Shown here: positions 1-64,000 of the stretch, piece by piece
Numbering within the stretch: position 1 is the first letter of the stretch
Layout of the letters: each line of letters starts with the position of its first letter
Source of the DNA: a virus
Reading direction: 5' to 3' (one strand)
IMG/VR virus record: IMGVR_UViG_3300030387_000070
Length of the DNA: 64,000 nucleotides
The notes under the pieces: generated by a model
What the model saw: the letters and a program-made list of their open reading frames with translations, nothing else
Database searches by the model: none
What the model was told of the DNA's origin: nothing
Translations under genes and position numbers: made by a program

Positions 1-1
1 G

Positions 2-283
2 ATTGAGTATGCAGAAGAATTAGCCGAGTGCTTTAATGAAAATTTTGATTGTAATGTACCTGAAAACGATGCGTGGAGTAACTGTATCGAAGAAGTATTT
101 AGCTCTCTTGGTAGAGTAGAAAAAATTAAACAAAAGTTGGAACGTAATGGATATTGGGTTGATGAACTTGAAAGCTCTGATGGTGATATTCGTATTTGTT
201 GTAATTGGAGTAGCCTTCCGATGTATTTTAATTCGTGGAAGGAAGTTAAAGAATGGATTGATGAGGTGGAAGGAATTGACTGA
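2..283 (+). CDS. hypothetical protein, 5' truncated at window edge
   Basis: Open frame runs from the window start to TGA at 281-283; acidic, phage-like composition. Confidence 0.4.
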   Translation: MEYAEELAECFNENFDCNVPENDAWSNCIEEVFSSLGRVEKIKQKLERNGYWVDELESSDGDIRICCNWSSLPMYFNSWKEVKEWIDEVEGID

Positions 284-509
284 TCCTTGCCGTTACTGTG
301 TGGCACCAGAGCGTTATCCTGGTTGCCACGACCATTGTGAAAAACTGAAAGCTCATCGTGAAAGTGACGAGTATAAGAAGCTGTGCGAATACAAAGAAAA
401 GTATTTCAGAAATAATATACCGAAGAATACAGTAGCTATCTATCATGATATGCGCCGCAAGAAGCACAAAGGTTTACATATGATGGGCTATAAAGGAATG
501 GGTGTTTGA
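261..509 (+). CDS. Cys/His-rich small protein
   Basis: Track ORF 147..509; start moved to in-frame ATG 261 because the 5' part overlaps the preceding CDS; CxxC and HxxC pairs present. Confidence 0.3.
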   Translation: MRWKELTDPCRYCVAPERYPGCHDHCEKLKAHRESDEYKKLCEYKEKYFRNNIPKNTVAIYHDMRRKKHKGLHMMGYKGMGV

Positions 510-723
510 TATGGACGAGAATATTTTCAATAACATAATGGATTTTTTCGATGAATGGGAAGATACGTTAAATCATCGTATCGACACTACCATTGAAATG
601 ACAAGTGGGAAACCCGAATTAAACAACCATAAAGAAAGAGTTATTAATAAAATTACGGCGCAGAAAAAATTTCTCTGGGAACTAGAAGAATCTTTCTATG
701 ATAGATTTCAAAAAAGCAAATGA
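502..723 (+). CDS. hypothetical protein
   Basis: ORF in a tightly packed same-strand array. Confidence 0.35.
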   Translation: MFDMDENIFNNIMDFFDEWEDTLNHRIDTTIEMTSGKPELNNHKERVINKITAQKKFLWELEESFYDRFQKSK

Positions 724-732
724 GGTGATAAA

Positions 733-954
733 ATGTGGGATTTAATTAAAGATGAATATTCCCCAAAATATGGAATCGGGTGTGCGACCTTTTTCCGTGA
801 CAAACAATTAAAAACAGCGATGGTTATGTATAAATATGACGGTCGTAGTGTTATGTTTTGCTATTCCGAGTACGATAATAAGATTCTATTTGACGGTGAT
901 AAAGACGAAATTGAGATGACTATCAAAAAGAAACTCAACTTTTGGAAGGATTAA
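733..954 (+). CDS. MWDL-start paralog family protein 1
   Basis: RBS GAGGTG upstream; N-terminus MWDLIKDEYSPKYGIG resembles the two following ORFs. Confidence 0.4.
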   Translation: MWDLIKDEYSPKYGIGCATFFRDKQLKTAMVMYKYDGRSVMFCYSEYDNKILFDGDKDEIEMTIKKKLNFWKD

Positions 955-956
955 CT

Positions 957-1193
957 ATGTGGGATTTAATGGGTAACAATTATTCAGAAGTATACGGTAT
1001 TGGATATGCTTTACTGAATGGAATTTCAGCTGGGTTTTATGTAAGTGTCATGTACAAGAATCTTGGAAATGAAATTTACTTCTATTATCTTGATGATGCT
1101 CCTTACGGAGAGCTCGATGATAATACCAAAAATAAAATTGAGGATATTATCTATGATGACCTTAATAAGCGTCATATTTTTGGGGAGGACTGA
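957..1193 (+). CDS. MWDL-start paralog family protein 2
   Basis: RBS GGAAGGA 6 nt before ATG 957; begins MWDLMGNNYSEVYGIGYA. Confidence 0.4.
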   Translation: MWDLMGNNYSEVYGIGYALLNGISAGFYVSVMYKNLGNEIYFYYLDDAPYGELDDNTKNKIEDIIYDDLNKRHIFGED

Positions 1194-1195
1194 TT

Positions 1196-1444
1196 ATGTG
1201 GGATTTAAGAGAAGTTCATGCACTGCACGATGGTGATGGTTGGGTTTGGAATGAATCTTTTCATCACAAGAATGTGTTCGTATGTGAGAATGAAGATCCG
1301 AAAGAAATCTTTTGGCAAGAATGTCAGATGTTCTTCCTTCAGGATTATCTGAATAAATGTGAAGTCGTGGATGATGGCGATATCCTAGAACTTCAGCTGA
1401 AAGATTCCGGTGAACCAGTTCTCGCTATGATTGTGGCAGGGTAA
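1196..1444 (+). CDS. MWDL-start paralog family protein 3
   Basis: RBS GGGGAGG upstream; begins MWDLREVHALHDGDGW. Confidence 0.4.
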   Translation: MWDLREVHALHDGDGWVWNESFHHKNVFVCENEDPKEIFWQECQMFFLQDYLNKCEVVDDGDILELQLKDSGEPVLAMIVAG

Positions 1445-1717
1445 ATGAGAATAGAGATGTTGCTTTTTAATGACGTTCTGGATGACTGCGTAGTAATTAT
1501 CAAAGATGATAATGGCAATAATAGAGTTGTTTCTGGTAGCGCTGATTCGATACTTTATGACTGGTGGCACGAATGCAATTATGTGGCAAGTAATGATTCT
1601 TTGGTTGTTTACGCAGCTTGTTTTGGAGTAGAAGTGAAATGCAAAACGTTCGGAGAATATATGGAAATGATTGATAAGATTGCCGGAAACTGCGATGGAA
1701 TTGAAAGGAAAGAATGA
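1445..1717 (+). CDS. hypothetical protein
   Basis: ORF in array. Confidence 0.35.
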   Translation: MRIEMLLFNDVLDDCVVIIKDDNGNNRVVSGSADSILYDWWHECNYVASNDSLVVYAACFGVEVKCKTFGEYMEMIDKIAGNCDGIERKE

Positions 1718-1720
1718 GTT

Positions 1721-1891
1721 ATGCAACGATATGAAATTGTATTTTACCGCAATGATATTCTTGACGAGTTAATTCCATTTAAGAAAATGAATAAGGAATT
1801 TAATTCATATCAGGAAGCAAGAGTGTGGGCACAGAATGAGTTGTACGACTTGCCTACGGCAGTCGCAATGAATGTGTTTATGGACATTTGA
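1721..1891 (+). CDS. hypothetical small protein (56 aa)
   Basis: RBS GAAAGGAAAG upstream; fills the gap between flanking ORFs. Confidence 0.3.
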   Translation: MQRYEIVFYRNDILDELIPFKKMNKEFNSYQEARVWAQNELYDLPTAVAMNVFMDI

Positions 1892-1900
1892 GGTGAGAAT

Positions 1901-2155
1901 ATGGACGCCTTACATACGATTATGAATGAGCTTAAAAGTGGAAAGATGTTTGGTAAGACCGAGCATGGTACAGTGAGTGATTACTTTCGGTGGAATGTAA
2001 TCAAGAGCGGTACATTTATCAGGTATCGCAACTTTGGACAAAGTTCAGTTGGTTGTAATCTTAAAGATCTTGCATGGGTTATTGAAGTGATTTTTAGGAC
2101 TACGCCAGAGAAGTTTCTTGAAAAGTATGAATGTATTGATTCTTGGGAGGTGTAA
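1901..2155 (+). CDS. hypothetical protein
   Basis: RBS GAGGTGAG upstream. Confidence 0.35.
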   Translation: MDALHTIMNELKSGKMFGKTEHGTVSDYFRWNVIKSGTFIRYRNFGQSSVGCNLKDLAWVIEVIFRTTPEKFLEKYECIDSWEV

Positions 2156-2251
2156 ATATGTTTAACATTGATGGTCGTAATTTCAAAGTTAAAATCTGGT
2201 CTGATTGGTACGCTTTTGAAGAAAAGGAAAGCGCATAAGAAGTGAATAGAT

Positions 2252-2437
2252 ATGAGCGACACTGAAAAGATTATCAATGCGTTAAAAGATGAATATTCTT
2301 ATTGGCAGAATATCGCTTATGAAGCACAAAAAGAAGGCGATGAAGAGGGAATGACATGGTATTATGGCAAAGCAACAGGAATAAAAAAATCTATCGAAAC
2401 AATCAAAAAAATGAAGGATTACGGAATCATTTTATAA
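2252..2437 (+). CDS. hypothetical protein
   Basis: ORF in array. Confidence 0.35.
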   Translation: MSDTEKIINALKDEYSYWQNIAYEAQKEGDEEGMTWYYGKATGIKKSIETIKKMKDYGIIL

Positions 2438-2450
2438 AAGGGATATTGAT

Positions 2451-2639
2451 ATGAATTTACTTACATTTCTTTCTTTGGTCACTGATGGCACAAGCATAGC
2501 TCTTTGGGATGACTACAAGGAGCAAAAAATCAAAGATTATTGTAAACGTGACCAGATTTCAATTTCTGAAGCCAGTCGGTACGAAGTGTCGTTCTTTACG
2601 GCAGAATGCGAAGGTATGATTACAATTTTTGTGCATTAA
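2451..2639 (+). CDS. hypothetical protein
   Basis: ORF in array. Confidence 0.3.
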   Translation: MNLLTFLSLVTDGTSIALWDDYKEQKIKDYCKRDQISISEASRYEVSFFTAECEGMITIFVH

Positions 2640-2668
2640 AAAGATTGATAAAAGGGAGATTTTAGATA

Positions 2669-3534
2669 TGAAAAACCTGTATTGCTATGATAATGAAATC
2701 ATAAAATGGACTTTACGCGACAATCTATATTGTTTGCATATTCAGCACGATGATATTGCGGACAATAATCCTCGTTGGTGGGACGAACATGATTCTGTAA
2801 TGGCCTGTTTTCATTCTCGGTATCGTCTTGGTGATAAGATTGATGCGAGTACGGCAGAAGAGTTTTGGAACAATCTTGTTTACGAGTATTGCTCTGATGA
2901 AGAAATTCTGGATGCACTTTTTAACATGAAGTTGGAAGATACCTGTGTCGTTGTTGATGAGAATTACAGTGACGAAAAACGATATACTATTTGTGGTATC
3001 GGAACTCTTTTTGATAAAAAGGTCTCTAATAATCCAATGTATGTTGGATTAAAGTATAACGAAATTGCTACATATGTTGCTGGTGAATTTTCTATTCGAG
3101 ATTGTCAGATTCTTCTTGATAAGCATATTGCATGGCTTCCTCTTTGGCTGCACGATCACTCTGGTTTATCTATGGATTGTGATACACGGTTCAGAGGTTC
3201 GTTGGATGACAGTAATGTTGGTTGGATTGTGATCGCTATTACGGATGGTTCGGATAATACCAAAAACGAAGCAGAACGAATCATGCGTAACGAGGTAAAG
3301 ACTTACAGCGATTATCTTTCTGGTGAAAACTATGGCTATACGCTTTATAAAGAAGAGCATGGAGAGTGGAAAGAAATTGACAGAGCATTCGGATTTATCG
3401 GTTCCGATGTATTTGAAAACGGTATCACATACAGCGTTGGCTGTGGCCTTGAAACAGCATTAAAGGAAGATCGGTGCCGTATCGGTGATGCAGAGAAGGT
3501 TGTGACCGTCACTTATAACTTTGATAAATGTTGA
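2669..3534 (+). CDS. hypothetical protein (288 aa)
   Basis: RBS AAAGGGAG before ATG 2669, which is internal to track ORF 2629; function not recognised. Confidence 0.5.
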
Positions 3535-3742
3535 GTCCTAAAAGGGGTTGAATAGATATGGCATATAAATACACCGAAGAAGAAGTTTGGGATGCGATTC
3601 ATACACTTTCTGATATGAGAGCTGGATTTAACTGCTTTGACGAAAATGATGTACAGAAGTATGAAGCGTGTTCAATGGGGATTGTTGCATTAAGAACGCT
3701 TGTGGACGCCGATAAAAGTTGAATTTTAGGAGGAAAATAAAG

Positions 3743-4237
3743 ATGGATAACAACATGATGGAACGTCAGATTGCTAATTATATGGTAGAGTATGGTACTA
3801 AGAATACAAATTATGGCACATGGGTGTTTGAGGTTGATGAACTGGCGAAAAAGTTCAATATTACAGAGAAATGGATTCAGGAACATGAAGACGGTATTAT
3901 GTCTGAGCTGTATCTCAGAGAAGAAGTGGCTGACGTTGAACGTGAATTAAGCGGCAATGATATGACTATCACACTTTTTGATGTGAATTTCTACACCGAC
4001 TATTGCCCTAACTACATTGAAGACAAACAGGAAAAGGATGATGACGTAAATCAGTATTGGTTTGCAGAAACACGTTGGTGTACCGATGATATTATTGGTA
4101 TTGCAAAAGACAATGGAATTAAAATGACTCCGCAGCAAGCAGAACAGTGGTGGAAGAAGAATGAAAATTGGTTCAAGAATATCATTGTAGAATATGGTAA
4201 TGAAGTGCTGGAAGATGCAGATTTTAGTGAGGTGTAA
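3743..4237 (+). CDS. hypothetical acidic Trp-rich protein
   Basis: RBS AGGAGG before ATG 3743. Confidence 0.45.
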   Translation: MDNNMMERQIANYMVEYGTKNTNYGTWVFEVDELAKKFNITEKWIQEHEDGIMSELYLREEVADVERELSGNDMTITLFDVNFYTDYCPNYIEDKQEKDDDVNQYWFAETRWCTDDIIGIAKDNGIKMTPQQAEQWWKKNENWFKNIIVEYGNEVLEDADFSEV

Positions 4238-4240
4238 GTT

Positions 4241-4477
4241 ATGTGGTGTGTTGTAGAGTGCAATTGTGACGGCGGAACTATTTTTAGCCCGGATTTTTTT
4301 GATACAAAGGAAGACGCAATTAAATTTATCGAAAATAATGCGAATGAATGCTACGAAAGTGAGTGTGATTTACCGGAAGCAAACATCTATATTGGAAATG
4401 ATGGACTTTCTGCCACAGTAAGCACTGATGAGTACAGTTGGGTATGGCAAGCATTTGATATTTCAAACAAGATTTAA
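4241..4477 (+). CDS. hypothetical protein
   Basis: ORF in array. Confidence 0.35.
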   Translation: MWCVVECNCDGGTIFSPDFFDTKEDAIKFIENNANECYESECDLPEANIYIGNDGLSATVSTDEYSWVWQAFDISNKI

Positions 4478-4492
4478 AAGGAGAGTTTTATT

Positions 4493-4651
4493 ATGAAGTA
4501 TCAGGTAACTGTAGCTCGTACTGGCTATGTTGAAATTGAAGCCGATAATGAACAAGAAGCGATGGATATTGTTGCAAACGATATGAACTCAAAAGATATT
4601 GAATGGACGTGTGATTTTACAGTAACGGATTGTGAAGAGAGTGAGGAATAA
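4493..4651 (+). CDS. hypothetical small protein (52 aa)
   Basis: RBS AAAGGAGAG upstream; not in the ORF track because it is under 60 aa. Confidence 0.3.
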   Translation: MKYQVTVARTGYVEIEADNEQEAMDIVANDMNSKDIEWTCDFTVTDCEESEE

Positions 4652-4654
4652 ATT

Positions 4655-5137
4655 ATGGCTATCGTAAATGGATTTGATACTCAGAAACTGCGGTATATCC
4701 TCTTTGGTGATAAAGGCTATGAGATATACAAGGAAAACGATTTTTACTACCTAAGTAATGGATATGGTTATAAGTATGATGAGAAAGATGGTTGGTCTGA
4801 TTCTGATATTACAATGCTCCACAAATATTTTGAATATGTAAATCCTAGTTGTTGTTCATATTGGGAAAAATTTCATGATATAAAAGAGTTTAGACGAATC
4901 TACTATCAAGAAAACCGAGATGGTTGTTTGTACACTTATCCGTGTATTGTTTGCGAGATGGACAATAGAAATAAGGCTTTACTAAATGAGAAGTATACAA
5001 ACATTCTAGCAAAAGCGAAAAAGTGGGGTTGGTTTGCAGAGTGTAAGGATAGTTTAAGCTGCGTTCACTTTATGAATAAACAGAACACTCTTGAAGCATG
5101 GATTTGTCCGATTCGTTACAAAGAAGGTGCTATCTAA
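4655..5137 (+). CDS. hypothetical Cys-rich protein
   Basis: RBS GAGGAA upstream. Confidence 0.4.
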   Translation: MAIVNGFDTQKLRYILFGDKGYEIYKENDFYYLSNGYGYKYDEKDGWSDSDITMLHKYFEYVNPSCCSYWEKFHDIKEFRRIYYQENRDGCLYTYPCIVCEMDNRNKALLNEKYTNILAKAKKWGWFAECKDSLSCVHFMNKQNTLEAWICPIRYKEGAI

Positions 5138-5331
5138 TGTTCTATCATCTTGAATACTCTGTCAGACACTTTATGTACGGCGATACATATAGAGGGCATG
5201 AAGTCTATCCCACAAAAGAGCTGCGCGATGCAGAACTTGACTGGATGAAAACGTGTTACAGCAAGCCGACAGAGCTTGTCTATACAACATATGAAACCGA
5301 AACACTTAATGAAGATAAGATAATAATATAA
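5137..5331 (+). CDS. hypothetical protein
   Basis: ATG 5137 overlaps the upstream stop (ATGA coupling). Confidence 0.35.
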   Translation: MFYHLEYSVRHFMYGDTYRGHEVYPTKELRDAELDWMKTCYSKPTELVYTTYETETLNEDKIII

Positions 5332-5344
5332 AGGAGAAAGATAT

Positions 5345-5605
5345 ATGTACAATGTTGATGAACATGATTTCAAAGTCAAAATTCATGATGGCTGGCTGAT
5401 TGCTACGGAATCGGCAGATAAAGAAAGCTTTCCGGGGATGGGAATTTTTTACTCTAAAGACGGGGAAACATTTTCATGGGACGATTTGATTACAATTGTT
5501 GAACAGGACGCAGAAAATGATAAGATTCAAACCGACCTGTATAAGAAAGGCTGCGAAGATTGTTGTTATGTTTTTAATTACGAAGATGGAGAATTGAGGA
5601 AGTGA
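5345..5605 (+). CDS. hypothetical protein
   Basis: RBS AAAGGAGAAAG upstream. Confidence 0.35.
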   Translation: MYNVDEHDFKVKIHDGWLIATESADKESFPGMGIFYSKDGETFSWDDLITIVEQDAENDKIQTDLYKKGCEDCCYVFNYEDGELRK

Positions 5606-5613
5606 GTGTTGTG

Positions 5614-5823
5614 ATGAAAAGCTGCTTCAATAGAAATTTCTTTAAATTTAAAACAAAGTCTGGGTACATTATTATTTTGACTTCAACGGATAAAAATGGG
5701 CACATGACTGCATTTGTATTTAGCTCAGTCGATGGAAAAACTTTTCATCCGTGGGATTTGATTAAGGTTTTTGATAACGAGGACGAGCGTATGGCAGATT
5801 TCAATTATGACGACATGAGGTGA
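5614..5823 (+). CDS. hypothetical protein
   Basis: ATG 5614 after GAGGAAGTGAG. Confidence 0.3.
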   Translation: MKSCFNRNFFKFKTKSGYIIILTSTDKNGHMTAFVFSSVDGKTFHPWDLIKVFDNEDERMADFNYDDMR

Positions 5824-5828
5824 GAGTT

Positions 5829-6125
5829 ATGACTAGTCGTGAGATTGCAGAAGATTTCATCAATACAATGAACCCGTCAAGGTGGGCTGGTGTTGGTCAA
5901 AAGCCTGAAAATTTTGACACTAGAATTGTTACATACACTATTGATGGTTTTCCTGAATATGAGCTTGATATTTCTTATGACGAAGACGATGAACTTGGTT
6001 ATATAGCAATGCTTGAACTGAGATGGTCAGATGATGAGGAGTTGATCTACGTCTTTGATGTCCATGAAATCAATTCTGAGGATGAAATTGAATCTTCAAT
6101 CAATTATCTTATTGATGATCTTTAA
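5829..6125 (+). CDS. hypothetical acidic protein
   Basis: RBS GAGGTGAG before ATG 5829. Confidence 0.35.
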   Translation: MTSREIAEDFINTMNPSRWAGVGQKPENFDTRIVTYTIDGFPEYELDISYDEDDELGYIAMLELRWSDDEELIYVFDVHEINSEDEIESSINYLIDDL

Positions 6126-6150
6126 TAGAATAATATAAAGGAGAATGAAT

Positions 6151-6324
6151 ATGACAAAATTTGAGAAACAGACGGTTATTAACGCATTGCATTTTTATAG
6201 CGAATATTGTTGCAACCACAGTGAAAAATCTGCGAATATGATAGCACAGAAATGTACGGCTGAAGGTTTGCTTTATACATTTCAATCTATTCTGGATGAA
6301 AATGCAGGAAGTGTAAAAATCTAA
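6151..6324 (+). CDS. hypothetical small protein (57 aa)
   Basis: RBS AAAGGAGAATG upstream. Confidence 0.3.
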   Translation: MTKFEKQTVINALHFYSEYCCNHSEKSANMIAQKCTAEGLLYTFQSILDENAGSVKI

Positions 6325-6344
6325 ATAGAATCGAGGTTTTAAAA

Positions 6345-6566
6345 ATGATTACAGTTGTTTATGACGATACGATGTGTAATGGTCCTTACCGTGTAGAGCA
6401 CAAAACAATGGAAGATGCGGTAGAGTCTGTTAATAATGATTTTGAGAGCTTGATGAAAGAATTGCGAGATGAAGGTTATGAACCTGAATGGATTCGTGAC
6501 GGTCATCATATGCTTGAGGTTTATGTTCCGAATACGTCTATTAACGCATGGTGGGATTTTGAGTAA
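6345..6566 (+). CDS. hypothetical protein
   Basis: ORF in array. Confidence 0.35.
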   Translation: MITVVYDDTMCNGPYRVEHKTMEDAVESVNNDFESLMKELRDEGYEPEWIRDGHHMLEVYVPNTSINAWWDFE

Positions 6567-6577
6567 GGAGAATTGAA

Positions 6578-6784
6578 ATGGACATTAACGAAATCAAAAT
6601 GTTTGAACAGAAGATGGTTGATAGCGCGTTTATTGACGCTGTTGATTATGATCCGAAGGTGGCTGCACGAGCTGTGGGAGCACGTAAGATGAAAATGAAG
6701 GGTGTGTGCTCCTTTAACGAATACATTGGTTATTTGCAGACGATTACCGGCAACGCAAAGTTGTTCTGGAAGTATCAGTTTTGA
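6578..6784 (+). CDS. hypothetical protein
   Basis: RBS AAGGAGAA upstream. Confidence 0.35.
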   Translation: MDINEIKMFEQKMVDSAFIDAVDYDPKVAARAVGARKMKMKGVCSFNEYIGYLQTITGNAKLFWKYQF

Positions 6785-6793
6785 GGTGATGAT

Positions 6794-7054
6794 ATGGTTT
6801 TGAAGCTTGAATTTACCGATGGTCACGAGCCATGGATATCATTTCCAATGAATAGAGAAGAGGCTTTAAACCTGTGGAATAAGCTGAGTAAGATGCCAAC
6901 GGTACGACCGGAGTTCAGGTTTGGCAAATTGAAGTGTCGCTGTGATTGTCTTGGCAACTGGTATGTTGCTCAGTGGTTTGATGGAATGCACAAGAGTAAG
7001 GAGTTCAGATATCTTGCCAACGCTTTGAAATACATGGAAAAAGAAACGGTTTAA
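6794..7054 (+). CDS. hypothetical protein
   Basis: RBS GAGGTGATG upstream. Confidence 0.35.
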   Translation: MVLKLEFTDGHEPWISFPMNREEALNLWNKLSKMPTVRPEFRFGKLKCRCDCLGNWYVAQWFDGMHKSKEFRYLANALKYMEKETV

Positions 7055-7076
7055 CGAATAGATTGTGAGGGTAAAA

Positions 7077-7337
7077 ATGTTTGTACTTATCAATACTTAT
7101 ATTGCAAAAGGTGAGAATTCATTTCTCCCAGAAGTTGTTTATAAAAAGGGTTTTAATACGATTCTTGAGGCGGAAAATGAAATGAACAAACAAGTGGACG
7201 ATATTCTTGTAAATCATTATTGTAAATATTATAAAGATGAAAGCGGTGAACAGAATTTTAGTGTTTTGCGATTAAAAGGTGATATTCGTATTGATGCTTG
7301 TGACGTATACGATTGGTGGAAAATCGTAGAGATTTGA
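7077..7337 (+). CDS. hypothetical protein
   Basis: RBS TGAGGG 5 nt before ATG 7077. Confidence 0.35.
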   Translation: MFVLINTYIAKGENSFLPEVVYKKGFNTILEAENEMNKQVDDILVNHYCKYYKDESGEQNFSVLRLKGDIRIDACDVYDWWKIVEI

Positions 7338-7365
7338 TAAAACAGTTCTTCTAGGAGGGAATAAT

Positions 7366-7557
7366 ATGATTGATAATAAGACTATGCTTTGCGCAATTGC
7401 AGGCAAACATAATATGGAAGTTCTTGAAGGGGCACTTGATACAGTCAATGAATTTTTGGATTCTGGTGCTGTTATTTATGTGAAAGTAAAAGGAAAAGAT
7501 GGTTTTGTAAAACTCGAAAAAATTGAAACCAGAGTGATGATTATGCCGTTTATTTAA
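7366..7557 (+). CDS. hypothetical protein
   Basis: RBS AGGAGGG upstream. Confidence 0.35.
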   Translation: MIDNKTMLCAIAGKHNMEVLEGALDTVNEFLDSGAVIYVKVKGKDGFVKLEKIETRVMIMPFI

Positions 7558-7579
7558 AAACATAAAGGAGTAAAACAAA

Positions 7580-8896
7580 ATGACTACTAACAATTCTATG
7601 ACCGTAATAACCTCTAAGCCCTTCGGCGCACTGAATGTGGATGTGTACCAGAATGATAAACATCAGTATTATATGACCCGTGAACAGATTGGGCGAGCAC
7701 TGGAATGTAAAGAACCTCGGAAGTACATTGCGAAGATTCATGAGCGTAATGCAGACCGTCTTGACCCGTTGAGCTCGGTCGTCAATTTGACGACTGAGGT
7801 CGGAAATTATACGCAAGAACGTCAAATATATATGTACAGTTTGCGTGGCGTAATGGAAATCTGCCGCCTTTCTCGTCAGCCGAAAGCAGATGCGTTTATG
7901 GATTTCTGCTGGGACATTATGGAATCTTTGATGCGTGGTGATTCCGTTCTTGCTACTCCTCAGATGGATGCTGCACTGAGTAAGGAGTTCATTGATGTAA
8001 GACTTCACGCTCTGTTTGATAGTGTGAAGAATCTTCAGAGTGAGCTTGATTCTACCCGGAAAAATCTTAGTGACCAGATCGAGGAGGCTCGTGCCACCAG
8101 TAATGAGGCACTGAATGTGATTAGCAGCGTATCTCAGTGTGTCCATCAGATTAAGGACAAGCAGATGGATGATGCGATTCGTTCTACCAGAAACTTCACT
8201 CCTCGTAAGGATGTGATGAGCGACTGGCGTAAGAAGATGTATGAACGTATCAATGTGATTGCCGCAATCAATGAAATGAAGGTTCAGGATGTATTTCGTG
8301 ATATTTACGAATATATGAATCGTGTCTATACCTTCGTTATTGAGGAAGAACGCAGAAAGTATTGTGCAAGAACCGGTCGCACTGGTCACATTCCTACGAT
8401 TGATATTGTTGAAGCAAGTACGATGTATAAGTCCATCTTTGGTGCTTTGGTTGAAGATTCGTATACTGAAGCAATCAATAAGAAGAAGGAAGAGACCGCT
8501 GAGCAGAAAGCTCTGCTTGAAGCTAAGGCTGTTGATGCAGCTCCTGAAGTAGATGTCTGTGTTGCTCCTGTGATTGAGGTAGAAGCTAAGGAAGTTGAGC
8601 CTGAACCGATTGTGGAGGAAAAGCCCAAGAAGCAGAGCGAAACGGCAAAAATTCTTTTCCCGATTCTGTTACCTTTGGCAGAAAAGCTTAATGATAAGCC
8701 TCAGTACAAGCACACTTATACTCTGATTTACGAGCGTATTGGCTATAAGAAAATGAATAATTTTTTTGTGGCTTACGAAAAGGCACATGGTAAGGCACCT
8801 CATCCGAAGACTAAGGTGTTTATCGAAAATGAAAAGAATCTCGCGCTGTTTAAGAAGACTGTGAAGCAGTTGATGAAAGAACAGGAGGATAAGTAA
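7580..8896 (+). CDS. phage antirepressor-like protein (Bro-N/ORF6N-like N-terminal domain)
   Basis: RBS AAAGGAG upstream; the N-terminal 120 aa (FGALNVDVYQNDKHQYYMTREQIGRALE...) resemble Bro-N/ORF6N antirepressor domains, with a Lys/Glu-rich C-terminus. Confidence 0.5.
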   Translation: MTTNNSMTVITSKPFGALNVDVYQNDKHQYYMTREQIGRALECKEPRKYIAKIHERNADRLDPLSSVVNLTTEVGNYTQERQIYMYSLRGVMEICRLSRQPKADAFMDFCWDIMESLMRGDSVLATPQMDAALSKEFIDVRLHALFDSVKNLQSELDSTRKNLSDQIEEARATSNEALNVISSVSQCVHQIKDKQMDDAIRSTRNFTPRKDVMSDWRKKMYERINVIAAINEMKVQDVFRDIYEYMNRVYTFVIEEERRKYCARTGRTGHIPTIDIVEASTMYKSIFGALVEDSYTEAINKKKEETAEQKALLEAKAVDAAPEVDVCVAPVIEVEAKEVEPEPIVEEKPKKQSETAKILFPILLPLAEKLNDKPQYKHTYTLIYERIGYKKMNNFFVAYEKAHGKAPHPKTKVFIENEKNLALFKKTVKQLMKEQEDK

Positions 8897-8956
8897 ATGT
8901 ATGTAATATCGAATGGTCACAACTATTGGAAGATTAATGAATTCGAGGTGTGAGTT

Positions 8957-9139
8957 ATGCTCAAATATGGAAATATAACGTGTAAACGTTGTGGTATTAC
9001 ATGGTATGGACCAAAATGCGGAAAGCTTTACTGTGAAGAGTGTCGTAAGGTTGTAAACAACGAGAAGAGTCTCAAATGGTACAGAAGTAATAGAGAGCTT
9101 GTTGCAAGGAATCGTGCAGAGAGAAAGGCAATGAGGTGA
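8957..9139 (+). CDS. zinc-ribbon small protein
   Basis: Contains CxxC...CxxC (CKRCG...CEEC). Confidence 0.35.
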   Translation: MLKYGNITCKRCGITWYGPKCGKLYCEECRKVVNNEKSLKWYRSNRELVARNRAERKAMR

Positions 9140-9144
9140 ATGTG

Positions 9145-9963
9145 ATGAGTGCAGTTGTTGAAAGAAAAGAAGAACAGATATCTAAATTGATCTATTTTAA
9201 TCCGAAGCCTTCTGTTCCGGCTAAAAAACGTGGTGTTACAAAAAGTAAGCAGAAGCGCAAGCGTAATATTTCTCCAATTAGAAGCTTGGATGATGTTCAA
9301 ATGATTTCGGAATACTTCTGGGATAAAAAGCAATATCGCAATTGGTGTCTATTTAATGTAGGTATTGCAACTGGTTTGCGTGCTAGTGATTTGCTCAAAT
9401 TGAAGGTTTCCGATATGTCTTATTGCCTTTATAATGGAAAGATTGAAGTGGTTGAAGACGCTGGAGTTTGCATCGTTGAAGAAAAAACATCTAAATATCG
9501 TGAAATCATTCTTACTCCAGAAGCGAGAGATATCGTTGAAACATACATTAAGATTGCGAATCTTGGATATGACGATTGGATGTTTCCGTCTCGGCAGGGG
9601 AGTTGGAAAAAGTCATTGAGGACAAATGGTGGAGATGGGAAAACTGGTATTCCTCATATTGCAGAACCCAAAAAGGCCGGTGATCCTATTGATGTTGATT
9701 CTTTTGCTCGTATCCTTCGTAATGCTGGCAGAGATTTGGGTCTTAATTACAAGATTGCATCTCATTCTTGCCGTAAGACATTTGGTTATCGTGAGATGTG
9801 TCTTAATAAGGATGACAACCAGGCATTGTCTTGGATTCAGGGTCAGTTGAATCATAGTAGTCAGGACATTACATTACGGTACGTTGGTTTTGATGAGGAT
9901 AAGGCAAAAGAATATTATAAGAAGACTTTTTATGGTGTGAATACACACAGCTTGGAAGACTGA
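9145..9963 (+). CDS. tyrosine site-specific recombinase (phage integrase family catalytic domain)
   Basis: Catalytic residues recognised by eye: Arg box GLRASDLLKLKV, HSCRKTFG (His-x-x-Arg) and LNHSSQDITLRYV (His plus the nucleophilic Tyr). Start is uncertain between GTG 9136, GTG 9142 and ATG 9145. Confidence 0.65.
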   Translation: MSAVVERKEEQISKLIYFNPKPSVPAKKRGVTKSKQKRKRNISPIRSLDDVQMISEYFWDKKQYRNWCLFNVGIATGLRASDLLKLKVSDMSYCLYNGKIEVVEDAGVCIVEEKTSKYREIILTPEARDIVETYIKIANLGYDDWMFPSRQGSWKKSLRTNGGDGKTGIPHIAEPKKAGDPIDVDSFARILRNAGRDLGLNYKIASHSCRKTFGYREMCLNKDDNQALSWIQGQLNHSSQDITLRYVGFDEDKAKEYYKKTFYGVNTHSLED

Positions 9964-9968
9964 GGTGT

Positions 9969-10655
9969 ATGATGGCTGATACTTATATTAAAATCTGGGA
10001 TACTTACGAGAGCTACTTCGAACCCCTTAGTGCTGCTGAGGTGGGGCGTCTGGTACTGGCGATGATGAAATACAAATCGTCTGGAACGGAGCCTGAACTT
10101 AACGGAAATGAGCGGTATGTTTGGCCTGCTGTGAAGAGAGATTTGGATAAAGATGCCGAATACATCGAAGGTAAGAGGATTTCTGGTAAAGCTGGTGGTT
10201 CATCAAGCAAGCGTAAGCAAAACGAAGCAAACGCAAGCAAAACAAAGCTAGAAAAAGAAAAAGAGAAAGAAAAAGATAAGATATCGTCTTCGTCTTGTGA
10301 TGAGATGACAACGACAAAACCTATCGAGGATGTTTTCCGAGAGAATATCGGGAAGCTTGGTGCTACTGGTCAAAAGGCTTTAGCAGAATATGTTAAGCGC
10401 ATGGGTGACGAACTTGTGCTTGCTGTGATTGGTAAGTGTTCTGATCTCGGCGGTAGCACATGGGCTTATGTGCGAAAAGCTCTTGATGAAGCAGAATCTC
10501 TTGGTTGCAAGACTGCTGATGATTATCGCCGGGCTTGTCCGATAGGGAGTGGTCGTAACACGAGAGTGGATAGACAATCTCCCAGTGGGAATGATTGGCT
10601 AAAAAATGCAACGAAACGTCGTTCACTAGTTAAAAGAGAACTGGAAACAGCATGA
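9969..10655 (+). CDS. putative replisome organizer / DnaD-like replication initiation protein
   Basis: The C-terminal region (GKLGATGQKALAEYVKRMGDELVLAVIGKCSDLG...YVRKALDEAESLG) is DnaD-like; a low-complexity Lys/Glu linker is encoded by DNA repeats. Confidence 0.4.
   Translation: MMADTYIKIWDTYESYFEPLSAAEVGRLVLAMMKYKSSGTEPELNGNERYVWPAVKRDLDKDAEYIEGKRISGKAGGSSSKRKQNEANASKTKLEKEKEKEKDKISSSSCDEMTTTKPIEDVFRENIGKLGATGQKALAEYVKRMGDELVLAVIGKCSDLGGSTWAYVRKALDEAESLGCKTADDYRRACPIGSGRNTRVDRQSPSGNDWLKNATKRRSLVKRELETA
10205..10280. repeat. iteron-like short direct repeats (AAGCAAA(A)C x3 plus GAAAAA x4) inside the replication-protein gene
   Basis: Seen directly: gtAAGCAAAACgAAGCAAACgcAAGCAAAACaaagc, then agaaaaagaaaaagagaaagaaaaag. 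Confidence 0.4.
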
Positions 10656-10670
10656 GTGGAGGTTTAAATT

Positions 10671-11072
10671 ATGGGACTGTTACTCGGTTTGGGTTTGCTT
10701 GGTGCAGCGTTTGGTATTGATGCAGTGAAGCAAGCACCGTTTGATAGGGCATATCGCCGTCTGGAAAATGAATGGGGAACTTGTACATCGGAAGAGAGTA
10801 AACGATGTGATGCTCTGAAATATGCCGTACAGAACGGTTTGTGCTTCGAGAATGAAAAGAAGCCTGTGATTGAGTGGCAGAAGCTGAGGGATCTTCAGTG
10901 GAAATATCAGCTGGCTGGCATCTCTTGGCCGAGAGAATCTGCGATTCGAGATGTGTGCCGTCTGGCGGCTCGTGACCGTGGATTTGAGTACAAAGGCTAT
11001 CTGCGAAACACGTTGACGTTTGGTTATATCACTGATCCGAAAAATATTTGCAAGCTTGGCATCGTAGATTGA
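10671..11072 (+). CDS. hypothetical protein
   Basis: RBS GGAGG upstream. Confidence 0.35.
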   Translation: MGLLLGLGLLGAAFGIDAVKQAPFDRAYRRLENEWGTCTSEESKRCDALKYAVQNGLCFENEKKPVIEWQKLRDLQWKYQLAGISWPRESAIRDVCRLAARDRGFEYKGYLRNTLTFGYITDPKNICKLGIVD

Positions 11073-11086
11073 AAGGAGATTTGAAA

Positions 11087-11392
11087 ATGAATAACACTCG
11101 TAGAAAAGCTATTAAGCAGACCATTGACCATTTTTGTTCCATCCGTAAGAAGCTGGAGGAACTTGTATCTGAGGTCGAAAGTGTAAAATCCGATGTTGAG
11201 GATATCCAGTGGGAAGAAGAAGAGTATCGTGATAATATGCCGGAGAACCTACAGGGAAGTGAACGGTATGACAAAGCAGATGAAGCTTGCACAAACCTGT
11301 CCGATGCTGTGGATGCTCTGGATGATATGATTGGTGCGTTGGATTTTGATTTTGGAGATGTGACTACATCTCTTGAGGAAGCAATGGAATGA
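11087..11392 (+). CDS. hypothetical acidic protein
   Basis: RBS AAAGGAGA before ATG 11087. Confidence 0.35.
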   Translation: MNNTRRKAIKQTIDHFCSIRKKLEELVSEVESVKSDVEDIQWEEEEYRDNMPENLQGSERYDKADEACTNLSDAVDALDDMIGALDFDFGDVTTSLEEAME

Positions 11393-11577
11393 TTAACAAA
11401 ACAAATCCATTGAGGAGAAATGCGTGGGCTGTGTTCTTGTACAGAGGTAGGCAAGTTTGTTCATACCTATTGCGTAATAGCAGTCTTGGTGATAAGGAAC
11501 GCATGGTAGAACTGCTGGCACGAAGGTACATGACAGAGCCTGAGAATATTGTTGTAGATATTGAATTTAGAGATTGA
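11389..11577 (+). CDS. hypothetical protein
   Basis: Start overlaps the upstream stop (ATGA). Confidence 0.3.
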   Translation: MINKTNPLRRNAWAVFLYRGRQVCSYLLRNSSLGDKERMVELLARRYMTEPENIVVDIEFRD

Positions 11578-11677
11578 GGTGATAGAGAATGACCGCATTT
11601 GTAATGTTTGCTTTTAATGTGGCACTGATAATAGCAGTGAATAATAGTCCGTTTGCGTTTTAAGTAGAGGCATGAAT

Positions 11678-11905
11678 ATGAAAGAACTGGAAGAAATTTA
11701 CAATCGATTATATGATGAATACATTGACGCTAGACGAGAGCATTTTGAGGCTGCTCTCGATATGAAAAAGAATGGTGACAGAATATATCTACATGGTAAA
11801 GTGCATGGGTTAGAAATTGCTATTAACATCGTCGATGAAGTGCTCGAAAAGGTTAAGGCAGAATATACCAAGGAAGCTTTTGACGTAGACCCATATAAAA
11901 CCTAA
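11678..11905 (+). CDS. hypothetical protein
   Basis: ATG 11678 sits 7 nt after AGAGG. Confidence 0.35.
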   Translation: MKELEEIYNRLYDEYIDARREHFEAALDMKKNGDRIYLHGKVHGLEIAINIVDEVLEKVKAEYTKEAFDVDPYKT

Positions 11906-11924
11906 ATTCTTTGGAGGATGGATA

Positions 11925-12137
11925 ATGAAGATTGAGCTAACTCTTAATGAAGCACGAGTGATTCAAGATGCACTTGATGTGACAAGTCTATGCAGGTCTG
12001 GATGTTATATGGGTTATAAGAGCGGCGACAAGGATTTGTGTTTTAGGCTTGAAAAAGATGGTAATTGGCATTGTAAGCTGATGCGAGAAATTGATTCCAT
12101 CAATGGCAAGCTTGAGGATGCAATGGACGGAAAGTGA
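11925..12137 (+). CDS. hypothetical Cys-containing protein
   Basis: RBS GGAGGATGG upstream. Confidence 0.35.
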   Translation: MKIELTLNEARVIQDALDVTSLCRSGCYMGYKSGDKDLCFRLEKDGNWHCKLMREIDSINGKLEDAMDGK

Positions 12138-12327
12138 TAAAATCCGGGTTCTTGTGGATATTTAACAAAAGGATGTGTGGACCGATGATATAACTATTGA
12201 TGACGTAGGATTATTAGTAAAATTTTGGTAATTTTGATAATTGTGTTGAATAATCTCTTTGTGCGGTGTATGCTTGAGACAACCTCAATACAAGATGGTC
12301 AAGCCAAAAGAATGTGAGGTTAATATA

Positions 12328-12462
12328 ATGTGGATTATGATAATTTTACTTATGGTATTGAATGCTGTGTGCGCATTTGGTCTGTTAGGAGCGCTTTCCG
12401 ACGCAGATGATCAGAGTGAGCGGCTGGAAATGAAACAGGGAAGGAATGGTCGAAATGGATAA
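12328..12462 (+). CDS. hypothetical small membrane peptide (44 aa)
   Basis: RBS TGAGGT upstream; hydrophobic N-terminus. Confidence 0.25.
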   Translation: MWIMIILLMVLNAVCAFGLLGALSDADDQSERLEMKQGRNGRNG

Positions 12463-12685
12463 TTTGAAACCGTGTCCATTCTGCGGTGGAGAAGTTACCA
12501 TAGCAGAGGGCGGTTATCGCCAAACACGATGGATGTATGTTACGAGAGGAAACAAAGAAAATAGGTGCAACTGCTATGTTATCATGGAAAGCAAAACTTA
12601 CGACTTTGATTCCTCTGAAATGGAAAAAGCAAAAATCAAAACCGACCTTATCGAAGCGTGGAATAAACGGATTTATAAAAACTAA
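12446..12685 (+). CDS. Lar-family restriction alleviation protein-like
   Basis: The N-terminal (M)DNLKPCPFCGG...CNC motif is the hallmark of the Lar family. Confidence 0.55.
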   Translation: MVEMDNLKPCPFCGGEVTIAEGGYRQTRWMYVTRGNKENRCNCYVIMESKTYDFDSSEMEKAKIKTDLIEAWNKRIYKN

Positions 12686-12704
12686 GATTTAGAAGGAGAT
12701 AATA

Positions 12705-12857
12705 ATGGGCGTATTAGTAGACCGGGAAACGGCAAAGAAAGTTGAAAGAATCTTTGAACATCCAAACGAAATCTACTCTGTATATCTCAAATCGTCTGAC
12801 GAAGCAGTCTGGCTCCAAGGAAAAGTTGAACTATACAAATATTTAAGAAGCTTGTAA
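12705..12857 (+). CDS. hypothetical small protein (50 aa)
   Basis: RBS AGAAGGAGA upstream. Confidence 0.3.
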   Translation: MGVLVDRETAKKVERIFEHPNEIYSVYLKSSDEAVWLQGKVELYKYLRSL

Positions 12858-12884
12858 AACTAAGTTCTACGGAGGAGATACATT

Positions 12885-13082
12885 ATGAAAAAGTTCGTTG
12901 CTCTTTTTGAAGGTTGGAATGATAAACACGATCATGAATGTATGTGCTATGTTATTGATGTGGATGATGACTTTGAAAGCATTTTGAGTGTTGAAGAACA
13001 GGCAGAGAGGATGGCTCGAAATGAATATCCTCATCTGAAAAGTTTTGAGACGCTTTACATCAAAGAACTGCTTAACAGATAA
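12885..13082 (+). CDS. hypothetical protein
   Basis: RBS GGAGGAGA upstream. Confidence 0.35.
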   Translation: MKKFVALFEGWNDKHDHECMCYVIDVDDDFESILSVEEQAERMARNEYPHLKSFETLYIKELLNR

Positions 13083-13101
13083 AACTAATCTTTTATAGGA
13101 G

Positions 13102-13680
13102 ATGACTTCGGTGATACTAACATTAGGTATCGACAATTTTGATAAAGACAAATTTGAAATTCCTCATAATTCAGAAAAATCACAGTTCTTGAATAAGCCG
13201 GCAGGAGGTTTGTGGGGTTCAACTTTTACTCCAAATTATAATTATGTAAGTGATTGGGCGATGTTTGTTTTTGAAAACGATTTTGCCACTTCTATATACC
13301 GCAATGGAATCGCATACGAGCTAAATTCTAACGCCAGAGTTTTAGACGTTGATACTCGTTATGATTTCGTCAAACTGTTGAAGAACTTTGGGTGCCTTTG
13401 GCTTCCTGGATGTGCTTTAATTTGCATTCAAAACAAACGATTTATAGATTGGGACAAGATTGTTAAGCTTTATGACGCAGTTCATTTTAGTCGAGAAGCG
13501 ATTATATCTTGTCGTTTTATAATGAATGAGGAACGATTGGATAATGGCAAAGTGTTTACTGTGTCCAATTTGTACTCGTATGATTGCGAGAGTTGGGTAG
13601 TGTGTAACCCCGATGTGATTGATATGAAATCGATTCGCAAGATCGAAATAGATAGTGAAGGACGATTGGTGAAAAGCTAA
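13102..13680 (+). CDS. hypothetical protein
   Basis: RBS TAGGAGATG upstream. Confidence 0.4.
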   Translation: MTSVILTLGIDNFDKDKFEIPHNSEKSQFLNKPAGGLWGSTFTPNYNYVSDWAMFVFENDFATSIYRNGIAYELNSNARVLDVDTRYDFVKLLKNFGCLWLPGCALICIQNKRFIDWDKIVKLYDAVHFSREAIISCRFIMNEERLDNGKVFTVSNLYSYDCESWVVCNPDVIDMKSIRKIEIDSEGRLVKS

Positions 13681-13699
13681 GTAAAAGGAGATGGCTACA

Positions 13700-14008
13700 A
13701 TGAAGCGAAGAGTAAATGGAGATAAGTTCAAACGTGCAAAACAGTACATTGACAATAATCTGGGGCCAACTGAATTTTTGGCTTTGTGTTATGACTTGTA
13801 TGATTTTGAGCATGGAGTAAATAATAAGCCGAGTGGTCCATTTAATAAGACTCTGGATGTTCTTGGAATGTGGGATGAAACAGACTCTGTGGCCGCAGCA
13901 ATCATGGACTCTGCACACAAGATGTTTGGAAAAATGGTGTTTATGCTGCTGGAAGACAATGTGACGGAATATCTGGACTATGATGTGGATTGTTTGCACA
14001 GTGATTGA
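13700..14008 (+). CDS. hypothetical protein
   Basis: ATG 13700 sits 9 nt after AAGGAG. Confidence 0.35.
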   Translation: MKRRVNGDKFKRAKQYIDNNLGPTEFLALCYDLYDFEHGVNNKPSGPFNKTLDVLGMWDETDSVAAAIMDSAHKMFGKMVFMLLEDNVTEYLDYDVDCLHSD

Positions 14009-14059
14009 TAAAACCAATATTTTTGAAAGGAAGGGATTCTTATTAACTCTAATTTGTTA

Positions 14060-14653
14060 ATGAATCGTGAGCAAAGTATTGCTATTGTGTGTATAATGTG
14101 CTTGCTGGCAGGGAATTTGATATCGAAGATTAGCCCGGTGAATCAGAACAATTCGTACCTTTATAATAGTAGTCCTCCGGCAATTAGTATTGTGCAACAA
14201 GAGGAAAAGGAACCAGAAGTCATTGTAGAGACTGTTACTGAAACGAAGGTGGTGAACTTTAGTCAGGGTAAACATGAGCTCACTGACGATGAGCGTGCTC
14301 TTGCGGAGCAGATTGTTGCTTGTGAAGCAGGTGCTGATAGTTTGGAAGGCCAAATGGCTGTGGCCCAATGTCTTTATGATTCCGCTGTGCTTGATGGTTT
14401 AACCATTCAGCAGGTCTTTAAGAAGTATGGTTATAGCTCCTTATATAATAGGAAGGTGACGGCAGAGAACGAACTGGCTGTGTCTATGGTATTTGATTAC
14501 GGCGCTAAGATTTCAGACAAACCCATTCAATGGTTTGTGACCCCGGCGTCAGCTCCCGGCAGTTGGCACGAGCGTGGAGCAACCTTTGCTGGACAATTTG
14601 GCGCACACAGGTTTTATTATGACGCGAAGCTGGTTGTGGATGATGCTGAGTAA
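14060..14653 (+). CDS. SleB-domain cell wall hydrolase with N-terminal membrane anchor
   Basis: Hydrophobic N-terminus; the SleB/Hydrolase_2-type core (ALAEQIVACEAGADSLEGQMAVAQCLYDSAVL...) is recognisable by eye. Confidence 0.6.
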   Translation: MNREQSIAIVCIMCLLAGNLISKISPVNQNNSYLYNSSPPAISIVQQEEKEPEVIVETVTETKVVNFSQGKHELTDDERALAEQIVACEAGADSLEGQMAVAQCLYDSAVLDGLTIQQVFKKYGYSSLYNRKVTAENELAVSMVFDYGAKISDKPIQWFVTPASAPGSWHERGATFAGQFGAHRFYYDAKLVVDDAE

Positions 14654-14686
14654 ATGGCATCATCTAAAATTTCGATAAATAATACA

Positions 14687-14738
14687 ACAAAAAGATGTGT
14701 AATATATTGACGAAAACAAAAAGATGTGTATAATATAT
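14687..14738. repeat. tandem 29-bp direct repeat (ACAAAAAGATGTGTA-ATATAT, two copies)
   Basis: Seen directly; overlaps the promoter at 14707-14734. Confidence 0.6.
14707..14734 (+). promoter_or_regulatory. sigma70-type promoter (TTGACG, 16 nt spacer, TATAAT)
   Basis: -35 at 14707-14712 and -10 at 14729-14734, upstream of the CDS at 14777. Confidence 0.45.
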
Positions 14739-14776
14739 CTTGAAAGTTGTTTATGTGAGCGGAAGGCGGTATTTCA

Positions 14777-15103
14777 ATGAGTGAGAAAAAGGTTTTGGAA
14801 ATTATACAGGTTGAGAACTTTTTGAAGTACATAAGAAAAAAGCGAGTGTGGGTTTGTTTTATTTGCAATGGTGTGGATGTTCACATGATCTGCAAAAAGA
14901 TGGATGACATTGGTGTAGAGACACATGGGATTGTCAAAGGCATTGAATTTTTTGGAAACGAAAGTCATGTTGAGTTGCGGCAAGAATGCTACGAAGTAAG
15001 GAGAGTTGAGTTTAGGCCGGGCGATAAAGAGAAAGCGTATGAGATGATCTTCAATAACACCAGCGTGTTTGTGTCAGAGAATCCCGAGTTGTACGGGCAC
15101 TAA
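14777..15103 (+). CDS. hypothetical protein
   Basis: ORF downstream of the promoter. Confidence 0.35.
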   Translation: MSEKKVLEIIQVENFLKYIRKKRVWVCFICNGVDVHMICKKMDDIGVETHGIVKGIEFFGNESHVELRQECYEVRRVEFRPGDKEKAYEMIFNNTSVFVSENPELYGH

Positions 15104-15122
15104 AAATATTTTCAAAAACCTC

Positions 15123-15151
15123 TTGACTTATATGGTTGTATCCTGTATAAT
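15123..15151 (+). promoter_or_regulatory. consensus sigma70 promoter (TTGACT, 17 nt spacer, TATAAT) overlapping an inverted copy of the 21-bp motif
   Basis: -35 at 15123-15128 and -10 at 15146-15151; motif copy GTATCCTGTATAATATAGCTATG at 15138-15160. Confidence 0.6.
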
Positions 15152-15194
15152 ATAGCTATGGAACGGAGCTACACTATTATAGAGGAGAAAGATT

Positions 15195-15614
15195 ATGGAC
15201 AACAATATTGACCCAAAGGTCGGAGAGGTTTGGTTGGTCGATTTGTCAAATGCGACAGGTCATCAGCAGCGCGGTATTCGACCGTTCGTTGTGACGAGCA
15301 ACAATAAGCGCAACTTCTTTAGCCCCACAATCAAAGGGAATCCATTGTCTTCCAGAATATACAAGCGCTCTCCGGTTCATGTTCTACTTTCAAAGGAAGA
15401 TTGTGATTTCTTAGAAGTTGACAGTATCGTTCTTTGTGAAGAGACTGACACGCTTAACAAAGGACAGTTCATCAAAAAACTTGGTGTCTTGTCGGAACGT
15501 CAGATGAATATGATTGCAATGGCAAGATGTAAGGATGAACCGTTTTTGCTCGCAGCATTCCTGAGCGGCGTACAACATACTATGGAATTTCAGAATTTTG
15601 CCGCATTTGCTTGA
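15195..15614 (+). CDS. MazF/PemK-family endoribonuclease toxin-like protein
   Basis: RBS GAGGAGAAAG upstream; the N-terminus VGEVWLVDLSNATGHQQRGIRPFVVTSNN and overall pattern match the PemK/MazF fold; no MazE-like antitoxin seen upstream. Confidence 0.65.
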   Translation: MDNNIDPKVGEVWLVDLSNATGHQQRGIRPFVVTSNNKRNFFSPTIKGNPLSSRIYKRSPVHVLLSKEDCDFLEVDSIVLCEETDTLNKGQFIKKLGVLSERQMNMIAMARCKDEPFLLAAFLSGVQHTMEFQNFAAFA

Positions 15615-15667
15615 TTTTTTATAATGTTTAATGGTACACTACATATAATAAGAAGGAGTGTGCCACT

Positions 15668-16594
15668 ATGCTTACTGAAGAAAAAATCAACGCTTTTGCC
15701 GAAAGGTATTCTGATAAAAGCGGTAAGTTTGTTGTATCGACACTTAACAATGTTATGATCTATGAGGCCGAGTGTGGGTATGAGTTGTTTGATTTTACAA
15801 AAAATGATTTTGTAAAGATGTTTGCAAAATACAATTGGGTGAACTCAAGTCGTTCATTTAGAAATGTGAAATCAATAATCACTGGCTACATCAAAAGTGA
15901 AGATCGTACAAGTTTGTATGACTTGGCTGAATTTTCGGAAAATGACGTAAGTTCAGACGATATGTATGCAGACAAGTATTTTGCATCGGTTGATGAATTT
16001 GTTGACTTATTAAATAAATACGAAGAGCCATATCAGATTCGTATGAACGTGATTGCTGTATTATACTGGATCGGACTTACCGCTGGTGAAATTGTTAATC
16101 TAACAATCAATGATGTTGATTTTGAATCTCGTACTGTTCTCAATAGGACTGGTATTGATGCGAGGTTGATGGATATCATCAAGCAGTGTTATGAAATGAA
16201 ACAATATGATGCTCCCAACATGGGAGGATACAGAACGTTTTATGTCATAAACGGTGATTACATCCTTCGCAAAACAGAGGACAGGACTGGAGCAGACAGT
16301 GACCCAAAGATATCTACAAATACAATTCATACCTATTTTATGAGATTGAATGATATTCTCGAAAAAAGAGGTTGTTCTAAGATTTTGGACCAAAGACATT
16401 TAACAAGAAACAACGAGTATATCAAGGTTTATGACTATTGCAAAACTCATCCAGAATTTAATCTTGTAGAACTTAGCTTCGGAAATGGTAAAGATCCTCT
16501 TGCAGACATTATCGGAAGAAAGTGTAGCAAGGTAGCCTATATTAGCTTCCGGCAAGGATACAAGGGCTGGATTGAGTATTTCCATAAAAATTAA
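15668..16594 (+). CDS. hypothetical protein (308 aa)
   Basis: RBS AAGGAG upstream. Confidence 0.4.
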   Translation: MLTEEKINAFAERYSDKSGKFVVSTLNNVMIYEAECGYELFDFTKNDFVKMFAKYNWVNSSRSFRNVKSIITGYIKSEDRTSLYDLAEFSENDVSSDDMYADKYFASVDEFVDLLNKYEEPYQIRMNVIAVLYWIGLTAGEIVNLTINDVDFESRTVLNRTGIDARLMDIIKQCYEMKQYDAPNMGGYRTFYVINGDYILRKTEDRTGADSDPKISTNTIHTYFMRLNDILEKRGCSKILDQRHLTRNNEYIKVYDYCKTHPEFNLVELSFGNGKDPLADIIGRKCSKVAYISFRQGYKGWIEYFHKN

Positions 16595-16598
16595 AAAT

Positions 16599-16621
16599 AG
16601 GGGCTTCGGCCCCTTAATTTT
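16599..16621 (+). terminator. rho-independent terminator (AGGGGC-TTCG-GCCCCT plus T-run)
   Basis: Perfect 6-bp GC stem with a TTCG loop followed by TAATTTT. Confidence 0.6.
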
Positions 16622-16628
16622 AACACGT

Positions 16629-16649
16629 TAGCTATATAATACAGGATAC
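16629..16649 (+). promoter_or_regulatory. 21-bp promoter-associated motif TAGCTATATAATACAGGATAC, direct copy
   Basis: Contains TATAAT at 16635-16640, about 20 nt before the RBS of the Pnkp-like gene. Confidence 0.5.
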
Positions 16650-16670
16650 TTATTAGAAAGGGAAATGTAG

Positions 16671-18884
16671 ATGAGAACGCTTTTGCTGTTCCGTGGAGCA
16701 CCAGGTTGTGGGAAGTCCACCTATATTAAAGAGCATAATCTTGAGCAGTATGTATTGAATGCTGATACACTTCGACTTATGTGCCAGAGCGCACAGGAAA
16801 CACCTGCCGGGCGGATGGAGATCTCTCCGCAGAATGATGATGTTGTATGGGAGATGCTTTTCAAACTGCTTGAGGTGCGTATGAGTCATGGCGAGTTTAC
16901 CGTGATTGATGCAACGAATTCCAAGACGGTCGAAATGAATCGTTATAAGAATCTTGCAAAACAGTATCGTTATCGGATGTATGTTATTGACATGACGGAC
17001 CTTCCGATTGAGGAATGCAAACGAAGAAACGCTCAGAGAGAATGGCTGAATCGAGTTCCTGAAGCGGCCATTGATAAGATGTACGCTCGGTTTGCTACTC
17101 AAAAAGTTCCTTCTGGTGTGACAGTTCTTCCTTCTACTACGGATGTGATGTCCGATTTGAACTACTGTCCGAATGACTTCAACCAGTGGAAGAAGATCCA
17201 TATCATCGGTGATGTTCATGGCTGTTATACTTGTTTAAGTGAATACCTTGGTGAGATGAAGGACGACGAACTGTATATCTTCGTTGGTGATTATCTCGAT
17301 CGTGGCATCGAAAACGTTGAGGTATTCAAGTTCTTGTGTGATGTTGTAAATAACAACCGCAAGAATGTGATCCTTTTGGAGGGCAATCATGAGTGTTGGC
17401 TAAACAAGTGGGGGCATGATGAACCGGTTCAGAGTGAAGAGTTTGCAAACTACACTCGTCCGCAGCTCTTTAAAGCCGGTATTGACAAGAACACTGCTCG
17501 TAAGATCTATTCCAGAGTAGGCCAATGTGCCTACTTTGAGTATGATGGGAAGCGGTATTTCGTGAGCCACGGTGGTTTGAGTTATCTGCCTTATTTTCTT
17601 CCTTTCGTATCTGCTGATCAGATGATTAAAGGTGTAGGTCGCTATCCTGATATGCTAACCGTGGCTGAGTCTTGGGAAAAATCGATGCCGGATAGCTACA
17701 TTCAGATCTTCGGCCATCGAAATGTGCAGGATGTTCCTATTGATATGGGGCATCGGTGCTACAATCTCGAAGGAAAAATCGAGTTTGGTGGATATCTCCG
17801 TTGCGTTGAACTTGAACACGGTCAGTCAATCAAATGTGTAGAAACCAAGAACGATGTGTTCCGAAAAGAGGAGCCAAAGACTGAAACTGCCGTTGAAATG
17901 AAAACTGAGTTCGATAACGCAGAACTTGTTAGTAAGATGCGTCAAAGCAAATATGTGTTTGAGAAGCGATTCGGAGATATTTCTTCTTTCAACTTCTCTC
18001 GTGAAGCATTTTATAAGAAGCACTGGGATGAGGTTTCTACCAAAGCAAGGGGATTGTTCATTAACACAAAGACGAATAAGATTGTAGCTCGAAGCTATGA
18101 TAAGTTCTTTGCGGTTGATGAGCGGAATGAAACGAGAATTGGAAACCTACAGAACACTTTGAAGTTCCCAGTGACTGCATATCTAAAAGAGAACGGATTT
18201 CTTGGTATCATTTCGTATGATGCAGAACAGGATGGTCTGTTCATTGCAAGTAAATCCACTCCTGAAGGGCCTTTTGCAGATATGTTCCGAAAGATTATTA
18301 TGGATACTACTTCCGATGAAGATCGTAAGAATCTGAAGGAGGTTGCCAAGGAGCATGGCTCCATCATCTTTGAGGTTATTGATCCTGTGAATGATGCTCA
18401 TATCATAGAATACAAGAAACCGCACATTGTTTTGCTGGATGTTGTTGCAAACGATATGAATTTCAGTGTGATAGATTATGATGACTTGAAACGTGTCGCA
18501 GAAAAGTGTCATCTGCAGATTAAGGAGAAGGTTAAAACCTTTGAGAACTGGAGTGAATTCTATCCTTGGTATGAGGAAGTCATGAATGAGAACTATCTGT
18601 ACCATGACATCGAGCATGTTGAAGGCTTTGTTCTGAGAGATAGTAACAACTTTATGTTCAAGTTAAAGCTTCCTTATTATAAGCATTGGAAGTTCCTGCG
18701 TGGTGTTATGAAGAGCGTCCAGAAACGTGGCTATTACGAAAACACCGCCAAGCTGTTTACGGCTGAAGATAATTTGTTCTATGGTTGGATGCGTGAGCAA
18801 CGAGAGAAAGATCAAGAGGCGTTCAGCAAGAAGGGAATCATTCAGCTGCGAAATGAGTTCTATGCAAGTCAGCAGAAGAGTTGA
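16671..18884 (+). CDS. polynucleotide kinase-phosphatase-ligase (Pnkp-like RNA repair enzyme): P-loop kinase, calcineurin-like phosphoesterase and nucleotidyltransferase (ligase-like) domains
   Basis: Walker A GAPGCGKST at the N-terminus; metallophosphoesterase motifs GDVHG, GDYLDRG and GNHE; C-terminal nucleotidyltransferase motifs KENG (KxNG), EGFVLR and KLKLPYYK. Confidence 0.65.
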   Translation: MRTLLLFRGAPGCGKSTYIKEHNLEQYVLNADTLRLMCQSAQETPAGRMEISPQNDDVVWEMLFKLLEVRMSHGEFTVIDATNSKTVEMNRYKNLAKQYRYRMYVIDMTDLPIEECKRRNAQREWLNRVPEAAIDKMYARFATQKVPSGVTVLPSTTDVMSDLNYCPNDFNQWKKIHIIGDVHGCYTCLSEYLGEMKDDELYIFVGDYLDRGIENVEVFKFLCDVVNNNRKNVILLEGNHECWLNKWGHDEPVQSEEFANYTRPQLFKAGIDKNTARKIYSRVGQCAYFEYDGKRYFVSHGGLSYLPYFLPFVSADQMIKGVGRYPDMLTVAESWEKSMPDSYIQIFGHRNVQDVPIDMGHRCYNLEGKIEFGGYLRCVELEHGQSIKCVETKNDVFRKEEPKTETAVEMKTEFDNAELVSKMRQSKYVFEKRFGDISSFNFSREAFYKKHWDEVSTKARGLFINTKTNKIVARSYDKFFAVDERNETRIGNLQNTLKFPVTAYLKENGFLGIISYDAEQDGLFIASKSTPEGPFADMFRKIIMDTTSDEDRKNLKEVAKEHGSIIFEVIDPVNDAHIIEYKKPHIVLLDVVANDMNFSVIDYDDLKRVAEKCHLQIKEKVKTFENWSEFYPWYEEVMNENYLYHDIEHVEGFVLRDSNNFMFKLKLPYYKHWKFLRGVMKSVQKRGYYENTAKLFTAEDNLFYGWMREQREKDQEAFSKKGIIQLRNEFYASQQKS

Positions 18885-19001
18885 GTTAAAATAGACATTT
18901 TATCGTGATTTTCGTTAAAATAATTAACGAAGTATCGTGATATTTATTCCTCCGAAAATGCCATGCGTGGGGCTGACAGCCGGGAAAGACCGGCGATATA
19001 T

Positions 19002-19086
19002 GCCAAGGTGCTGCAAATGGGAGACAGGGCGAGCCCAAACCTCGCTGTGGAAACACATGCGGTTTCGAATACCGTCCTTGGCACCA
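19002..19086 (+). tRNA. tRNA-Leu(CAA), type II, CCA encoded
   Basis: Hand-folded: acceptor GCCAAGG/CCTTGGC, U8, T-loop TTCGAAT, long variable arm, anticodon loop CCCAAAC with an unusual C33, discriminator A73. Confidence 0.55.
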
Positions 19087-19114
19087 GATAATTTTATGAA
19101 GAAAGGATGATTGC

Positions 19115-19798
19115 ATGGTTAATAGGGCAGAAGATCATATTGGTGATGTCTTTGATTTGTTTGAGGTGATTGATGTTATTCGAGATGAAAATAATATTCC
19201 ATCTTACAAATGTCGATGTAAAGAATGTGGATGGACAGGGCTAAAAAATATAGCTCAGGCGAGAGCGGTTAAAGTGTGTCGGCATAAACAATCGAGTGGC
19301 GATTATAGAAATTTTTCTACACGGTGGAAAAACAAAAGAATCGGACGAATCTTTCATGGAATGAAAGCAAGATGCTATGATGTTGATGATAAAAACTATA
19401 TAACGTATGGCATGAAAGGAATTTGTGTTTATCAAGAATGGTTGGATAATCCAAAGTCATTTGAAGAGTGGTCGTTGAAAAATGGATACAAAGATAGTTT
19501 GACAATCGATAGAATTGATTCGACAAAAGATTACTGTCCTGATAATTGCAGATGGATATCATTGGAAGATAATTCAAAATATAAATCCACAACTCGAATG
19601 TTAGAAGTAGATGGTGAAATACATACGGGACGTGATTGGGCGGCAGAATTAGGGCTTGGAACAAACACGATAAATAAATATGTAAGAAGATACGGAGAAG
19701 ATAATACAAAACAATTTATAAGAAGAGTATTAAAGGACCCGGATAAAGTGAATTCTCGACAAGGGAAACAAACTATCTATAATCTTTACATGAACTAA
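19115..19798 (+). CDS. HNH homing endonuclease (HNH_3-type)
   Basis: HNH signature IDRIDSTKDYCPDNCRWISLEDN; low GC relative to neighbours; sits between tRNA genes. Confidence 0.55.
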   Translation: MVNRAEDHIGDVFDLFEVIDVIRDENNIPSYKCRCKECGWTGLKNIAQARAVKVCRHKQSSGDYRNFSTRWKNKRIGRIFHGMKARCYDVDDKNYITYGMKGICVYQEWLDNPKSFEEWSLKNGYKDSLTIDRIDSTKDYCPDNCRWISLEDNSKYKSTTRMLEVDGEIHTGRDWAAELGLGTNTINKYVRRYGEDNTKQFIRRVLKDPDKVNSRQGKQTIYNLYMN

Positions 19799-19805
19799 AT
19801 TGAAA

Positions 19806-19847
19806 TGGCCCAGTGTAAAAACTGAGTACATTGGGCCAAATATTTAT
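19806..19847 (+). terminator. rho-independent terminator (TGGCCCA...TGGGCCA plus AT-rich tail)
   Basis: 7-bp inverted repeat at 19806-19812 and 19832-19838 after the HNH gene. Confidence 0.45.
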
Positions 19848-19851
19848 ATGA

Positions 19852-19935
19852 GCACCCGTGGTGAAATTGGCAACCACGATGGACTTAAAATCCATTCCCG
19901 GTAACGGGTTGCGAGTCCGAGTCTCGCCGGGTGCA
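19852..19935 (+). tRNA. tRNA-Leu(TAA), type II
   Basis: Acceptor GCACCCG/CGGGTGC, anticodon loop CTTAAAA, 15-nt variable arm, A73. Confidence 0.65.
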
Positions 19936-19940
19936 TATTT

Positions 19941-20016
19941 CTGGGCGTAGCGAAGTTGGCATCGCACCTGTTTTGGGAACAGGGGACCGCAAGTTCAAAT
20001 CTTGTCGCTCAGACCA
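19941..20016 (+). tRNA. tRNA-Pro(TGG), CCA encoded
   Basis: Anticodon loop TTTGGGA, T-loop TTCAAAT, acceptor with one G-U pair, ends ACCA. Confidence 0.65.
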
Positions 20017-20023
20017 CTACGAG

Positions 20024-20111
20024 GATTCGCCAAGTTGGTAAGGCAGCGGAATTTGACTCCGCCAGCGCTGAACAAGCGGTCACAGGTTCGAGTCCTGTAT
20101 CCTCGGCTTAT
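20024..20111 (+). tRNA. anomalous type-II tRNA with anticodon TTG (Ser-like G73 body)
   Basis: Acceptor CGAGGAT/ATCCTCG, U8, D-arm GCC-AAGTTGGTAA-GGC, anticodon arm GCGGA-ATTTGAC-TCCGC, 19-nt variable arm, T-loop TTCGAGT, discriminator G. Confidence 0.45.
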
Positions 20112-20113
20112 AT

Positions 20114-20198
20114 GCGGGTATGGTGTAACTGGCAGCCACGTCAGATTTAGGATCTGATGCCGAAAGGCGTGAGGGATCGTGCCCCTCTACCCGTACCA
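20114..20198 (+). tRNA. tRNA-Leu(TAG), type II, CCA encoded
   Basis: Anticodon arm TCAGA-TTTAGGA-TCTGA, 13-nt variable arm, A73, CCA present. Confidence 0.6.
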
Positions 20199-20298
20199 CG
20201 GTCATAGAATGGTTGCGTACCGTTTGTTGATCTCCTTTACTATTATTCCCGGCTCGCCAGTGATGGTGCAGTAGTGCTTTGTAAGCTGGGTTTTCATG

Positions 20299-20372
20299 CA
20301 GCGGTCGTACAACGGCTAGTACATCAGCCTTCCAAGCTGAGGATGAGGTTTCGACTACCTTTCGCTGCTCCA
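20299..20372 (+). tRNA. tRNA-Gly(TCC), CCA encoded
   Basis: Acceptor GCAGCGG/TCGCTGC, anticodon loop CTTCCAA, T-loop TTCGACT, ends TCCA. Confidence 0.6.
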
Positions 20373-20560
20373 ATCTTGTATGGGTAGGATCTTTAGCGGT
20401 CAGATCCAGCCGCGCCTGTGCAAGATACCACCCCGAAAGGGGCGAGATATAGGAAATGTGCATCGCTGTTATTCCTTCCTCGTCTATATGATATAGATGC
20501 AATAGTGTTTTATAAGGAAGGTCCCCAGTTGAATAGTTGCAGCTGTTTGACTGGTAATAT

Positions 20561-20634
20561 GGGATAGTAGCTCAGTTGGTCAGAGCTGGCGGCTCATAAC
20601 CGCTTGGTCGCGAGTTCAAATCTTGCCTGTCCCA
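20561..20634 (+). tRNA. tRNA-Met(CAT), elongator-like
   Basis: Acceptor GGGATAG, D-arm GCTC-AGTTGGTCA-GAGC, anticodon loop CTCATAA, T-loop TTCAAAT; the 1-72 pair is formed, so not an initiator. Confidence 0.6.
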
Positions 20635-20742
20635 CTAACCCGATAGGGTGAATACATAGAATTTGCTAGAAATTTTGTTTTATGGGCGAATAAATAATAT
20701 GACGTTGATACGTCTATTATTTTTCGCTAATTTTTAAAGTTT

Positions 20743-20763
20743 TAGCTATGTAACACAGGATAC
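20743..20763 (+). promoter_or_regulatory. 21-bp promoter-associated motif, direct variant TAGCTATGTAACACAGGATAC
   Basis: Motif copy 3 nt before the AAAGGAGG RBS of the methyltransferase N-terminal part. Confidence 0.45.
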
Positions 20764-20780
20764 GAAAAGGAGGTGGTTTG

Positions 20781-21503
20781 GTGAAACATTATGGAAGTAT
20801 TTGCGAGATTGATGGTTCTAAGATTGAGCCTGTCTCGTGTATCACTGGTGGTTCACCTTGTTAGCCAAGACCTTTCTATTGCCGGCAAGCGGGCAGGTTT
20901 GGCTGGAGAACGGTCTGGTCTATTTATGGAAATGATTCGTGTGATAAAGGAGATGAGGGAGGCCACCAATGGAGAGTATCCAAAATTTGCAATCTGGGAA
21001 AACGTCCCAGGAGCCTTCTCTTCCAACAAAGGAGAAGACTTTAGATGTGTCTTGGAAGAATTTGCACGCATTGTCGAACCAAGTGTTTCAGTTCCTCGAC
21101 CTTCGGGAAGAGAATGTAAGTGGGCAAAAGCTGGAGCAATCGCCGGAAACGGATGGTCCTTGGCGTGGAGATTATTCGACGCTAGTGGTTGGGGTGTTCC
21201 CCAGCGTAGAAAACGTCTCGCGCTTGTCATGGACCTTAGAGGACAATGTGCCGGAAAAGTATTATTTGAGCAAACGGGCGTGTCAGGGGATCTTGATAAG
21301 AGCGTCAAGACGTGGAAAACCATTGCCCGACCTTCTGAAGGATGCACTGCAGGAGATGATTCATTGGTGGGAGATGAAAGATCCTACACTTTGAAGATTC
21401 GTTCTGGCTGCGCAGGGGGGGTAAAGGAGCACTCGTGCAGAATGAATTGAGTGCGACTCTCTCCACTTTGCAAGATCAGACTTTGTTCTGTGTAAAGCAT
21501 TAA
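20781..21503 (+). pseudogene. N-terminal part of a DNA (cytosine-5) methyltransferase (motifs IV, VI, VIII) split across three reading frames
   Basis: GTG 20781 after AAAGGAGG. Frame 0 reads VKHYGSICEIDGSKIEPVSCITGGSPC then TAG at 20853-20855. Frame 1 continues (S)QDLSIAGKR...ENVPG...QRRKRLALV...SYTLKIRSGCAGG. At the G7 run 21415-21421, frame 0 reads GKGALVQNELSATLSTLQDQTLFCVKH and stops at TAA 21501. Confidence 0.55.
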
Positions 21504-21515
21504 GGAGGGAACGGA

Positions 21516-22262
21516 TTGGAAAAAGAAACCAGTTTACATAATTTAAAACAAAATATTTCCACAGCGGTATTTGAAAGCCATAGTCAGGATGCTCGATACA
21601 CTCAGCAAGGTAATACAAGCCCAGCTTGTACAGCTCAATGGGGTACTGGTGGTAATAATATGCCGCTTGTCGCTGAAAAGAAAGCCTTTGCTATGCAGCG
21701 TATTGGCGAATATAAGGAAAGCGAACAGGCCAGCACAATGAAATCTCGTGATTATAAAGATGCAACTGATCTTGTAGTTGAAGAGAAAGAGGTGAAATGT
21801 GCTGGGTTTCCACTTGGATTTAGAGCAGAAAATACGAAATGCTACGATGAAGTGGCTACTACGCTTTGCAATGGTACGCGGCCTGGATTTACTACTGGAT
21901 GTGTTCTCAATTGGATTGTTCGCCGCTTGACTCCTGTTGAGTGTGAACGGTTACAGGGTTTTCCTGATGGATGGACCGATATTGGCGAGTGGGTTGACGA
22001 AAATGGTAAAAAGCACAAGCCAGCCGATTCTCCTCGGTACAAGGCGCTCGGCAATTCGATTGCTTTGCCTCAGTGGTATTGGATTTGCCAGAAGATGAAA
22101 CCGTATATTGGTGAAAATCCTACGCTTGGCAGTCTTTTCGATGGAATCGGTGGCTTTCCGCTTGTCTTTGAAAGTACGTATGGTGATGGTACTGCTATCT
22201 GGGGATCTGAAATTGAATCGTTTTGTGTTGCGGTGACAAAGAAGCATTTTCCAGAAGACTAA
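21516..22262 (+). CDS. C-terminal part of a C5 methyltransferase (TRD, motif IX, motif X) fused to MTase motifs I and II
   Basis: RBS AAGGAGG 7 nt before TTG 21516. Contains RRLTPVECERLQGFPDGWT (motif IX), YKALGNSIALP (motif X), then SLFDGIGGFPL (motif I) and WGSEIE (motif II) before the stop. Confidence 0.55.
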   Translation: MEKETSLHNLKQNISTAVFESHSQDARYTQQGNTSPACTAQWGTGGNNMPLVAEKKAFAMQRIGEYKESEQASTMKSRDYKDATDLVVEEKEVKCAGFPLGFRAENTKCYDEVATTLCNGTRPGFTTGCVLNWIVRRLTPVECERLQGFPDGWTDIGEWVDENGKKHKPADSPRYKALGNSIALPQWYWICQKMKPYIGENPTLGSLFDGIGGFPLVFESTYGDGTAIWGSEIESFCVAVTKKHFPED

Positions 22263-22299
22263 ATCTCATAAAAGGCTAATTCAAATAAGAGGTGACACG

Positions 22300-22506
22300 A
22301 TGAACAGCAAATTTCCTATCAATGCAACCATCGACCCCGGCTCTTTGAATATTCCGGCAAGTCCTATCTTCCAAAAGGAAAAGAATACATATCTTTGTCC
22401 GTTTTGTGTGACGAAGCTGGAGAAGTTCGAGCGTGAATGTTCTGATTGTCATCGCAAGATGGATTGGAGTAGGTTTACTGAAAAGAAGGAGGAGATGTTC
22501 ACTTGA
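22300..22506 (+). CDS. zinc-ribbon small protein
   Basis: RBS AAGAGGTG upstream; CPFC...CSDC. Confidence 0.35.
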   Translation: MNSKFPINATIDPGSLNIPASPIFQKEKNTYLCPFCVTKLEKFERECSDCHRKMDWSRFTEKKEEMFT

Positions 22507-22781
22507 ATATAGATTTCTTCCAACGGCGCAAGACTCAGCTTGAAGATACGCTTCTTTTGAAAAATCAGGCGGTCGATATGCTTGATTATTTAAAGACACA
22601 TTGTATCAACAGCGACCAGTATTGTGCTATTCGAGACTACATTGAAGAAGCTGCGAAGATTCTGGAGAGTGACCTCGAATACGCAAACAACAAGTTGCAG
22701 TCCGCATTCAGACCTAAGTATGGTCGGAATAACAGATTAACTCGTGCTCAATCTAAGATGTTCCGTGATAGAGAATATTAA
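22503..22781 (+). CDS. hypothetical protein
   Basis: TTG start overlapping the upstream stop, preceded by AAGGAGGAG. Confidence 0.35.
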   Translation: MNIDFFQRRKTQLEDTLLLKNQAVDMLDYLKTHCINSDQYCAIRDYIEEAAKILESDLEYANNKLQSAFRPKYGRNNRLTRAQSKMFRDREY

Positions 22782-22798
22782 AAATGGGGTGATGCCAT

Positions 22799-23011
22799 AT
22801 GAACACATGCAAGAAAATATGTAACTGGTGTGGTCGTGAAATCAAGCCGATAGGTAGCGAGCAGGGAATCAGTTTTGAGCATCAATACTCTTATGGTAGC
22901 CAACTTGATGGTTCACTTTTGAGTTTTGATTTGTGTCCTGAGTGTTCAGAACGGTTCCCAGTAGTGCTCGGCGCAATGTTTATACATAATCCATTAAAGG
23001 ACGATTTCTAA
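22799..23011 (+). CDS. zinc-ribbon small protein
   Basis: CNWCG...CPEC. Confidence 0.35.
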   Translation: MNTCKKICNWCGREIKPIGSEQGISFEHQYSYGSQLDGSLLSFDLCPECSERFPVVLGAMFIHNPLKDDF

Positions 23012-23156
23012 CGGCGGGTGCCGTATGAAATATAAGCCATCAATAAACCAGACGGAGGATAATACATAAAATGAATAGTGCATGAATTGATTTAAGACGA
23101 TAACAGGAAACATAAGTGATTATCAATGGAACAAAATTACATAAAGGAGACTTGAT

Positions 23157-24257
23157 ATGGCAGATAGAATTTTTAATCTTCCTCAGACCCGTGGTTCTTT
23201 TGAGATGGCTGGTAAGGTCACCGGCACCCAGCGTAGTAACTTCTATAACGAGAAGGAGACTAAGAGTGGTGCTATGCGCCGTGTCCTGAGCTTTGGCGTT
23301 CAGACTTCCAACGAAAACACTTTCTACGTTGATCTGGCTGGTATGCCTCGTGATAAGGTTTACTTCTTCCGTCGTGCCGATAAGGATAAGGGCATCGAGA
23401 AGGATAAGAAGGAAGTCGCTTGGAAGGATCGTCTGACTTATATTGCACCGGAAGGCTACGACATGATTGGCGTTAAGGTCGGTGTTACTAAGAAGACGAA
23501 TGAGTCTGGTAAGGTCGTCAATGATAACAAGACTCTAACCGACTTCGATGCAGCTAAGGAGATTTCCGAGAACCTGCATGACGGTGACAACGTGTATGTC
23601 CGTGGCAATATCGAGTACAGCACCTATAACGGCAAACACCAGATTCGCTTTGTTCCTACTCAGGTTTCTCTGAGCTCTAAGGAAATCGACTTCGATGCAG
23701 AGGGTTTTGAAGAGCTGGCTCTGTTTACTCAGACCATTGTTTATACTGGTTGCCGTAAGAGCGATGAGTGCGATGAGGTAGTTGTCGATGCAAAGATCGT
23801 GAACTACAACACCATTGAGGATGCAGAGTTCTTCATTGATTATAAGGCAAACGCTCAGAATAAGGTTCTGGCTGATTCTATTCGTAAGCGTCTGAAGCCT
23901 TATACTAGCTTCGAGTGTTTTGGTCCCATCGTTAATCAGCAGAAGGTTGAGGAAGTTGAGACTGAGAATATCTGGGGTGGTCCTAACAAGATGAAGCGTC
24001 AGAGCACTCCGGCAATTCGCAAGCTGTATATCGAGGGTGTTAATCCTGATTCCTTTGATCCGAATCCTGGTGATAAGGACGCGGAGCCCACTTACACTGA
24101 GGACAATATCTCTGAAGCACGGGCAAAAATTGCTGCCAACGCTCAGGCAAAGAAGGACTTCGACGGCAAAGCTGCTGAGAACGACACTTCTTGGTGGGGT
24201 GGTTCTAACAAGTCTACTGCAACTCCTGATGATGAGGAAGATATCAACTGGGGCTAA
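23157..24257 (+). CDS. putative phage single-stranded DNA-binding protein (OB-fold, acidic C-terminal tail)
   Basis: RBS AAAGGAGA upstream; acidic DDEEDINWG C-terminus and a central OB-like segment; call based on synteny and composition only. Confidence 0.4.
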   Translation: MADRIFNLPQTRGSFEMAGKVTGTQRSNFYNEKETKSGAMRRVLSFGVQTSNENTFYVDLAGMPRDKVYFFRRADKDKGIEKDKKEVAWKDRLTYIAPEGYDMIGVKVGVTKKTNESGKVVNDNKTLTDFDAAKEISENLHDGDNVYVRGNIEYSTYNGKHQIRFVPTQVSLSSKEIDFDAEGFEELALFTQTIVYTGCRKSDECDEVVVDAKIVNYNTIEDAEFFIDYKANAQNKVLADSIRKRLKPYTSFECFGPIVNQQKVEEVETENIWGGPNKMKRQSTPAIRKLYIEGVNPDSFDPNPGDKDAEPTYTEDNISEARAKIAANAQAKKDFDGKAAENDTSWWGGSNKSTATPDDEEDINWG

Positions 24258-24270
24258 AATTTTTTAGTTT

Positions 24271-24291
24271 TAGCTAAGTAATACAGGATAC
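24271..24291 (+). promoter_or_regulatory. 21-bp promoter-associated motif, direct variant TAGCTAAGTAATACAGGATAC
   Basis: Copy located 37 nt before ATG 24328. Confidence 0.45.
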
Positions 24292-24327
24292 CGATAAAAG
24301 AAAAGATTTAGAAAGGAATTTACATAT

Positions 24328-25488
24328 ATGGCTATTGTTTGTGATGCATCTGCTATTCGTAAGAAGCTTCGTATGCTTGTGTATGGCGAGCAGGGAACTG
24401 GTAAGTCTCGATTTGCTATGCAGTTCTGCTACATGAAGACTCCTGAAGGTCGTCCGTTCCGTGTTCTGTATCTGGATACTGAGTCTGGTTCTATCGACGA
24501 TTATCGTGAGGAACTGATGGAGAATGGGCTCGACCCGATGAATCTCCGTATCGTTTACACTCAGTCTCTCGCAGAGGTACAGGATTTCATCCATACCGTT
24601 GCAGATAATGAGGACTTCGAGGATGAAGATGGTAACGTTTGGCTGGATGCAGATGGCAAGCCTTTCCGTGCCGATGCTATCGTTGTTGACTCTGCAACTA
24701 TTCTTAATCTAACCACAAAACAGGGCTTGACCAATTTCTCGCAGAAGCGTGCAAAGGTTAAGGCTGCAGCACAGGGTCTGACCGGCGACGAGAAGTCGGT
24801 GAAGATTGAGGGTGCTGGTATGGAGTTGAAGGATTATCAGCAGCTGAACTTTAAGGGTCAGTCCCTGATTCTGGATCTGAATGCAACTGGTGTGAGCTAC
24901 ATCGTTATTTGCCGTGAGAAGGATGAGACTGAAACCAAGCTGGTGAATGGTTCTTCTGTGAGCGTTTCTACCGGTCGCAAGATTCCTGATGGCTTTAAGG
25001 GTCAGGAGTATAATGTCGGCACCGAGTTCCGTATGTACCATCCCGGCGATGATAAGTCTATCAACTTTGCTTATTTTGATAAGGATCGCACCGGTGTTCA
25101 TAATGGCGGTGAGGTTGTCGAAGACCTGACTCTGCTTGAGTATCAGGAGTATCTTGACCGCTCTGCAAAGAACCGTGAGGTCATCATCAAGAATGGTCTG
25201 AATGATGCAGTTAAGACCGAGATGAAGCTTCGTGCTCGTGAACTTGGTCTTGATGACAATGATATCAGTGATGATGCTCCTGCAGAGAACACCTCCGAAT
25301 CTAAGGAGCCTTCTCTGGATGACATTAAGGCAAAGCTGAACGATCTGATTGCTTCCGCTTCTCCTGTAAAGAAGAGTGCAGCACAGAAGGCAGTTAAGGC
25401 GGCTGGCCTGTCTACCGCATTCCGTTCCATGACTGACATCGAGGAACTGAAGAAGGTTGCCGCAATCATGGAGAAGGAACTGGCTTAA
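24328..25488 (+). CDS. RecA-like NTPase of the AAA_24 / Sak4-like recombination family
   Basis: Walker A YGEQGTGKS, followed by a hydrophobic strand ending in aspartate (VLYLDTESG). Confidence 0.5.
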   Translation: MAIVCDASAIRKKLRMLVYGEQGTGKSRFAMQFCYMKTPEGRPFRVLYLDTESGSIDDYREELMENGLDPMNLRIVYTQSLAEVQDFIHTVADNEDFEDEDGNVWLDADGKPFRADAIVVDSATILNLTTKQGLTNFSQKRAKVKAAAQGLTGDEKSVKIEGAGMELKDYQQLNFKGQSLILDLNATGVSYIVICREKDETETKLVNGSSVSVSTGRKIPDGFKGQEYNVGTEFRMYHPGDDKSINFAYFDKDRTGVHNGGEVVEDLTLLEYQEYLDRSAKNREVIIKNGLNDAVKTEMKLRARELGLDDNDISDDAPAENTSESKEPSLDDIKAKLNDLIASASPVKKSAAQKAVKAAGLSTAFRSMTDIEELKKVAAIMEKELA

Positions 25489-26180
25489 TGGAACTTACCC
25501 GTAAATGCAAGATTTGCGGGAAGAACATTTTCATCGAGCGAGACCGTAGCACTTTTTTCTATGACAAGATTGGTTTTTACCATAAGGATTGTTTTGTAGA
25601 GAAAAAGAAAAATCAAAAACGCCCTTGGACAGATGACCTGCTAAGGGCATTTTTTGACAAAGTGAATGACACTACGGATAAAAAGGTCGATGATCTTCTT
25701 TCCAAAAAGAGAGAGCAAGACAAAAATCGTGAGCTTGCTCATATCAAACAGGAAGAGAAAAAGATTCTTTTCGACCATATTCGAGATACATACGCCCCGG
25801 CGGTTGTTCCTGGCAGCTTCTACTCGAAACTTACACAGTTGATTTCCGGTAATTATTACAAATATAGAGGTTCTATTCCTCCGCTAGAACTTTACGATAT
25901 GTGGGTTCTAGCGAAACCCCGACTAGATAAAATAATTGCCGAGAAAGAAGCAAAAGGCTGTGATATGAGTCAGCGATGGAATTACGACTTGGCTGTTTTA
26001 TTGGCTCAATATCCTAGTTATCTCGAACGAAAAGAAAGACTTGCTTCGATTCGCAGTGAAAGCGAAGACAAAACGAAGGAAAATCTGACTGAAACGGTAC
26101 TGAAACGAATGAAAACAGCACCGAAACAGAGTAAAAACGAGAATGAAATTGATATAAATGCAATTCTCGATGAGATATAA
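25488..26180 (+). CDS. hypothetical zinc-finger protein
   Basis: N-terminal CKICG...H..C motif. Confidence 0.35.
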   Translation: MELTRKCKICGKNIFIERDRSTFFYDKIGFYHKDCFVEKKKNQKRPWTDDLLRAFFDKVNDTTDKKVDDLLSKKREQDKNRELAHIKQEEKKILFDHIRDTYAPAVVPGSFYSKLTQLISGNYYKYRGSIPPLELYDMWVLAKPRLDKIIAEKEAKGCDMSQRWNYDLAVLLAQYPSYLERKERLASIRSESEDKTKENLTETVLKRMKTAPKQSKNENEIDINAILDEI

Positions 26181-26193
26181 AAGAGGTTGGTAA

Positions 26194-27409
26194 ATGGATA
26201 ATACAGTTCATGACGCTCAAAGATTGAAGGAGCTTCAGGCACTCCCTCTTGAGCGAAAGATTCAAATCACTCAAAATCGCATCCAGGAATGGTATATGCA
26301 CTATGATGGCGGTGTGTACGTAAGCTTCTCCGGTGGTAAGGATTCTACTGTACTTGCTCATTTGACAAAGCAGCTGTTCCCAGATGTCCCGCTTGTGTTT
26401 AGTAATACAGGCTTGGAATACTCGTCAATCCAGAAATTTGCACGAAACGCAGATGCTGTTTTTGTTTATCCCAAGATGGGATTTAGTGATGTGGTCTCTA
26501 CATATGGTTATCCTCTTATCTCTAAAGAAGTGGCTGAAGCGATTTACTACGCTAGACGAATCAGAAATAGCGGCGCAGCCACCATGAGAGAGAGAGAGAG
26601 TAAGAACAACTCTCAGGAAAAAACAAGAACTTCTGGGTTTAAGGATGAACTGTCTGGGAGGTGTCTTTAGCAACCCGTGGCTTTACGATGAAACAGGAGT
26701 CTTTCAAGGAAACAGACGGACGATTCTACTTGGTAATGAACCGGGAGCTGAAATGCAGGCTGGAACAAAATCCATGTTCAATAAGGAAAAATGGTTGCCA
26801 GCAACACAAGAACTTCCGTTTGCAATTTCTCATTACTGCTGTTCAGTTATGAAAAAAGGTCCGATGAAGAAGTACGCAAGGGCAACCAAGCGTAAACCTA
26901 TTATTGGAACGTTGACTGATGAAAGTCGTGTTCGCAAGCAAGCTTGGATTCGACATGGGTGTAATGCTTTTGATAGCAAGTCTCCAACAAGTCAGCCTAT
27001 GAGTTTTTGGACTGAGCAGGACGTGCTCACTTTCATCAAACAGTCAGGAATTCAAATTGCAGATGTCTATGGCGATATTGTTCCTACGAGTGATAAGCCG
27101 GATGCGCCATTGTGCTGTACTGGGTGTGATCGTACCGGATGCACGTTTTGCGGATTTGGAGCTCACAACAAGAATGACAATAGATTCTCAACTCTTGCAG
27201 AACTTGACCCAAAGAAGTACGAGTATAGTATGAATGGTGGTCAATGGGTAGACAATCCAAAATATGATGCAACTGCACCAGAGTATGATGGTGTATGGAA
27301 GAATTGGAACCCGAAGAAAATCTGGGTGCCAAGCAAAGAAGGTCTTGGACTGAGAAAAGTTTTCGATATGTTTAATGAACTGTATCCAAACAACAAAATT
27401 CAATATTAA
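26194..27409 (+). pseudogene. PAPS reductase-like (PP-loop SGGKDS) phage protein split into two frames at a (GA)7 tract
   Basis: Frame 1 (26194-26670) carries VSFSGGKDSTVLAHL. Frame 2 (open from 26588; track ORF 26645-27409) carries KSMFNKEKW...CCSVMKK...CTGCDRTGCTFCGF. The switch coincides with GAGAGAGAGAGAGAG at 26586-26600. Confidence 0.55.
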
Positions 27410-27432
27410 AAAATATAAAGGGAGGTGGATGA

Positions 27433-28956
27433 GTGGAACTCATTTCAAATATCCCGAACGAAATTTTATTTGTTGGTGCAATTTACAAGCATCCTGACTA
27501 TTTGGTCGAGTATGGGCATTATGTCAAGAGCAAGTACGATTTTGCCGATGAAGCAACAAAATTTTTCTACGATGCAGCGTTAATTATTTATGAAACTCGG
27601 ACTCAAGAATTTAATAAAACGTCTGTTTTAACGTTTATGGCTGAAGACGAGTCCAGATTGTCCCAATATAAGCGGCTGAAGGGCTGGTCAACCATTGAAT
27701 ACTACATGAGTCTTGCGAATGACGATGATATCAAGGGATATTTCAATATCCTGAAGAAATATTCGCTACTTCGTGAGTATCAGAGAAACGGATTTAACAT
27801 TGAAGGAATCTTGAAGCATCGACAGTTTGAAATGTTTGGTGCTCAGGACATTTACAAATTGATTCGTGGCAAGGCAGACAAGATCAATACGGTTATCATT
27901 ACAAACGATGATGCTGAGATTTTGAATAATGGTCTGCTGCCAATGGTCAATGAACGTCTGAGCGTTCCTGATATGGGCTTGCCGTTCCAGTACCCCATCA
28001 TGAACGATTTATTCCGAGGATTGAAGCTGGGCACTGTGATGTTCAATGGTATGCCATCTAACGCTGGCAAGACTAGATACATGATGGCGATTGTTGCCTA
28101 CGTCACATTAGTTCAAAAGCAAAAAGCTCTTTTGCTGCTGAATGAGATGGATCTTGAGTCAGTCCGGTATTGCTTACTGGTTACCGCCATCAACAATCCT
28201 GAATTTCAAGAGTTGCATGGTCATCGCTTCCACAAGGATGAGCGAGAAATCACTCTTGGAATGTACCGGGATGCAAATGGAAACTTCATCTTCCGAAAGC
28301 AAAACGAAGATGGAGAATACATAGAAAGCATTGATGAGTTTACCGCTCGTGTCTACGAAGAAAGCGAAGAGTACCGCAATGTGCTTGATGTTTGCCAGTG
28401 GATTGAGAGCGAATCACAAGGCTTGATTATCGCAAAGGATGTTTCAGCTGATTATAGTGATAAGTCTCTGCGATTTGAAATCCAGAAGGCAGCTCTCACT
28501 CAGGGAGTTAAGTATGTGTTCTACGATACTCTAAAGAACGATATTGCATCTATTGGTGAATGGGCAGCGTTCAAGGTCACGGCCACCGAGCTTGAAGAGA
28601 TTGCGAAAAATCTAAAGATCTTTATCTATGGTAGCATCCAGTTGGCTGAAAATGCCCATGAGTATCTTCCTGATGAGCTGAATTCAAACAACATTGCTGA
28701 GTCAAAAATGATTAAGCATGTTGCTTGGACGATGGTTTTATTCAAGGAGATTCCAAAAGATAAGTTTGCGAAGTATCAATACATCTCTCATGACCCTGAG
28801 TGGGGCGGTGACTGTGCCCATCGGCTAAATCCAGATAAGCGGTATTACGTTGGAAACATCGATAAGAACCGCTTTGGTGAGAAAAAGAAAATCATGTTTG
28901 AAGTGAATTTGAATCAGAATATTTGGAGAGAGGTCGGTGTCTGCACCAGAAAGTAA
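27433..28956 (+). CDS. DnaB-like replicative helicase
   Basis: GTG start after AAAGGGAGGTGG; Walker A GMPSNAGKTRYM; DnaB-like N-terminal region. Confidence 0.55.
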   Translation: MELISNIPNEILFVGAIYKHPDYLVEYGHYVKSKYDFADEATKFFYDAALIIYETRTQEFNKTSVLTFMAEDESRLSQYKRLKGWSTIEYYMSLANDDDIKGYFNILKKYSLLREYQRNGFNIEGILKHRQFEMFGAQDIYKLIRGKADKINTVIITNDDAEILNNGLLPMVNERLSVPDMGLPFQYPIMNDLFRGLKLGTVMFNGMPSNAGKTRYMMAIVAYVTLVQKQKALLLLNEMDLESVRYCLLVTAINNPEFQELHGHRFHKDEREITLGMYRDANGNFIFRKQNEDGEYIESIDEFTARVYEESEEYRNVLDVCQWIESESQGLIIAKDVSADYSDKSLRFEIQKAALTQGVKYVFYDTLKNDIASIGEWAAFKVTATELEEIAKNLKIFIYGSIQLAENAHEYLPDELNSNNIAESKMIKHVAWTMVLFKEIPKDKFAKYQYISHDPEWGGDCAHRLNPDKRYYVGNIDKNRFGEKKKIMFEVNLNQNIWREVGVCTRK

Positions 28957-28965
28957 GGAACTACA

Positions 28966-29988
28966 ATGGTAAATATCGCAGATCTGAAAAATTACATTCT
29001 TGAAGAACAGCAGATTGAACCGATTCTGGAGGAACTTGGTTGTCATCATATCAGTCACAAGACTGGTTATTACCAGTGTGCAAATCCAGATGGTGACAAT
29101 AGAACGGCACTCTGTATCTACGAGAATGAGAATCTTACTGCGGTAGATTACACACGAGATATTGCCAATGGAAAGACCAGTTATGATTTGATTTCTGTCG
29201 TCCAGTTCTTTCTGGAACTGTCTTTCCCAAAAGCCATTAAGCAAATCTGCGAATGGGTTGGTCTTGACTACTATCACAACTTTGAGGAAGACCTTCCTAA
29301 AAGTATGTTGATTCTAAAAGAGCTCATTGCCATGCAAAATGAAGGCGAAGAATACGAGGATGACCGTCCGATAGTCCCCATCTCCGAAGCCATTCTCGGT
29401 TATTACAAACCTTATGTGAACCAGATTTTTGCTGATGATGGGATATCTTATGAGACGCAGCAGGAGTTTGAAATTGGCTTTGATGAATTGACAAATAGAA
29501 TCACGATTCCAATCAGAGACGAAATTGGCACTCTGGTTGGTGTAAAGGGAAGATACTTCGGCAAGCCGCCTGAAGGCGAGATGAAGTACAAGTATATTGA
29601 GCCGTGTGCCAGAAACCGTATTCTGTATGGCCTGTATAAGACAGAGCCGTATATCAAGAATGAAGGTCTGGTATATGTTGGTGAAGCTGAAAAGTCTGTC
29701 ATGCAGATGTGGAACATAGATGTCTGCAACTGTGTGGCGACTGGCGGTAAGAAGGTTTCACAGAATCAAATTGAAATTTTGACACGTCTTTGCGTTGATA
29801 TTTGCTTTGTCTTTGATAAAGACGTTCAGCTTAGTGAGCTTATGGTTCTCGCCAATCGATTCGTCGATGGCGTAAGTGTGTATGCTGTAGTAGATGATAA
29901 AGGGATTCTGGATGAAAAGGAAGCCCCAACTGATAATCCTGAAAAATTTAAGGCATTGATTGAGAATTGTGTTAGGAGAATTAAATGA
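28966..29988 (+). CDS. DNA primase (CHC2 zinc finger plus TOPRIM)
   Basis: CHHISHKTGYYQCANPDG...C zinc finger; YVGEAEKSV / VATGGKK TOPRIM-like segment. Confidence 0.55.
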   Translation: MVNIADLKNYILEEQQIEPILEELGCHHISHKTGYYQCANPDGDNRTALCIYENENLTAVDYTRDIANGKTSYDLISVVQFFLELSFPKAIKQICEWVGLDYYHNFEEDLPKSMLILKELIAMQNEGEEYEDDRPIVPISEAILGYYKPYVNQIFADDGISYETQQEFEIGFDELTNRITIPIRDEIGTLVGVKGRYFGKPPEGEMKYKYIEPCARNRILYGLYKTEPYIKNEGLVYVGEAEKSVMQMWNIDVCNCVATGGKKVSQNQIEILTRLCVDICFVFDKDVQLSELMVLANRFVDGVSVYAVVDDKGILDEKEAPTDNPEKFKALIENCVRRIK

Positions 29989-31709
29989 ATGTAAAACTCT
30001 GGAAGGGGAGTAGGAACGACCTATCAGACCCGATTGGAACGATTATGGAGAACAGAGGGGTTGAGGATTATAAGACCTACATGAACCTAGATGATTCTTG
30101 TCTGAATTCTCCGTGGGAACTGGACAACATGGAAGATGCTGTCATGATGTTGAATAAACACCTTTGGAAAAAGTCTACCATCTCTATCCTTGTAGACTGT
30201 GATGTGGACGGTTTTACAAGTGCTTCGATGATGTTTCAGTATTTGAAGGCGATTGGTTATTTTAGAAAAATCAATGTTCTGTATCATAGTGGCAAGGAAC
30301 ATGGACTCTCTAAAGAAATTGAGGTTCCACCTGAAACTACTTTGCTGATTATTCCTGACGCTGGCAGCAATGATGTTGAGCAGTGTAGGGAACTCCATGA
30401 AAAGGGCATTGATATTTTGATTCTTGATCATCATATCTGCGATAGAGAAAATCCTTACGCGATAATTGTCAACAACCAGAATGGCACATATCCTAACAAG
30501 GAACTGTCCGGTGCGGGTGTTGTGTATAAGTTCCTTCAGGCTGTTGATGAAAGTAATTGGACTGATGTTGCAGACCGATATCTTGATTTGGTGGCGGTCG
30601 GAAATATTGGTGATGTAATGGATATGCACTCGCATGAAACAAAACGGCTTTGTACAAAGGGCTTGGCACGAATTGTGAATCCGATGATTTGTGCTCTGGT
30701 TGAGGCGAATAGCTTCAACATTAAGGGTGACCCTACTATCAATGATGTTCAGTTCTACATTGTCCCGATGATGAATGCACTGATTCGTGTTGGCTCATCT
30801 GAACAAAAGAAGCGGATGTTTCGTGCAATGGTCAGTGAAGAACAGACTTTCCAATACACTCCGACTCGTGGTAAGAATGCTGGTGTCACGATTGATGAAA
30901 CTCTTGCGCAGCATGTGGCTCGTGAGTGTTCCTCTTGTAAGTATCAACAGAATAAAATCAAGGACAAGGCTGTTGGAGAGCTTCAGAAGTTGATTGAAAA
31001 GCACGGTGCAGACCAGAACAAGATTCTTTTCTGCAACTCCACAGGTGTTCTTGATAACACTTTGACTGGTGTTGTGGCAATCAAGCTTGCTGAAATGTAT
31101 GCGAAACCGTGCGTGTTGCTCCGTACTTTTACTGACGAACCGGATTATTATGGTGGTTCGATGAGAAATCCTGACGGTTCTCCGATTGAAAGCCTAAAGG
31201 AATTCTTGATGAGCACCGGAGATTTTGAATCGGTTCTTGGTCATGACAATGCTGCTGGTGTGAAAATCAAGAAAGAAAATGTGTCAAAGGCTATTGCAGA
31301 CTGTGATGAGCTACTTAAAGATGTCACGATGAGTAAGGCAATCGTGGTTGACTTTGATTTTGATTACAATAAATTGAACGTTGCATTGCCGAAAACGATG
31401 TATGAGATGCACAAAATCTGGGCACAGGGTATTTCTGAGCCGTATTTCTACATTAGAAACATTCCGCTTGTTCATAGTGGATGTGCTCCGATGGGCAAAA
31501 ACGGTAATATGTGGAAGTATTCTGATGAAGAAAAAGGCATTGATTTTGTGTGTTTTAATGACAATGGCCGGATGATTGGCTGGATTAACAATGACTTCTA
31601 TGGTGGTCAAGAAGAAAAATACATCAATGCTGTATGCCGGTTGTCTTTGAATCAGTATGGAAACAAGGTGACTCCGCAGGCACAGATTGTTGATTTTGAG
31701 GTGATTTGA
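29985..31709 (+). CDS. DHH-family phosphoesterase, RecJ-like ssDNA exonuclease
   Basis: DHH motifs DCDVDG and ILDHHI. Confidence 0.55.
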   Translation: MNVKLWKGSRNDLSDPIGTIMENRGVEDYKTYMNLDDSCLNSPWELDNMEDAVMMLNKHLWKKSTISILVDCDVDGFTSASMMFQYLKAIGYFRKINVLYHSGKEHGLSKEIEVPPETTLLIIPDAGSNDVEQCRELHEKGIDILILDHHICDRENPYAIIVNNQNGTYPNKELSGAGVVYKFLQAVDESNWTDVADRYLDLVAVGNIGDVMDMHSHETKRLCTKGLARIVNPMICALVEANSFNIKGDPTINDVQFYIVPMMNALIRVGSSEQKKRMFRAMVSEEQTFQYTPTRGKNAGVTIDETLAQHVARECSSCKYQQNKIKDKAVGELQKLIEKHGADQNKILFCNSTGVLDNTLTGVVAIKLAEMYAKPCVLLRTFTDEPDYYGGSMRNPDGSPIESLKEFLMSTGDFESVLGHDNAAGVKIKKENVSKAIADCDELLKDVTMSKAIVVDFDFDYNKLNVALPKTMYEMHKIWAQGISEPYFYIRNIPLVHSGCAPMGKNGNMWKYSDEEKGIDFVCFNDNGRMIGWINNDFYGGQEEKYINAVCRLSLNQYGNKVTPQAQIVDFEVI

Positions 31710-31710
31710 T

Positions 31711-32058
31711 ATGGGAAATCGGAAGCGTGCTATTGCCATCGACTTTGATGGCACTCTCTGTGAGAATAATTATCCCGATATTGGTGAGCCAAACTGGAAT
31801 GTAATTTATGAAGCAATTCAGGAACAGAAGCATGGTGCGGGCTTGATTCTATGGACTTGCCGGGAAGGGAAGCTCTTGTATGACGCAATGGAAGCTTGCT
31901 TCGATTGGGGCATTCAGTTTGATGCAATCAATGAGAGCCTTCCTGAGTGGAAAGAGCATTTTGGCACTGCTCCTAGAAAGGTTGGAGCTGATGAATATTG
32001 GGATGATAAGGCTAAAGTTGTAAAGAATGGAGAGTTGATTGATAATGCTGATGCCTGA
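31711..32058 (+). CDS. HAD-superfamily small phosphatase-like protein
   Basis: Motif I IDFDGTLC. Confidence 0.4.
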   Translation: MGNRKRAIAIDFDGTLCENNYPDIGEPNWNVIYEAIQEQKHGAGLILWTCREGKLLYDAMEACFDWGIQFDAINESLPEWKEHFGTAPRKVGADEYWDDKAKVVKNGELIDNADA

Positions 32059-32230
32059 ACAGTTTGAAGCAGACGTTAAAGAATTTATCGCAGAATGCCA
32101 AAGCCATCCAGTGATAGATTTATCAAAAGATGATCCATGCGAAGGATGTCGCTTTGAGGACTTTTGCGATAGGTTTTATCCGGGCGATGGTAGCACATGG
32201 CATTGGCGAGTTTATGAAGGGGGCGAATGA
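32039..32230 (+). CDS. hypothetical protein
   Basis: ORF; start uncertain between 32039 and 32048. Confidence 0.3.
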   Translation: MIMLMPEQFEADVKEFIAECQSHPVIDLSKDDPCEGCRFEDFCDRFYPGDGSTWHWRVYEGGE

Positions 32231-32989
32231 ATGGTTTACATTACAGGTGATATTCATGGTGATTTTAATCGTCTCTTAAAGCTAAATAAGTTTTGCCATA
32301 AACACAATCTTGGAAGGAATGACTGGATTGTCTGCCTTGGCGATGTCGGTTTGAACTACTACGGCAAGGATGACCCTCGTGAATGGAGTATCAAGACCAT
32401 CGCCGCAGATATTCCTGCAAATCTGTTTTGTATTCATGGCAACCACGAGCGCCGCCCGTCTCGTAAGGATGGTTACAAACTAAGGAAGATTTGTGGTGAT
32501 ATTTGCGGAAGAGTGTGGTATGACCCGCAGTATCCAAACCAGTATTTTGCTATTGATGGTGAGGTTTACCAGATTTCTGCTGATATGGAAATTTTGAACT
32601 GCCTTGTTTGCGGCGGAGCTTATTCCGTAGATAAATATTATCGGTTGGAGCGGGGATATAATTGGTTTCCCGATGAACAGCCGAATGAAAAAATAAAAAA
32701 GAAAGTTGCGCAGCAGGTAAACGATAGTAATATCGATGTTGTGTTAAGTCACACCTGTCCGACACGCTACGTTCCTACAGAGTTGTTTCTTAGTTGTGTT
32801 GATCAAAGCACTGTTGATAGTTCTACGGAAGAGTTTCTTGATGATATTCTTGATATTCTGGAAGAGACTCATATTGGTAAGCCGTTCTGGTATTTTGGTC
32901 ACTTCCATGGAAATAAATACACTGACAATTATGTGATGCTTTTTGATGATGTTATTAAATTTGGAGATAAGGTGAATACGGATGACTAA
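32231..32989 (+). CDS. calcineurin-like metallophosphoesterase
   Basis: Motifs GDIHGD, GDVG and GNHE. Confidence 0.65.
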   Translation: MVYITGDIHGDFNRLLKLNKFCHKHNLGRNDWIVCLGDVGLNYYGKDDPREWSIKTIAADIPANLFCIHGNHERRPSRKDGYKLRKICGDICGRVWYDPQYPNQYFAIDGEVYQISADMEILNCLVCGGAYSVDKYYRLERGYNWFPDEQPNEKIKKKVAQQVNDSNIDVVLSHTCPTRYVPTELFLSCVDQSTVDSSTEEFLDDILDILEETHIGKPFWYFGHFHGNKYTDNYVMLFDDVIKFGDKVNTDD

Positions 32990-33305
32990 AGATAAAAGTT
33001 TACGAGTGCTTGATTATATTGATGGCAAGGAAATCCTCATTCAAATGGGTGAGGAAGGTTCTGAGCTGTCGAAAGCTGCGATAAAGTTTTATCGTGCAAT
33101 TGACATGAAGAACCCAACACCTGTAAGTATCAATGAAGCTTACGAAAATCTCGTAGAAGAATTCGGTGATGTGTTGAACTGTATCTACGCATACTATGAT
33201 GATGACGAGGATTGCATCTTAGCGTTTACATCGAAAGCGAATGAGATTGCTAACGAGAAGCGCAAGCGCTGGATTAAGCGTCTGAAGGAACGCGACCAGT
33301 TTTAA
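32982..33305 (+). CDS. MazG-like nucleotide pyrophosphohydrolase domain protein
   Basis: EEGSELSKA and EEFGDVL motif pair. Confidence 0.45.
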   Translation: MTKDKSLRVLDYIDGKEILIQMGEEGSELSKAAIKFYRAIDMKNPTPVSINEAYENLVEEFGDVLNCIYAYYDDDEDCILAFTSKANEIANEKRKRWIKRLKERDQF

Positions 33306-33323
33306 TGGTGAAAGGAGAATAGA

Positions 33324-36300
33324 ATGCCAAGTAGTCTACACACACACTCGAATTACAGTCTACTAGATGGGTACTCTTCTCCTGAAGAAAATCTAAAAAG
33401 AGCATCAGAACTTGGTTTGAAAGCCATTGCCATTACGGAACATGGTGAGGTAACAAGCTGGCCGTACTATTCTGAACTAAAAGGCAAGTATCCGAATGTC
33501 AAACTTCTTTATGGTATCGAGGCATACGAGTGCGAAGATAGGGAAGTCAAGGACAAGAATAGTAAATATTGGCATTTAATCATTATTGCCAAGAACGAAG
33601 CTGGTCGTCAGGCAGTCAATCGCTTATCTACACTCGGTCATCTTCATGGCTTTTACAGCCGTCCTCGTATCACAAAAGAGGATATCGCTAAGGAAGATAC
33701 GAATAATTTGATTATCCTGTCTGCTTGTTTGGCGAGTAGGCTGTCAAGAACGGATGATTATGACACTTGTGTCAAGCTGGTTCAAGAGTATAAGAGCTTA
33801 TTCCCTCACTATTATCTTGAGGTTCAGGCTCATGCAAACAGTGAACAAGCAAAATATAATCAGAAAATCATGCGGTTGGCAAACGATACTCATACAAAAG
33901 TAGTCGTCACAAACGATGTTCATGCTGCTACCAAAGAGGATCTTTATTATCAAGATTATTTCCTTCGTATCGCTCATGATACGGAAACCGCCACAGAAAT
34001 CTATGAAGGGTGCTACTTCATGTCTCGTGATGAGCAGCATAGAGCCCTTGATAATCAGATTGGATACGATGCGGCAGAATGGTGTATCAATAATACTGAC
34101 GAGGTTGCTGATCTGTGTGATGATGTGGATATGCCTTGGCATGAACCGGAACTTCCCAAAATTGAGATTCCGCCACAGTATTCTAATTCGGCAGCTTATC
34201 TGAAAGACCTTGTAAAAGAGGGATGTAAGAAACGTAGCATTGATAAGTTTGATGTAGAAAAGCAGAAAATCTATCGAAAACGTGTTGATGATGAGCTGTT
34301 TGTCATTGAGAAGAAAGACTTCTGTGACTACTTTTTGATTCTGGTTGATTACATCAACTGGTGTAAGAAAAATGATGTCATTGTTGGCCCTGGTCGTGGT
34401 TCTGCTGCTGGTTCTCTTGTATGTTACCTGATTGGCATTACGCAGCTTGATTCCATCAAGTATGAACTTGACTTCGGACGATTCCTTACCATTGAGCGAA
34501 AAGACCTTCCTGACGTTGATGTTGATGTCAGTGACCGTGCCAAGGTTGTCGAGTATCTGACACAGAAGTATGGAGAAGATCGAGTAGTTCAGGTTATGAA
34601 CATCGTGTACACTACTCCGGTTACTTCAATTCAAGATGTTGGTAAGGTGCTCGGTTTCCCGTATGCCGAGATAAGAAAAATCAGTGAGAAGTTCGTTCAA
34701 AAGACATGGAAAGATTGCCTTGAAGCCAACACAGAAGTAGCTGAGAATCCAAAATATAAGGAACTACTTGATATTGCAAGTCATATCAATGGTCGCCCAC
34801 GAGGATATGGTATCCATGCTGGCGGTGTTATTGTTTGCCGACATCCTTATTACGAGTATATCGGTATCCGGCATGGTACTGACGGAGAGCACGTTATTTC
34901 CGTTGATAAGGTGATGGACGAGAAGATTGGACTTGTTAAGTTTGATATTCTTGGTGTTGCGTCGCTGGTTGCCATTGATGAAGCGAAGCGTGAGGATAAT
35001 ATTCCAGACTGGGAAATTGATATCAACAATCCTGAATTTGAAAACGACAAGGCAACTTACGATTTGATTTGCTCCGGTAAGACAGACAATCTATTCCAGA
35101 TTGAATCGTCCGGCATGAAAGATCTGGTTGCGCAGCTTCAACCTAGGTCGATTGAAGAACTATCCGCTTTGATTGCTCTTTATCGCCCTGATGCAATGCC
35201 GTCCATTCCTACATACGTTGACTGCAAGTATCATCCCGAACACATTCATTATTTCCATCCTGATATGGAACCAATTTTCCGCAGTACCTATGGCGTGAAC
35301 ATCTATCAGGAACAGAGTATGAAGCTCACAAAGGTCTTTGGTGGCCGAAGCGATGCTGGTGCTGATAGAATGCGTAAGTGCTTGGCAAAGAAAAAACCTG
35401 AGAAGGTCAAGGAAGAGGTAGAACTTCTTCACGATGAAATTCTTGCAAATGGATACGATAAAGCAACCGCTGAGTATATTTGTAACGAGTTGTCAACGAA
35501 GGGCGGCTATGGTTTCAATAAGTGTATTTCTGGCAACACGAAGTTGTGGAGAATGAGAAGTGGTCGGTTTGAGCCTACTGTTGCAGAAATGTACAAGATT
35601 CGCAATGATAGGAAGTTTGCTATCTTGACAAATCACACACATCTTAGGGACAAATATAGACGATACGGTTACGGTAGTGCGTTGTCAATGTGTGATGATG
35701 GACGCATTCGGATGAATAAAATTATTGATATCAAGTATTCTGGATATCGAATGCTGTATCGTGTAACAACTGAGACCGGTGCGACCATTGAATGTACAGA
35801 TAATCATAAATTCCCGACAACTGATGGCATTAAGTTGCTTTCTGATATGAGAATTGGTGATGAGTTATATGAGATTGGTGCTTATGAGGTTTGCAGAAAC
35901 AAGTATAATCTGACGGATGGAAATTTCGAAAGCAATTTGCCGAAGCCGGGACAAATGGGGTTCCAGACGAAGGAATTTAGTGCGAATCGTCTGTTTGAAG
36001 AGACGAAAGAAAAGAATAGACTGAAAAGAAGCCCATGTGAAATTTGCGGTAGAGAATATTCCGAAGATGCTCGTTTTGAAGTACACCACAAAGATTTTGA
36101 CCATACGCATAATGTACCTGATAACTATACTTGGTGCTGTGCATCGTGTCACAAGAAACTTCATTACGCTCACGGGCGAGTAAAACAGTATGAAAAGGGC
36201 ATCCCGTCAAAGACCGCTAAGATTATTTCTATTGAGGAAATTGGTTTTGATGATGTCTATGATGTGACAATGGATGCTCCGAATCACAATTTTGTAGTGT

Positions 36301-37340
36301 CAACTGGTATTGTAACTTGCAACTCTCATTCACAAGCCTATGCTGACATCTGTCTCCAGACTGCATATTTGAAAGCCCACCATCCGCTTGCATTCTTTAA
36401 GGCTATGCTGAACCTGAATAAAGCAAAGGTCGGCAAGGTCAACAAGATTATGGTGGATGCACGCAGCTTTGATATTCAGATTCTTCCGCCGAGTATCAAT
36501 CGTTCCGGCATGGACTTTACTGTGTCAAATGGTAAAATCCTGTTTGGCTTATCTGCTATCGGTGGTATTGGCGATACGCTTGCTGAAACTATCATTGCAG
36601 AACGAGATAGAAATGGAAAATTTAAGGGACTTGATGATTTCACGAGTCGTGTTCGTGCAACGAAGGCGCAGATTATTGCATTGGTTAAATCCGGTGCGAT
36701 TCCTACAAAGAACAAACGAATATTCTTGGAAAAGTACATTACCAGCGGTCTGGAACAATCTGAGTTTAAGCCAGTCAGTACACTTCCTACCAAGGCAGTT
36801 TTGCTGAGTAAGTGGGGTATTGATACAGAGCATTATAAGGTTGGTAAAAAGGTTGACAAAGAAACCGTCTTACGGATCTATAATGAAAAGCGCCGTGTCG
36901 TACATGAAACCGAGAAGCTGAAAAAGAAAGAAGCGTATATGGACGAGCAGACCACAAAATATCTACAAGATGAAGAACTTTGGGAGTTCCAGACTTTGCA
37001 GACCTTTATCAGTGACCCGAATCCTTTCGAGAAGGCATTTACTTATATCAAGGATTTCTCTGAAATCGAAGAAGGTGATTCTTGTGTACTGGTTGGTATT
37101 ATCGCAAAGATTCAGAAGAAGAAAACGAAGACTGGTATGCAGTTTGCATTTGTAAATCTGTATTCTGGCGATGGTATTATTGAGCTGACCGTATGGCCGA
37201 GAGTCTTGTCGGATTATCAGGATTTGATTGTAAAGGGAAGTCAGGTGGCTGTGCTTGGAAAGAAGGAAGATGAATCGCACGTTATTGCAAGCAACTTCAA
37301 ACCTTACAAGCAGTGGTTGCATGATAGAGAGATAGCGTAA
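33324..37340 (+). CDS. dnaE: DNA polymerase III alpha (DnaE-family) with in-frame intein
   Basis: PHP domain HTHSNYSLLDG at the N-terminus; the GYGFNK-SHSQAYA catalytic motif is interrupted by an insert. Confidence 0.75.
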   Translation: MPSSLHTHSNYSLLDGYSSPEENLKRASELGLKAIAITEHGEVTSWPYYSELKGKYPNVKLLYGIEAYECEDREVKDKNSKYWHLIIIAKNEAGRQAVNRLSTLGHLHGFYSRPRITKEDIAKEDTNNLIILSACLASRLSRTDDYDTCVKLVQEYKSLFPHYYLEVQAHANSEQAKYNQKIMRLANDTHTKVVVTNDVHAATKEDLYYQDYFLRIAHDTETATEIYEGCYFMSRDEQHRALDNQIGYDAAEWCINNTDEVADLCDDVDMPWHEPELPKIEIPPQYSNSAAYLKDLVKEGCKKRSIDKFDVEKQKIYRKRVDDELFVIEKKDFCDYFLILVDYINWCKKNDVIVGPGRGSAAGSLVCYLIGITQLDSIKYELDFGRFLTIERKDLPDVDVDVSDRAKVVEYLTQKYGEDRVVQVMNIVYTTPVTSIQDVGKVLGFPYAEIRKISEKFVQKTWKDCLEANTEVAENPKYKELLDIASHINGRPRGYGIHAGGVIVCRHPYYEYIGIRHGTDGEHVISVDKVMDEKIGLVKFDILGVASLVAIDEAKREDNIPDWEIDINNPEFENDKATYDLICSGKTDNLFQIESSGMKDLVAQLQPRSIEELSALIALYRPDAMPSIPTYVDCKYHPEHIHYFHPDMEPIFRSTYGVNIYQEQSMKLTKVFGGRSDAGADRMRKCLAKKKPEKVKEEVELLHDEILANGYDKATAEYICNELSTKGGYGFNKCISGNTKLWRMRSGRFEPTVAEMYKIRNDRKFAILTNHTHLRDKYRRYGYGSALSMCDDGRIRMNKIIDIKYSGYRMLYRVTTETGATIECTDNHKFPTTDGIKLLSDMRIGDELYEIGAYEVCRNKYNLTDGNFESNLPKPGQMGFQTKEFSANRLFEETKEKNRLKRSPCEICGREYSEDARFEVHHKDFDHTHNVPDNYTWCCASCHKKLHYAHGRVKQYEKGIPSKTAKIISIEEIGFDDVYDVTMDAPNHNFVVSTGIVTCNSHSQAYADICLQTAYLKAHHPLAFFKAMLNLNKAKVGKVNKIMVDARSFDIQILPPSINRSGMDFTVSNGKILFGLSAIGGIGDTLAETIIAERDRNGKFKGLDDFTSRVRATKAQIIALVKSGAIPTKNKRIFLEKYITSGLEQSEFKPVSTLPTKAVLLSKWGIDTEHYKVGKKVDKETVLRIYNEKRRVVHETEKLKKKEAYMDEQTTKYLQDEELWEFQTLQTFISDPNPFEKAFTYIKDFSEIEEGDSCVLVGIIAKIQKKKTKTGMQFAFVNLYSGDGIIELTVWPRVLSDYQDLIVKGSQVAVLGKKEDESHVIASNFKPYKQWLHDREIA
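35523..36323 (+). mobile_element. intein (267 aa) with HNH homing-endonuclease domain inside dnaE
   Basis: The insert starts with Cys after GYGFNK and ends ...IVTCN before Ser (SHSQAYA); internal HNH motif CEICG...HHKDFDHTHN...CCASCH. Confidence 0.7.
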
Positions 37341-37352
37341 GAGGGTTATAAA

Positions 37353-39683
37353 GTGGCAGATAAGAAATTTAATGAAAATATGATCCGTTGCTACATTAGG
37401 ATAAAACGAGTCTTTTATCCGAAAGATGGGAAGGAGGTGGAGCCCGGCGGCTTCGCCACTTTCTCTGCCGAAGTGATAAAAGTCAAGCAGGGGAACCCCA
37501 TTATGAGCCGATACAGTGACCTCCGACTGAAAGGCAACGTCCCTAGCCTTGATATGAATAAGACTTATTCGTTCTGTGGTGAGTATGTTCACCATGAAAA
37601 GTTTGGGGACCAGTATAAAATCGTCTATATGAACGAGTTCCAAGAGATTACTGACCCAGAAGAACAGAAAAGTTTTCTCCATTTTATCTTAACAGAACAT
37701 CAGTTTGAGATGCTTTACGAAGCATTTGATAATCCGTATGAGATCATCAAGAACGGTGATATCAAGTCTCTTTGCACTGTTAGTGGTATCACAGAAGGTC
37801 GAGCACAGAAAATTATCGATGCCTTTGAAAATAACATTGATAACAGCGAAGCATACACGAAGCTGATTGAGTATGGTTTGACTCCAAGTGCAATCGGAAA
37901 ACTTGTTCATCAATATCACGGTGCAGACACTCTTGTGAAGAAAATTGAAGAGAATCCTTATGTTCTGATTGACGATGTATATGGGATTGGATGGAAGAAA
38001 GCTGACGCTCTTGCTTTGAATATGGGATTGAAGCCAAACTCTCAGTTCCGAATTGAAGCTTACGTCATGCATTTTCTTGCTGATCGTGCCGAAGAAGGCA
38101 ATTCTATCATCCCGGCAAACCAGACAATCAATAGTTGCATTAAGGAACTTGGCTTGGATGAGGGTGACCAAGAGGTTATCAAGAGAGCACTTTTCCATCT
38201 GCACGATGTCCGCGAAACGCTTTGGTGGAGTGATGATCGTCAGGAATTTGCTTTAACAAGAGTGTGGAATCTGGAAAATAAGATTTCAAAGGAAATTAAG
38301 CGTCTGGCGGATGCACCTGTCGAGCCGATTGGTCGAAACATGGATGCTGCAATCGACGAAGCAGAACATGCTCTTGGCATCGAGTACACTGAGGAGCAGA
38401 GAGATGCTATTAAAAAGGTATGCTCTAGCAACATCTGTATCTTAACAGGCTACGGCGGAACTGGTAAAAGTACCGTTGTCGCTGGTGTTCTAAAGGTTCT
38501 TCGTGGTAAGTCTTTTGCTCAGACTGCACTTTCTGGTCGTGCCGCAGCTCGTATGCAGGAGATTACTGGTCAGGATGGAAAGACCATTCACCGTCTTCTT
38601 GGCTACGACATCGAGAACGGTGGGTTTGTTCACGATAAGGACAATCCTCTGGAAGAAGACATTATCATTCTGGATGAGACCTCTATGGTTGGAGCTCAGT
38701 TGTTCTATGACTTGATTCAGGCTATCGAGACCGGAAAGCGATTCATCATGATTGGCGATGACGGCCAGCTTGAGAGTATTGGTATGTGCAACATCTTCAA
38801 GGATATGCTTGCCTCCAAGGTTGTTCCGGTTGCTCGCTTGACGAAGATTCACCGTCAGGCTGCTAAGTCAGCGATTATCACAGAGAGCATCAAGGTTCGT
38901 AATGCCACGCAGTTGGTTCCTTACGGTTGGGCTGGTAATGAGATTCGTGGTGAGCTGCGTGATTTGGAGCTAGATATCTACAAGGATGCAGGCGAGTCGT
39001 TTAACCACATCATCAATCAATACCGTACCTTATATAATAAGGTAGGGAATGACAGCGCAAAGATTCAGATTGTACTTCCGCAGAAGCTCCGTGGTAGCAT
39101 TTGCACCTACGAGGTGAATAACGCCATTCAGGAAATTGTAAATCCGAGTCGTGGTCAGGCAGAAGCAAAGGTCACAATCTACGGTGATGGCAAGGATAGA
39201 GTGTACACTCTGCGTGAGGGCGATCAGGTCATTATCAACAAGAATAACTATGAGCTTCATACATACAATCTCAAGACAAAGAAAAAGGAAGAGAAGTGTC
39301 CGGTGTTCAACGGAAACCGTGGCATTATCCGAAAGATTGAGAGTAGTTTTATTCTGGTTGACTTTGACCAGTGGGGAACTATCTTCATTCCTCATTATTT
39401 TGGTGGGAACAACATCTGGGCAACACTTGAACTCGCTTATGCTTTGAGTTGTCATAAACTGCAAGGTAGCGAAGCTCCGTATGTAATTGTCGGCATGGAC
39501 AACTCTGCATACCTGATGTTGACGAGAGAATGGCTCTATACGGCCATCACTCGTGCCAAGAAGTATTGTGTGATTTGCGCCGAAACTCATGCTCTTGATC
39601 GGGCTGTAAAGACTTCAAGAGTGCCATATAAGCGGACGTTCTTGAAGGAATTTTTACGGAAAGAATTTTCAGAAAAGCGTTGA
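37353..39683 (+). CDS. RecD2-like SF1 DNA helicase with N-terminal HhH region
   Basis: GTG start after GAGGGT; Walker A GYGGTGKST; HhH-like GITEGRAQKIIDAF and GIGWKKADAL. Confidence 0.65.
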   Translation: MADKKFNENMIRCYIRIKRVFYPKDGKEVEPGGFATFSAEVIKVKQGNPIMSRYSDLRLKGNVPSLDMNKTYSFCGEYVHHEKFGDQYKIVYMNEFQEITDPEEQKSFLHFILTEHQFEMLYEAFDNPYEIIKNGDIKSLCTVSGITEGRAQKIIDAFENNIDNSEAYTKLIEYGLTPSAIGKLVHQYHGADTLVKKIEENPYVLIDDVYGIGWKKADALALNMGLKPNSQFRIEAYVMHFLADRAEEGNSIIPANQTINSCIKELGLDEGDQEVIKRALFHLHDVRETLWWSDDRQEFALTRVWNLENKISKEIKRLADAPVEPIGRNMDAAIDEAEHALGIEYTEEQRDAIKKVCSSNICILTGYGGTGKSTVVAGVLKVLRGKSFAQTALSGRAAARMQEITGQDGKTIHRLLGYDIENGGFVHDKDNPLEEDIIILDETSMVGAQLFYDLIQAIETGKRFIMIGDDGQLESIGMCNIFKDMLASKVVPVARLTKIHRQAAKSAIITESIKVRNATQLVPYGWAGNEIRGELRDLELDIYKDAGESFNHIINQYRTLYNKVGNDSAKIQIVLPQKLRGSICTYEVNNAIQEIVNPSRGQAEAKVTIYGDGKDRVYTLREGDQVIINKNNYELHTYNLKTKKKEEKCPVFNGNRGIIRKIESSFILVDFDQWGTIFIPHYFGGNNIWATLELAYALSCHKLQGSEAPYVIVGMDNSAYLMLTREWLYTAITRAKKYCVICAETHALDRAVKTSRVPYKRTFLKEFLRKEFSEKR

Positions 39684-39708
39684 CAATCATGTTCGTATCC
39701 TGTATAAT
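39680..39708 (+). promoter_or_regulatory. consensus sigma70 promoter (TTGACA, 17 nt spacer, TATAAT) overlapping an inverted 21-bp motif copy (39695-39717)
   Basis: -35 at 39680-39685 and -10 at 39703-39708. Confidence 0.6.
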
Positions 39709-39754
39709 ATAGCTATGAAAAGTCTCCATCTCGGAGGCTTAAAATTCTCTCTTT

Positions 39755-39774
39755 AACTATATAATACAGGATAC
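39755..39774 (+). promoter_or_regulatory. 21-bp motif, direct copy AACTATATAATACAGGATAC
   Basis: Followed by the hairpin and the MACS mini-ORF. Confidence 0.45.
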
Positions 39775-39776
39775 GG

Positions 39777-39816
39777 GAAAGGAATGGCTTGCTCGTAATG
39801 GCAAGCCTTTCTTTAT
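39777..39816 (+). terminator. hairpin GAAAGG-AAT-GGCTTGC-TCGTAAT-GCAAGCC-TTTC plus T-rich tail (terminator or attenuator)
   Basis: Complementarity seen directly; the 4-codon ORF ATG GCT TGC TCG TAA (39784-39798) lies inside the stem. Confidence 0.4.
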
Positions 39817-39823
39817 TCATTAC

Positions 39824-39843
39824 AACTATATAACACAGGATAC
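39824..39843 (+). promoter_or_regulatory. 21-bp motif, direct copy AACTATATAACACAGGATAC
   Basis: Ends 6 nt before the AAGGAGG RBS of the ligase gene. Confidence 0.45.
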
Positions 39844-39856
39844 GCAAGGAGGCTTT

Positions 39857-41188
39857 ATGACAGATAAAGAGCTCATAGGTAAGCTCGATGCGATGGTAAA
39901 GGCATTGCAGAGCACGAAGAAAAAGACAGATAAGACCCGCATTTTGCTGGATGAACGAAAGGATTTTGGGGCTGAAGCTGACGAGTTGATGGCCTTCTTC
40001 CGATTCTTGCTTGATCCGGCAATCGTAACTGGACTGTCGGATGCAAAAATCAATAAGCAGGTGAGTGCCAAGCCTGAAATTGATATCCAGTATCTCAGTT
40101 GTGGATACCTTTATATTATGGGTGCTGGTCACAACACTGGTTCTGACGCATCCATCGCAACAATTCAAAATTATTTACATAAAAATCCTGAAAATGAAGA
40201 GTTTCTGAAGCGGCTGTTTACCAAAAATCTTCCGATTGGCGTTGAGGCAGCTGCCATCAATAAGGTATATGGCGAGGAAATTATTCCTGTCTGGGAAGTC
40301 CAGCAGGGATATCCAATCGATAAGGTGAAGTTGAAACCCGGCACATGGTTTAGTCTGAGTCAGAAGATGAACGGCAATAGGGGCACAATGTATCGTGGAG
40401 ATTTAATTTCTCGTCAAGCGCAGAAGTTTGAAGGACTCGATCATATTAAGAATGATCTGCTCGCTCTATATGATGGAGGTGTGGAGAGGCGAGATTCTTT
40501 GGTGTTTGATGGCGAACTCATTTATAAGAACCCTGAAGGAATGTCGGACGGAGAGGCGTTTCGTTTCGGCACTGGCCTACTTAATTCTGACAGCAAGAAC
40601 AAGACTGGAATTAAATTTGTGATTTTTGATGTAATTCCTGTTGTAGAGTTCGACTGTGAAAAGTGTGCTGTCCAGTATCAAACCCGCCGGGAATGGCTAA
40701 ATTGTCTTCGTGCGGAGATTGCTCGTAAGAATCTTGAAAACATCGAAATTGTTCCAATGGTATACGAAGGTACTGACCAGAGTGTGATTCCGAAGTGGCT
40801 TGATTATGCTGTGGCACATGATTGGGAGGGTTTGATGTTGAACACCAATGTTCCTTATCAGCGTAAGCGTCATACCGGCTGTCTCAAAATTAAGCGTTTT
40901 TACACTGTTGACCTGCGAATCACCGCGATTGAAGAGGGTCAGAATCGTCTGGCTGGTACGATGGGCGCTCTGGTTGTGGACTACAAGGGCAACGAGCTTC
41001 GTGTCGGCTCTGGTTTTGATGATGCTACGAGAGCTGCTGTGTGGGCAAATCCTGATAATTACATCGGCAAGATCGTTGAATGTAAGTACAAAGAGGTCAC
41101 GATGGATAAAAAGACCGGTCTTGAGTCTCTGCAATTCCCGACCTTTGTAAGATTTAGAGATGACAAGAATGAGGTGTCTTATGGCTGA
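39857..41188 (+). CDS. ATP-dependent DNA ligase
   Basis: Nucleotidyltransferase motifs KMNGNRG (motif I), FDGELI (III), EGLMLN (IV) and LKIKR (V). Confidence 0.65.
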   Translation: MTDKELIGKLDAMVKALQSTKKKTDKTRILLDERKDFGAEADELMAFFRFLLDPAIVTGLSDAKINKQVSAKPEIDIQYLSCGYLYIMGAGHNTGSDASIATIQNYLHKNPENEEFLKRLFTKNLPIGVEAAAINKVYGEEIIPVWEVQQGYPIDKVKLKPGTWFSLSQKMNGNRGTMYRGDLISRQAQKFEGLDHIKNDLLALYDGGVERRDSLVFDGELIYKNPEGMSDGEAFRFGTGLLNSDSKNKTGIKFVIFDVIPVVEFDCEKCAVQYQTRREWLNCLRAEIARKNLENIEIVPMVYEGTDQSVIPKWLDYAVAHDWEGLMLNTNVPYQRKRHTGCLKIKRFYTVDLRITAIEEGQNRLAGTMGALVVDYKGNELRVGSGFDDATRAAVWANPDNYIGKIVECKYKEVTMDKKTGLESLQFPTFVRFRDDKNEVSYG

Positions 41189-41528
41189 TGTTAGATTGAT
41201 TGACTCAAATAAGGCTGAAAAGGAATTTGAATCTTGCTTAAATCTTCTTTGTAAAAATCCTATAACAAGTAACACGTATGAAATGAGTTTTAGTAGGCAG
41301 ATTTGTAACGCAGCTTTACGAACTTTGCAGAACACTCCGACCATCGACCCGGAAACGCTGCGACCGGTGGCACACTGGGAGGAAATTCCAGGCTCCTATG
41401 TGAGCTGTGCTGGGAAAAACTCATGGTGTGAACCAGCAACCCGTTGCTCGAACCCAGAATGTAGAGAGGTGAACCCGTGTGGCCTCAAAACGCCATTTTG
41501 CCCGATGTGTGGTGCAAAGATGGAGTGA
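41181..41528 (+). CDS. hypothetical Cys-rich protein
   Basis: ATG 41181 after GAGGTG; C-terminal CxxC cluster. Confidence 0.35.
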   Translation: MADVRLIDSNKAEKEFESCLNLLCKNPITSNTYEMSFSRQICNAALRTLQNTPTIDPETLRPVAHWEEIPGSYVSCAGKNSWCEPATRCSNPECREVNPCGLKTPFCPMCGAKME

Positions 41529-41531
41529 ATC

Positions 41532-41843
41532 ATGGCTAAAAACAAGTTAAAAGATTCCTTTTATTGGATGGGTAAGAATGGGCAAGAATGCAATGTTGAT
41601 TTGTCGTCCGAGCGTGTAAGCCGTTATATCAATGAAGCTAAAAATAATCTAAAGAAGATCCCGAAGGGCAAAGGAGATTTTTGCTATGTTGCTGGCAAAG
41701 AGGCACTTGTTATTGGAACGGTAAATAAAGAAGGAGAACGTTCAATCTTTGTTGCAAGAGACTATTTTGAAGCGGATTACGTTCCGGGATGCGGGTGGAT
41801 AAAAGTGGAGGATGAAGATGAATCTTTCAAAGAAGACGATTAA
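41532..41843 (+). CDS. hypothetical protein
   Basis: ORF in array. Confidence 0.35.
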   Translation: MAKNKLKDSFYWMGKNGQECNVDLSSERVSRYINEAKNNLKKIPKGKGDFCYVAGKEALVIGTVNKEGERSIFVARDYFEADYVPGCGWIKVEDEDESFKEDD

Positions 41844-42090
41844 GCATATCCTTCGGATTCTGGATAATAAATGTATCGAGGTTCCTACGAAGACATCCGC
41901 TTATAGCAGCGGTGGACGTAGAATTTTGACTCGTGATTTTGAGCCAAAGGAGTCACACGGAATGAATGGCTGGCAACGAATCGTCTATGTACCGTCCGAA
42001 GGATATTTCTACGGAATTTATAACGGAAAATCGGAAGAAGATTGGGACATTCCAGATATCTGGTCTCCTGCCCAGCTTGCTGATTTATGA
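41818..42090 (+). CDS. hypothetical protein
   Basis: ATG 41818 after GTGGAGG. Confidence 0.3.
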   Translation: MNLSKKTIKHILRILDNKCIEVPTKTSAYSSGGRRILTRDFEPKESHGMNGWQRIVYVPSEGYFYGIYNGKSEEDWDIPDIWSPAQLADL

Positions 42091-42100
42091 GGTTTTTAAA

Positions 42101-42313
42101 ATGCTACTTTTAACGCTAGATGGAGAGATTATAAATCTTGACCGCATGGCAATCATTGATACCGCAAGCCTTAATGTTTATGCAAGGCAGGGCATGGGTG
42201 AGCGTGGAATTGTTCTTGGCAGCTATAACTCCGAAAGTAGATGCTATGACGTTATTGCAAATATTTTTGACTGCTATCGAAAAAATGAGAAAGCATACAT
42301 AATGCCAAAATGA
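42101..42313 (+). CDS. hypothetical protein
   Basis: ATG 42101 after TGAGGT. Confidence 0.3.
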   Translation: MLLLTLDGEIINLDRMAIIDTASLNVYARQGMGERGIVLGSYNSESRCYDVIANIFDCYRKNEKAYIMPK

Positions 42314-42549
42314 ATGATTTTAAAAAACTAGCTATCCCAAAGAAAGAACGACTTGAAGTTCAACTTACGGATGGCACAGAAGAGCACAATATATTGTACA
42401 TAATCACATCTCTAGCCACTATTAAAGGTGCTGAGATTTTTAAAAATTTTCGTTTGTATTCTGTAGGCTCCGCCGGGGAGCTCAACTTATTAGAGAAGCG
42501 AGACGGCGATCCCTACTTTGATAAGCTGAAAGGAACAGAATATGAGTAA
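42310..42549 (+). CDS. hypothetical protein
   Basis: ORF in array. Confidence 0.3.
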   Translation: MNDFKKLAIPKKERLEVQLTDGTEEHNILYIITSLATIKGAEIFKNFRLYSVGSAGELNLLEKRDGDPYFDKLKGTEYE

Positions 42550-42889
42550 TTCGATGAATCGAGAAGACCGGCGCAGAGAGCAGCGTAAGGCACGAATCCT
42601 TGCCCGGCGAATCAAAAAGGCCGGTGGTCCCGACTTTCTGGCTGGAATGCCCGCAGAGGAATGGGAGCCAAAGATTGGTGATGAGGTCACTATTAAGGTA
42701 AAGAGGATTCAGGGTAAGAAGGATTTCTTCAAGATGAGTCCTCAGTATCAGGACTTTATCAATAGCCTTGAAGACGGAAAGCCTTACAAGATTACCAGTA
42801 CCGGCATGAAGGGTCAGGTTTACGGCATTGACGCACATCCTTATTTCCAGATTTGGAAGGGTGATATGGAACCCTACAAGGAGTCCTAA
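42542..42889 (+). CDS. hypothetical basic protein
   Basis: RBS AAAGGAACAG upstream. Confidence 0.35.
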   Translation: MSNSMNREDRRREQRKARILARRIKKAGGPDFLAGMPAEEWEPKIGDEVTIKVKRIQGKKDFFKMSPQYQDFINSLEDGKPYKITSTGMKGQVYGIDAHPYFQIWKGDMEPYKES

Positions 42890-43134
42890 TGAGGATGTAC
42901 TTCAGGACGGACTATTATGCAGATGTTGGCATAGATGAAGTCGTTCGGCTTCAAAGAGGAACTACATGCGAAGTAGTTTCAGAAACTGAATTTTTTTATT
43001 TTATCGTAACTGATAATGAATCATTCAGGAAAATGTTAAACATTGTCATGATTCCAAAAGAAGACCTTGAAGATGATGTATATGTCGTGACTGGTAAGAG
43101 CGAAAAACTTGAGGAAGGAGGTGGGGTGATATGA
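42889..43134 (+). CDS. hypothetical protein
   Basis: ORF in array. Confidence 0.3.
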   Translation: MRMYFRTDYYADVGIDEVVRLQRGTTCEVVSETEFFYFIVTDNESFRKMLNIVMIPKEDLEDDVYVVTGKSEKLEEGGGVI

Positions 43135-43334
43135 TTGGTATTGACCATCGTGAGCAGGGTCGTAAGAAACGAGCCCTTGCAGAGTATTATAGGACCTTAG
43201 CTCGATATCCTGTCGAGTGTGGAGAGCCGATTACATATCAGTTGTCAGAAGAGCAGCTTAAACAGGTTCTCTGTGGAGAGGTTACTGTTGATGAGTTGAT
43301 TGAAAAAGGTGAGGTAAATGAGAGACAGAATTAA
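43131..43334 (+). CDS. hypothetical protein
   Basis: ORF in array. Confidence 0.3.
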   Translation: MIGIDHREQGRKKRALAEYYRTLARYPVECGEPITYQLSEEQLKQVLCGEVTVDELIEKGEVNERQN

Positions 43335-43482
43335 GATGTGGATCGCTTTCATTAAGATTTTTAAGGATTATCTTATTGCGGTCGGAATCATGATTGCGTT
43401 GTGGCTGTTGTCTTGCCTTATCAAATATGGGATTTCAGTATCCAACTTCCCAGATTGGTTTAAGTTTGCACTTCTAAAATAA
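43318..43482 (+). CDS. hypothetical small membrane protein (54 aa)
   Basis: RBS AAAGGTGAGG upstream; one TM helix. Confidence 0.3.
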   Translation: MRDRIKMWIAFIKIFKDYLIAVGIMIALWLLSCLIKYGISVSNFPDWFKFALLK

Positions 43483-43493
43483 AGGAGGATTAA

Positions 43494-43718
43494 ATGGTAA
43501 CCGATATTCTTAATAGAGAGATTCATGTTGGCGACACAGTTCTTAGAGCTAGAACTCGAAATGGTCGCGGAGTTCTTTGGAGCATTCGTAAAGTTGTCTC
43601 AATTATGAACGTAATGATTAAAGTTCAAGACGGAAAGTACACAACGAATGTTGCACCCAGGAATTGTATCGTAATTGACGAGAGTGACATTCCTGAAAAC
43701 TGGCAGGACGAATATTAA
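43494..43718 (+). CDS. hypothetical protein
   Basis: RBS AAAGGAGG upstream. Confidence 0.35.
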   Translation: MVTDILNREIHVGDTVLRARTRNGRGVLWSIRKVVSIMNVMIKVQDGKYTTNVAPRNCIVIDESDIPENWQDEY

Positions 43719-43728
43719 GGAGAGTTGA

Positions 43729-44445
43729 ATGACTGTTGATTTGATCGCGTACACACAGCGAGTTGTTCCTACAAGTGATAAGAATCCTTTAGATATTGTG
43801 GAGGAAGCTGCGAGTATTTGTTACGATTCTTCAATGACTGACGATTATAAGATTGCCAAGGGATGTAAGGCAAGCGGTCACTATTCTGTGCTTGAGCACA
43901 TCAATTTTACGTTTTACGTCAAAGATGTAAGCCGAGCACTTCTGGCGCAGATTAGTCGTCATCGACATATTAGCATGAGCTGCCGCAGCCAGCGTTATTG
44001 CAGCGAGGATGGATTCAAGTATGTGAACCCGTTTACCGGTGAAGATGCTGATGTTTTCGATAATATGATGTCGGACATTGATACCGATTATCAGATTCTC
44101 AAGAAGTATCACAACGCCAAAAACGAAGATGCCCGTGCAGTTCTGCCAAATGCTTGCTGTACAGAGTTTTACATTACGATGAACGCTCGTGCTTTGATTG
44201 AGATGAGTCATCTTCGACTTTGTTCTAGGGCTCAAAAAGAAATCCGCGAGATGTTTACAGAAATGAAGAAGGAAGTTACACAGATTTGTCCTGAAGTAGC
44301 AAACTGGATGGTTCCTTCCTGCGAGGCTAATCCGAAGTATCCGTTCTGCCCAGAGGGTCGTGGTTGCTGTGGCCGTCATCCTCGGTTGGCAGATGTTTAT
44401 AAGCCTATTGAAAAAAACAAGGAGGTTATTGATGCAAACACTTGA
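43729..44445 (+). CDS. thyX: flavin-dependent thymidylate synthase ThyX
   Basis: ThyX signature ISRHRHISMSCRSQRY (RHRxxxxxxxSxR). Confidence 0.8.
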   Translation: MTVDLIAYTQRVVPTSDKNPLDIVEEAASICYDSSMTDDYKIAKGCKASGHYSVLEHINFTFYVKDVSRALLAQISRHRHISMSCRSQRYCSEDGFKYVNPFTGEDADVFDNMMSDIDTDYQILKKYHNAKNEDARAVLPNACCTEFYITMNARALIEMSHLRLCSRAQKEIREMFTEMKKEVTQICPEVANWMVPSCEANPKYPFCPEGRGCCGRHPRLADVYKPIEKNKEVIDANT

Positions 44446-44926
44446 CGAAATTAAGAAGAACGTAGACCATCCAGTCCATTACGGCGGTGCAGACAATCCC
44501 TACGAAGCCATTAAAGTGTTGCGAGAGTGGCAGCTGGATAAAGATGCTTACCTTTGGAATGTTGGTAAGTATCTGAGCCGTGCAGGTCACAAAGATGGCA
44601 ATTCTCAGCTTCAAGATTTGACGAAGGCACGTTGGTATTTGGACTATAAAATCCGGCTTTTAGAGGAACAACAGAAGATTACTGAAAGTGTCGTAGATAC
44701 GCTAAAGAAGATTCCTGATGAGGCTAATGATAAGCTGACTACGATGCCGGATTGCGGAGACGTTTATATTCCTACTATTGGAAAGACAGTAAAAGAATGC
44801 GTTCAGTATGTTCCTCGTCATGCAAAGCCTGACTATACGGATGATTTGGTTTTCCGTCCAGAAATCCATGCTCCAAGCATTGAAACTGCCGTGGTTCCTG
44901 ATTGCGCCGATGAAGTCAAGTTTTAA
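44432..44926 (+). CDS. DUF3310-like phage protein
   Basis: RBS AAGGAGG 6 nt before ATG 44432; HYGGADNPYEAIKVL...GKYLSRAGHK pattern typical of DUF3310. Confidence 0.5.
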   Translation: MQTLDEIKKNVDHPVHYGGADNPYEAIKVLREWQLDKDAYLWNVGKYLSRAGHKDGNSQLQDLTKARWYLDYKIRLLEEQQKITESVVDTLKKIPDEANDKLTTMPDCGDVYIPTIGKTVKECVQYVPRHAKPDYTDDLVFRPEIHAPSIETAVVPDCADEVKF

Positions 44927-44939
44927 GAGGTTTACATAA

Positions 44940-45497
44940 ATGAGATACAACTGGAAGTTACCTATTATCGTTATTTGTGTCGTGCTGATTTCCATTCTTG
45001 GCATGACCTTTATTGTGCAGGGGCCTAAGAACACGGCCATCTCTTATGAAGAGCAGATTCAGGAAGCTAAGTCTGGCATTGAGATTCAGGAGAAGCGCAG
45101 AGCTGATCTGATTCCAAATCTGGTTGAAACCGTCAAGGCTTATGACCAACATGAGTATCAGACTTTGATGGATGTTGTGAATGCTCGTGGCACTTCCGGC
45201 CAGACCGCTCAAGAAATTACGACTCAGATTGCAGCTATTGCGGAAGCATATCCTGAACTGAAGTCTAGCGACAACTACAAGGAGCTTATGAATGAGTTAT
45301 CCGTCACTGAAAATTTGATTGCAAACTATCGTGGCGATTACAATCGCGTCGTGAAGGAATATAAGCAGAGCGTTCGTAAGTTTCCGAACTCCTTTCTGCT
45401 GGGTCTGACTGGATATGAGGTTCAGAATTATGAGTATCTGTCCTATGAGGGGAATGAGGCGGCACCGGCAGTCGGTAACCTTTTTGGAAATCTGTAA
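44940..45497 (+). CDS. lemA: LemA family membrane protein
   Basis: N-terminal TM helix; LemA-like core ELMNELSVTENLIANYRGDYNRVVKEYKQSVRKFPNSFL. Confidence 0.7.
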   Translation: MRYNWKLPIIVICVVLISILGMTFIVQGPKNTAISYEEQIQEAKSGIEIQEKRRADLIPNLVETVKAYDQHEYQTLMDVVNARGTSGQTAQEITTQIAAIAEAYPELKSSDNYKELMNELSVTENLIANYRGDYNRVVKEYKQSVRKFPNSFLLGLTGYEVQNYEYLSYEGNEAAPAVGNLFGNL

Positions 45498-45519
45498 TGC
45501 CGAAATTACTTATCGTGAA

Positions 45520-46221
45520 TTGATCGTCAGTGTTGGTATTGTGTTCATTATGCTGATACTTGGTAGCGTTATCGCTGGAAATATCACCAGAGATTCACTT
45601 GAGCAGAAAAAAGAATATAATACAGCAATTTCGATTGAGTCCGAAAATATGTTCGATTATGGAATGAGAACCAACGTAGGTAATGCTTTTTGCCAAGGCG
45701 CACTAGAAGCAGTAGATACCGTAAGCGATCCACGTATCGACGGTCAGTGGATGTATATCTATTGCGAAGAAAAGCATTACACGATGCATACACGAACTGT
45801 CACTACTACGGATAGCAAAGGCCATACAAAAACAAGAGTCGAAACGTACTGGACTTGGGACTATTACAGCTCAGAAGAGCATAGCTCCAAAAATGTAACG
45901 TTTCTGGGTAAAGAATTTAAGTATGGTGACATCAAAATGCCATCCAGCAAGTACCTGACAACTGTACAAGTCAGTTCTCATGTGAAATTCGAGTTTTATG
46001 TCAAAGATGTTCGTTATGATGGTACATTATACGCGAATTTGAGCGATAAAAGTATACATAATGCACAGTTCATTAAAAACAAAAACATTGAAGAAGCACG
46101 AGATTATATGATTTCTGCAGCTGGTACACGAGTGGTTTGGTTTTATATATTCTGGATCGCATTGATTGTAGCTGTGGTCGGAGTTTTTTATGTGGCCGAA
46201 AATCGTTGGTTGGAAGATTAA
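45520..46221 (+). CDS. hypothetical membrane protein (N- and C-terminal TM helices)
   Basis: Long open frame downstream of lemA; start uncertain (TTG 45520 or an internal ATG). Confidence 0.35.
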   Translation: MIVSVGIVFIMLILGSVIAGNITRDSLEQKKEYNTAISIESENMFDYGMRTNVGNAFCQGALEAVDTVSDPRIDGQWMYIYCEEKHYTMHTRTVTTTDSKGHTKTRVETYWTWDYYSSEEHSSKNVTFLGKEFKYGDIKMPSSKYLTTVQVSSHVKFEFYVKDVRYDGTLYANLSDKSIHNAQFIKNKNIEEARDYMISAAGTRVVWFYIFWIALIVAVVGVFYVAENRWLED

Positions 46222-46232
46222 GAGGTGATTGC

Positions 46233-48428
46233 ATGAAATGTGTGATTAAACGCGATGGAACGAAAGTTCCTTTTGATAAGAGTAAGATTGTAAATGCGAT
46301 TGAGAAGGCGATGACGAATACGACTGGGGGAGTTGATTCTCGCGTGTCTAACGCTATTGCAGACTACATCGCAGACATTCCTGATACGATGTCTGTAGAG
46401 CAGATTCAGGATGTGGTTATTGGTCAGTTGAAAAATAGCCCTCTTTCGGATGTGGCTGACGCTTATAGTCACTGGCGTATTCTTCGGCAGGAGATTCGTG
46501 AGAAGCAGCGAGCGTATGGCGAAATTCTCTCCATCTGTGATGTAGATAACGAGAAGGTCAAGCAGGAGAACAGCAACAAAAATCCTGTTGTGAATAGCGT
46601 GCAGCGCGACTATATGGCTGGCGAAGTCTCCAAAGATCTGAGCTTTAATCTGCTTCTCCCGAAAGATATTGTGGATGCTCACTATGATGGCCGAATTCAT
46701 TTCCACGATTCCGACTATTTTGCTCAGCACATGTTTAACTGCTCGTTGGTCAATCTGGAAGATATGTTGCAGAACGGCACTGTGATTTCTGGTACTGGCA
46801 TTGATAAACCCCACAGCTTTTCTACCGCCTGCAACATTGCCACACAGATCATTGCGCAGGTGGCATCCAATCAGTACGGCGGCCAGAGCATTACGTTGTC
46901 TCATCTGGCTCCTTTTGTGGATGTCTCCCGAAAGAAGATTGCGGGTGAAGTCCATGAGGAGTTTTACGACATGATTCAAAACAATGAGATTGATAAAATG
47001 CCAAATCAGGAGACTATCAATCGAATTGTAGAGAAGCGTTTACATAAAGAAATCGTTGCAGGTGTTCAGACTATTCAGTATCAGGTCATTACTTTGATGA
47101 CCACAAACGGGCAGGCTCCTTTTATTACCATTTTTATGTACCTAGATGAAGTTCCTGAAGGCCAGACCCGTGATGACCTTGCAATTATCATTGAAGAAGT
47201 TCTTCGTCAGCGCATTAAAGGTGTGAAAAATGAAACTGGTGCATGGATTACTCCGGCTTTCCCAAAATTGATTTATGTGCTGGAAGAAGACAACATTCGA
47301 GATAATTCTAAGTATTACTATCTGACTGAACTGGCAGCTAAATGTACTGCCAAGAGATTCGTACCTGACTACATTTCTGAGAAGAAGATGTTTGAGTACA
47401 AAGGTGCTTGCTACCCCTGTATGGGATGTCGCAGCTTCCTGACTCCTGATCGAACCACCGAGAATATTTCTGGTGCCATGAATTGGGAGAAGGGCCACAA
47501 GTATTATGGTCGCTTTAATGCCGGTGTTGTCACCATCAATCTGGTAGATGTTGCTTGTAGCTCTAAGAAGGATATTTCTGAGTTTTGGAAAATTTTTGAT
47601 GAGCGTCTTGAACTGTGCCATCGAGCACTTCAGATTCGGTATAAGCGATTGATGGGTACGCCTTCTGATGTTAGTCCAATTCATTTTCAGCATGGTGCAA
47701 TCGCACGTTTGAAGAAGGGCGAGAAGATTGATAAATTGCTGTTTGACGGATATGCAACCATCAGTTTAGGTTACGCAGGTCTGTATGAATGTGTAAAGTA
47801 TATGACCGGTAAGAGCCATACTGATGATAAGGCAAAACCTTTTGCTCTTGAGATTATGCAACATATGAACGACAAGTGCAGTGAGTGGAAGGTAGCAGAA
47901 AATATTGATTACAGTCTCTACGGCACCCCGCTGGAATCCACCACCTACAAGTTCGCCAAGTGCCTGCAAAAGCGGTTTGGCATCATTCCAGATGTAACCG
48001 ACCATGATTACATCACCAATAGCTATCATGTCGTGGTTCGTGAGCATATTGATGCATTCAAGAAGCTGAAGTTTGAGTCTGAGTTTCAGCAGCTGTCTCC
48101 CGGCGGAGCCATCTCGTATATCGAGTGCCCTAATATGACCAACAACATTCCTGCTGTGATGAGTGTCATCAAATACATCTACGACACTATTATCTACGCA
48201 GAGCTGAACATCAAGTCTGATTATTGTCAGGTTTGTGGTTATGACGGCGAGATTAAGATTGTCGAGGACAATGGTAAGCTTGTTTGGGAATGCCCAAATT
48301 GTGGTAATCGAGACCAGAATAAACTGAATGTTGCACGACGTACCTGCGGATTTATTGGGACTCAGTTTTGGAATCAGGGGCGGACGCAAGAGATTCGAGA
48401 TCGAGTAGTTCATCTGAGCGATAACTAA
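46233..48428 (+). CDS. nrdD: anaerobic ribonucleoside-triphosphate reductase NrdD (class III RNR)
   Basis: N-terminal ATP-cone (VIKRDGTKVPFDKSKI); C-terminal zinc-ribbon cysteines (CQVCGY...CPNCGNRDQ) followed by the glycyl-radical motif RRTCGFIG. Confidence 0.8.
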   Translation: MKCVIKRDGTKVPFDKSKIVNAIEKAMTNTTGGVDSRVSNAIADYIADIPDTMSVEQIQDVVIGQLKNSPLSDVADAYSHWRILRQEIREKQRAYGEILSICDVDNEKVKQENSNKNPVVNSVQRDYMAGEVSKDLSFNLLLPKDIVDAHYDGRIHFHDSDYFAQHMFNCSLVNLEDMLQNGTVISGTGIDKPHSFSTACNIATQIIAQVASNQYGGQSITLSHLAPFVDVSRKKIAGEVHEEFYDMIQNNEIDKMPNQETINRIVEKRLHKEIVAGVQTIQYQVITLMTTNGQAPFITIFMYLDEVPEGQTRDDLAIIIEEVLRQRIKGVKNETGAWITPAFPKLIYVLEEDNIRDNSKYYYLTELAAKCTAKRFVPDYISEKKMFEYKGACYPCMGCRSFLTPDRTTENISGAMNWEKGHKYYGRFNAGVVTINLVDVACSSKKDISEFWKIFDERLELCHRALQIRYKRLMGTPSDVSPIHFQHGAIARLKKGEKIDKLLFDGYATISLGYAGLYECVKYMTGKSHTDDKAKPFALEIMQHMNDKCSEWKVAENIDYSLYGTPLESTTYKFAKCLQKRFGIIPDVTDHDYITNSYHVVVREHIDAFKKLKFESEFQQLSPGGAISYIECPNMTNNIPAVMSVIKYIYDTIIYAELNIKSDYCQVCGYDGEIKIVEDNGKLVWECPNCGNRDQNKLNVARRTCGFIGTQFWNQGRTQEIRDRVVHLSDN

Positions 48429-48442
48429 ACAAAGGATGAAAT

Positions 48443-48775
48443 ATGGATACTACACAACAGATTTTAGAGCGAGATTGGGATAATGATTTTGTTAAAAAGA
48501 TGCAGAATCGTATTTTGGTATCTCATTATAAATATGGTTGGATGAATCAGACATATCCAGATTTGGCTCAAGCTGTAAAGGAAATTTATCCAAGAGTCAA
48601 AAAGTATTTAGAGACAGGAAATACAGAATGGCTCATTGATGTTGCTAATTTTGCAATGATTGAATATTTGCATCCTAGCGTTGTTGGAGCGCATTTCAAA
48701 GGAACAGATAGTGAAGAGTCTCCGGGACTGACAAGTGGAATCAGCTACAAAGAACTCGAAGAGAGTATGAAGTAA
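48443..48775 (+). CDS. hypothetical protein
   Basis: ORF. Confidence 0.35.
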   Translation: MDTTQQILERDWDNDFVKKMQNRILVSHYKYGWMNQTYPDLAQAVKEIYPRVKKYLETGNTEWLIDVANFAMIEYLHPSVVGAHFKGTDSEESPGLTSGISYKELEESMK

Positions 48776-48899
48776 AATTTGAATATAAGTGGTGGGTTGG
48801 TGGGATTACATATGAAAGAAATCATTGTTTTCTTCGTGATTGTATGGGTTATCGCCTATTACATTCTGAAAGACAACTATAAAGATTAAGGAGATATTT

Positions 48900-49751
48900 A
48901 TGAAGAAATTTATGGCAATTTTTGTTGCATTCCTCGTTGCAGTTGGCGCAGTGCTTTGTACCGAGCGGGTACATACTGGTTATGTTGGTGTTGTTTATTC
49001 CGCGAATGGGGTCGAGCAGCAGACTATTTCTCAGGGCTGGCACTTTATGAGTCCTCTGAAGCATGTATCTGAGTTCCCGATTATTCAGCAGCGAGTGGTA
49101 TTTTCTAACGCTCCGTCTGATTATGGCGCAAAGGAACACGCAGATTGGCACATTGATGCTCCTGCTAATGGTGGTACGATTGCAATCAACTTGACTGTCA
49201 ATTATAACTTCCTGCCGGAGCATGTTGTTGAACTGTATACCAAGTTTGGTGGCATGGATGGTGAGAGCCTGATGGAGAGCAAAATCCAGAACGACATTAT
49301 TGCTTATGTTAAGGAAGTCACTCCTCAGTTCAGTGTCATGCAGATTTATTCTGATGATCGCGCAGGTGTTAATACTGCAATCACCAACTATCTGAATGAG
49401 AAGCTGACCGCAGAGTATGGAATCAATGTCTCTTCTGCGCTGATTGTTGACGCACAGCCTGACGATACCCTGATGCAGAAGATTCGTGCCAAGGAGCAGG
49501 CGAAGCAGGATGCAGAGATTGCAGAGCTGAATAAGCAGACCGCTCTAGCTCAGGCGGAGACTGACAAGGTTAAGGCGCAGACGGAAGCTGACGTTAAGAT
49601 GATTGAAGCACAGGCCGAGGCTGATGCAAATAAGGTGCTTTCCGAGTCTATTACTCCTGAGCTGATCCAGATGAAGGAAGCAGAAGCTCGTCTGAAGCAT
49701 GGTTGGATCACCGTTCAGGGTGCAGATACAGTCGTTACCAAGGGTGAGTAA
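48900..49751 (+). CDS. SPFH/band-7 (prohibitin/HflC-like) domain membrane protein
   Basis: N-terminal TM helix; SPFH-like core and a C-terminal coiled coil (AKEQAKQDAEIAELNKQ...). Confidence 0.6.
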   Translation: MKKFMAIFVAFLVAVGAVLCTERVHTGYVGVVYSANGVEQQTISQGWHFMSPLKHVSEFPIIQQRVVFSNAPSDYGAKEHADWHIDAPANGGTIAINLTVNYNFLPEHVVELYTKFGGMDGESLMESKIQNDIIAYVKEVTPQFSVMQIYSDDRAGVNTAITNYLNEKLTAEYGINVSSALIVDAQPDDTLMQKIRAKEQAKQDAEIAELNKQTALAQAETDKVKAQTEADVKMIEAQAEADANKVLSESITPELIQMKEAEARLKHGWITVQGADTVVTKGE

Positions 49752-49784
49752 ATAAGAATTACGATAAAGATTGGAGTCTATAAA

Positions 49785-50045
49785 ATGAAACGAATGTTTG
49801 GCATGATGCCCAGTAGTGAAGTTGAATTGCGTGAAAGTTACAAAGATAATTTTGGACTGACCGTAAGAATTGAAGCTGGCAAGCATGGATGGACTATTAT
49901 GTGGGCAGATGGTGATTCTGATTACAAGGATGTCGATGCAGAATCCGCTATTGAAAATTTTAATGAAGCATTTGAGACTGCACAGAATAGGATTGGAAAA
50001 CTCGTAAAAGTGCGTTGTTGTGGTGAATGTTGCGGTGAGTGCTAA
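49785..50045 (+). CDS. hypothetical protein with C-terminal CCGECCGEC
   Basis: ORF. Confidence 0.35.
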   Translation: MKRMFGMMPSSEVELRESYKDNFGLTVRIEAGKHGWTIMWADGDSDYKDVDAESAIENFNEAFETAQNRIGKLVKVRCCGECCGEC

Positions 50046-50078
50046 GAGGTCTTATAAAATGAAAATTTTTGAAAGAAG

Positions 50079-50306
50079 GTGATTAACATAAACGCATGGA
50101 AGAAATTCTTTAAGGCACTTGGTTCTTTTCTTGGAATTGTTCTTATTCTGGTGGCTACATATTTTATCTCGTGGATTACCACGATCGGTATTATCTGGCT
50201 GATTTTTAAGCTGCTGAATATTACGTTTACCATCAAGGTCGCAACAGGTATTTGGTTGGCACTTATTTTACTTGAATGTTTCATTAAGGGCAATCGAAGT
50301 AAATAA
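50079..50306 (+). CDS. hypothetical two-TM membrane protein
   Basis: GTG start; hydrophobic. Confidence 0.3.
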   Translation: MININAWKKFFKALGSFLGIVLILVATYFISWITTIGIIWLIFKLLNITFTIKVATGIWLALILLECFIKGNRSK

Positions 50307-50346
50307 ATCAACTAGTAGGGTGGGCGTGGTGGCATGAAAGGAGCTA

Positions 50347-50526
50347 TATGGATTATTGGTCTGTTGAAGTAATGTATTACGATGACGGGCATCAGGCGTT
50401 CAATACATATATGGTAAAAGCACAGGATCAAAATGACGCCATGAACAAAGCACATCATCGTTTTGAAAAATCTCATCCCGGTACGAGCTGCATGATTCAG
50501 AATGTAGAAAAGGCAGGTGGCTGAGA
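50347..50526 (+). CDS. hypothetical small protein (59 aa)
   Basis: RBS GAAAGGAG upstream. Confidence 0.3.
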
Positions 50527-50738
50527 TGGAAGACGAAAATATCGTTTATGAAAACATCAATTCAAAAGACGATGATGAAAAATTTGTTCTAGCGCCTTGG
50601 GGTTGCCTTAATTGTGCATTCAAGGATTTCGGTTTAGAACTTCCTAAAATCTCTAGAAAGATGGCAGAAGCTTTAATGGATGATTTCTTTGAAATTATGG
50701 AAATGGCTGGCATTATAGAGAGGGAAAATGAATCTTGA
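50517..50738 (+). CDS. hypothetical acidic protein
   Basis: ORF. Confidence 0.3.
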   Translation: MAEMEDENIVYENINSKDDDEKFVLAPWGCLNCAFKDFGLELPKISRKMAEALMDDFFEIMEMAGIIERENES

Positions 50739-50808
50739 TAAAAGTGCCGTTCTATCGTGAAATTTCATCAAATTTATAACGTAGATATGTTAAATAATAG
50801 GAGGCAAA

Positions 50809-51207
50809 ATGAAGAAGTGGACAGGAAGGCTGCTCAAAGCAGAAGGCTACGAAATCCGAAATGCAGAAATCAGAAATGTTAGTCTTAGTATGGCAGATCA
50901 TGGAGTTTTGACTTCCTATTTGACATTGGATGGTCACGAATGGGGCGTTTGCTATGGCGGCTATGTTCTCGGTAAGGGATATGTCGGGAGTAAGACTTTT
51001 GAAGGATATGCTTCTGGCATGGAGGCCATTATGCGAATCATGGATACTGTTGGTTGCGACAAGTACGAAAGTATGAAAGGCAAGTATGTCCGTGTAGCAA
51101 CCAAGGGATGGGGTAGTACGGTAAAAATTATCGGCAATATTCTTGAGGATAAGTGGTTTGATTATGGATCTTTCTTTGATGACAAAGAGAAAGAGGAGGC
51201 TGGCTAA
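50809..51207 (+). CDS. hypothetical protein
   Basis: RBS TAGGAGG upstream. Confidence 0.4.
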   Translation: MKKWTGRLLKAEGYEIRNAEIRNVSLSMADHGVLTSYLTLDGHEWGVCYGGYVLGKGYVGSKTFEGYASGMEAIMRIMDTVGCDKYESMKGKYVRVATKGWGSTVKIIGNILEDKWFDYGSFFDDKEKEEAG

Positions 51208-51208
51208 T

Positions 51209-51577
51209 ATGGATGCGGATGAGTTCATTATTAACGTAATTGCAAAGAAAAACAACGGAACAATTGAACTTTCTGTTCCTGATGATGTATTCAATCAGGC
51301 TGAACGTATTCTTTTGAAAAACGAACAATGCGTATTCTGCAAGACTCTCCCAGCGGAAGCCTTTGGCAGTGATTCGTGGATTAGCGTAAAAGAAGATTTG
51401 CCCAAAACTAATCCAAAGACTTGTGAAAGCGAGCCTGTTCTTGCTTATGACCCAGAAATGGGGAAGGCGGTAGTATTTTATCACGAGGATGGGCACTGGT
51501 ATGATATTGTTGACCGTAATTGGTGTCGTGTAGAGCCAACTCATTGGATGCTTTTGCCAGATGACCCACAGGAGTAA
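51209..51577 (+). CDS. DUF551-like phage protein
   Basis: RBS AAGAGGAGG upstream; C-terminal WISVKEDLP ... VEPTHWMLLPDDP matches DUF551 hallmarks. Confidence 0.55.
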   Translation: MDADEFIINVIAKKNNGTIELSVPDDVFNQAERILLKNEQCVFCKTLPAEAFGSDSWISVKEDLPKTNPKTCESEPVLAYDPEMGKAVVFYHEDGHWYDIVDRNWCRVEPTHWMLLPDDPQE

Positions 51578-51582
51578 TTGAC

Positions 51583-51837
51583 ATGGAAAAGAAATACGTA
51601 AAAATCTTTAAATGCCGTGGATGCAATCGCGATATCATTAAAAATGATGTTGATTTATCTATTGCTGAGAAATGGACTCTTTCAGGAATGTTTCAAGATG
51701 GGTGTAAACCCGTTGAAGTGTCTGGCGGTTCTAGGCTCTCTGGACAGAATAAATTCCTGCTTCATCGGTGTGATCCAGAGAAGCTTTGTATTTGTGATTT
51801 CATTGGATGGAAAGAAATCGAGGCTAAAAATGATTAA
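51583..51837 (+). CDS. hypothetical Cys-containing protein
   Basis: ORF. Confidence 0.3.
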   Translation: MEKKYVKIFKCRGCNRDIIKNDVDLSIAEKWTLSGMFQDGCKPVEVSGGSRLSGQNKFLLHRCDPEKLCICDFIGWKEIEAKND

Positions 51838-52168
51838 CGATCCTTTTGTAGAAGATGGTATCATTTCCTGCCAGTGCTGTGGAAGTGGTGAATATCTCTT
51901 TAATGAAGATGGTAACCGAAATAACTACTGCGGCCAGTGTGGTTCTAAGATTGACTGGGTAGAAGACGAAGACGGCTGGAAGAGTAAAAATACTGACCTG
52001 CCAAAATATGGAGCGTTGTGTCAAATTAAATATAAAGATGGCCGAGAAGATACGGCTGTTTTAAATTCTTATGTTGGATGGCATACTGAAGGCGTATTTA
52101 ATACACTCAAGGAGCCAGATTATTGGCGTTATTTTACGGAGGATAACGATGAAAAAAGTGACTCTTGA
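51830..52168 (+). CDS. DUF551-like paralog (divergent)
   Basis: C-terminal ...KEPDYWRYFTEDNDEK resembles its neighbours. Confidence 0.4.
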   Translation: MINDPFVEDGIISCQCCGSGEYLFNEDGNRNNYCGQCGSKIDWVEDEDGWKSKNTDLPKYGALCQIKYKDGREDTAVLNSYVGWHTEGVFNTLKEPDYWRYFTEDNDEKSDS

Positions 52169-52496
52169 ACTTCTGGTTGATGAAAACGGAGACGAAGATA
52201 TCAACCCTATTAAAAGTGAGATCGAGAGCGCTCTTCAACGCTGTTACCACGATATGAAGTTGGTTTCATACGAAGAAGAGAAGCTCGATGTACGATGGTT
52301 TTGTGCAAAAGACGTAACTCCTCCTGTCCCAGAGTATGGTATGTGTTCTGAAGATGTCATCGTAAAATACAAGGATGGCACAGAAAGCGTTGCGTGCATC
52401 ACATTTAATGGAGTGTGGTACGATACTGATTACAATGAAGTTGCAGATGCAATAGTGTATTGGCGATACATGACGGATGACGAAAAGCCAGATTAA
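52149..52496 (+). CDS. DUF551-like paralog (divergent)
   Basis: RBS GGAGGATAAC upstream; C-terminal ...AIVYWRYMTDDEKPD. Confidence 0.4.
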   Translation: MKKVTLELLVDENGDEDINPIKSEIESALQRCYHDMKLVSYEEEKLDVRWFCAKDVTPPVPEYGMCSEDVIVKYKDGTESVACITFNGVWYDTDYNEVADAIVYWRYMTDDEKPD

Positions 52497-52531
52497 CAAA
52501 TAAAATTCCGCTTTTAACAGAAAGGAAAGGC

Positions 52532-52840
52532 ATGTTTAAGACTTTTAAAAATACTGCTGTATGCGTCCTTCTGGCAGCGATTATGCTGACTGGATGCAGT
52601 GCAAGTGTGAAAGACTCAGTAGGAAATGTAGCTGTAGAGAATGGCTGGTTCTATCGTATCAGTGATACTCCTATGGTATACGACAAAGATACACACATTA
52701 TGTATTACTTATTCTCTAAATGTACAGGCAATCAAGGCTACGGTTATATGTCTCCTTATTATAATGAGCACGGTCAGATGTGCTACTACGTTGATGGTCA
52801 GGTTATTCCAATCGAGGAGGTGCTAATCGATGCTGACTGA
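52532..52840 (+). CDS. putative lipoprotein
   Basis: Signal peptide with lipobox LTGCSAS. Confidence 0.45.
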   Translation: MFKTFKNTAVCVLLAAIMLTGCSASVKDSVGNVAVENGWFYRISDTPMVYDKDTHIMYYLFSKCTGNQGYGYMSPYYNEHGQMCYYVDGQVIPIEEVLIDAD

Positions 52841-53036
52841 GATTGTTTGGATGCTTGTTAAATCGTATATCGTTTTGATTCTTACAGCCGCAATTATCCG
52901 CTCTGAAGAAATTCTATACGATTTCTTACGTAATACTGTAATGTATGACATCAAACTTAAATATGTAAAGTGGACTGTCGTTGCACTGAATATTCTTATT
53001 ATCGTATGTGTGAGTCTATGGACAAAGGTGATTTAA
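52830..53036 (+). CDS. hypothetical membrane protein
   Basis: Two TM helices. Confidence 0.3.
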   Translation: MLTEIVWMLVKSYIVLILTAAIIRSEEILYDFLRNTVMYDIKLKYVKWTVVALNILIIVCVSLWTKVI

Positions 53037-53037
53037 A

Positions 53038-53475
53038 ATGGATACTAGCTTTAATTTAAAGCACGTTCCCGGAAGCTTTGCATGGATTATTGAGCGAGAG
53101 AATGCCGACAAAAACTGTAATAAATGTGATACCAACGGAAATGTGAATATAACATTCTTTGACGGTACTCAGAAAAAGTGGCGTTGCCCAATTTGCCTTG
53201 GATACAAAAAGGTTGTAAAAGACGTATATCGAATCAAAAAATGTAAAATCAAGAGAGTAAACATCGGAGCAAGGATTAACGAAGATGGCAATTTAACGGT
53301 AGAAGAAGAATCTATTCAACTAGAAGGAACTAACATAAGGGACAATATCGATCCTGATTTTGAGTATTACATTCGTAATATTTATGACACAGAAAGTGAT
53401 GCGAAAATTGCGGCAAACGAAATCAATAAAGCACGAGGGAACACTGATGAATTATATGAAGATTGTCCCATGTGA
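53038..53475 (+). CDS. hypothetical Cys-containing protein
   Basis: ORF; CNKCD...CPIC. Confidence 0.35.
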   Translation: MDTSFNLKHVPGSFAWIIERENADKNCNKCDTNGNVNITFFDGTQKKWRCPICLGYKKVVKDVYRIKKCKIKRVNIGARINEDGNLTVEEESIQLEGTNIRDNIDPDFEYYIRNIYDTESDAKIAANEINKARGNTDELYEDCPM

Positions 53476-54001
53476 TATAGCGAATGGTCCGGGCGTAAGA
53501 GTCACGTTATTCTGTGCTGGTTGCAATCACCATTGCCCCGGTTGCCAGAATCCTACTACATGGGACCCGAATGGTGGTCAGCCATTCACAGATGAAACGC
53601 TTGATAAAATTGTAGATTTACTTCGACCTGATTATATTCAGGGGCTTACGCTTACTGGTGGAGACCCACTGTATCCAGAGAACAGGGAGATGATTTGCAA
53701 AATTCTAATAAGAGTCAGACACGAGTTTGAAGGAAGCAAAGACATTTGGATGTGGACTGGATATACATGGGAAGAATTGATTCAACAGGCGGCAGAAGAA
53801 TTGAAATATCAAACTATTCCGACAACGGTAACAATTATTCGAAACATAAACGTGCTAGTCGATGGTCCATATATCGAATCTAAACGAGATATCTCTTTGC
53901 CGTACATGGGGAGTTCCAATCAACGTGTAATCGGCTGTAATAAGAGTTTTGCTTTACGAAGACCAGTCCTTTGGTGGACTCCAGAAGAGAAAGGAAAATA
54001 A
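53447..54001 (+). CDS. nrdG: anaerobic ribonucleotide reductase activating protein NrdG (radical SAM)
   Basis: N-terminus MNYMKIVPCDIANGPGVRVTLFCAGCNHHCPGCQN carries the NrdG-type cysteine cluster; GGDPL motif present. Confidence 0.7.
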   Translation: MNYMKIVPCDIANGPGVRVTLFCAGCNHHCPGCQNPTTWDPNGGQPFTDETLDKIVDLLRPDYIQGLTLTGGDPLYPENREMICKILIRVRHEFEGSKDIWMWTGYTWEELIQQAAEELKYQTIPTTVTIIRNINVLVDGPYIESKRDISLPYMGSSNQRVIGCNKSFALRRPVLWWTPEEKGK

Positions 54002-54002
54002 T

Positions 54003-54551
54003 ATGGATTTAGGAAACGTAACTAAGTATTTTTATGGGCATCACGGAACTGTAGAGGCTTGTTCCAGTGTTTATCGTCCAAACATCAAAATCAATAAACT
54101 GCACGAAGATGCTTATCTGCCGACTTATGGTTCTAAAAATGCTGCTTGCGCAGACCTTTATGCCTATATCGGTTTTGATGACGCAACGATGGTAAACAAG
54201 AATGGCGATCGCTGCATTATGATTCAGCCGGGTGAGACAGTTAAGGTACATACCGGTTTGCGGATGGCTCCGCCTGAAGGTTGGTATGTCGCTATTTATG
54301 CTCGCAGCGGTTTAGCAACAAAGCAGGGTTTGGCTCCTGCGAATAAAACAGGGATTTGTGATCAGGATTACCGTGGAGAATATATTGTGGCACTACATAA
54401 TCATTCTAATATCCCTCAAATGATTACTCATGGCGACCGTATTGCTCAGATGGCAGTTGTTCCGTTCTGGCAGGCTGATTTTGAAGAAGTTTCCAAATTG
54501 GACGAAACTGAGCGTGGAGCGGGCGGGTTTGGATCTACTGGAAAACAGTAA
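54003..54551 (+). CDS. dut: dUTP diphosphatase (dUTPase)
   Basis: dUTPase motifs ARSGL, GICDQDYRGE and GDRIAQM. Confidence 0.8.
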   Translation: MDLGNVTKYFYGHHGTVEACSSVYRPNIKINKLHEDAYLPTYGSKNAACADLYAYIGFDDATMVNKNGDRCIMIQPGETVKVHTGLRMAPPEGWYVAIYARSGLATKQGLAPANKTGICDQDYRGEYIVALHNHSNIPQMITHGDRIAQMAVVPFWQADFEEVSKLDETERGAGGFGSTGKQ

Positions 54552-55024
54552 TGGAGAGAATTATGGGAAAGACAATTGATACATCCGAGCTTTTATATCG
54601 GATGGGCAAGTATGCAGAAATCGATGTTGGAGAAGAAGAACATAACGCGTTTATGCATTTCATGCTTCTTTTGACTCGCACAATTGAGAAGATGCCGAAT
54701 GCTGCATTGACTCATAAAAATCCGATTGATGATGAGATTATGGAAAATCAGTACAAGTTGGTGAACGCAATCTCACTTGTGACTGGTCGCACTAGAAACG
54801 ACGGCTGGTATCTTACTTGGATTGGCATGACCATGAAGATTGTACGGTTGAAGAGTGGAGAATCAGCTGGTTTCCGGTACATCAAAGATAATGAGGGGCA
54901 TGATTATCCGGGCGCAATGCACACATCTTGTGTTGTTGATTATTACATCTCAAGTGACAAGAAAAATATTATTGTCCAGACTGAGAACACTATTTATAAA
55001 TTTGAAAAAATTGAGGAGGACTAA
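54551..55024 (+). CDS. hypothetical protein
   Basis: ORF. Confidence 0.35.
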   Translation: MERIMGKTIDTSELLYRMGKYAEIDVGEEEHNAFMHFMLLLTRTIEKMPNAALTHKNPIDDEIMENQYKLVNAISLVTGRTRNDGWYLTWIGMTMKIVRLKSGESAGFRYIKDNEGHDYPGAMHTSCVVDYYISSDKKNIIVQTENTIYKFEKIEED

Positions 55025-55027
55025 ATT

Positions 55028-55333
55028 ATGGCTAAGTATTTTTATGTTTACAATATCGCCGGTGTCGAGGATTCTATTGTAAAGATGTTCAACACTGATA
55101 CTGGCGTAATGGGTGAGAAAAGCGTCAAGAAGGATCGTATGGATGGGTTTATTGATGGTATCAAGACGAGTGGCTTTGTTTTGAACAAAGAGCTGGCAGA
55201 AGCTGACGTTGCAGAGGCCGAAGCAAAGCGTGTTCTGGCAGAGAAAATGACAGCTTATCAGGCAGCTCGCGATGACTATCACAACAAGAGTGAGACTCTG
55301 AAGAAGGTCAAGGCCAAGTACGGTATTAAATAA
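55028..55333 (+). CDS. hypothetical protein
   Basis: ORF. Confidence 0.35.
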   Translation: MAKYFYVYNIAGVEDSIVKMFNTDTGVMGEKSVKKDRMDGFIDGIKTSGFVLNKELAEADVAEAEAKRVLAEKMTAYQAARDDYHNKSETLKKVKAKYGIK

Positions 55334-55345
55334 GGAGAACACATA

Positions 55346-55657
55346 ATGAAGTATTATACGGTTGAATCTCATGCTGAGAAAGAAGCTCCATTTGGAATTG
55401 CATGGCAAGTAAAGCTGTTTGACGAGCATACTCTTTTGGAGGAATACGACCATATCTTTTATAACGAGATTGCTGGCTACTGCAAGTGTCTTGAAGATAT
55501 AGGATTCGTGGATGAGCGATGGACTTTTAAAAGGCCACAGGACGAAGACATCCATGACTTTGTTAAAATGTGCATAAAGAAAAAGGAGAATGCACTTCAG
55601 ACGGAGTGGTATGAAATGACCGGTAACTGGCCGAATGGCGCAGTGACTCTCGATTAA
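55346..55657 (+). CDS. hypothetical protein
   Basis: RBS AAGGAGAACAC upstream. Confidence 0.35.
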   Translation: MKYYTVESHAEKEAPFGIAWQVKLFDEHTLLEEYDHIFYNEIAGYCKCLEDIGFVDERWTFKRPQDEDIHDFVKMCIKKKENALQTEWYEMTGNWPNGAVTLD

Positions 55658-55686
55658 AAGGTAAATTTTACGGAGGAAGTGATTCT

Positions 55687-56019
55687 ATGGCATACGCAGG
55701 CAAAAATGGATACGATAAAGACACGGATATTTTATTTCCGATAGCTACTAATATTATTGGATGGGTAGGTAAAACAGATAGAGAAGAGATTCTTGATCTC
55801 AGTTTTGAACGAATTTCCCTTTATCAAGTAGGGAAGATCCTTGAAAAACTTGGCTATCAGAATATTGATATGAGCGAAAACGGATGGGAAATGGATTACT
55901 GGTGGGAGTACGAACTTGCCAATAACGCCAATGATATTCCAAACCTTCCTTGTCGAGTTCAAATTAAAGGAAGTTGCGCAGAGGGCACAATGATGCTTAA
56001 TGTTTTAGATAACGAATAA
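55687..56019 (+). CDS. hypothetical protein
   Basis: RBS GGAGGAAGTG upstream. Confidence 0.35.
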   Translation: MAYAGKNGYDKDTDILFPIATNIIGWVGKTDREEILDLSFERISLYQVGKILEKLGYQNIDMSENGWEMDYWWEYELANNANDIPNLPCRVQIKGSCAEGTMMLNVLDNE

Positions 56020-56045
56020 CTCTAATAGTAGTGGTGGGTGGGAGG

Positions 56046-56300
56046 AATAAATGTATGAAACGGAATATCACAATAAAACAGACTTGCAATTGTAATGGTG
56101 ATAACTGTACTCAAATTGGAATCATTCGCAACGATGAAGTATATGTCATGCAAACAAGTTCTCCGAAAAGAGAAGACCCAGCGGAATTTACGTGCAGTAT
56201 GCCTGAACAGAAACATTGTTTAAAAAATATCCTTTATAAGATTGTAGAAAAACTAAATAGTCTTATTGGATGGATTATAGATACGTTTAACGATATTTGA
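56046..56300 (+). CDS. hypothetical Cys-rich protein
   Basis: ATG 56046 after GGGAGGA. Confidence 0.3.
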   Translation, partial: NKCMKRNITIKQTCNCNGDNCTQIGIIRNDEVYVMQTSSPKREDPAEFTCSMPEQKHCLKNILYKIVEKLNSLIGWIIDTFNDI

Positions 56301-56313
56301 TCAAGGAGATTGT

Positions 56314-56532
56314 ATGAAAGCACATATTCGAGAAGAAAAGAAAACAACTCCATTAAAACTTGGTGAGGGAATATTACTTCAAGAGAAAGATGGAAAAATT
56401 TACAAGGTTTGCGATACAGTAGAATATGATGAGACGCATACCGACGATGAAGTTATAAAGGTTGCTTTATCTGAAGAAAATATGATTGTTGGATCGAACT
56501 TTTTTAATACATCGTTTGTGTTTACAGATTGA
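56314..56532 (+). CDS. hypothetical protein
   Basis: RBS AAGGAGA upstream. Confidence 0.35.
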   Translation: MKAHIREEKKTTPLKLGEGILLQEKDGKIYKVCDTVEYDETHTDDEVIKVALSEENMIVGSNFFNTSFVFTD

Positions 56533-56541
56533 GGTGTAGAT

Positions 56542-56772
56542 ATGCACAAGACTGATAGTTTGAAAAATCCGGTAATCGTATTTCCATGTAAGAATTGCGG
56601 TTGCACAACTAAGATTCGAGTGGCTTCTTTTGAAAATCCTGATTTGGACATTCCTGAGAATAATGTGATTGCGTGCTATAGATGTAGAGCGGAAGTTGCT
56701 GGGTCTGAGTTTATTTCTTGGAAAGAAGCAACTAAAACTATTTTTACCGTGGAGGTGCCAGATGGCGATTAA
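56542..56772 (+). CDS. zinc-ribbon paralog 1
   Basis: CKNCGC...CYRC. Confidence 0.35.
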   Translation: MHKTDSLKNPVIVFPCKNCGCTTKIRVASFENPDLDIPENNVIACYRCRAEVAGSEFISWKEATKTIFTVEVPDGD

Positions 56773-56995
56773 GATTATTGAACACAAACATGAGCGAAAG
56801 AAAATAAGATATGCCGTTAAATTCCTTTGTAAATGTGGATGCGTATTTTGGGCTGATGACGAAGATACGAAAATTCCAAAAGAATTTGATTGGACTGAAT
56901 ACTCACCGGTTAAACAGGCGATTTGCCCAGAATGCAACACAGAAGTTTCATCTTGTTTATCTGCAGTTCCAAGAGAAAAGATTTTTGTGGATTGA
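56762..56995 (+). CDS. zinc-ribbon paralog 2
   Basis: MAIKIIEHKHERKKIRYAVKFLCKCGCVFWADD...CPEC. Confidence 0.4.
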   Translation: MAIKIIEHKHERKKIRYAVKFLCKCGCVFWADDEDTKIPKEFDWTEYSPVKQAICPECNTEVSSCLSAVPREKIFVD

Positions 56996-57003
56996 GGTGC
57001 CAA

Positions 57004-57303
57004 ATGGCTATACGAATTGAAGTCCATGGTAAAGAAAGAGAAAAAACAAAATACTCAGTAGAGTTTAGATGTTCTAGCTGCGGTTGCGAGTTTTGGGTTG
57101 ATGCAGATTCTCTTGGAGAGTTCAAGCCAGCCAATTATTGTGATTTAAAGTATAACTGTCCTGAATGTGATTCTAGTTCTTATCCGGTTGATATTATGGA
57201 GAACAGCCGTATCTTTAATGAGCACAAATGGAAACCTGTATTTTGGCAGATTATCGAATCTCCATTTCATCGGTATTGTAGAATTTGCGATAAAGAAAAA
57301 TAA
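57004..57303 (+). CDS. zinc-ribbon paralog 3
   Basis: MAIRIEVHGKEREKTKYSVEFRCSSCGCEFWVDAD...CPEC. Confidence 0.4.
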   Translation: MAIRIEVHGKEREKTKYSVEFRCSSCGCEFWVDADSLGEFKPANYCDLKYNCPECDSSSYPVDIMENSRIFNEHKWKPVFWQIIESPFHRYCRICDKEK

Positions 57304-57358
57304 TATGCTAAAGCAAGCTTATTTTTAAGAATGTATGTTTTAAAGTGTGGTGAACGTA

Positions 57359-57757
57359 ATGGAAGTTTGGGAACTAAATCTTCTGCATGATGGGGATATA
57401 GAACAAATATGTATGTGCTCTGATGAACAACCACTATTTGAAATGGCAGTCGATAGGGCATTTAATTTATTTGCAAAAATAAATGAGTGGCCTCTCAAAC
57501 AAGAAAATTGTCATGCTTCCGTAAGTGTAAACGACAAGCTTCATTCTATTTTAGTGAAGATTAGCACACAAGACGATAATACAGTTGAACTTTGGGAGTA
57601 TAAATGGGAATGTATTTATAAAGAACCTCATGAAGACAAGTCTAGTGACACCTTACTTCAGGAAGTTGTTTCTCGTGTACGAAACATTCCAAAACTATTT
57701 TATGATTGGGCAGAGAATTTCTGCTGGAAAGCGAGAAAAAATGGCTATTTGCAGTAA
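57359..57757 (+). CDS. hypothetical protein
   Basis: ATG 57359 after GTGGTGA. Confidence 0.3.
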   Translation: MEVWELNLLHDGDIEQICMCSDEQPLFEMAVDRAFNLFAKINEWPLKQENCHASVSVNDKLHSILVKISTQDDNTVELWEYKWECIYKEPHEDKSSDTLLQEVVSRVRNIPKLFYDWAENFCWKARKNGYLQ

Positions 57758-58085
57758 ATGTCTACATAAAGAAGTATGCGCTTTTAGGAAGCAAACAAAA
57801 GATAGTTGCGCCGAATTTTGCGAAGACTTCCTCGGTTGGGTCAAGGTCATGGATGAGCGTCCGATTCCTTTAAAAGACAACATTATAATAAGCGATTATG
57901 GTAATTCATTTATCGGATATTACGATTACGATAAGCGAGATCGAGAGTACTTTTACGATGTAAACGCCCTCGAAAAAATTTATGAATGTCCATCTTACTG
58001 GCTGAAAGGACTTAATTTGCATGAGCAGGAAAAAATCGCTAACAGAGAATACAAGTGTAGGAAATCCAATATGGGACAAGTATGA
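57741..58085 (+). CDS. hypothetical Cys-rich protein
   Basis: ATG 57741 within track ORF 57585. Confidence 0.3.
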   Translation: MAICSKCLHKEVCAFRKQTKDSCAEFCEDFLGWVKVMDERPIPLKDNIIISDYGNSFIGYYDYDKRDREYFYDVNALEKIYECPSYWLKGLNLHEQEKIANREYKCRKSNMGQV

Positions 58086-58389
58086 GATTGTGGGAGTCTC
58101 TTTTGACACATCAAATAATCCAAACAAGAAGTTCTTCAAGCCGGTTTACATAATGCCGGATGGAGATGTCGTAGCTTGCGATGGGACTCACGATTTCAAT
58201 TATGATCCTAACAAAGAAATTCAAATTGTTCCAAAGGAATCTATCCCATTTTATGGCAAGCCAACAGAGCCTGCTGTTTATTGTGATGATGATGGCAACT
58301 GTGTGGATGTTGACGGTAATCCTCTCGGTATGAAATGGGACGACTCTATGGAGAAACAGTTCCGAACGGTAAAAACTAGACTTTTATGA
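58021..58389 (+). CDS. hypothetical protein
   Basis: ORF; start uncertain. Confidence 0.3.
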   Translation: MSRKKSLTENTSVGNPIWDKYEIVGVSFDTSNNPNKKFFKPVYIMPDGDVVACDGTHDFNYDPNKEIQIVPKESIPFYGKPTEPAVYCDDDGNCVDVDGNPLGMKWDDSMEKQFRTVKTRLL

Positions 58390-58399
58390 GGTAGATTGA

Positions 58400-58861
58400 A
58401 TGGACGATAGATTTTCAATCGAAAAGAATCACTGGGAAATACAAAATCCAGAATGGGAAAGCTATTCTCATTTCATCTGCACTAAAGACCATTATTGGAC
58501 TGGTGTACACGGTATCAGCAACTATTTTCTTCAATATAAGAATTTTGGCAGAAGTAAACCAGTCGAACGATTTTCTGTAGAATGGCCGAACTTCGTAGAG
58601 CACATGTGGTTTATCCATTGGCGTGGCCCATGGGATTATATTTTTGCTTCATATAAATTATCCGAAATCAAACGATTTTTAGAACTTGATATTGATGCTA
58701 TTAAAAAGAACCATTGGCCGGATGGCCGCTGCACTTGCTACAGTGTTTATGACTACGTGACGAAAAAATGGTACTATTTTAAAATCGAAAATTTGGGAAC
58801 ATTTTATGGATGCGCGTGGCCGTTGGGTGATGATACAGGGGAGGTGATTAAATGTGACTAA
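58400..58861 (+). CDS. hypothetical Trp-rich protein
   Basis: ORF. Confidence 0.35.
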   Translation: MDDRFSIEKNHWEIQNPEWESYSHFICTKDHYWTGVHGISNYFLQYKNFGRSKPVERFSVEWPNFVEHMWFIHWRGPWDYIFASYKLSEIKRFLELDIDAIKKNHWPDGRCTCYSVYDYVTKKWYYFKIENLGTFYGCAWPLGDDTGEVIKCD

Positions 58862-59345
58862 ACAAATAGGCTATTATAAATCCGACTGGTATATTATGGG
58901 CATCGACGGTAAATACAACAACGCCTGTATCTCACATACAGAATCGCAGCTTCGATATACAGTTCCAAGGTCGCCAGAATGGACCATCAATGGATTGGGT
59001 TTTGCTTACATTAGAGAACATGGATTTGAAGATTATCCTGAACTCTATGGTATTGTATTCTATGATATGGAGTGGTGGCGACGAAAACGCTATCAGGGTG
59101 ACTTTTATGTAGAGATACCAATTTGCGATTTATGTGCAGATACCTTTCATTTAAAATGGCGTTATAAGGAATTTCGTGTACATCAGTGGTCCAACTTGAG
59201 AAAAGAAACAAAGTGGGTGAAAGGCAGAAGCAACTACACTATTTGTGAGCTCGCCCATAAATTACCACATGAAGAGTTTATTGAGTATTTGAAAGACAAC
59301 GGCATCTATATTGTAAACGAAAGTGGTGTTGAACTTGGATGGTAA
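58854..59345 (+). CDS. hypothetical Trp-rich protein
   Basis: GTG start 7 nt after GGGGAGGTG. Confidence 0.35.
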   Translation: MTKQIGYYKSDWYIMGIDGKYNNACISHTESQLRYTVPRSPEWTINGLGFAYIREHGFEDYPELYGIVFYDMEWWRRKRYQGDFYVEIPICDLCADTFHLKWRYKEFRVHQWSNLRKETKWVKGRSNYTICELAHKLPHEEFIEYLKDNGIYIVNESGVELGW

Positions 59346-59376
59346 AGATGTAAAGCTTTCTCTTGGTGAGAAAATC

Positions 59377-59742
59377 TTGTTATCAATCATTGTTATATTC
59401 GCAATTCTCTTCATTGGATATTTTGTATGGGTGATTGGCGACGGTATCTATCGTCATTATAATCCGATTGAGTGGACTGCCACTATTGAAGAACTGGAAT
59501 CTGGCATCTACGGATATACATCTACTATGGTATCTAATGTCCCAGCAGAAAATTATGAGATGCTTACGGTTCTTTGTAATGGCACTTATATGAATATCAA
59601 AGGACATGTAAAAATTGTATATGATAGCAACGCTCCATATATCGAATATAAGTCAACCAATACTGTTAATACTGACTCTGTAATAATTCATGTTCAAAAA
59701 GGACAGATTAAAAATAATGGAGTTAGTACAGTAACGAGGTGA
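59377..59742 (+). CDS. hypothetical membrane-anchored protein
   Basis: TTG 59377 after GGTGAG, or GTG 59323; N-terminal TM helix. Confidence 0.3.
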   Translation: MLSIIVIFAILFIGYFVWVIGDGIYRHYNPIEWTATIEELESGIYGYTSTMVSNVPAENYEMLTVLCNGTYMNIKGHVKIVYDSNAPYIEYKSTNTVNTDSVIIHVQKGQIKNNGVSTVTR

Positions 59743-59782
59743 TTCTTATGGAAGAATTAGGGTTTTATAAAGGAGGGCGCTA

Positions 59783-59953
59783 ATGAAGGATTTTAACTTT
59801 TATAGAGCAAAGTATATTCGTGATGGGAAATGGCGAATTGAGTTTTTCGATAAAGACGAAAAGTATGTTGGTTCTATTTATAAAGTAGGGTCGGACGGCG
59901 TCCGTGGGTATTGCCAGTGTTTAAATGATCTTGGCTACAAAGCAATTTTATAA
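59783..59953 (+). CDS. hypothetical small protein (56 aa)
   Basis: RBS AAAGGAGGG upstream. Confidence 0.3.
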   Translation: MKDFNFYRAKYIRDGKWRIEFFDKDEKYVGSIYKVGSDGVRGYCQCLNDLGYKAIL

Positions 59954-59982
59954 AACTTGGATTCTTATAAAGGAGGTTCACA

Positions 59983-60810
59983 ATGATTATTGATTGCAAA
60001 TCTATTGCACAAGATATCAAAGATAAAATCAAGAATATTATCGCAGAGGCCGATTACACTCCTGTTTTACATATTTATCAAGTAGGGGATAATCCTGCGT
60101 CTAATGCTTATATTAGAGGTAAATTGCGTGACTGTGAAGAGGTGGGGATCGAAGTAGAACTTATTAAACTGCCAGAAAATATTACTGAAGATGAATTGAA
60201 TAACAAGATCTTAGAAGATTATAATTGGGAATATGTGAACGGTATCATTGTTCAGCTTCCGTTGCCAAAACATATCAATCCTAAAAATATCTACATTCCA
60301 GACGCAGTTGATGTTGATGGATTTAATTCTACATCCAAATTTCAGCCTTGCACTCCGCTGGGCGTTATGAAGATTTTTGACTCCATCGGTTACGATCTGG
60401 ATGGCAAGAATGTGCTTGTGTGTGGTCAATCTGATATCGTAGGTCGTCCGTTGGTCAATATGCTGATTAAGCGGCACTGTAATGTAATCTCTGTGAATAG
60501 TACGGGTTCCGCCATGAAAGCCACTGCCATCGGATTTGGAATAGTCAATGTTATTATTTCCGCCGTTGGTAAGCGTGACTTTATTTCGACGTTTGATTTA
60601 TTTGATACGGATGTTTGCATCGACGTTGGTATCAACTATGACGAGAACGGAAAGCAGCACGGCGATTGTACTGATGCTGTTTATGATATGAAGGATGTCA
60701 AAGTAACACCTCGTATCGGCGGAGTTGGCCTTATGACTCGCGCTATGCTCTTATATAATGTATGTGTGGCGAAATACGGGGCAGAGAAGATGGAAGAGGT
60801 GATTGAATGA
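59983..60810 (+). CDS. folD: bifunctional methylenetetrahydrofolate dehydrogenase/cyclohydrolase FolD
   Basis: RBS AAAGGAGG upstream; FolD pattern VQLPLPKHI...DAVDVDGF...QPCTPLGV...GKNVLVCGQSDIVGRPL...NVISVNSTGS. Confidence 0.8.
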   Translation: MIIDCKSIAQDIKDKIKNIIAEADYTPVLHIYQVGDNPASNAYIRGKLRDCEEVGIEVELIKLPENITEDELNNKILEDYNWEYVNGIIVQLPLPKHINPKNIYIPDAVDVDGFNSTSKFQPCTPLGVMKIFDSIGYDLDGKNVLVCGQSDIVGRPLVNMLIKRHCNVISVNSTGSAMKATAIGFGIVNVIISAVGKRDFISTFDLFDTDVCIDVGINYDENGKQHGDCTDAVYDMKDVKVTPRIGGVGLMTRAMLLYNVCVAKYGAEKMEEVIE

Positions 60811-61037
60811 AAGAACAGAAAATTCCGCTTGAACAGCAACTTATATATAACGTAGAAGAAGTAGCAACCCTCTTGAAAACTACACGCCCTGTGGTATACT
60901 CTTTAATAGAAAAGGGTTATCTTCCGAGCATTGTTCTTGGCAGACGGAAAGTGACGAGGAAGGCACTACTTACATTTCTTGATAAGAACGAGAACACTAA
61001 TTTTAGCCAAATCTTGAAATCAAAACAACTATCGTAA
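60807..61037 (+). CDS. excisionase-family HTH DNA-binding protein (Xis-like)
   Basis: Helix-turn-helix YNVEEVATLLKTTRPVVYSLIEKGYLPSIVLGRR; last phage gene before the GC shift. Confidence 0.5.
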   Translation: MKEQKIPLEQQLIYNVEEVATLLKTTRPVVYSLIEKGYLPSIVLGRRKVTRKALLTFLDKNENTNFSQILKSKQLS

Positions 61038-61049
61038 GCCATTTGGTCG

Positions 61050-61100
61050 TGCCCACAAAATTGCCCACATTTTATTTTCTGTGGGCAAACCGTGGGCAAA
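61050..61100. repeat. paired inverted repeats at the prophage right boundary: TGCCCACA x2 (61050, 61062) facing GTGGGCAAA x2 (61081, 61092)
   Basis: Seen directly; 11-12 bp spacing between direct copies. Confidence 0.55.
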
Positions 61101-61149
61101 TCGACAATTTGTTTCCAAAGAATGACGTACACACGTCAAAACTTTATAG

Positions 61150-61224
61150 ATGGCAAAGGACGAAGCCCGTCACGGCCGTGGCTTCGAGGGCCTGCTGAAG
61201 CGCTACTTCAACACCGAAGTCTGA
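61150..61224 (+). other. 24-codon ORF MAKDEARHGRGFEGLLKRYFNTEV, possible displaced 3' end of the host integration-target gene
   Basis: High GC, and followed directly by a strong host-type terminator. Confidence 0.3.
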
Positions 61225-61261
61225 TAAGGGTTCCCCGGTTATCTATGCTGCCCGCTGCAAG

Positions 61262-61300
61262 GACATTCCGCCTTGCAGCGGGCTTTTTGTGTTTCAATCG
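61262..61300 (+). terminator. rho-independent terminator (CCCGCTGCAAGG...CCTTGCAGCGGG plus TTTTT)
   Basis: 12-bp GC-rich stem followed by a T5 run. Confidence 0.65.
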
Positions 61301-61390
61301 TGGTGACGACTTCTTTCGTAAAAATGGAATCCTAAAGATGCGCAAAGCGAACGCGGTGCGCATTTAAAATCGTCCCGCTAAAAGAGGCAG

Positions 61391-61431
61391 CTGCGCAGAA
61401 TTTCGCACAGCTGCCTCTTTTGTGGTGGCTG
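61391..61431 (-). terminator. rho-independent terminator for copA (bidirectional hairpin AGAGGCAGCTGCGC...GCACAGCTGCCTCT)
   Basis: Stem and T-run immediately 3' of the copA stop on the minus strand. Confidence 0.6.
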
Positions 61432-61435
61432 AACC

Positions 61436-63994
61436 TTACTGGATGCCGGTAACAGGATAATCCTGTGCTTCCACGGCCTTCTTCAGCACCTCATCGTCCA
61501 CTTCGGCGTTCAGGGTAACGATGGCGGTACCGGCTTCGTGGCTGACAACAGCCTCGTCCACCTGCGGCAGAGCCTCCAAAGCCTTCTTGACGCGGGCTTC
61601 ACAGTGATGGCACATCATACCTTCTACGGTCAGGGTCTTTTTCATAGCAATCTTCTCCTTGTAAGTTGTATCTTCCTCCGCTGCGGGCTGCACAAGGGCA
61701 GCGGGCAGGGCAGGGACGTGTTTGGGCGGGTGGTCATGTTTTGCGCTGTGCAGGTCAAACAGGTTCAGCCGCAAGGCGTTGCTCACCACGCAGAAGCTGG
61801 AAAGGCTCATGGCAGCTGCGCCGAACATGGGGTTCAGCGTCAGTCCCAATGGAATGAACACACCGGCTGCCAGCGGGATGCCGATGATGTTATAGATGAA
61901 CGCCCAGAACAGGTTTTCGTGGATGTTGCGCAGGGCAGCACGGCTCAGCCGGATGGCGGCGGGCACGTCCGACAGCTTGGAGTTCATCAGTACCACGTCT
62001 GCAGCGTCAATGGCTACGTCTGTGCCTGCGCCAATGGCAATGCCGGTGTCAGCGCGGGTCAGGGCAGGAGCATCGTTGATGCCGTCGCCCACCATAGCTA
62101 CCTTGCCGTACTTTTGCAGCTGCCGGATGACGGCCTCCTTGCCCTCGGGCAGCACTCCCGCGATCACCTCGTCCACCCCGGCCTGTCGGCCAATGGCCTC
62201 GGCAGTGCGCTGGTTGTCGCCGGTCAGCATCACGACCCGGATACCCATATTTCGCAGCTCCCGGATGGCCTGCGGGCTGTCCTCCTTGATGGTATCTGCC
62301 ACTGCGATAACGCCCAGCAAACGACCTGCGCCACCAAAGAACAGGGGCGTCTTACCCTGTGCAGCCAGCGCGGCGGCTTCGGCTTGCAGCGCAGCGGGGA
62401 TGGCGACCTTTGCGCCGATAAAGGCCGCATTGCCGCCAAAGATCTCCTTGCCTTCCAGCGTGGCGGTAAGGCCGTTGCCCGGCAGGGCGGTAAAATCGGT
62501 AACAGAGGGCAGCTCCAGCTGCTTTTCCTCCGCATAGGCCAGCACTGCCCGCGCCAACGGGTGCTCGCTGCGGCCCTCCAGCGCGGCGGCCAGCGTGAGC
62601 AGCTCGGTCTCAGTCACGCCCGCAGCGGGCAGAAGGTCGGTGACGGTAGGTTCGCCGCAGGTGATTGTGCCGGTCTTGTCCAGCGCTACGATGCGGGTGC
62701 GTCCGGCTTCTTCCAGCGCCGCAGCGGTCTTGAACAGGATGCCGTTCTTCGCACCAAGGCCGTTGCCCACCATAATAGCCACCGGCGTTGCCAGACCCAG
62801 CGCACAGGGGCAGCTGATGACCAGCACCGAGATGCCCCGCGCCAGCGCGTAGCCCACATCCCGCCCCAGCAGCAGCCAGACAAGGGTGGTGACCACCGCA
62901 ATGCTGATGACCGCAGGCACGAAAAAGCCGGATACGGTATCTGCGATCTTTGCAATGGGGGCTTTGGTGGCGGCGGCATCGCTGACCATGCGGATGATCT
63001 GCGCCAGCGTGGTGTCCTCGCCTACGCGGGTAGCGCGGCACTGCAAATAGCCGGACTGGTTGGTGGTGGCGGCGCTTACCTTATCGCCCACGGCCTTGTC
63101 CACCGGGATGCTTTCGCCGGTCAGGGCGCTCTCGTTCACGGCGCTGCTGCCCTCCAGCACAATGCCGTCCACCGGGATGTTCTCGCCCGGACGCACCACA
63201 AAGATGTCCTCTTTCTGCACCTGCTCAATGGGCACGGTCACCTCGGCACCGTCCCGCAGCAGGGTGGCGGTTTTGGGGGCTAGCTTCATCAGGCTTTTGA
63301 GCGCATCGGTGGTCTTGCCCTTGGAGCGTGCCTCCAGCATTTTGCCCACCGTGATGAGGGTCAAAATCATGGCGGCAGACTCAAAATAGAACTCCATCAT
63401 GTAGTGCATGACTAGTTCCTCGTTGCCGTGTAGCTGCGCATCGGTCATGGCAAACAGGGCGTAGGTGCTCCATACAAAGCTTGCCATCGAGCCCATAGCC
63501 ACCAGCGTATCCATGTTGGGGGAGCGGTGCACCAGCCCCTTGAAGCCGTTGATGAAAAATTTCTGGTTGATCACCATCACGATGCCCGCCAGCAGCAGCT
63601 GTACCAGCCCCATGGCAATGTGGTTGCCGTCAAACCAGCGGGGCAGCGGCCAGCCCCACATCATGTGCCCCATGGAAAAGTACATCAGCACCAGCAAAAA
63701 GCCCAGCGAGGCGATAAGCCGCCGCTTTAGCTTGGGTGTTTCGTGGTCGGCCAGTGCGTCCAGCTCTGCGCTGGTACTGGCAGCGGCAGCAGCGGTCTTT
63801 TTAGGGCTTGCACCGTAACCGGCCTGCTCTACGGCACGGATAATGGCGGAATCTTCTGCTGTGCCCTCCACCCCCATGGAGTTTGTCAGCAGGCTTACCG
63901 AACAGCCGGTAACGCCCGGCACGCTCTTTACGGCCTTTTCTACCCGGGCAGAGCAGGCCGCGCAGCTCATGCCGGTAACGTTGAATTGTTCCAT
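61436..63994 (-). CDS. copA: copper-translocating P-type ATPase CopA (heavy-metal-binding domains at both termini)
   Basis: [13 protein letters not shown] and [12 protein letters not shown] metal-binding sites; CPC transduction motif [11 protein letters not shown]; DKTGT phosphorylation site; GDGINDAP; about 65% GC. Confidence 0.85.
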
Positions 63995-64000
63995 TGTTGT

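Follow-up and report, generated by a model that had tools for sequence, protein, structure and literature searches.

The window analysed here, a 64,000-nucleotide stretch of viral DNA (IMG/VR record IMGVR_UViG_3300030387_000070), carries a gene for a DnaE-type polymerase in which a conserved motif is broken by a long insert. Is this insert an intein and, if so, is it a mobile one? The insert, of 267 aa and encoded by 35523-36323 on the + strand inside a polymerase of 1338 aa (33324-37340), begins with CISGNTKLW after GGYGFNK, ends with IVTCN before SHSQAYA and contains the string CEICG...HHKDFDHTHN...CCASCHKKLH. In-frame translation thus bore out the original prediction of an insert at these positions with Cys first and Asn before Ser. 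The parts of the gene, which is one continuous ORF, were as follows.

33324-37340, + strand: dnaE precursor ORF, 1338 aa plus stop (PHP, Pol III alpha core, fingers, intein, HhH and OB domains)
33324-35522, + strand: N-extein, aa 1-733, ending ...STKGGYGFNK (alignment to 1071-aa intein-less alleles; DNA junction)
35523-36323, + strand: intein, 267 aa, Cys1 to Asn267
35523-35876, + strand: N-terminal HINT lobe, intein aa 1-118 (AF2 pLDDT 96-98 here; family conservation)
35523-35525, + strand: Cys1 of block A CISGNTKLW (113/113 in the family)
35796-35798 and 35805-35807, + strand: Thr92 (112/113) and His95 (113/113) of block B TDNH
35877-36026, + strand: linker and helical region between splicing lobe and HNH, aa 119-168 (pLDDT 68-83, helix 154-168)
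36036-36179, + strand: HNH endonuclease module, aa 172-219 (Pfam HNH at aa 172-214, below cut-off alone; family and profile evidence)
Within this module: HNH residues Cys172-x2-Cys175, His188-His189, Asp191, Asn201, Cys206-x2-Cys209-His210 and His214, near-invariant in 113 inteins
36201-36323, + strand: C-terminal HINT lobe, aa 227-267
36261-36263 and 36285-36287, + strand: Asp247 and His255 of block F VYDVTMDAPNHNFVV
36318-36320 and 36321-36323, + strand: Cys266 and Asn267 of block G GIVTCN
36324-37340, + strand: C-extein, from Ser+1 (SHSQAYADICLQ...) to the stop codon
36324-36347, + strand: 24-nt extein flank TCTCATTCACAAGCCTATGCTGAC, a probable co-conversion tract (DNA alignments of alleles)

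Comparison with intein-less polymerases revealed that homologues lack the insert precisely, and the possibility that it would align as a normal segment of DnaE was thereby removed. The intein-less homologues (more than 100 protein clusters), all of 1071 aa (1338 minus 267) and 95-99% identical over the aligned exteins, ran through the junction unbroken as GGYGFN[A/K]SHSQAYA. At the DNA level, the 801-nt segment was missing to the base in 46 of 55 close IMG/VR relatives, and the intein was present in only 4 of the 55 loci. The spliced extein aligned to residues 697-921 of Taq Pol III alpha gap-free at the junction (...NYGFNKSHAAAY...), which corresponds to K815|S816. The interrupted sequence had been described as an active-site motif; the GFNK-SHS motif is indeed there, but it lies in the fingers domain and not at the catalytic aspartate site. 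Several samples yielded independent contigs with the same insert (L005-L007, L042, L187, P0283/P0284), and an orthologous copy was present in L004, a phage 74% identical.

The insert was recognised by Pfam Intein_splicing (PF14890) at 41.3 bits (cut-off 35.8, E 1.7e-10) and by the intein N-terminal model TIGR01445 at 33.8 bits (cut-off 24.5), and its sequence matches in the PDB were DnaB and DnaE inteins. An AF2 model from a 29-sequence alignment had a pLDDT of 91.9 (an earlier run on a 5-sequence alignment, with pLDDT 53.7, was discarded). All 46 Foldseek matches to the PDB at E<=0.001 were inteins, the top ones all being mini-inteins with TM 0.7-0.84 on the target. These intein signals are well beyond chance expectation. 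Among 113 family inteins the catalytic residues of the C-terminal lobe were conserved as were those of blocks A and B, with Asp247 in 103, His255 in 112 and Asn267 in all 113. The insert therefore has the features of a class 1 intein: a Cys1 nucleophile, the Thr-x-x-His of block B, Asp and His in block F, Asn267|Ser+1 at the C-terminal junction, a HINT fold, and an in-frame position in a conserved host protein whose homologues are precisely without it. Judged from its sequence, the intein looks real and intact. We consider it very probable that the insert is a class 1 intein with an in-frame HNH homing endonuclease, which interrupts a phage replicative polymerase of the DnaE type between Lys733 and Ser1001.

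The penultimate His (block G:6), which is common but not obligatory in class 1 inteins, is absent, and Cys266 stands in its place. The Cys had been correctly noted, but the C-terminal block is not atypical as had been supposed. The penultimate residue was Cys in 69, Ser in 65 and His in 1 of the classifiable hits among the best 150, and Cys in 57 and Ser in 51 of the 113 aligned inteins; because Cys or Ser is the rule, a Cys266 end is normal for this family. The DnaE split intein 7qil has no penultimate His either, its alignment ending in ...FIASN. Going by the references given in PMC4031507, DnaE split inteins without this His were described by Sun et al. 2005, and inteins without it do splice (Chen, Benner & Perler 2000; Sun et al. 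2005). Its absence is tolerated elsewhere, yet often slows Asn cyclisation (PMC4031507).

As for the endonuclease, the HNH motif is complete as predicted, with the catalytic His, structural Asn, distal His and two CxxC zinc ligand pairs, but the support from this one sequence is weaker than the original description implied: Pfam PF01844 scored 18.5 bits for the window sequence alone, under the cut-off of 21.4. The HNH assignment therefore rests on the family profile. PF01844 matched 23 of 29 relatives at E<=0.01 (best 2.7e-8), and the family profile matched HNH domains in the PDB, namely those of IscB (1e-4), McrA (4e-4) and a group II maturase. Cys172, Cys175, His189, Asn201, Cys206, Cys209 and His210 were invariant or nearly so in the 113 family inteins, while the last metal-ligand position, His214, was variable (H75, E28, D9). 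A beta-beta-alpha arrangement was present at aa 185-216 in the AF2 model. The linker (aa 119-168), the part of the model with the lowest confidence, may contact DNA.

Exhaustive HMMER search revealed 193 protein clusters at E<=1e-30, a family to which word-indexed searches, with the intein alone or with a 29-sequence profile, were nearly blind (only 4-6 short fragments). Shorter members of 167-197 aa also exist. Among the 142 classifiable hits of the best 150, the intein was directly followed by the C-extein SH (FN-x|SH site) in 127, and the +1 residue was Ser in 138 and Cys in 2. A few members (P0269, P0271) occupied the cyanobacterial site (SGRY|C...SN|SFNRSH). Thus, the description of this exact motif as a recognised hotspot holds in so far as K|S is heavily used in metagenomes, whereas the classic site, that of the split DnaE inteins of cyanobacteria, is Y|CFNK, 4 residues upstream (wild-type junction AEYCFNK, PMC3759424). 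A 75-residue segment of the fingers domain is known to hold several intein sites (PMC4760082). By tblastn of 50,697 deposited phage genomes we found no relative closer than the intein of Gordonia phage Wojtek; megablast of the gene against deposited phages gave only a 60-nt match, and one scan of GTDB genomes gave no close relative. The family is thus large, metagenomic and little-described, is located almost entirely at one DnaE site and is barely represented among sequenced phage isolates.

The cyanobacterial split DnaE inteins (Ssp/Npu, 'PolIII-alpha site a') share with the window intein the host protein, the fingers motif, the class 1 Cys1 chemistry and the lack of a penultimate His (theirs is Ala or Ser). 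Blocks F and G are similar (...HNF...G-I-A-S-N in the split inteins, ...HNFVVSTGIVTCN in the window), and the split DnaE structures 7qil, 2keq, 4kl5 and 1zd7 were significant matches in both sequence and fold. However, the cyanobacterial inteins are split over two genes and act by trans-splicing, whereas the window precursor is contiguous; they have no endonuclease, whereas the window intein has an HNH module; they have Cys+1, in contrast to Ser+1 at FNK|SHS; and their hosts are cyanobacterial chromosomes, in contrast to an uncultured phage of roughly 120-140 kb. Actinobacteriophages carry in-frame HNH inteins, including one in the DnaE-like gp72 of Wojtek (bioRxiv 10.1101/2025.01.02.630785). 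The Wojtek intein, 28.5% identical over 97% of the window intein, shares its order of HINT N-lobe, linker, HNH and HINT C-lobe as well as the host gene and motif. It differs in lying 2 residues upstream (YSF|...|NIAH), with a His-Asn end and Asn at +1 instead of Cys-Asn and Ser+1 at K|S, and the window intein falls in a metagenomic clade of its own that is far larger. Among solved structures, the Ssp DnaB mini-intein (1mi8, 6frg) matched best in both sequence and fold, and it also combines Cys1 with Ser+1; its host is the DnaB helicase, however, and the solved forms are engineered mini-inteins without endonuclease. Replicative polymerases with inteins, inteins with HNH-type endonucleases and inteins that lack a penultimate His have all been documented before; this one is a good example of such elements, not an element of a new kind, and leaves the current understanding in place. 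Its value lies in its being intact, and apparently active, in a phage lineage that is abundant and uncultured, and a compact Cys1/Ser+1 intein with penultimate Cys or Ser could interest protein engineers.

Both modules of the intein are under strong purifying selection, dN/dS between the window and L005 inteins being 0.035 (dS about 1.4), with pN of 0.042 against pS of 0.70 in the HNH part alone. The inteins of the window and of L006 and L007 were 99.4-99.5% identical, and the C-exteins were free of mismatches up to nt 179 (L006) and nt 185 (L007), whereas 186-197 of the 2199 nt of the N-exteins (8-9%) differed. L005 and L042 carry a second intein lineage, which was only 81-82% identical over its first 684 nt, the L005 exteins being about 91% identical. 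The intein tree and the host-gene tree were discordant. Compared with the empty allele L002, a stretch of 375 nt upstream of the junction was identical, and 15 differences then fell between -4 and +38. The 24-nt flank (as TCTCAYTCACAAGCCTATGCTGAY), which has a Val-to-Asp change, was common only to intein-carrying alleles of this phage species. Such near-identity of the intein (99.4%) between phages with only about 91% identity in their N-exteins points to homing in recent times, accompanied by co-conversion. The target and the empty alleles compare as follows.

Reconstructed cognate site: ...GGTTTCAAYAAG^TCTCAYTCACAAGCC...
Type-1 empty allele: GGATTTAACAAGTCACATTCTCAG
Type-2 empty allele: GGTTTCAACGCCAGCCATTCTCAG

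None of the 46 empty alleles carried the exact cognate target, TTCAAYAAG^TCTCAYTCACAAGCC, so that in the sampled population the alignments speak for recent and not necessarily for ongoing homing.

We infer actual splicing, the endonuclease activity and the target sequence, and the most likely splicing route is drawn from established intein chemistry. The precursor would be translated as a single 1338-aa chain, Cys1 would form a thioester with Lys-1, and the N-extein would pass to the hydroxyl of Ser+1. Cyclisation of Asn267 would then release the intein, and an O-to-N shift would yield a polymerase of 1071 aa with its GYGFNK-SHS motif in the fingers rebuilt. Thr92 and His95 of block B and Asp247 and His255 of block F would assist, with the small side chain of the penultimate Cys or Ser in place of the more common His, as happens in the split DnaE inteins. 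Either the free intein or the precursor would, through its zinc-stabilised HNH, nick or cut the intein-less dnaE of co-infecting phages near the insertion point, and repair by recombination from intein-carrying genomes would copy the intein along with roughly 180 nt of downstream extein.

Other readings of the locus differ in how much of this scheme they give up. That the insert is no intein at all, being a lineage-specific domain kept in the mature polymerase or an assembly chimera, is extremely improbable: a complete intein catalytic set at both junctions and a HINT fold argue against it, the insert interrupts an almost universally contiguous fingers motif, and independent contigs and the orthologous copy in L004 carry it as well. 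In another reading the intein still splices but its HNH has ceased to home, either decaying as a passenger or being kept for a different function, for instance to bind DNA. Such an intein would be maintained by vertical inheritance, since any imprecise loss would be fatal to the polymerase. The rarity of the intein among the 55 close relatives, the absence of its cognate target from the empty alleles, the variable ligand position at His214 and the short family members, in which endonuclease loss has evidently occurred, are all consistent with such a state. Nevertheless, we hold it unlikely, as the core HNH residues are all present and near-invariant, the HNH part shows low pN relative to pS, and near-identical inteins with identical flanks in exteins only about 91% identical argue for recent lateral transfer.

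It was also considered whether Cys266, together with Cys1, could place splicing under the influence of redox state or zinc and thereby tie maturation of the polymerase to conditions in the host cell. Apart from the penultimate Cys itself, this idea draws on redox traps and zinc inhibition documented for Ssp DnaE, as far as the title of 3nzm and the references in PMC4031507 indicate, and on the anaerobic NrdD/NrdG encoded by the phage, which suggest an anaerobic host. Penultimate Ser is nearly as frequent as Cys, however, and therefore the family does not require the thiol; we regard such conditional splicing as quite improbable and retain the reading of a class 1 intein with an HNH homing endonuclease.

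A separate observation concerns the neighbourhood of the insertion site. A 227-nt ORF-less group I intron, backed by compensatory changes, was present 8 nt upstream of the intein site in 7 of 55 sister phages, inserted at GGAT^TT, the intein being at AAG^TCT. An Rfam scan of three whole loci missed it, and a search confined to 281 nt recovered RF00028. A core-motif scan for further dnaE introns was too generic, with dnaE in only two same-phage-group loci of 120. Gene calls of 1254/1255 aa were considered as signs of a second intron, but this was rejected, as they stem from a frameshift of 1 nt in a run of T near codon 11. Separate translation of exon 2 from an ATG in the intron 3' end was also rejected, since the L185 lineage has ATA in its place. 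The inferred 3' end of the intron is A. To our knowledge a 3'-terminal G is universal in group I introns, and this may be a natural one without it.

Intein-plus, intron-plus and two kinds of empty allele coexist at 89-98% nucleotide identity, which offers a ready-made system in which to study homing, escape of the target site and interference between intron and intein. In the majority empty allele the sequence is recoded to AAC GCC AGC, so that exactly at the junction Ser is encoded by AGY instead of TCN and Lys has become Ala. It is conceivable, although we rather doubt it, that the GFNK/SHS stretch of dnaE is the ground of a three-way contest between the HNH intein, the ORF-less intron and a recoded, endonuclease-resistant empty allele. 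If so, an intron without an endonuclease of its own would shield its carrier by disrupting the HNH target, or would hitch-hike on HNH breaks.

By Pfam and NCBIfam, the product of the window's dnaE gene is a Pol III alpha subunit of the DnaE type. PHP, core, fingers, HhH and OB domains are all present, and the gene carries the insert in frame:

33324-37340, + strand: dnaE precursor ORF of 1338 codons, an uninterrupted reading frame
35523-36323, + strand: intein, precursor residues 734-1000, CISGNTKLW...IVTCN between GGYGFNK and SHSQAYA

These boundaries and flanks agree exactly with the original prediction. In a whole-protein search we found >100 clusters of 1071 aa (= 1338 - 267), 95-99% identical over the aligned exteins, which read GGYGFNA-SHSQAYA or GGYGFNK-SHSQAYA and showed a clean 267-column gap in the alignment. 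Among 55 close IMG/VR loci, 4 carried the 801-nt intein segment, 7 an intron and 44 were empty, and the junction codons allow no sliding of the boundaries. The conceptually spliced polymerase aligned with residues 697-921 of Thermus aquaticus Pol III alpha without a gap at the junction (...NYGFNKSHAAAY...), so that the insertion falls between the residues corresponding to K815 and S816; the motif that it splits belongs to the fingers domain and is not the catalytic aspartate site. Since the homologues lack the insert and the spliced polymerase is gap-free at the junction, the insert did not align as a normal DnaE segment and, as judged from these alignments, is precisely removable.

The insert scored above the cut-off with both PF14890 (41.3 vs 35.8 bits) and TIGR01445 (33.8 vs 24.5), and the closest solved structures by sequence were the Ssp DnaB intein and DnaE inteins. 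In an AlphaFold model (pLDDT 91.9, 29-sequence family alignment), residues 1-118 and 227-267 form two beta-rich lobes; the linker (aa 119-168) is of lower confidence, and aa 185-216 form a beta-beta-alpha unit. All 46 Foldseek matches in the PDB at E<=0.001 were inteins, with target TM-scores up to 0.84. The class-1 splicing residues were near-invariant in 113 family inteins (Cys1 113, Thr92 112, His95 113, Asp247 103, His255 112, Asn267 113), and Ser+1 was present in 138 of 142 family matches. Thus, sequence and model alike identify the insert as an intein, with every class-1 splicing residue present. The HNH cassette, C172xxC175...H188H189...N201...C206xxC209H210...H214, was complete in the window intein, as predicted, and near-invariant across the family. 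The window sequence alone scored 18.5 bits with Pfam HNH, under the cut-off of 21.4; of 29 relatives, however, 23 reached E<=0.01 with this model, the lowest E being 2.7e-8. In the PDB, the profile of the family matched HNH domains from IscB, McrA and a maturase of a group II intron.

An exhaustive HMMER search for this kind of intein in 1.84 billion cluster representatives gave 2163 matches at E<=0.001; of these, 717 reached E<=1e-10 and 193 reached E<=1e-30. Most spanned all 267 residues at 36-56% identity. Sites were counted in the 142 of the best 150 matches with a readable C-terminal junction. SH[SA]xxY directly followed the intein in 127, usually with [YF]xFN[KRA] before it, which is the window's site; 11 were inserted one residue earlier (FN|[SC]xH) and 2 at the cyanobacterial site, Y|SFN. 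The proposed insertion hotspot therefore held in that this fingers-domain site is heavily used, but it is not identical with the cyanobacterial site, since the Npu/Ssp DnaE junction, AEY|CFNK (PMC3759424), lies 4 residues upstream. Few bacterial proteins are as rich in inteins as PolIII-alpha, whose fingers domain holds a hot spot of several sites in a 75-residue stretch; site a, the commonest, is always split (PMC4760082). The penultimate residue was Cys 69 times, Ser 65 times and His once, so that the penultimate Cys noted earlier is correct but the "atypical" C-terminal block is the norm of the family. It resembles the Ser or Ala of split DnaE inteins, whose missing penultimate His is credited to Sun et al. 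2005 in PMC4031507; splicing without this His is established (PMC4031507). In-frame HNH inteins were already known in 1997, and those of actinobacteriophages, DNA polymerase genes included, were recently catalogued (bioRxiv 10.1101/2025.01.02.630785). Given the intein-rich host protein, the known HNH inteins and His-less splicing, the window intein belongs to a known kind. The original observation was confirmed, and its interpretation was supported with corrections on site, domain and rarity of the terminal block. Ordinary in kind, the intein owes its interest mostly to representing a large undescribed family and to its place in the natural intein/intron/empty polymorphism.

When 50,697 deposited phage genomes were searched by tblastn with the window intein, the sole DnaE intein found was that of Gordonia phage Wojtek (28.5% identity), unannotated in its record (gp72; locus L001, 718-4758). 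Wojtek is the only carrier among the listed Lambovirus relatives (compared with L188, gp77 of phage Lambo). The HNH intein of Wojtek is flanked by YSF and NIAHC, which puts Asn at +1 instead of Cys, Ser or Thr, and since its boundaries cannot slide, canonical splicing should be impossible.

Two intein lineages occur within the window's own phage species. Between the window and L005, a carrier of the second lineage, pS was 0.63, dS about 1.4 (synonymous sites near saturation), pN 0.047 and dN/dS 0.035; for the HNH segment alone, pN was 0.042 against a pS of 0.70. The low pN relative to pS shows purifying selection on both modules. The window intein was 99.4-99.5% identical to those of two other carriers, L006 and L007, and the start of the C-extein was free of mismatches for 179 nt and 185 nt, respectively, while 186-197 of the 2199 nt of the N-exteins differed (8-9%). 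Compared with the empty allele L002, the window was identical for 375 nt upstream of the junction, followed by 15 differences from -4 to +38. A 24-nt signature 3' of the junction (TCTCAYTCACAAGCCTATGCTGAY, including a Val-to-Asp change) was private to intein-carrying alleles of the window's species. Such flank identity and signature pattern are the footprints expected of homing with co-conversion. The HNH intein is real, and it looks intact and to have moved recently. None of the 46 empty alleles (the 44 from IMG/VR, plus L002 and L003 from other sources) carried the exact cognate empty site.

The 7 intron-bearing loci of the 55 share the following insert:

L035 5192-5418: 227-nt insert with an in-frame stop; also in L037, L038, L039, L045, L050 and L051

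It lies within GGAT^TTAACAAG, breaking the Phe codon of the GYGFNK motif 8 nt before the intein insertion point; the window lacks it (equivalent position about 35515/35516). Owing to the in-frame stop, gene callers give the common truncated DnaE proteins of 742 aa, one of which (P0275) is present on 69 contigs. The insert matched RF00028 (Rfam) over its full length at 39.7 bits, below the gathering score of 50 (E 5.5e-9 in a 281-nt search). Copies in L185 (223 nt) and L186, loci of a 74%-identical phage lineage, carried compensatory changes in P2, P3, P8 and P1, where the pairing of exon GGAU to guide GUCC became GGGU to GCCC. There is thus good evidence for an ORF-less group I intron with a functional ribozyme. 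A U-G wobble and a 5-bp P10 set the splice sites, and ligation would yield GGA UUU AAC AAG. From these and the reading frame we infer that the intron ends in A (...AUGAAGA|UUAAC; L035 5414-5423) in place of the universal G, the equivalent position in L185 being alike; if the conserved G at -2 were its end, a stop codon would arise. The empty alleles were of two kinds (window equivalent 35514-35522 / 36324-36332). In 13 of the 46 the sequence was GGA TTT AAC AAG TCA, that of the intron's ligated exons. The commoner 33 read GGN TTC AAC GCY AGY: precisely where the elements insert, Ala replaces Lys and the Ser codon is AGY instead of TCN. It is possible that this recoded GCY AGY allele is endonuclease-resistant and under selection for resistance.

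A single extra nucleotide in a T run close to dnaE codon 11 (L187 2249-2290), found on 5 contigs of some intein-carrying relatives (P0279, P0280), shortens the gene call to 1254-1255 aa; it may reflect a true shift of frame or a fault of the assembly. No near match to the dnaE gene was found among deposited phage genomes; the close relatives of the window are viral contigs in IMG/VR, about 110-140 kb long. The genes around dnaE, on the + strand throughout, form a phage replication and nucleotide-metabolism module with a RecD2-like helicase, ATP-dependent ligase, NrdD, NrdG and dUTPase, and with a RecJ-like DHH protein and a metallophosphatase assigned by synteny with L002. Other features of the window were:

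16671-18884: polynucleotide kinase / phosphatase / T4-type RNA ligase fusion
19002-20635: 7 clustered tRNA genes (Leu x3, Pro, Gln, Gly, Met), adjoining the RNA ligase fusion
59983-60810, + strand: FolD-like gene, near the P-type ATPase
61436-63994, - strand: copper/heavy-metal P-type ATPase, at the right end of the otherwise one-directional module

The fusion and the tRNA cluster look like a tRNA repair module. The fusion has no intein. In a 74%-identical sister phage, a gene of the RNA ligase family that precedes the replication module (L004 1-1733) carries a LAGLIDADG intein (precomputed Pfam matches), a second intein in the phage group. Some relatives lie on contigs of 300-517 kb, and a prophage-host junction may fall within the window. 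In relatives, a 77-aa Cys-rich ORF separates dnaE from the RecD2-like helicase (L002 13216-13449; L035 6443-6676); it is absent from the window, where the gap is just 12 nt (37341-37352).

Follow-up and report, generated by a model that had tools for sequence, protein, structure and literature searches.

The ATP-dependent DNA ligase gene (39846..41188 on the plus strand, counted from its ribosome binding site AAGGAGG, with the ATG at 39857; 443 aa; DNA_ligase_OB_2, E 1.6e-16) opens a plus-strand block of ~21 kb that reaches the prophage end in the window, by which we mean the whole analysed stretch of 64,000 nucleotides of the IMG/VR virus record IMGVR_UViG_3300030387_000070. The window is best explained as belonging to a large (~130 kb) SPbeta-style prophage with an anaerobic gut Firmicute as host, and as covering its early half, on the plus strand. 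A search of IMG/VR with the ligase returned 187 related stretches, and the same query against genome contigs found no relative. For comparison 80 phage contigs, each of ~130 kb, were fetched from IMG/VR, and 57 distinct ones among them were used for variant counts. The full 180-nt layout upstream of the ligase is kept in 80/80 relatives, and the conservation of this intergenic region equals that of the flanking genes.

The region begins with promoter P1 (39680..39708, plus strand), composed of TTGACA at 39680–39685, a 17-nt spacer and TATAAT at 39703–39708. It scores 12/12 and is the sole perfect promoter match within 36–44 kb, the stop codon TGA of the RecD2 gene (39681–39683) falling within its −35 hexamer. 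Both hexamers are kept in every listed distinct relative that reaches that far, and the consensus promoter described here earlier is a real one of the sigma-70/sigma-A type. Its start site may be expected at about 39715.

From P1 to the ligase, the 21-nt motif TAGCTATATAAYACAGGATAC occurs three times. The motif consists of TAG plus 18 nucleotides and is asymmetric, not palindromic; by the 18-mer its copies lie at 39695–39712 (minus strand, 1 mismatch), 39757–39774 (plus strand, 0 mismatches) and 39826–39843 (plus strand, 1 mismatch), which agrees with one inverted and two direct copies reported in the earlier note. Box 1 (39695..39715, minus strand; TAGCTATATTATACAGGATAC on that strand; 35.4 bits), a candidate inverted repressor-type box, spans approximately −20 to +1 of P1 and includes its −10 hexamer. 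Box 2 (39754..39774, plus strand; TAACTATATAATACAGGATAC; 34.8 bits) is direct, occupies approximately +39 to +59 of P1 and is separated by 62 bp from box 1. Box 3 (39823..39843, plus strand; CAACTATATAACACAGGATAC; 30.2 bits; approximately +108 to +128) is 69 bp away from box 2 and stands at −31 from the ligase ATG in 80/80 relatives. It is indeed the direct copy said to end at the ligase ribosome binding site, although its last nucleotide stands 2 nt before AAGGAGG. The spacing of this triplet is fixed in 80/80 relatives.

Two hairpins alternate with the boxes. Hairpin 1 (39722..39743, plus strand), absent from the first description of the region, has an 8-bp stem AAGUCUCC/GGAGGCUU with a 5-nt loop, is followed by UAAAAUUCUCUCUUU and starts ~8 nt from the inferred 5′ end of the P1 transcript. 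Its folding energy is −11.1 kcal/mol (z = −3.6), and in the alignment of relatives 99.8% of cells are paired, with a compensatory change from C-G to U-A in 5 sequences and a change from U-G to U-A in 4. Probably it serves as a 5′ stabiliser or as a weak pause or terminator. Pairing of its 5′ arm with the ligase ribosome binding site is possible as GGAGGCTT occurs twice, and was seen in the minimum free energy fold of 147 nt, but was rejected as the main structure because the C-G to U-A changes are compensatory in the local hairpin while the ribosome binding site is fixed. Hairpin 2 (39779..39817, plus strand) is terminator-like, as had been suggested for a GC hairpin with a T-tail in this leader. 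It is built of the core GGCUUG/CAAGCC and a lower stem of A-tract and U-tract with the tail UUUCUUUAUU, is flagged by a terminator scan and matches the pattern of intrinsic (Rho-independent) terminators, a GC-rich stem followed by a U tract, which is kept in relatives. Folded within 39779–39814 (tail TTTCTTTATT) it yields −19.6 kcal/mol (z = −4.6), a stability reached by 0/200 shuffles, and two variant forms tested gave −16.6 to −17.5 kcal/mol. The core is invariant in relatives, hence hairpin 2 is without covariation evidence. A 4-codon ORF, ATG GCT TGC TCG TAA (39784..39798, plus strand), lies within the 5′ arm and loop of this hairpin just as described earlier. A scan of the region upstream of the ligase against Rfam gave no family, only sub-threshold chance matches.

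The motif is not confined to the ligase region; its copies elsewhere in the window, its full length of 21 nt and the conservation of the layout in relatives were, like hairpin 1, missed in the earlier note. With at most 3 mismatches 7 matches at 5 intergenic sites were found in the window, while 0.01 was expected and 0/100 shuffles reached 7. In the weight matrix of the family, with ~33 bits of information over 21 nt, all 7 sites score 30–37 bits and no other site in the window exceeds 3 bits, so that intermediate scores do not occur; additional copies admitted at 5 mismatches proved to be false positives in coding sequence. No other notable family of repeats exists in the 61 kb of prophage, and the exact matches of the motif in IMG/VR all belong to this one phage family. 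Among genome contigs (596 Gb) the 18-mer was found 15 times in unrelated taxa, a count close to that calculated for chance. The four further copies (15138 on the minus strand; 16632, 20746 and 24274 on the plus strand) are placed as follows. The inverted box 15138–15158 is combined with the plus-strand promoter TTGACT, 17 nt, TATAAT (15123..15158) upstream of an operon of mazF-like and repressor genes, and this combination, proposed to be the autoregulation site of the repressor operon, repeats the design of P1 with box 1, as does locus X in relatives. The direct box 16629..16649 (plus strand) is located 15 nt past the terminator of the repressor gene (16599–16614) and upstream of a Pnkp-like gene; the direct box 20743..20763 (plus strand) comes after a tRNA array and a terminator-like hairpin (20701–20714), upstream of a C5 methyltransferase gene; and the direct box 24271..24291 (plus strand) precedes the replication module, from the AAA_24 ATPase gene to RecD2. 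Together with 4 boxes at two loci of relatives, X and Y, where the adjoining genes gave no Pfam match, the number of predicted boxes is 11. The inverted pairing of boxes 1 and 2 also recurs at loci X and Y, at 62–63 bp. The region upstream of the ligase resembles a fusion of two recurrent units, the first composed of a promoter with inverted box, a hairpin and a direct box, and the second of a terminator, a direct box and a ribosome binding site.

Relative to sigma-A promoters the boxes have no constant place. They cover the spacer and the −10 hexamer at 39695, 15138 and locus X, lie at +4 or abut the −35 hexamer (both at locus Y), and follow terminators at 16632 and 20746. Such variability is typical of an operator rather than of a promoter element. 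The direct boxes themselves bear little resemblance to sigma-A promoters. They have no −35 element at 16–18 nt, and positions of the −10 hexamer critical for sigma-A (−11A and −7T) vary: the −10-like hexamer of box 3 is TATAAC in 42/57 relatives, that of box 2 exists as CGTGAC (4/57 relatives), TACAAT and CATAAC, and elsewhere in the window TGTAAC occurs at 20746 and AGTAAT at 24274. At the same time TAGCTA and ACAGGATAC, which flank this hexamer, are nearly fixed in relatives.

The gene at 15668..16594 (plus strand; 308 aa) encodes a protein with a tyrosine-recombinase fold and is bracketed by boxes, having 15138 (minus strand) in the promoter of its own operon and 16632 (plus strand) just past its terminator. 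Judging by sequence profiles, its product is clearly, though remotely, homologous to MrpR/YopR/SroF, the repressor of SPbeta. An hhalign comparison of the deep profile of this protein, remote homologs included, with SPbeta MrpR gave a probability of 98.65% (E 5e-16, 270 columns, 15% identity). Pfam MrpR_N_CB was matched by 33/43 profile members (best E 1.5e-17) and MrpR_C_cat by 2/43, and a precomputed match to PF22823 (MrpR_C_cat) is recorded for most of the close homologs; the window protein alone scored 20.6 bits, below the Pfam cut-off of 27 bits. The top six Foldseek hits in PDB were YopR/MrpR and phi3T SroF, at E ~0.1 and with a poor model (pLDDT 53), which makes them suggestive at most. 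More limited searches did not reveal this relationship: single-sequence phmmer and a shallow profile, both against PDB, and tblastn against phage genomes gave no link to MrpR, and hhalign with a shallow family alignment gave 0.6%, only the deep profile being successful. The position of the recombinase box I arginine is taken by an invariant Thr138 (GLT), whereas Tn1549 Int has GLR/GLK. Since this arginine is replaced by an invariant threonine, recombinase activity is improbable for the protein; the model with pLDDT 53 gave no reliable placement of other catalytic positions. The gene of the candidate repressor shares its transcript with that of a MazF-like toxin. A homolog 36% identical to it was found on a contig of 1.3 kb, too short for an independent comparison of operators.

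Based on these data one can assume, with fair but by no means full confidence, that the three boxes upstream of the ligase are candidate operators of the prophage’s own master repressor of the MrpR/SroF type, placed around a strong host-type promoter and a terminator. The link proposed between protein and box rests on homology, proximity and elimination. An asymmetric 21-nt box that is used either way round matches the needs of a monomeric protein similar to MrpR/SroF. In the lysogen one repressor monomer would clamp each box. With box 1 occupied, the −10 hexamer and the start site would be covered and RNA polymerase could not open P1, while boxes 2 and 3 would act as roadblocks and, with the intrinsic terminator between them, would halt transcription that either escapes P1 or arrives by read-through from the replication operon upstream. 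Inactivation of the repressor would let P1 fire, giving a transcript that begins with the small conserved stem-loop, probably a 5′ stabiliser, and some of it may continue beyond the terminator to the ligase gene and the ~21 kb of genes behind it. Being repeated genome-wide and tied to a repressor gene of the MrpR/SroF type, the 21-nt box contradicts the earlier reading of the motif as a local promoter element.

It is known that MrpR binds the repeated element SPBRE at ten promoter regions of SPbeta, including that of its own operon (PMC10516654), and that SroF sits as a monomer on a long asymmetric 26-bp box, of which it reads 24 bp, its sites being spread over the genome (bioRxiv 10.1101/2025.11.27.690993). 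The prophage studied here shares much with this system. As in MrpR (YopR, SroF) of SPbeta/phi3T, which lacks catalytic arginines, the protein has an integrase/tyrosine-recombinase fold, and here the box I arginine is replaced; a long asymmetric box with an AT core occurs, as SPBRE does, at about ten distant early intergenic sites, among them the promoter of the repressor’s own operon. The SPBRE copies that we located in SPbeta lie 0–17 nt upstream of ribosome binding sites, have a −10-like AT core and are doubled at yonX (64 bp apart); boxes in the present prophage likewise stand just ahead of ribosome binding sites, at times two per region at about this distance. Both phages have a size of ~130 kb and a one-strand early region with genes of DnaE, RecJ, a DnaB-type helicase, ligase and ribonucleotide reductase. 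Differences are also evident. The protein is only remotely related to SPbeta MrpR, with 15% identity in the hhalign comparison; the box TAGCTATATAAYACAGGATAC is unrelated in sequence to SPBRE, ACAAATACAAAAAATATGTATATAA; and an anaerobic gut Firmicute takes the place of Bacillus as host. In SPbeta eight SPBRE copies were located in seven upstream regions, all oriented along their genes, and by our own reading several also fit a −35/−10 promoter, while here two uses of the box are seen, inverted inside consensus promoters, and direct without a −35 element, downstream of such promoters or after terminators. The fixed inverted pairs at 62–63 bp and the leader with three boxes and a terminator have no counterpart among the located SPBRE copies. 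Unlike in SPbeta, the repressor gene is co-transcribed with that of a MazF-like toxin, and no arbitrium genes were found among the window proteins scanned; nor did any Pfam match among them suggest a Sar antirepressor or an arbitrium module.

Two other phage systems offer partial parallels. Mycobacteriophage L5 (cluster A) encodes gp71, a monomeric helix-turn-helix repressor of asymmetric stoperators of 13–14 bp, some 20–30 per genome, one of which overlaps the early lytic promoter, while many lie in short intergenic gaps in one orientation to transcription and block elongation. The proposed system is similar in having an asymmetric site for a presumably monomeric repressor, with one site at a promoter and others in intergenic gaps, oriented one way to transcription, where they would block elongation, but differs in its 21-nt box, in the number of copies (~11 per genome) and in the recombinase fold of the repressor. 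The arrangement PR′-tR′/Q of lambda, where transcription from a strong constitutive promoter needs antitermination to pass a terminator, resembles the ligase leader in its near-perfect promoter, the intrinsic terminator within ~100 nt and the long operon behind; here, however, no Q-like or N-like gene was identified, there is no indication of a Q-binding element or a sigma-dependent pause, and the motif occurs at many sites without such a promoter.

Other explanations of the same elements were weighed against the operator model. Direct boxes could be phage-specific promoters, recognised by an RNA polymerase or sigma factor that the phage encodes or by the host enzyme in modified form, so that an early promoter would be followed by two middle or late ones with a terminator between them; we consider this unlikely. 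Each direct box reads toward its downstream gene, 2–35 nt ahead of the ribosome binding site, 3/5 of them come after terminator-like hairpins, and both boxes of locus Y face outward, toward genes. Mosaic gene swaps among relatives start right where the box ends on its 3′ side, as in modules bounded by promoters, a conserved length of 21–23 nt is also typical of promoters of single-subunit polymerases, and SPbeta encodes a second polymerase, YonO. Yet three boxes are inverted (39695, 15138 and locus X), and as promoters they would direct antisense RNA into genes upstream, entering these at the 3′ end. A transcript from box 2 would reach only ~45 nt up to hairpin 2. Among the window proteins scanned, the window being about half of the phage, neither a polymerase nor a sigma gene was found, no additional class of box appeared among 123 exact matches in IMG/VR, and the analogous element of SPbeta is by experiment a repressor site. 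The stacked early and late promoters suggested in the earlier note are weakly supported: P1 is real and a terminator-like hairpin lies between, but the direct copies are without a −35 element and their −10-like hexamer is variable. Direct boxes might also double as operators and weak promoters. Quite improbable in our opinion is a unit acting at the RNA level, in which P1 would produce a regulatory RNA of ~100 nt, made up of the 5′ hairpin, the box-2 sequence in single-stranded form and the terminator, or boxes 1 and 2 would pair as a 22-bp duplex in read-through from the helicase gene, causing RNase III cleavage or a stop of transcription. The span 39690–39780 does fold to −33.6 kcal/mol (z = −7.2), the layout is that of a small RNA (promoter, 5′ stem-loop with covariation, intrinsic terminator) and the inverted pair is seen again at loci X and Y. 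At locus Y, however, the promoter lies between the boxes, and no single transcript can therefore carry both; four boxes have no partner, the Rfam scan was without a family match, and per-base conservation over 21 nt without pairing partners points to read-out of DNA by a protein.

For two further possibilities hardly any credence is left. In a leader-peptide or attenuator switch, proposed in the earlier note, termination at hairpin 2 would depend on whether the 4-codon ORF is translated, or on an alternative fold. The ORF does lie in the 5′ arm of a terminator, itself placed between a strong promoter and a gene, and is intact in 49/57 distinct relatives. But its start is lost (ACG or AAG) in 7/57 and its stop in 1/57, all of which retain hairpin 2, the changes hitting a bulge where the stem is unpaired; ahead of the ATG the purine stretch is variable (GGGAAAGAA in the majority) and only 2–3 nt away; and conservation of sequence at the ORF is accounted for by the stem. 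Prediction of RNA structure gave hairpin 2 in every fold, with no competing antiterminator helix of comparable energy. We regard the ORF as incidental to hairpin 2 rather than as a conserved coding element; a second short ORF (ATG at 39716) has ATA in 46/57 relatives and is without ATG in 51/57. Equally improbable is that the boxes are sites of an active tyrosine recombinase and that inverted pairs flank invertible segments, with flipping of the promoter or inversion of the mazF-repressor cassette as the result. The recombinase fold of the protein and the inverted pairs 39695/39757, at loci X and Y, and 15138/16632 around the repressor gene would suit it. Against it, the box I arginine is lost, segments of 41 bp are too short for synapsis, a single orientation is found in all 80 + 80 relatives and the box is without the dyad-plus-spacer structure of a core site, and invertible DNA was rejected. 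Loss of recombinase activity is also documented for characterised members of the family (PMC10516654).

Most likely, the silencing system represents a further example of the SPbeta type and not a leader-peptide switch, and the ligase triplet would be one site of a regulon and not a unique switch. An integrase-fold master repressor with scattered long boxes has been described so far only in SPbeta-like (arbitrium) phages of Bacillus. The same logic, with a very divergent repressor and an unrelated box, in a common family of ~130-kb prophages of the human gut would extend the system beyond Bacillus, and the boxes are likely control points of lysogeny and induction in this abundant, unstudied group of phages. 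Eleven predicted boxes in four arrangements (inside a promoter, at +4 of the start, in inverted pairs at 62–63 bp, and after terminators) make a clean test bed.

Some features sit uneasily with operators alone. All four single boxes of the window and every box downstream of a start site point along transcription, and most such boxes come after a terminator-like hairpin and before a ribosome binding site, an arrangement that equally marks a promoter. Efficient terminators would leave the genes behind them in need of a promoter, for which the box is the sole conserved candidate. A perfect P1 with a terminator less than 100 nt further on is likewise not explained by repression alone. A dual role of the box, as a repressor operator and, in direct orientation, as a promoter for phage-directed transcription independent of a −35 element, is conceivable, although we regard it as rather improbable. 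Were it true, each junction of terminator, box and ribosome binding site would be a switchable start point, and the leader of the ligase would be a place of hand-over from host-type to phage-type transcription, which also releases a conserved RNA of ~100 nt.

The region upstream of the ligase gene is best filed as a putative operator cluster of a MrpR/SroF-type repressor. All elements that the earlier note had described at 39680–39856 are present there. Promoter P1 (plus strand; TTGACA at 39680–39685, a 17-nt spacer, TATAAT at 39703–39708) matches the promoter consensus at 12 of 12 positions, being the sole perfect match within 36–44 kb and, over the full plus strand of the window, one of three near-perfect intergenic matches; the stop codon TGA of the RecD2 helicase gene (39681–39683) falls within its −35 hexamer. 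Copies of the motif CTATATAATACAGGATAC lie at 39695–39712 (minus strand, box 1), 39757–39774 (box 2) and 39826–39843 (box 3), the last box ending 2 nt 5′ of the ligase AAGGAGG, with the ligase ATG at 39857. A GC hairpin located between boxes 2 and 3 (hairpin 2, 39779–39814, −19.6 kcal/mol, z = −4.6) and followed by TTTCTTTATT was flagged by the scan as terminator-like; the mini-ORF ATG GCT TGC TCG TAA occupies positions 39784–39798. A smaller hairpin, absent from the earlier note, was found at 39722–39743 (hairpin 1, −11.1 kcal/mol, z = −3.6). Its 3′ arm (39733–39740, GGAGGCTT) has the same sequence as the ligase ribosome-binding site (39848–39855), and its 5′ arm could pair with either of them.

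The motif had been taken for a local promoter motif, which is contradicted by its distribution: at no more than 3 mismatches seven copies were found across the window versus 0.01 expected, at positions 15138(−), 16632(+), 20746(+), 24274(+), 39695(−), 39757(+) and 39826(+). With flanks included the conserved unit, or box, comprises 21 nt (TAGCTATATAAYACAGGATAC, about 33 bits), and a family-derived PWM scored these seven sites at 30–37 bits and everything else in the window at 3 bits or less. The box is the top repeat family across 61 kb of prophage, where no other multi-copy motif of this kind was found. Both inverted boxes of the window lie within consensus promoters reading rightward, the spacer being filled by GTATCCTG, followed by TATAAT and then by ATAGCTATG; the two promoters have 61 nt in common at 77% identity (repeat family D3). 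The five direct boxes have no −35 element and are each followed, 2–35 nt on, by a ribosome-binding site belonging to a plus-strand gene. Terminator-like hairpins precede three of them (16599–16614, 20701–20714 and 39779–39814), and box 2, preceded by hairpin 1, is the fourth direct box after a hairpin. No further boxes were registered in the ~21 kb of genes from ligase onward.

Exact box matches in IMG/VR all belong to this phage family and reveal, beyond the five loci of the window, two more, 3–10 kb upstream of the window start: locus X (9100–9200 of relative L244, ~3 kb upstream) and locus Y (2256–2340 of the same relative, ~10 kb upstream). At locus X an inverted box covers the spacer and −10 element of a TTGACA-17-TATTAT promoter and is followed by a small U-tract hairpin, a direct box 63 bp on, a ribosome-binding site and a gene, which is the same unit as P1 with hairpin 1 and box 2. 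At locus Y two boxes, inverted and 62 bp apart, bracket a leftward TTGAAT-17-TATAAT promoter between divergent genes, one abutting the −35 element and the other at +4. An inverted pair at 62–63 bp, or about six helical turns, is seen three times (ligase leader, X and Y), and this constant spacing hints at cooperative binding on one helix face. The box position relative to sigma-A promoters varies and, judged by placement, is operator-like. The ligase leader itself reads as a fusion of two recurrent units: unit I, consisting of a promoter with its box, a hairpin and another box, and then unit II (terminator, box, ribosome-binding site), the latter also present at 16632 and 20746.

A ligase query returned 187 related IMG/VR stretches, 80 of which were fetched, most of them on contigs of 80–140 kb. 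The layout is kept in all 80 (ligase 78–98% identical): counted from the ligase ATG, the inverted box always starts the series at −162, followed by direct boxes at −100 and −31. The intergenic stretch is conserved on a par with flanking coding sequence, third-position periodicity being absent, and variation in it is restricted to five places: the upstream half of the P1 spacer, the loops of the two hairpins, the linker leading into box 3 and the AT hexamer at the centre of direct boxes. In hairpin 1 pairing amounts to 99.8% over 53 distinct sequences, with one compensatory change from C-G to U-A (5 sequences, with U-G intermediates) plus a change from U-G to U-A. The minimum-energy fold of 147 nt contains long-range pairing of the hairpin 1 5′ arm with the ligase ribosome-binding site; the covariation favours the local hairpin over this pairing. 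Hairpin 2 has an invariant core, which makes covariation uninformative; its two variants tested gave −16.6 and −17.5 kcal/mol and retained the U tract. The promoter and the terminator of the original interpretation stand, while the leader peptide has to be abandoned together with the local motif. A leader-peptide switch is not supported because the mini-ORF codons are lost in relatives (its ATG, at the stem bulge, is changed to ACG or AAG in 7 of 57 distinct relatives and the stop is lost in one) and RNA folding of the region produced no alternative antiterminator fold. A second short ORF (ATG at 39716) has ATA in 46 of the 57.

The inverted copies retain TTGACA and TATAAT. In 42 of 57 relatives the box 3 hexamer reads TATAAC, that of box 2 may be CGTGAC, TACAAT or CATAAC, and within the window the hexamers at 20746 and 24274 are TGTAAC and AGTAAT. 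Direct-box hexamers vary at positions where sigma-A requires constancy, and TAGCTA and ACAGGATAC are nearly invariant. Such conservation is that of a predicted protein read-out across all 21 nt, not of a −10 element.

The candidate box-binding protein (308 aa) is the product of 15668–16594, a gene bracketed by box 15138 on one side and box 16632 on the other. Taken alone, it gave weak matches only: Pfam MrpR_N_CB at E 7e-4, below the cut-off, PHROG integrase at E 3.5e-11 and Tn1549 Int at E 0.07, with GLT at the recombinase's catalytic GLR/GLK. Most of its close homologs (74–96% identical) have precomputed matches to PF22823 (MrpR_C_cat). A HMMER family-profile search of 1.8 billion cluster representatives yielded 68 relatives, many of 320–345 aa, and a deep alignment of 43 sequences drawn from them matched SPbeta MrpR (YopR) in hhalign with a probability of 98.65% (E 5e-16, 270 columns); the shallow family alignment gave 0.6% only. 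MrpR_N_CB was detected in 33 of the 43 members (best E 1.5e-17) and MrpR_C_cat in 2. Although the AlphaFold model is of low quality (pLDDT 53), its six best Foldseek PDB matches, at E ~0.1, were YopR/MrpR (8bj6, 8a0a, 8bpz) and phi3T SroF (9rd5, 9rgl). We conclude that this product belongs to the MrpR/YopR/SroF family as a remote member.

Directly 5′ of the repressor gene lies a MazF/PemK-like toxin gene (15195–15614, Pfam E 2e-19), both having one putatively box-controlled promoter in common; no obvious antitoxin ORF was seen between them. The lysis-lysogeny circuit of SPbeta and phi3T operates via the host MazEF system, and by analogy the phage-borne MazF beside the repressor may represent a related wiring. 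Just upstream of the repressor operon a near-consensus promoter without a box (14707–14734, TTGACG-16-TATAAT with TGTG upstream of −10) precedes a function-unassigned ORF of 108 aa; it may be active also in the lysogen.

MrpR, the master repressor of SPbeta, has a tyrosine-recombinase fold without recombinase activity (PMC10516654), and phi3T SroF clamps, as a monomer, onto an asymmetric 26-bp box of which 24 bp are read, its sites being scattered along the genome far from one another (bioRxiv 10.1101/2025.11.27.690993). Copies of the SPbeta repeated element (SPBRE) found in the SPbeta record have a consensus of ~ACAAATACAAAAAATATGTATATAA with a −10-like AT core and lie 0–17 nt 5′ of ribosome-binding sites, yonX having two, 64 bp apart. 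The box described here is unrelated to SPBRE in sequence but resembles it in its length and asymmetry, in how many copies there are and where they are placed, and in being associated with the operon of the repressor. A MrpR/SroF-type system was previously undescribed in this gut prophage lineage.

Binding, repression, start site and terminator efficiency we infer as follows. In the lysogen each of the three boxes would be held by a repressor monomer. Box 1 (~−20 to +1) would stop open-complex formation at the very strong P1. Both P1 leakage and transcripts running in from the replication operon upstream, the last gene of which encodes the helicase, would be halted by boxes 2 and 3 and the terminator between them. 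Upon induction P1 would fire, the conserved stem-loop ~8 nt from the transcript 5′ end might serve as a 5′ stabiliser, as suggested by Firmicute mRNA biology, and a fraction of the transcript would pass hairpin 2 into ligase and ~21 kb of genes.

The main rival explanation is that direct boxes are phage-specific promoters, or operators and promoters at once. Their uniform orientation, their placement after terminators and the mosaic gene swaps starting at the 3′ end of the box are in line with it, but three inverted boxes would then fire antisense, box 2 would yield just ~45 nt, and no RNA polymerase or sigma gene was seen among the window proteins scanned. A role at the RNA level is conceivable, either for a ~100-nt RNA from P1 or for a duplex of boxes 1 and 2 in read-through RNA (22 bp, −33.6 kcal/mol); single boxes and locus Y would, however, be left unexplained. 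That the boxes serve as recombination sites is unlikely, given the loss of the catalytic arginine, a segment length of 41 bp and the single orientation shown by all relatives.

Nearly all genes up to ~61.4 kb read rightward, including a tRNA array and the genes for a MazF-like toxin (15195), a Pnkp-like RNA repair enzyme (16671), a C5 methyltransferase, a DnaB-like helicase, a primase, RecJ, DnaE with an apparent intein, RecD2, ligase and NrdD. The last gene (61436–63994, minus strand) encodes a copA-type ATPase. In metagenome contigs with identical copA (L178–L181) a rubrerythrin gene comes next in place of phage DNA; the window therefore represents one prophage end in an anaerobe, and these contigs mark the empty attachment site. 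The prophage-host junction falls within 61400–63994, the copA gene being host DNA.

The Pnkp-like protein (16671–18884, 737 aa) has a kinase (AAA_33), a phosphatase (Metallophos) and an RNA ligase (RNA_lig_T4_1) domain. Its gene lies close to the MazF-like gene and to an array of six tRNA genes (19852–20634, Rfam), a neighbourhood suggestive of a module for RNA repair or counter-defence; the slot 3′ of the box at this gene is occupied by different genes in relatives (mosaic). The tRNA array is flanked by an HNH endonuclease gene on one side and by a terminator-plus-box junction on the other, with promoter-like TCGACA-16-TATAAT at 19756 on its 5′ side. The adjacent ORFs 20791–21450 and 21516–22262 match a single C5 cytosine methyltransferase model, one its N-terminal and the other its C-terminal part; the gene is either split or frameshifted. 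The DnaE-type polymerase (33324–37340, 1338 aa) contains, as seen in translation only, an apparent intein with a HNH-like endonuclease (start ...GFNK/CISGNTKL, end ...IVTCN/SHS, CxxC...HHKD...CCASCH inside). A second, conventional tyrosine integrase gene (9136–9963; Phage_integrase E 1e-15, PHROG integrase E 9e-42) is located in the mid-early region, far from the prophage end.

Follow-up and report, generated by a model that had tools for sequence, protein, structure and literature searches.

Why would a large temperate phage that encodes a thymidylate synthase also carry folD, the gene for 5,10-methylene-THF dehydrogenase/5,10-methenyl-THF cyclohydrolase? The stretch of DNA analysed here (the window; 64,000 nucleotides of IMG/VR record IMGVR_UViG_3300030387_000070) covers the right arm of a prophage, whose phage is a large, tailed, temperate virus of the gut. 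Phage replication proteins are encoded in positions 1-43 kb, and the region from ThyX to FolD is the distal portion of this arm, which serves replication and nucleotide metabolism. The answer that we favour, and hold to be probable by a modest measure, is that the nucleotide enzymes and FolD together form a dTTP supply line in a phage of a Faecalibacterium-like host. The span from ThyX to FolD measures 17,082 bp, with all named genes on the + strand:

43729..44445, + strand: ThyX, flavin-dependent thymidylate synthase, 238 aa (Pfam Thy1, 9e-50)
44432..44926, + strand: DUF3310 protein (Pfam DUF3310, 3.5e-11)
44940..45497, + strand: LemA-family membrane protein, opening an optional cassette of two genes (Pfam LemA, 1e-33)
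45415..46221, + strand: 268-aa membrane protein, start uncertain, obligate LemA partner (phrog_3886)
46236..48428, + strand: NrdD, class III (anaerobic) ribonucleotide reductase with ATP-cone (Pfam NRDD, 3e-189)
48900..49751, + strand: SPFH/Band-7 membrane protein with coiled-coil tail, optional cassette (Pfam Band_7, 2e-23)
49785..53475, + strand: small-ORF block between NrdD and NrdG, function not assigned
53447..54001, + strand: NrdG, radical-SAM activase of NrdD, 184 aa (Pfam Fer4_12, 3e-47)
54003..54551, + strand: Dut, dUTPase, 182 aa (Pfam dUTPase, 6e-20)
54551..59953, + strand: about 17 tightly packed small ORFs, function not assigned
59983..60810, + strand: FolD, short-loop form, 275 aa (Pfam THF_DHG_CYH, 8.5e-28; THF_DHG_CYH_C, 1.7e-33)

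Gene identities were assigned with Pfam curated cut-offs, and every named gene scored above them. The identities that the earlier note had given to ThyX, DUF3310, LemA, NrdD, SPFH, NrdG, Dut and FolD all hold at these positions; several true starts lie later than the mechanical ones in its ORF list. ThyX matches PHROG 85 (thymidylate synthase, 7e-43), and its translation contains the active-site motif RHRHISMSCRSQR (pattern RHRxxS...SxR). The DUF3310 start was placed at 44432 within a mechanical ORF from 44360. The best PHROG matches of the protein are 'nucleotide kinase' families (phrog_236, 3e-19; also 11324, 1689 and 4472), and it is possibly a T7 gp1.7-like nucleotide kinase. NrdD (ORF 46137-48428, likely start 46236) also carries ATP-cone (1.5e-21) and Gly_radical (9e-17) domains, with an RRTCGF glycyl-radical motif and a CxxC...CxxC Zn ribbon in its translation. 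In NrdG (ORF 53360-54001, with the start at 53447 taken from the gene call on an identical contig, L003), a Radical_SAM match (1e-10) accompanies the motif CNHHCPGC (CxxxCxxC), and Dut matches phrog_135 (3e-57) and contains DQDYRGE and GGFGSTG.

The region shares with T4-type modules (NrdD/NrdG, Dut, Td/ThyX) an anaerobic ribonucleotide reductase with its activase, a dUTPase and a thymidylate synthase, but unlike classical dNTP modules its genes are dispersed over 17 kb amid small ORFs, for which 'module' is a loose term. The distance of about 5 kb reported between NrdD and NrdG was confirmed (5,018 bp from NrdD end to NrdG start); it is no oddity of this genome, since gaps of 2.1-5.8 kb (median 4.3 kb) are the norm among relatives. 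The small-ORF block within it varies in length among relatives and is missing in one (L001), and precomputed Pfam annotation of L003 gave only a weak DUF551 match, from window position 49983 on. Dut and FolD are separated by 5.4 kb with about 17 ORFs, and ThyX is 15.5 kb away from FolD. In the small ORFs between Dut and FolD no Pfam family was found, whether in gene calls on L003 or by scanning directly, and no terminator-like site was found on the + strand of this stretch.

FolD matches the solved FolD 3l07 (4.9e-39) and phrog_7320 (5e-58), and it is identical to DAO62146.1 in nr, a deposited and already annotated Caudoviricetes protein. An alignment had been set beforehand as the refuting test of the assignment; in it both domains aligned and the catalytic residues were kept. 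S40, Y43 and K47 of the S40-x2-Y43-x3-K47 motif and D112 are invariant in alignments, Q91 is invariant or nearly so, and VQLPLP, DVDG, the Rossmann GxSxxxGxP and S173 are retained. The AF2 model (pLDDT 92, with a dip in confidence at residues 171-190) superimposes on solved FolD and MTHFD2 with TM scores of 0.85-0.88. Compared with E. coli 1B0A, Francisella 3L07, Campylobacter 3P2O, human MTHFD1-DC and MTHFD2, the phage enzyme has both Pfam domains and the SxxYxxxK, VQLPLP, DVDG, PCTP and GxSxxxGxP motifs in common at 31-36% identity, but it lacks the segment of about 10 residues ('HPxNxGxLxxG') that follows DVDG. This loop is present in 27 of 27 solved FolD/MTHFD sequences and missing across the whole short-loop clade, which has GGVGLMTR, with an invariant R253, where GGVGPMT is usual. 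The window's own family further has GQS for GRS, with loss of the nearly invariant Arg (position 149), and carries NSTG in place of the usual CHSKT. The loop, GRS and CHSKT departures and the dip in the model suggest that cofactor preference, and even bifunctionality, may differ from the usual.

FolD was found in 70 of 80 Dut-anchored loci from relatives (viral contigs, mostly about 100-150 kb), and of the 10 loci that lack it, seven stop at a contig end less than 2.3 kb past Dut; FolD is effectively a core gene of this phage family. The whole gene is under strong purifying selection (median dN/dS 0.11 at a median dS of 0.74). The earlier note's description of a full-length, phage-borne FolD thus stands, with two domains and selective constraint, and from sequence and model the protein appears to be a genuine, selectively maintained phage enzyme that looks functional.

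FolD is always the final gene before the integration module, and the earlier note was silent on the boundary that follows: the region sits at the very right-hand end of the prophage. Its features continue as follows:

60807..61037, + strand: Xis-like HTH_17 (MerR/Xis-type) DNA-binding protein (PF12728 on the identical L003 gene)
61038..61224, no strand: attachment region (attP/attR forms of relatives, GC rise)
61250..61283, + strand: intrinsic terminator of the host target gene, beyond the phage end
61436..63994, - strand: copper-type P-type ATPase of the host, 852 aa, a marker of the host flank (L003 gene call)

GC content jumps at about 61.1 kb and the prophage ends at about 61.2 kb, after which host DNA of 58-61% GC begins (window composition: phage 40.8%, FolD 39.9%, host flank 57.7-60.9%). 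The host is probably a Faecalibacterium-like anaerobe; the flank GC is 57.7%, against 56-57% reported for F. prausnitzii (PMC13432834). The FolD stop overlaps the start of the Xis-like gene (ATGA), whose product has weak PHROG matches (phrog_1877 and phrog_66, 'excisionase'), lies directly before attP in L008 and L075, and is a probable excisionase. The attachment region contains two pairs of inverted 9-mers (61049-61099) and, at 61150-61224, a GC-rich copy of a host gene 3' end, which is the integration site; the phage/host crossover falls somewhere in about 61160-61222. From the common attachment stretch the attP-form relatives L008 and L075 pass into AT-rich phage DNA; the attR forms (the window, L003 and L078) run on into host DNA. 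In the unintegrated form L008 the order is FolD, Xis-like gene, attP, integrase, endolysin and tail fibres; in most relatives integrase follows FolD, and in 141 IMG/VR relatives FolD lies 1.4-2.5 kb from the contig end. The host terminator (13-bp stem with 10 GC pairs, then a T-run) is the sole strong terminator-like site in 43-61.5 kb, and the P-type ATPase beyond it has HMA, E1-E2_ATPase and Hydrolase domains at 60.9% GC.

Phage folD is already known, from PHROG 7320, from gut-virus auxiliary gene lists and from the identical nr protein, so that the novelty implied earlier falls away. In disease-associated viral OTUs the 50 commonest auxiliary genes include K01491 (FolD), thyX and thyA; K01491 is more frequent in control-enriched viral OTUs, many of them predicted Faecalibacterium phages (PMC11938785). 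A literature search for expression, enzymatic or metabolite data on any phage FolD returned none. A tblastn survey yielded 54 phage records with FolD, Lak phages included; in contrast to the window's protein, the named records (Lak, Enterococcus) are mostly long-loop by aligned length, at 33-37% identity. The short-loop form recurs in this family and in several other uncultured large phages, and in six other lineages its neighbours include NrdD (three lineages), NrdG (two), dUTPase (two), ThyA (one), ThyX (one), guanylate kinase (two) and NT5C (two).

In the supply line that we propose, NrdD, activated by NrdG, would reduce NTPs without oxygen, Dut would convert dUTP to dUMP, and ThyX would convert dUMP to dTMP, consuming 5,10-methylene-THF and releasing THF. 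The DUF3310 protein would perhaps phosphorylate dTMP, as T7 gp1.7 does. FolD would interconvert 5,10-methylene-THF and 10-formyl-THF, and its most likely role would be to refill, from the formyl-THF pool, the methylene-THF pool drained by ThyX. With 59% A+T in the phage genome against about 42% in the host, a base pair of phage DNA calls for about 1.4 times the thymidylate of a host base pair, and it is plausible that FolD feeds ThyX to build AT-rich phage DNA inside a GC-rich host. The redirection of one-carbon flux to dTMP that the earlier note had suggested for FolD may reasonably be inferred, and the anaerobic setting that it envisaged fits both the class III reductase and a Faecalibacterium-like host. 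ThyX releases THF rather than DHF, so that a DHFR would be unnecessary. The pairing logic of ThyX and FolD resembles that of ThyA-DHFR in jumbo phages, where a thymidylate synthase is paired with a folate-recycling enzyme (PMC7824862), except that FolD would act on the one-carbon load and DHFR on the redox state of the cofactor.

We infer the direction of FolD flux, its coupling to ThyX and the timing of its expression. Because the reaction is reversible, the sequence does not give the direction, and on that ground purine or fMet supply is equally possible. FolD might act mainly oxidatively, turning serine-derived methylene-THF into 10-formyl-THF for purines and fMet-tRNA formylation rather than serving ThyX; this direction is usual in serine-grown cells by established biochemistry, the phage needs extra dATP (its + strand contains 31% A), ThyX and FolD are not neighbours, and two other lineages have guanylate kinase close to FolD. 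We nevertheless regard it as rather unlikely, since the window yielded no gene for purine synthesis or for a formyltransferase, the remaining phage-encoded steps converge on dTMP, and ThyA or ThyX lies near short-loop FolD in two of the six other lineages. The label itself might overstate the case if the short-loop protein has become NAD-specific or monofunctional, or acts on another folate or pterin substrate. The clade-wide loss of the loop, R253, the missing Arg149, NSTG and the low confidence at residues 171-190 all point that way, but every catalytic residue known from the E. coli and human enzymes is kept, as are GxSxxxGxP, S173 and the fold, and purifying selection is strong gene-wide, which makes such divergence improbable.

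The fixed place of FolD beside the integration module would also fit cargo expressed in lysogeny. As the invariably last cargo gene (FolD-int-att or FolD-xis-attP-int), it occupies the classic place of a moron-type conversion gene, which would be expressed from the prophage and aid host one-carbon metabolism rather than lytic replication, and its prophage turns up very often in gut assemblies, on contigs of up to 805 kb. We give this little credence: FolD is tightly packed on the same strand as a long upstream operon and overlaps the Xis-like gene, no terminator and no promoter-like site enrichment were found between it and that operon, and in other phage lineages it sits inside replication and nucleotide clusters, away from the ends. 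The idea that FolD is a host gene, linked to the phage only through the prophage boundary or an assembly chimera, draws on its distance of at most 0.4 kb from the GC jump and on the host-like core of about 70 nt in attP, across which an assembler might in principle fuse contigs of phage and host. It is effectively refuted by the phage-like GC of FolD, by the low-GC Xis-like gene and phage arm sites between FolD and host DNA, by the retention of FolD in relatives that differ in their flanks and have at least four different integrases, as well as in attP-form contigs lacking host DNA, and by the same junction in the independent assembly of L003.

Two optional insertions, distinct from each other, stand outside the nucleotide pathway: the cassette of LemA with the 268-aa protein, and the SPFH gene. 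The 'LemA/SPFH pair' of the earlier note does not hold as a unit: the two genes are 3.4 kb apart and vary independently (both in 39 loci, SPFH only in 15, LemA only in seven, neither in 10), and the true partner of LemA is its 268-aa neighbour, found together with it in 47 of 47 loci. LemA (phrog_1383) is present in 46 of 71 relatives with the slot covered, and SPFH (phrog_200, 2e-54) in 58 of 77, always between NrdD and NrdG. The 268-aa protein has no Pfam match and covers the full phrog_3886 profile (1.9e-67), and none of the three proteins matched known defence-system models in PADLOC. The phage LemA and SPFH/Band-7 proteins have the same Pfam domains as their bacterial counterparts, each with an N-terminal transmembrane segment, but occur as optional cassettes (phrog_1383+phrog_3886; phrog_200) that are independently gained and lost. 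Between relatives the cassette proteins share 95-99% identity, against 74-86% for the core genes of the same relatives.

Every gene that the earlier note had assigned to a phage thymidylate and one-carbon module between 43729 and 60810 was confirmed at its place by ORF listing, translation and Pfam searches.

Genes of the region and the attachment site, with window coordinates and profile matches
43729-44445, ThyX, Pfam Thy1 9e-50, 169.5 bits
44360/44432-44926, DUF3310 protein next to ThyX, Pfam 3.5e-11
44940-45497, LemA, Pfam 1e-33
45415-46221, + strand, 268-aa membrane protein beside LemA, phrog_3886, 2e-67
46137/46236-48428, NrdD, Pfam ATP-cone, NRDD 3e-189 (630.7 bits), Gly_radical 62 bits
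48900-49751, SPFH/Band_7 protein, Pfam 2e-23, phrog_200
53447-54001, NrdG, Pfam Fer4_12 3e-47, 160.8 bits
54003-54551, Dut, Pfam dUTPase 6e-20, 71.8 bits
59983-60810, FolD, 275 aa, both Pfam FolD domains, 8.5e-28 and 1.7e-33
61038-61283, att site, compared with 11040-12887 of L008 and 11040-12739 of L075 (related loci)

The ThyX signature RHRxxS...SxR is present in the translation as 'SRHRHISMSCRSQRY', and the neighboring DUF3310 protein matches PHROG families annotated nucleotide kinase; we presume it to be a kinase like T7 gp1.7, whose substrates are dTMP and dGMP. NrdD carries a C-terminal glycyl-radical motif (RxCG[FY]) and a Zn ribbon, NrdG a CxxxCxxC radical-SAM cluster, and Dut, which is of the trimeric dUTPase type, GxxDxDYRG and C-terminal GGFGSTG motifs. 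No DHFR, GlyA, Fhs or PurN was found among the window ORFs scanned, a search that covered ORFs below 150 aa in the 1–43 kb segment in part only. The 5.0 kb between NrdD and NrdG, which had been singled out as a peculiarity, is ordinary for this phage family (range 2.1–5.8 kb, median 4.3 kb). The exception is the virome contig MT835556.1 (L001), in which just an HNH-type ORF separates the two genes. In this part of the contig (13149-16966), NrdD is 1000 aa long with a ∼290-aa intein-like insertion after 'AQHMHNC', and its gene contains a ∼270-bp insertion near the 3' end; the window has neither insertion in its NrdD, nor the HNH-type ORF.

The window is a prophage right arm joined to host DNA rather than a free phage genome. 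Its GC content is 36–45% up to ∼61.1 kb and 60–67% thereafter, and the DNA past the jump codes for a P-type ATPase of 852 aa (copA); beyond it, an independent assembly of the region (L003, 99.98% identical) adds CsoR, ribosomal protein L28, ScpA and further host genes. FolD is followed by an HTH_17 (Xis-type) gene of 76 aa, whose start overlaps the FolD stop codon; past this gene lie two pairs of inverted 9-mers (61049-61099; GTGCCCACA / TTGCCCACA ... TGTGGGCAA / CGTGGGCAA). The att region contains a GC-rich, phage-borne copy of a host-gene 3' end, ∼70 nt long and comprising the last 24 codons (...DEARHGRGFEGLLKRYFNTEV and stop); the encoded peptide may be the terminal helix of a ferritin-like protein or rubrerythrin. 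This stretch is common to the window, L008 and L075; the latter two run on into AT-rich phage DNA (attP form), and the window, L003 and a further relative, L078, run on into host DNA (attR form). On the far side of attP, L008 carries genes for tail-fibre proteins and an endolysin as well as a tyrosine integrase of 440 aa (phrog_1, 2e-67). The comparison thus recovered a shared att core, an integrase, a Xis-type gene and genes for lysis and the tail. The att forms, together with the integrase, endolysin and tail fibres, mark the element as a temperate tailed phage whose insertion point is a host-gene 3' end and which brings a replacement 3' end with it. Between att and copA, the host intergenic region contains a ∼300-bp indel (L003 11316-11617 versus window 61298-61331), the two assemblies being otherwise 99–100% identical. 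The GC gap between phage (1-61037, 40.8%) and host flank (61301-64000, 57.7–60.9%) is unusually large for a prophage.

The host is probably Faecalibacterium, as judged from one related prophage on a contig binned to an uncultured member of that genus and from GC content, the 57.7% of a 6.9-kb host flank being near the 56.3–57.2% of F. prausnitzii (PMC13432834). A nucleotide search of named phages matched only three unannotated virome contigs and returned no cultured relative.

FolD is a long-resident, effectively core gene of this phage and is under purifying selection. An identical protein is present in nr (DAO62146.1, 'MAG TPA: 5,10-methylene-tetrahydropholate dehydrogenase [Caudoviricetes sp.]'), and gut assemblies contain more than 120 variants (93–100% identity) on contigs of up to 805 kb. 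Among the IMG/VR relatives (n=141), viral contigs are mostly 100–150 kb and FolD is located 1.4–2.5 kb from one contig end. So that selection on FolD itself was avoided, relatives were also anchored on Dut: FolD follows 2.3–6.5 kb downstream in 70 of 80 loci, and of the 10 loci without it, 7 reach the contig end less than 2.3 kb past Dut and 3 have only 4.5–6.0 kb of sequence. In pairwise Nei-Gojobori comparisons with 81 relatives, dN/dS has a median of 0.11 and dS one of 0.74. FolD is always the final cargo gene ahead of the integration module. In most relatives a tyrosine integrase begins ∼265 bp after FolD, and the Xis-type gene of the window occupies this place in a minority. These integrases are of several types, only 39–43% identical to that of L001, which is syntenic with window 40.2–60.8 kb and reads FolD, integrase and then a different high-GC host flank.

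The 59983-60810 product aligns over the FolD motifs and both Pfam domains, scoring 97.4 bits for THF_DHG_CYH (gathering cut-off 32.8) and 115.6 bits for THF_DHG_CYH_C (cut-off 27). The catalytic Ser-x2-Tyr-x3-Lys residues S40, Y43 and K47 and the Asp of DVDG (D112) are invariant in alignments of 31 and 62 sequences; Q91, the Gln of VQLPLP, is nearly invariant in the former and invariant in the latter. The alignments also show the Rossmann GxSxxxGxP motif and S173 to be retained. Identity to bacterial FolD and human MTHFD1/2 of solved structure is 31–36%. An AlphaFold2 model built on the 62-sequence alignment (pLDDT 92, pTM 0.90, confidence lowest at residues 171–190) superposes on FolD and MTHFD2 structures with TM scores of 0.85–0.88, and its top 50 Foldseek matches in the PDB are all FolD or MTHFD (TM 0.80–0.88). 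The active site is intact, and a two-activity enzyme is predicted.

The protein departs from the usual form in several places. Between DVDG and PCTP, where it reads DVDGFNSTSKFQPCTP, FolD is missing a conserved segment of ∼10 residues (consensus FHPxNxGxLxxG); all 27 solved FolD/MTHFD sequences are 9–12 residues longer here, so that no short-loop FolD is found among these PDB entries. In addition, GGVGPMT is replaced by GGVGLMTR, the Arg being invariant across the short-loop clade. At the positions expected to contact the NADP 2'-phosphate (the Arg of GRS and the Ser/Arg of HS(K/R)T), the window's own FolD family has GQS for GRS (Q149 in place of Arg) and NSTG for CHSKT, with S173 kept. The Arg of GRS is, we believe, likewise missing from E. 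coli FolD (1B0A); its absence there, the two substitutions here and the low model confidence at 171–190 mean that neither NADP specificity nor cofactor preference in general can be read from the sequence.

The short-loop form extends well beyond this phage family. In a search of 1.84 billion cluster representatives, FolD grouped with proteins of 259–293 aa (42–49% identity) that have the same short loop, and a profile of the group matched 364 IMG/VR contigs. In several other large-phage lineages, short-loop FolD is encoded among NrdD, NrdG, dUTPase and ThyA or ThyX, with guanylate kinase, NT5C, NAD-dependent ligase and Pol III alpha as further neighbors. Members are almost all metagenomic, mostly on contigs of at most 180 kb; NCBI holds few, one of them labelled Caudoviricetes. 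One member is on a 563-kb scaffold with cellular-looking neighbors, for which reason we make no claim of phage exclusivity for the clade. It is conceivable, though we would bet against it, that the short-loop proteins, which lack the loop after DVDG and have GGVGLxTR, make up a separate FolD subfamily, carried mainly by phages and altered in its properties, such as a relaxed NAD/NADP preference or a changed coupling of the two activities. If so, short-loop FolD and ThyX may allow large AT-rich temperate phages to supply thymidylate methyl groups by themselves, independent of control over the host's own FolD. Among six short-loop loci inspected around position 8000 (L168, L171, L176, L184, L204, L224), two carry a class-V aminotransferase (Aminotran_5, 6.5e-77), and NAD-dependent DNA ligase also occurs near FolD in this set. 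In the L247 lineage, an apparent large phage, NAPRTase, NAD synthase and NUDIX (NAD-salvage) genes lie beside a 324-aa FolD.

The gene content suggests that FolD and ThyX are coupled in a thymidylate supply line suited to an anaerobe. NrdD and NrdG would convert NTPs to dNTPs anaerobically, Dut would supply dUMP from dUTP, and ThyX would convert dUMP and methylene-THF to dTMP and THF. Because ThyX would yield THF and not DHF, DHFR would be unnecessary, and the limit on ThyX would instead be the one-carbon load of the folate cofactor. FolD would equilibrate 10-formyl-THF, methenyl-THF and methylene-THF, so that an extra FolD would refill methylene-THF from formyl-THF, presumably made by the host from formate, as ThyX drains the pool. 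A phage need for extra thymidylate is plausible, since an A+T content of 59% against ∼42% in the host implies a demand per base pair ∼1.4 times higher. Gene identity, phage residence, conservation and an intact FolD active site are shown here, and the earlier interpretation of the region is supported in part; it falls for an unusual NrdD–NrdG gap and for the LemA/SPFH pair taken up below.

Other explanations of FolD were weighed against this coupling. That it is a host gene or part of an assembly chimera is effectively excluded: the gene lies unambiguously within the phage element, and its GC content is 39.9%, versus 40.8% for the phage and 57.7–60.9% for the host flank. Its location beside int/xis would suit a conversion gene expressed in lysogeny, but FolD is packed in an operon-like manner and no separate promoter or terminator emerged from consensus scans around it, which gave no enrichment over shuffled sequence; the sole strong terminator in the scanned region belongs to the host target gene. 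A whole-window Rfam scan at gathering thresholds returned no riboswitch or other RNA upstream of FolD, matching only 6 tRNAs. We also considered that FolD works oxidatively, feeding purines and fMet, and that it is a functionally diverged enzyme; the missing loop speaks for the latter and the retained catalytic residues against it.

LemA and SPFH, which had been read as a pair embedded in the module, do not form one. The constant partner of LemA is the 268-aa membrane protein, found with it in 47 of 47 loci, and relatives carry LemA with SPFH (39 loci), SPFH only (15), LemA only (7) or neither (10). The LemA–268-aa cassette (44940-46221) and SPFH are 95–99% identical among relatives, compared with 74–86% for the core genes NrdG and FolD (loci L087–L166), which suggests recent horizontal spread of optional cassettes within the phage family. 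The proposal that LemA/SPFH acts in defence or superinfection exclusion also drew no support, as LemA, SPFH, the 268-aa protein and a 110-aa protein matched none of the PADLOC defence-system models (cut-off E ≤ 0.01).

Modules that combine NrdDG, Dut and a thymidylate synthase are a textbook feature of phages. Pairing of a thymidylate synthase with a folate enzyme has a precedent in the ThyA-DHFR of jumbo phages (PMC7824862). FolD is not new to phages either: it has its own phage family, PHROG 7320 (phrog_7320), and tblastn found it in 54 phage records, Lak megaphages included. FolD (KEGG K01491), with thyX and thyA, is among the most frequent auxiliary genes of gut viruses; it is enriched in viral OTUs associated with controls, and many of these OTUs are predicted to be phages of Faecalibacterium (PMC11938785). 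Phage folD and nucleotide modules are thus already known, and apart from the questions about FolD the region is of an ordinary, well-understood phage type; what is modestly new is the conserved place of FolD next to attP, the evidence of selection on it, and the short-loop form in this and other large phages. Literature searches found catalogue mentions only and no experimental study of any phage FolD, and knowing how the enzyme acts would put a mechanism behind what is now a catalogue entry. Such knowledge would also bear on whether a phage that differs strongly from its host in base composition has to provide for one-carbon units and thymidylate itself. The family turns up very often in human gut assemblies, and its probable host is a health-associated genus. 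ThyX, FolD, C5 DNA methylase and a PAPS-reductase-like gene belong to the auxiliary genes reported to be enriched in control-associated gut viruses (PMC11938785); the window carries all four, and we infer that this phage family may contribute to that signal.

Two of these genes appear split in the window. The C5 cytosine DNA methylase seems to occupy two consecutive ORFs matching the N- and C-terminal parts of PF00145 (20791-21450 and 21516-22262), which could reflect a frameshift or an insertion, or the gene may truly be split, and the PAPS-reductase-like domain is divided over two overlapping ORFs (26194-26670 and 26645-27409); K00390 is also a frequent gut-virus auxiliary gene (PMC11938785). 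The 1–43 kb segment otherwise contains phage replication genes, including a Pol III alpha-like polymerase, RecJ, DnaB, an ExoV/Dda-like helicase, Pnkp/RNA ligase and an anti-repressor. The polymerase (33324-37340, 1338 aa) aligns 1319 residues to ∼1036 positions of the phrog_405 profile and may therefore hold an insertion of a few hundred residues. Two more tyrosine-recombinase-like genes are located mid-arm, far from att, at 9136-9963 and 15668-16594 (Pfam Phage_integrase 1e-15; phrog_5830 integrase 3.5e-11). Seven tRNAs (19002-20635; Leu-CAA, Leu-TAA, Leu-TAG, Pro-TGG, Gln-TTG, Gly-TCC and Met-CAT) fit the AT-rich codon use of the phage, and this set and the contrast in GC3 (0.43 in phage genes versus 0.76 in host copA) reflect the same compositional mismatch between phage and host. 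Directly upstream of the array is a 737-aa polynucleotide kinase-phosphatase/RNA ligase fusion (16671-18884; phrog_8238, 1e-224), a placement that suggests tRNA repair against host anticodon nucleases. Finally, the small ORFs at 56669-56995 and 56923-57303 are adjacent paralogues, each with '...CQMAI(K/R)I...' and, after it, Zn-ribbon-like motifs rich in Cys, so that a gene for a small protein has been duplicated in tandem here.
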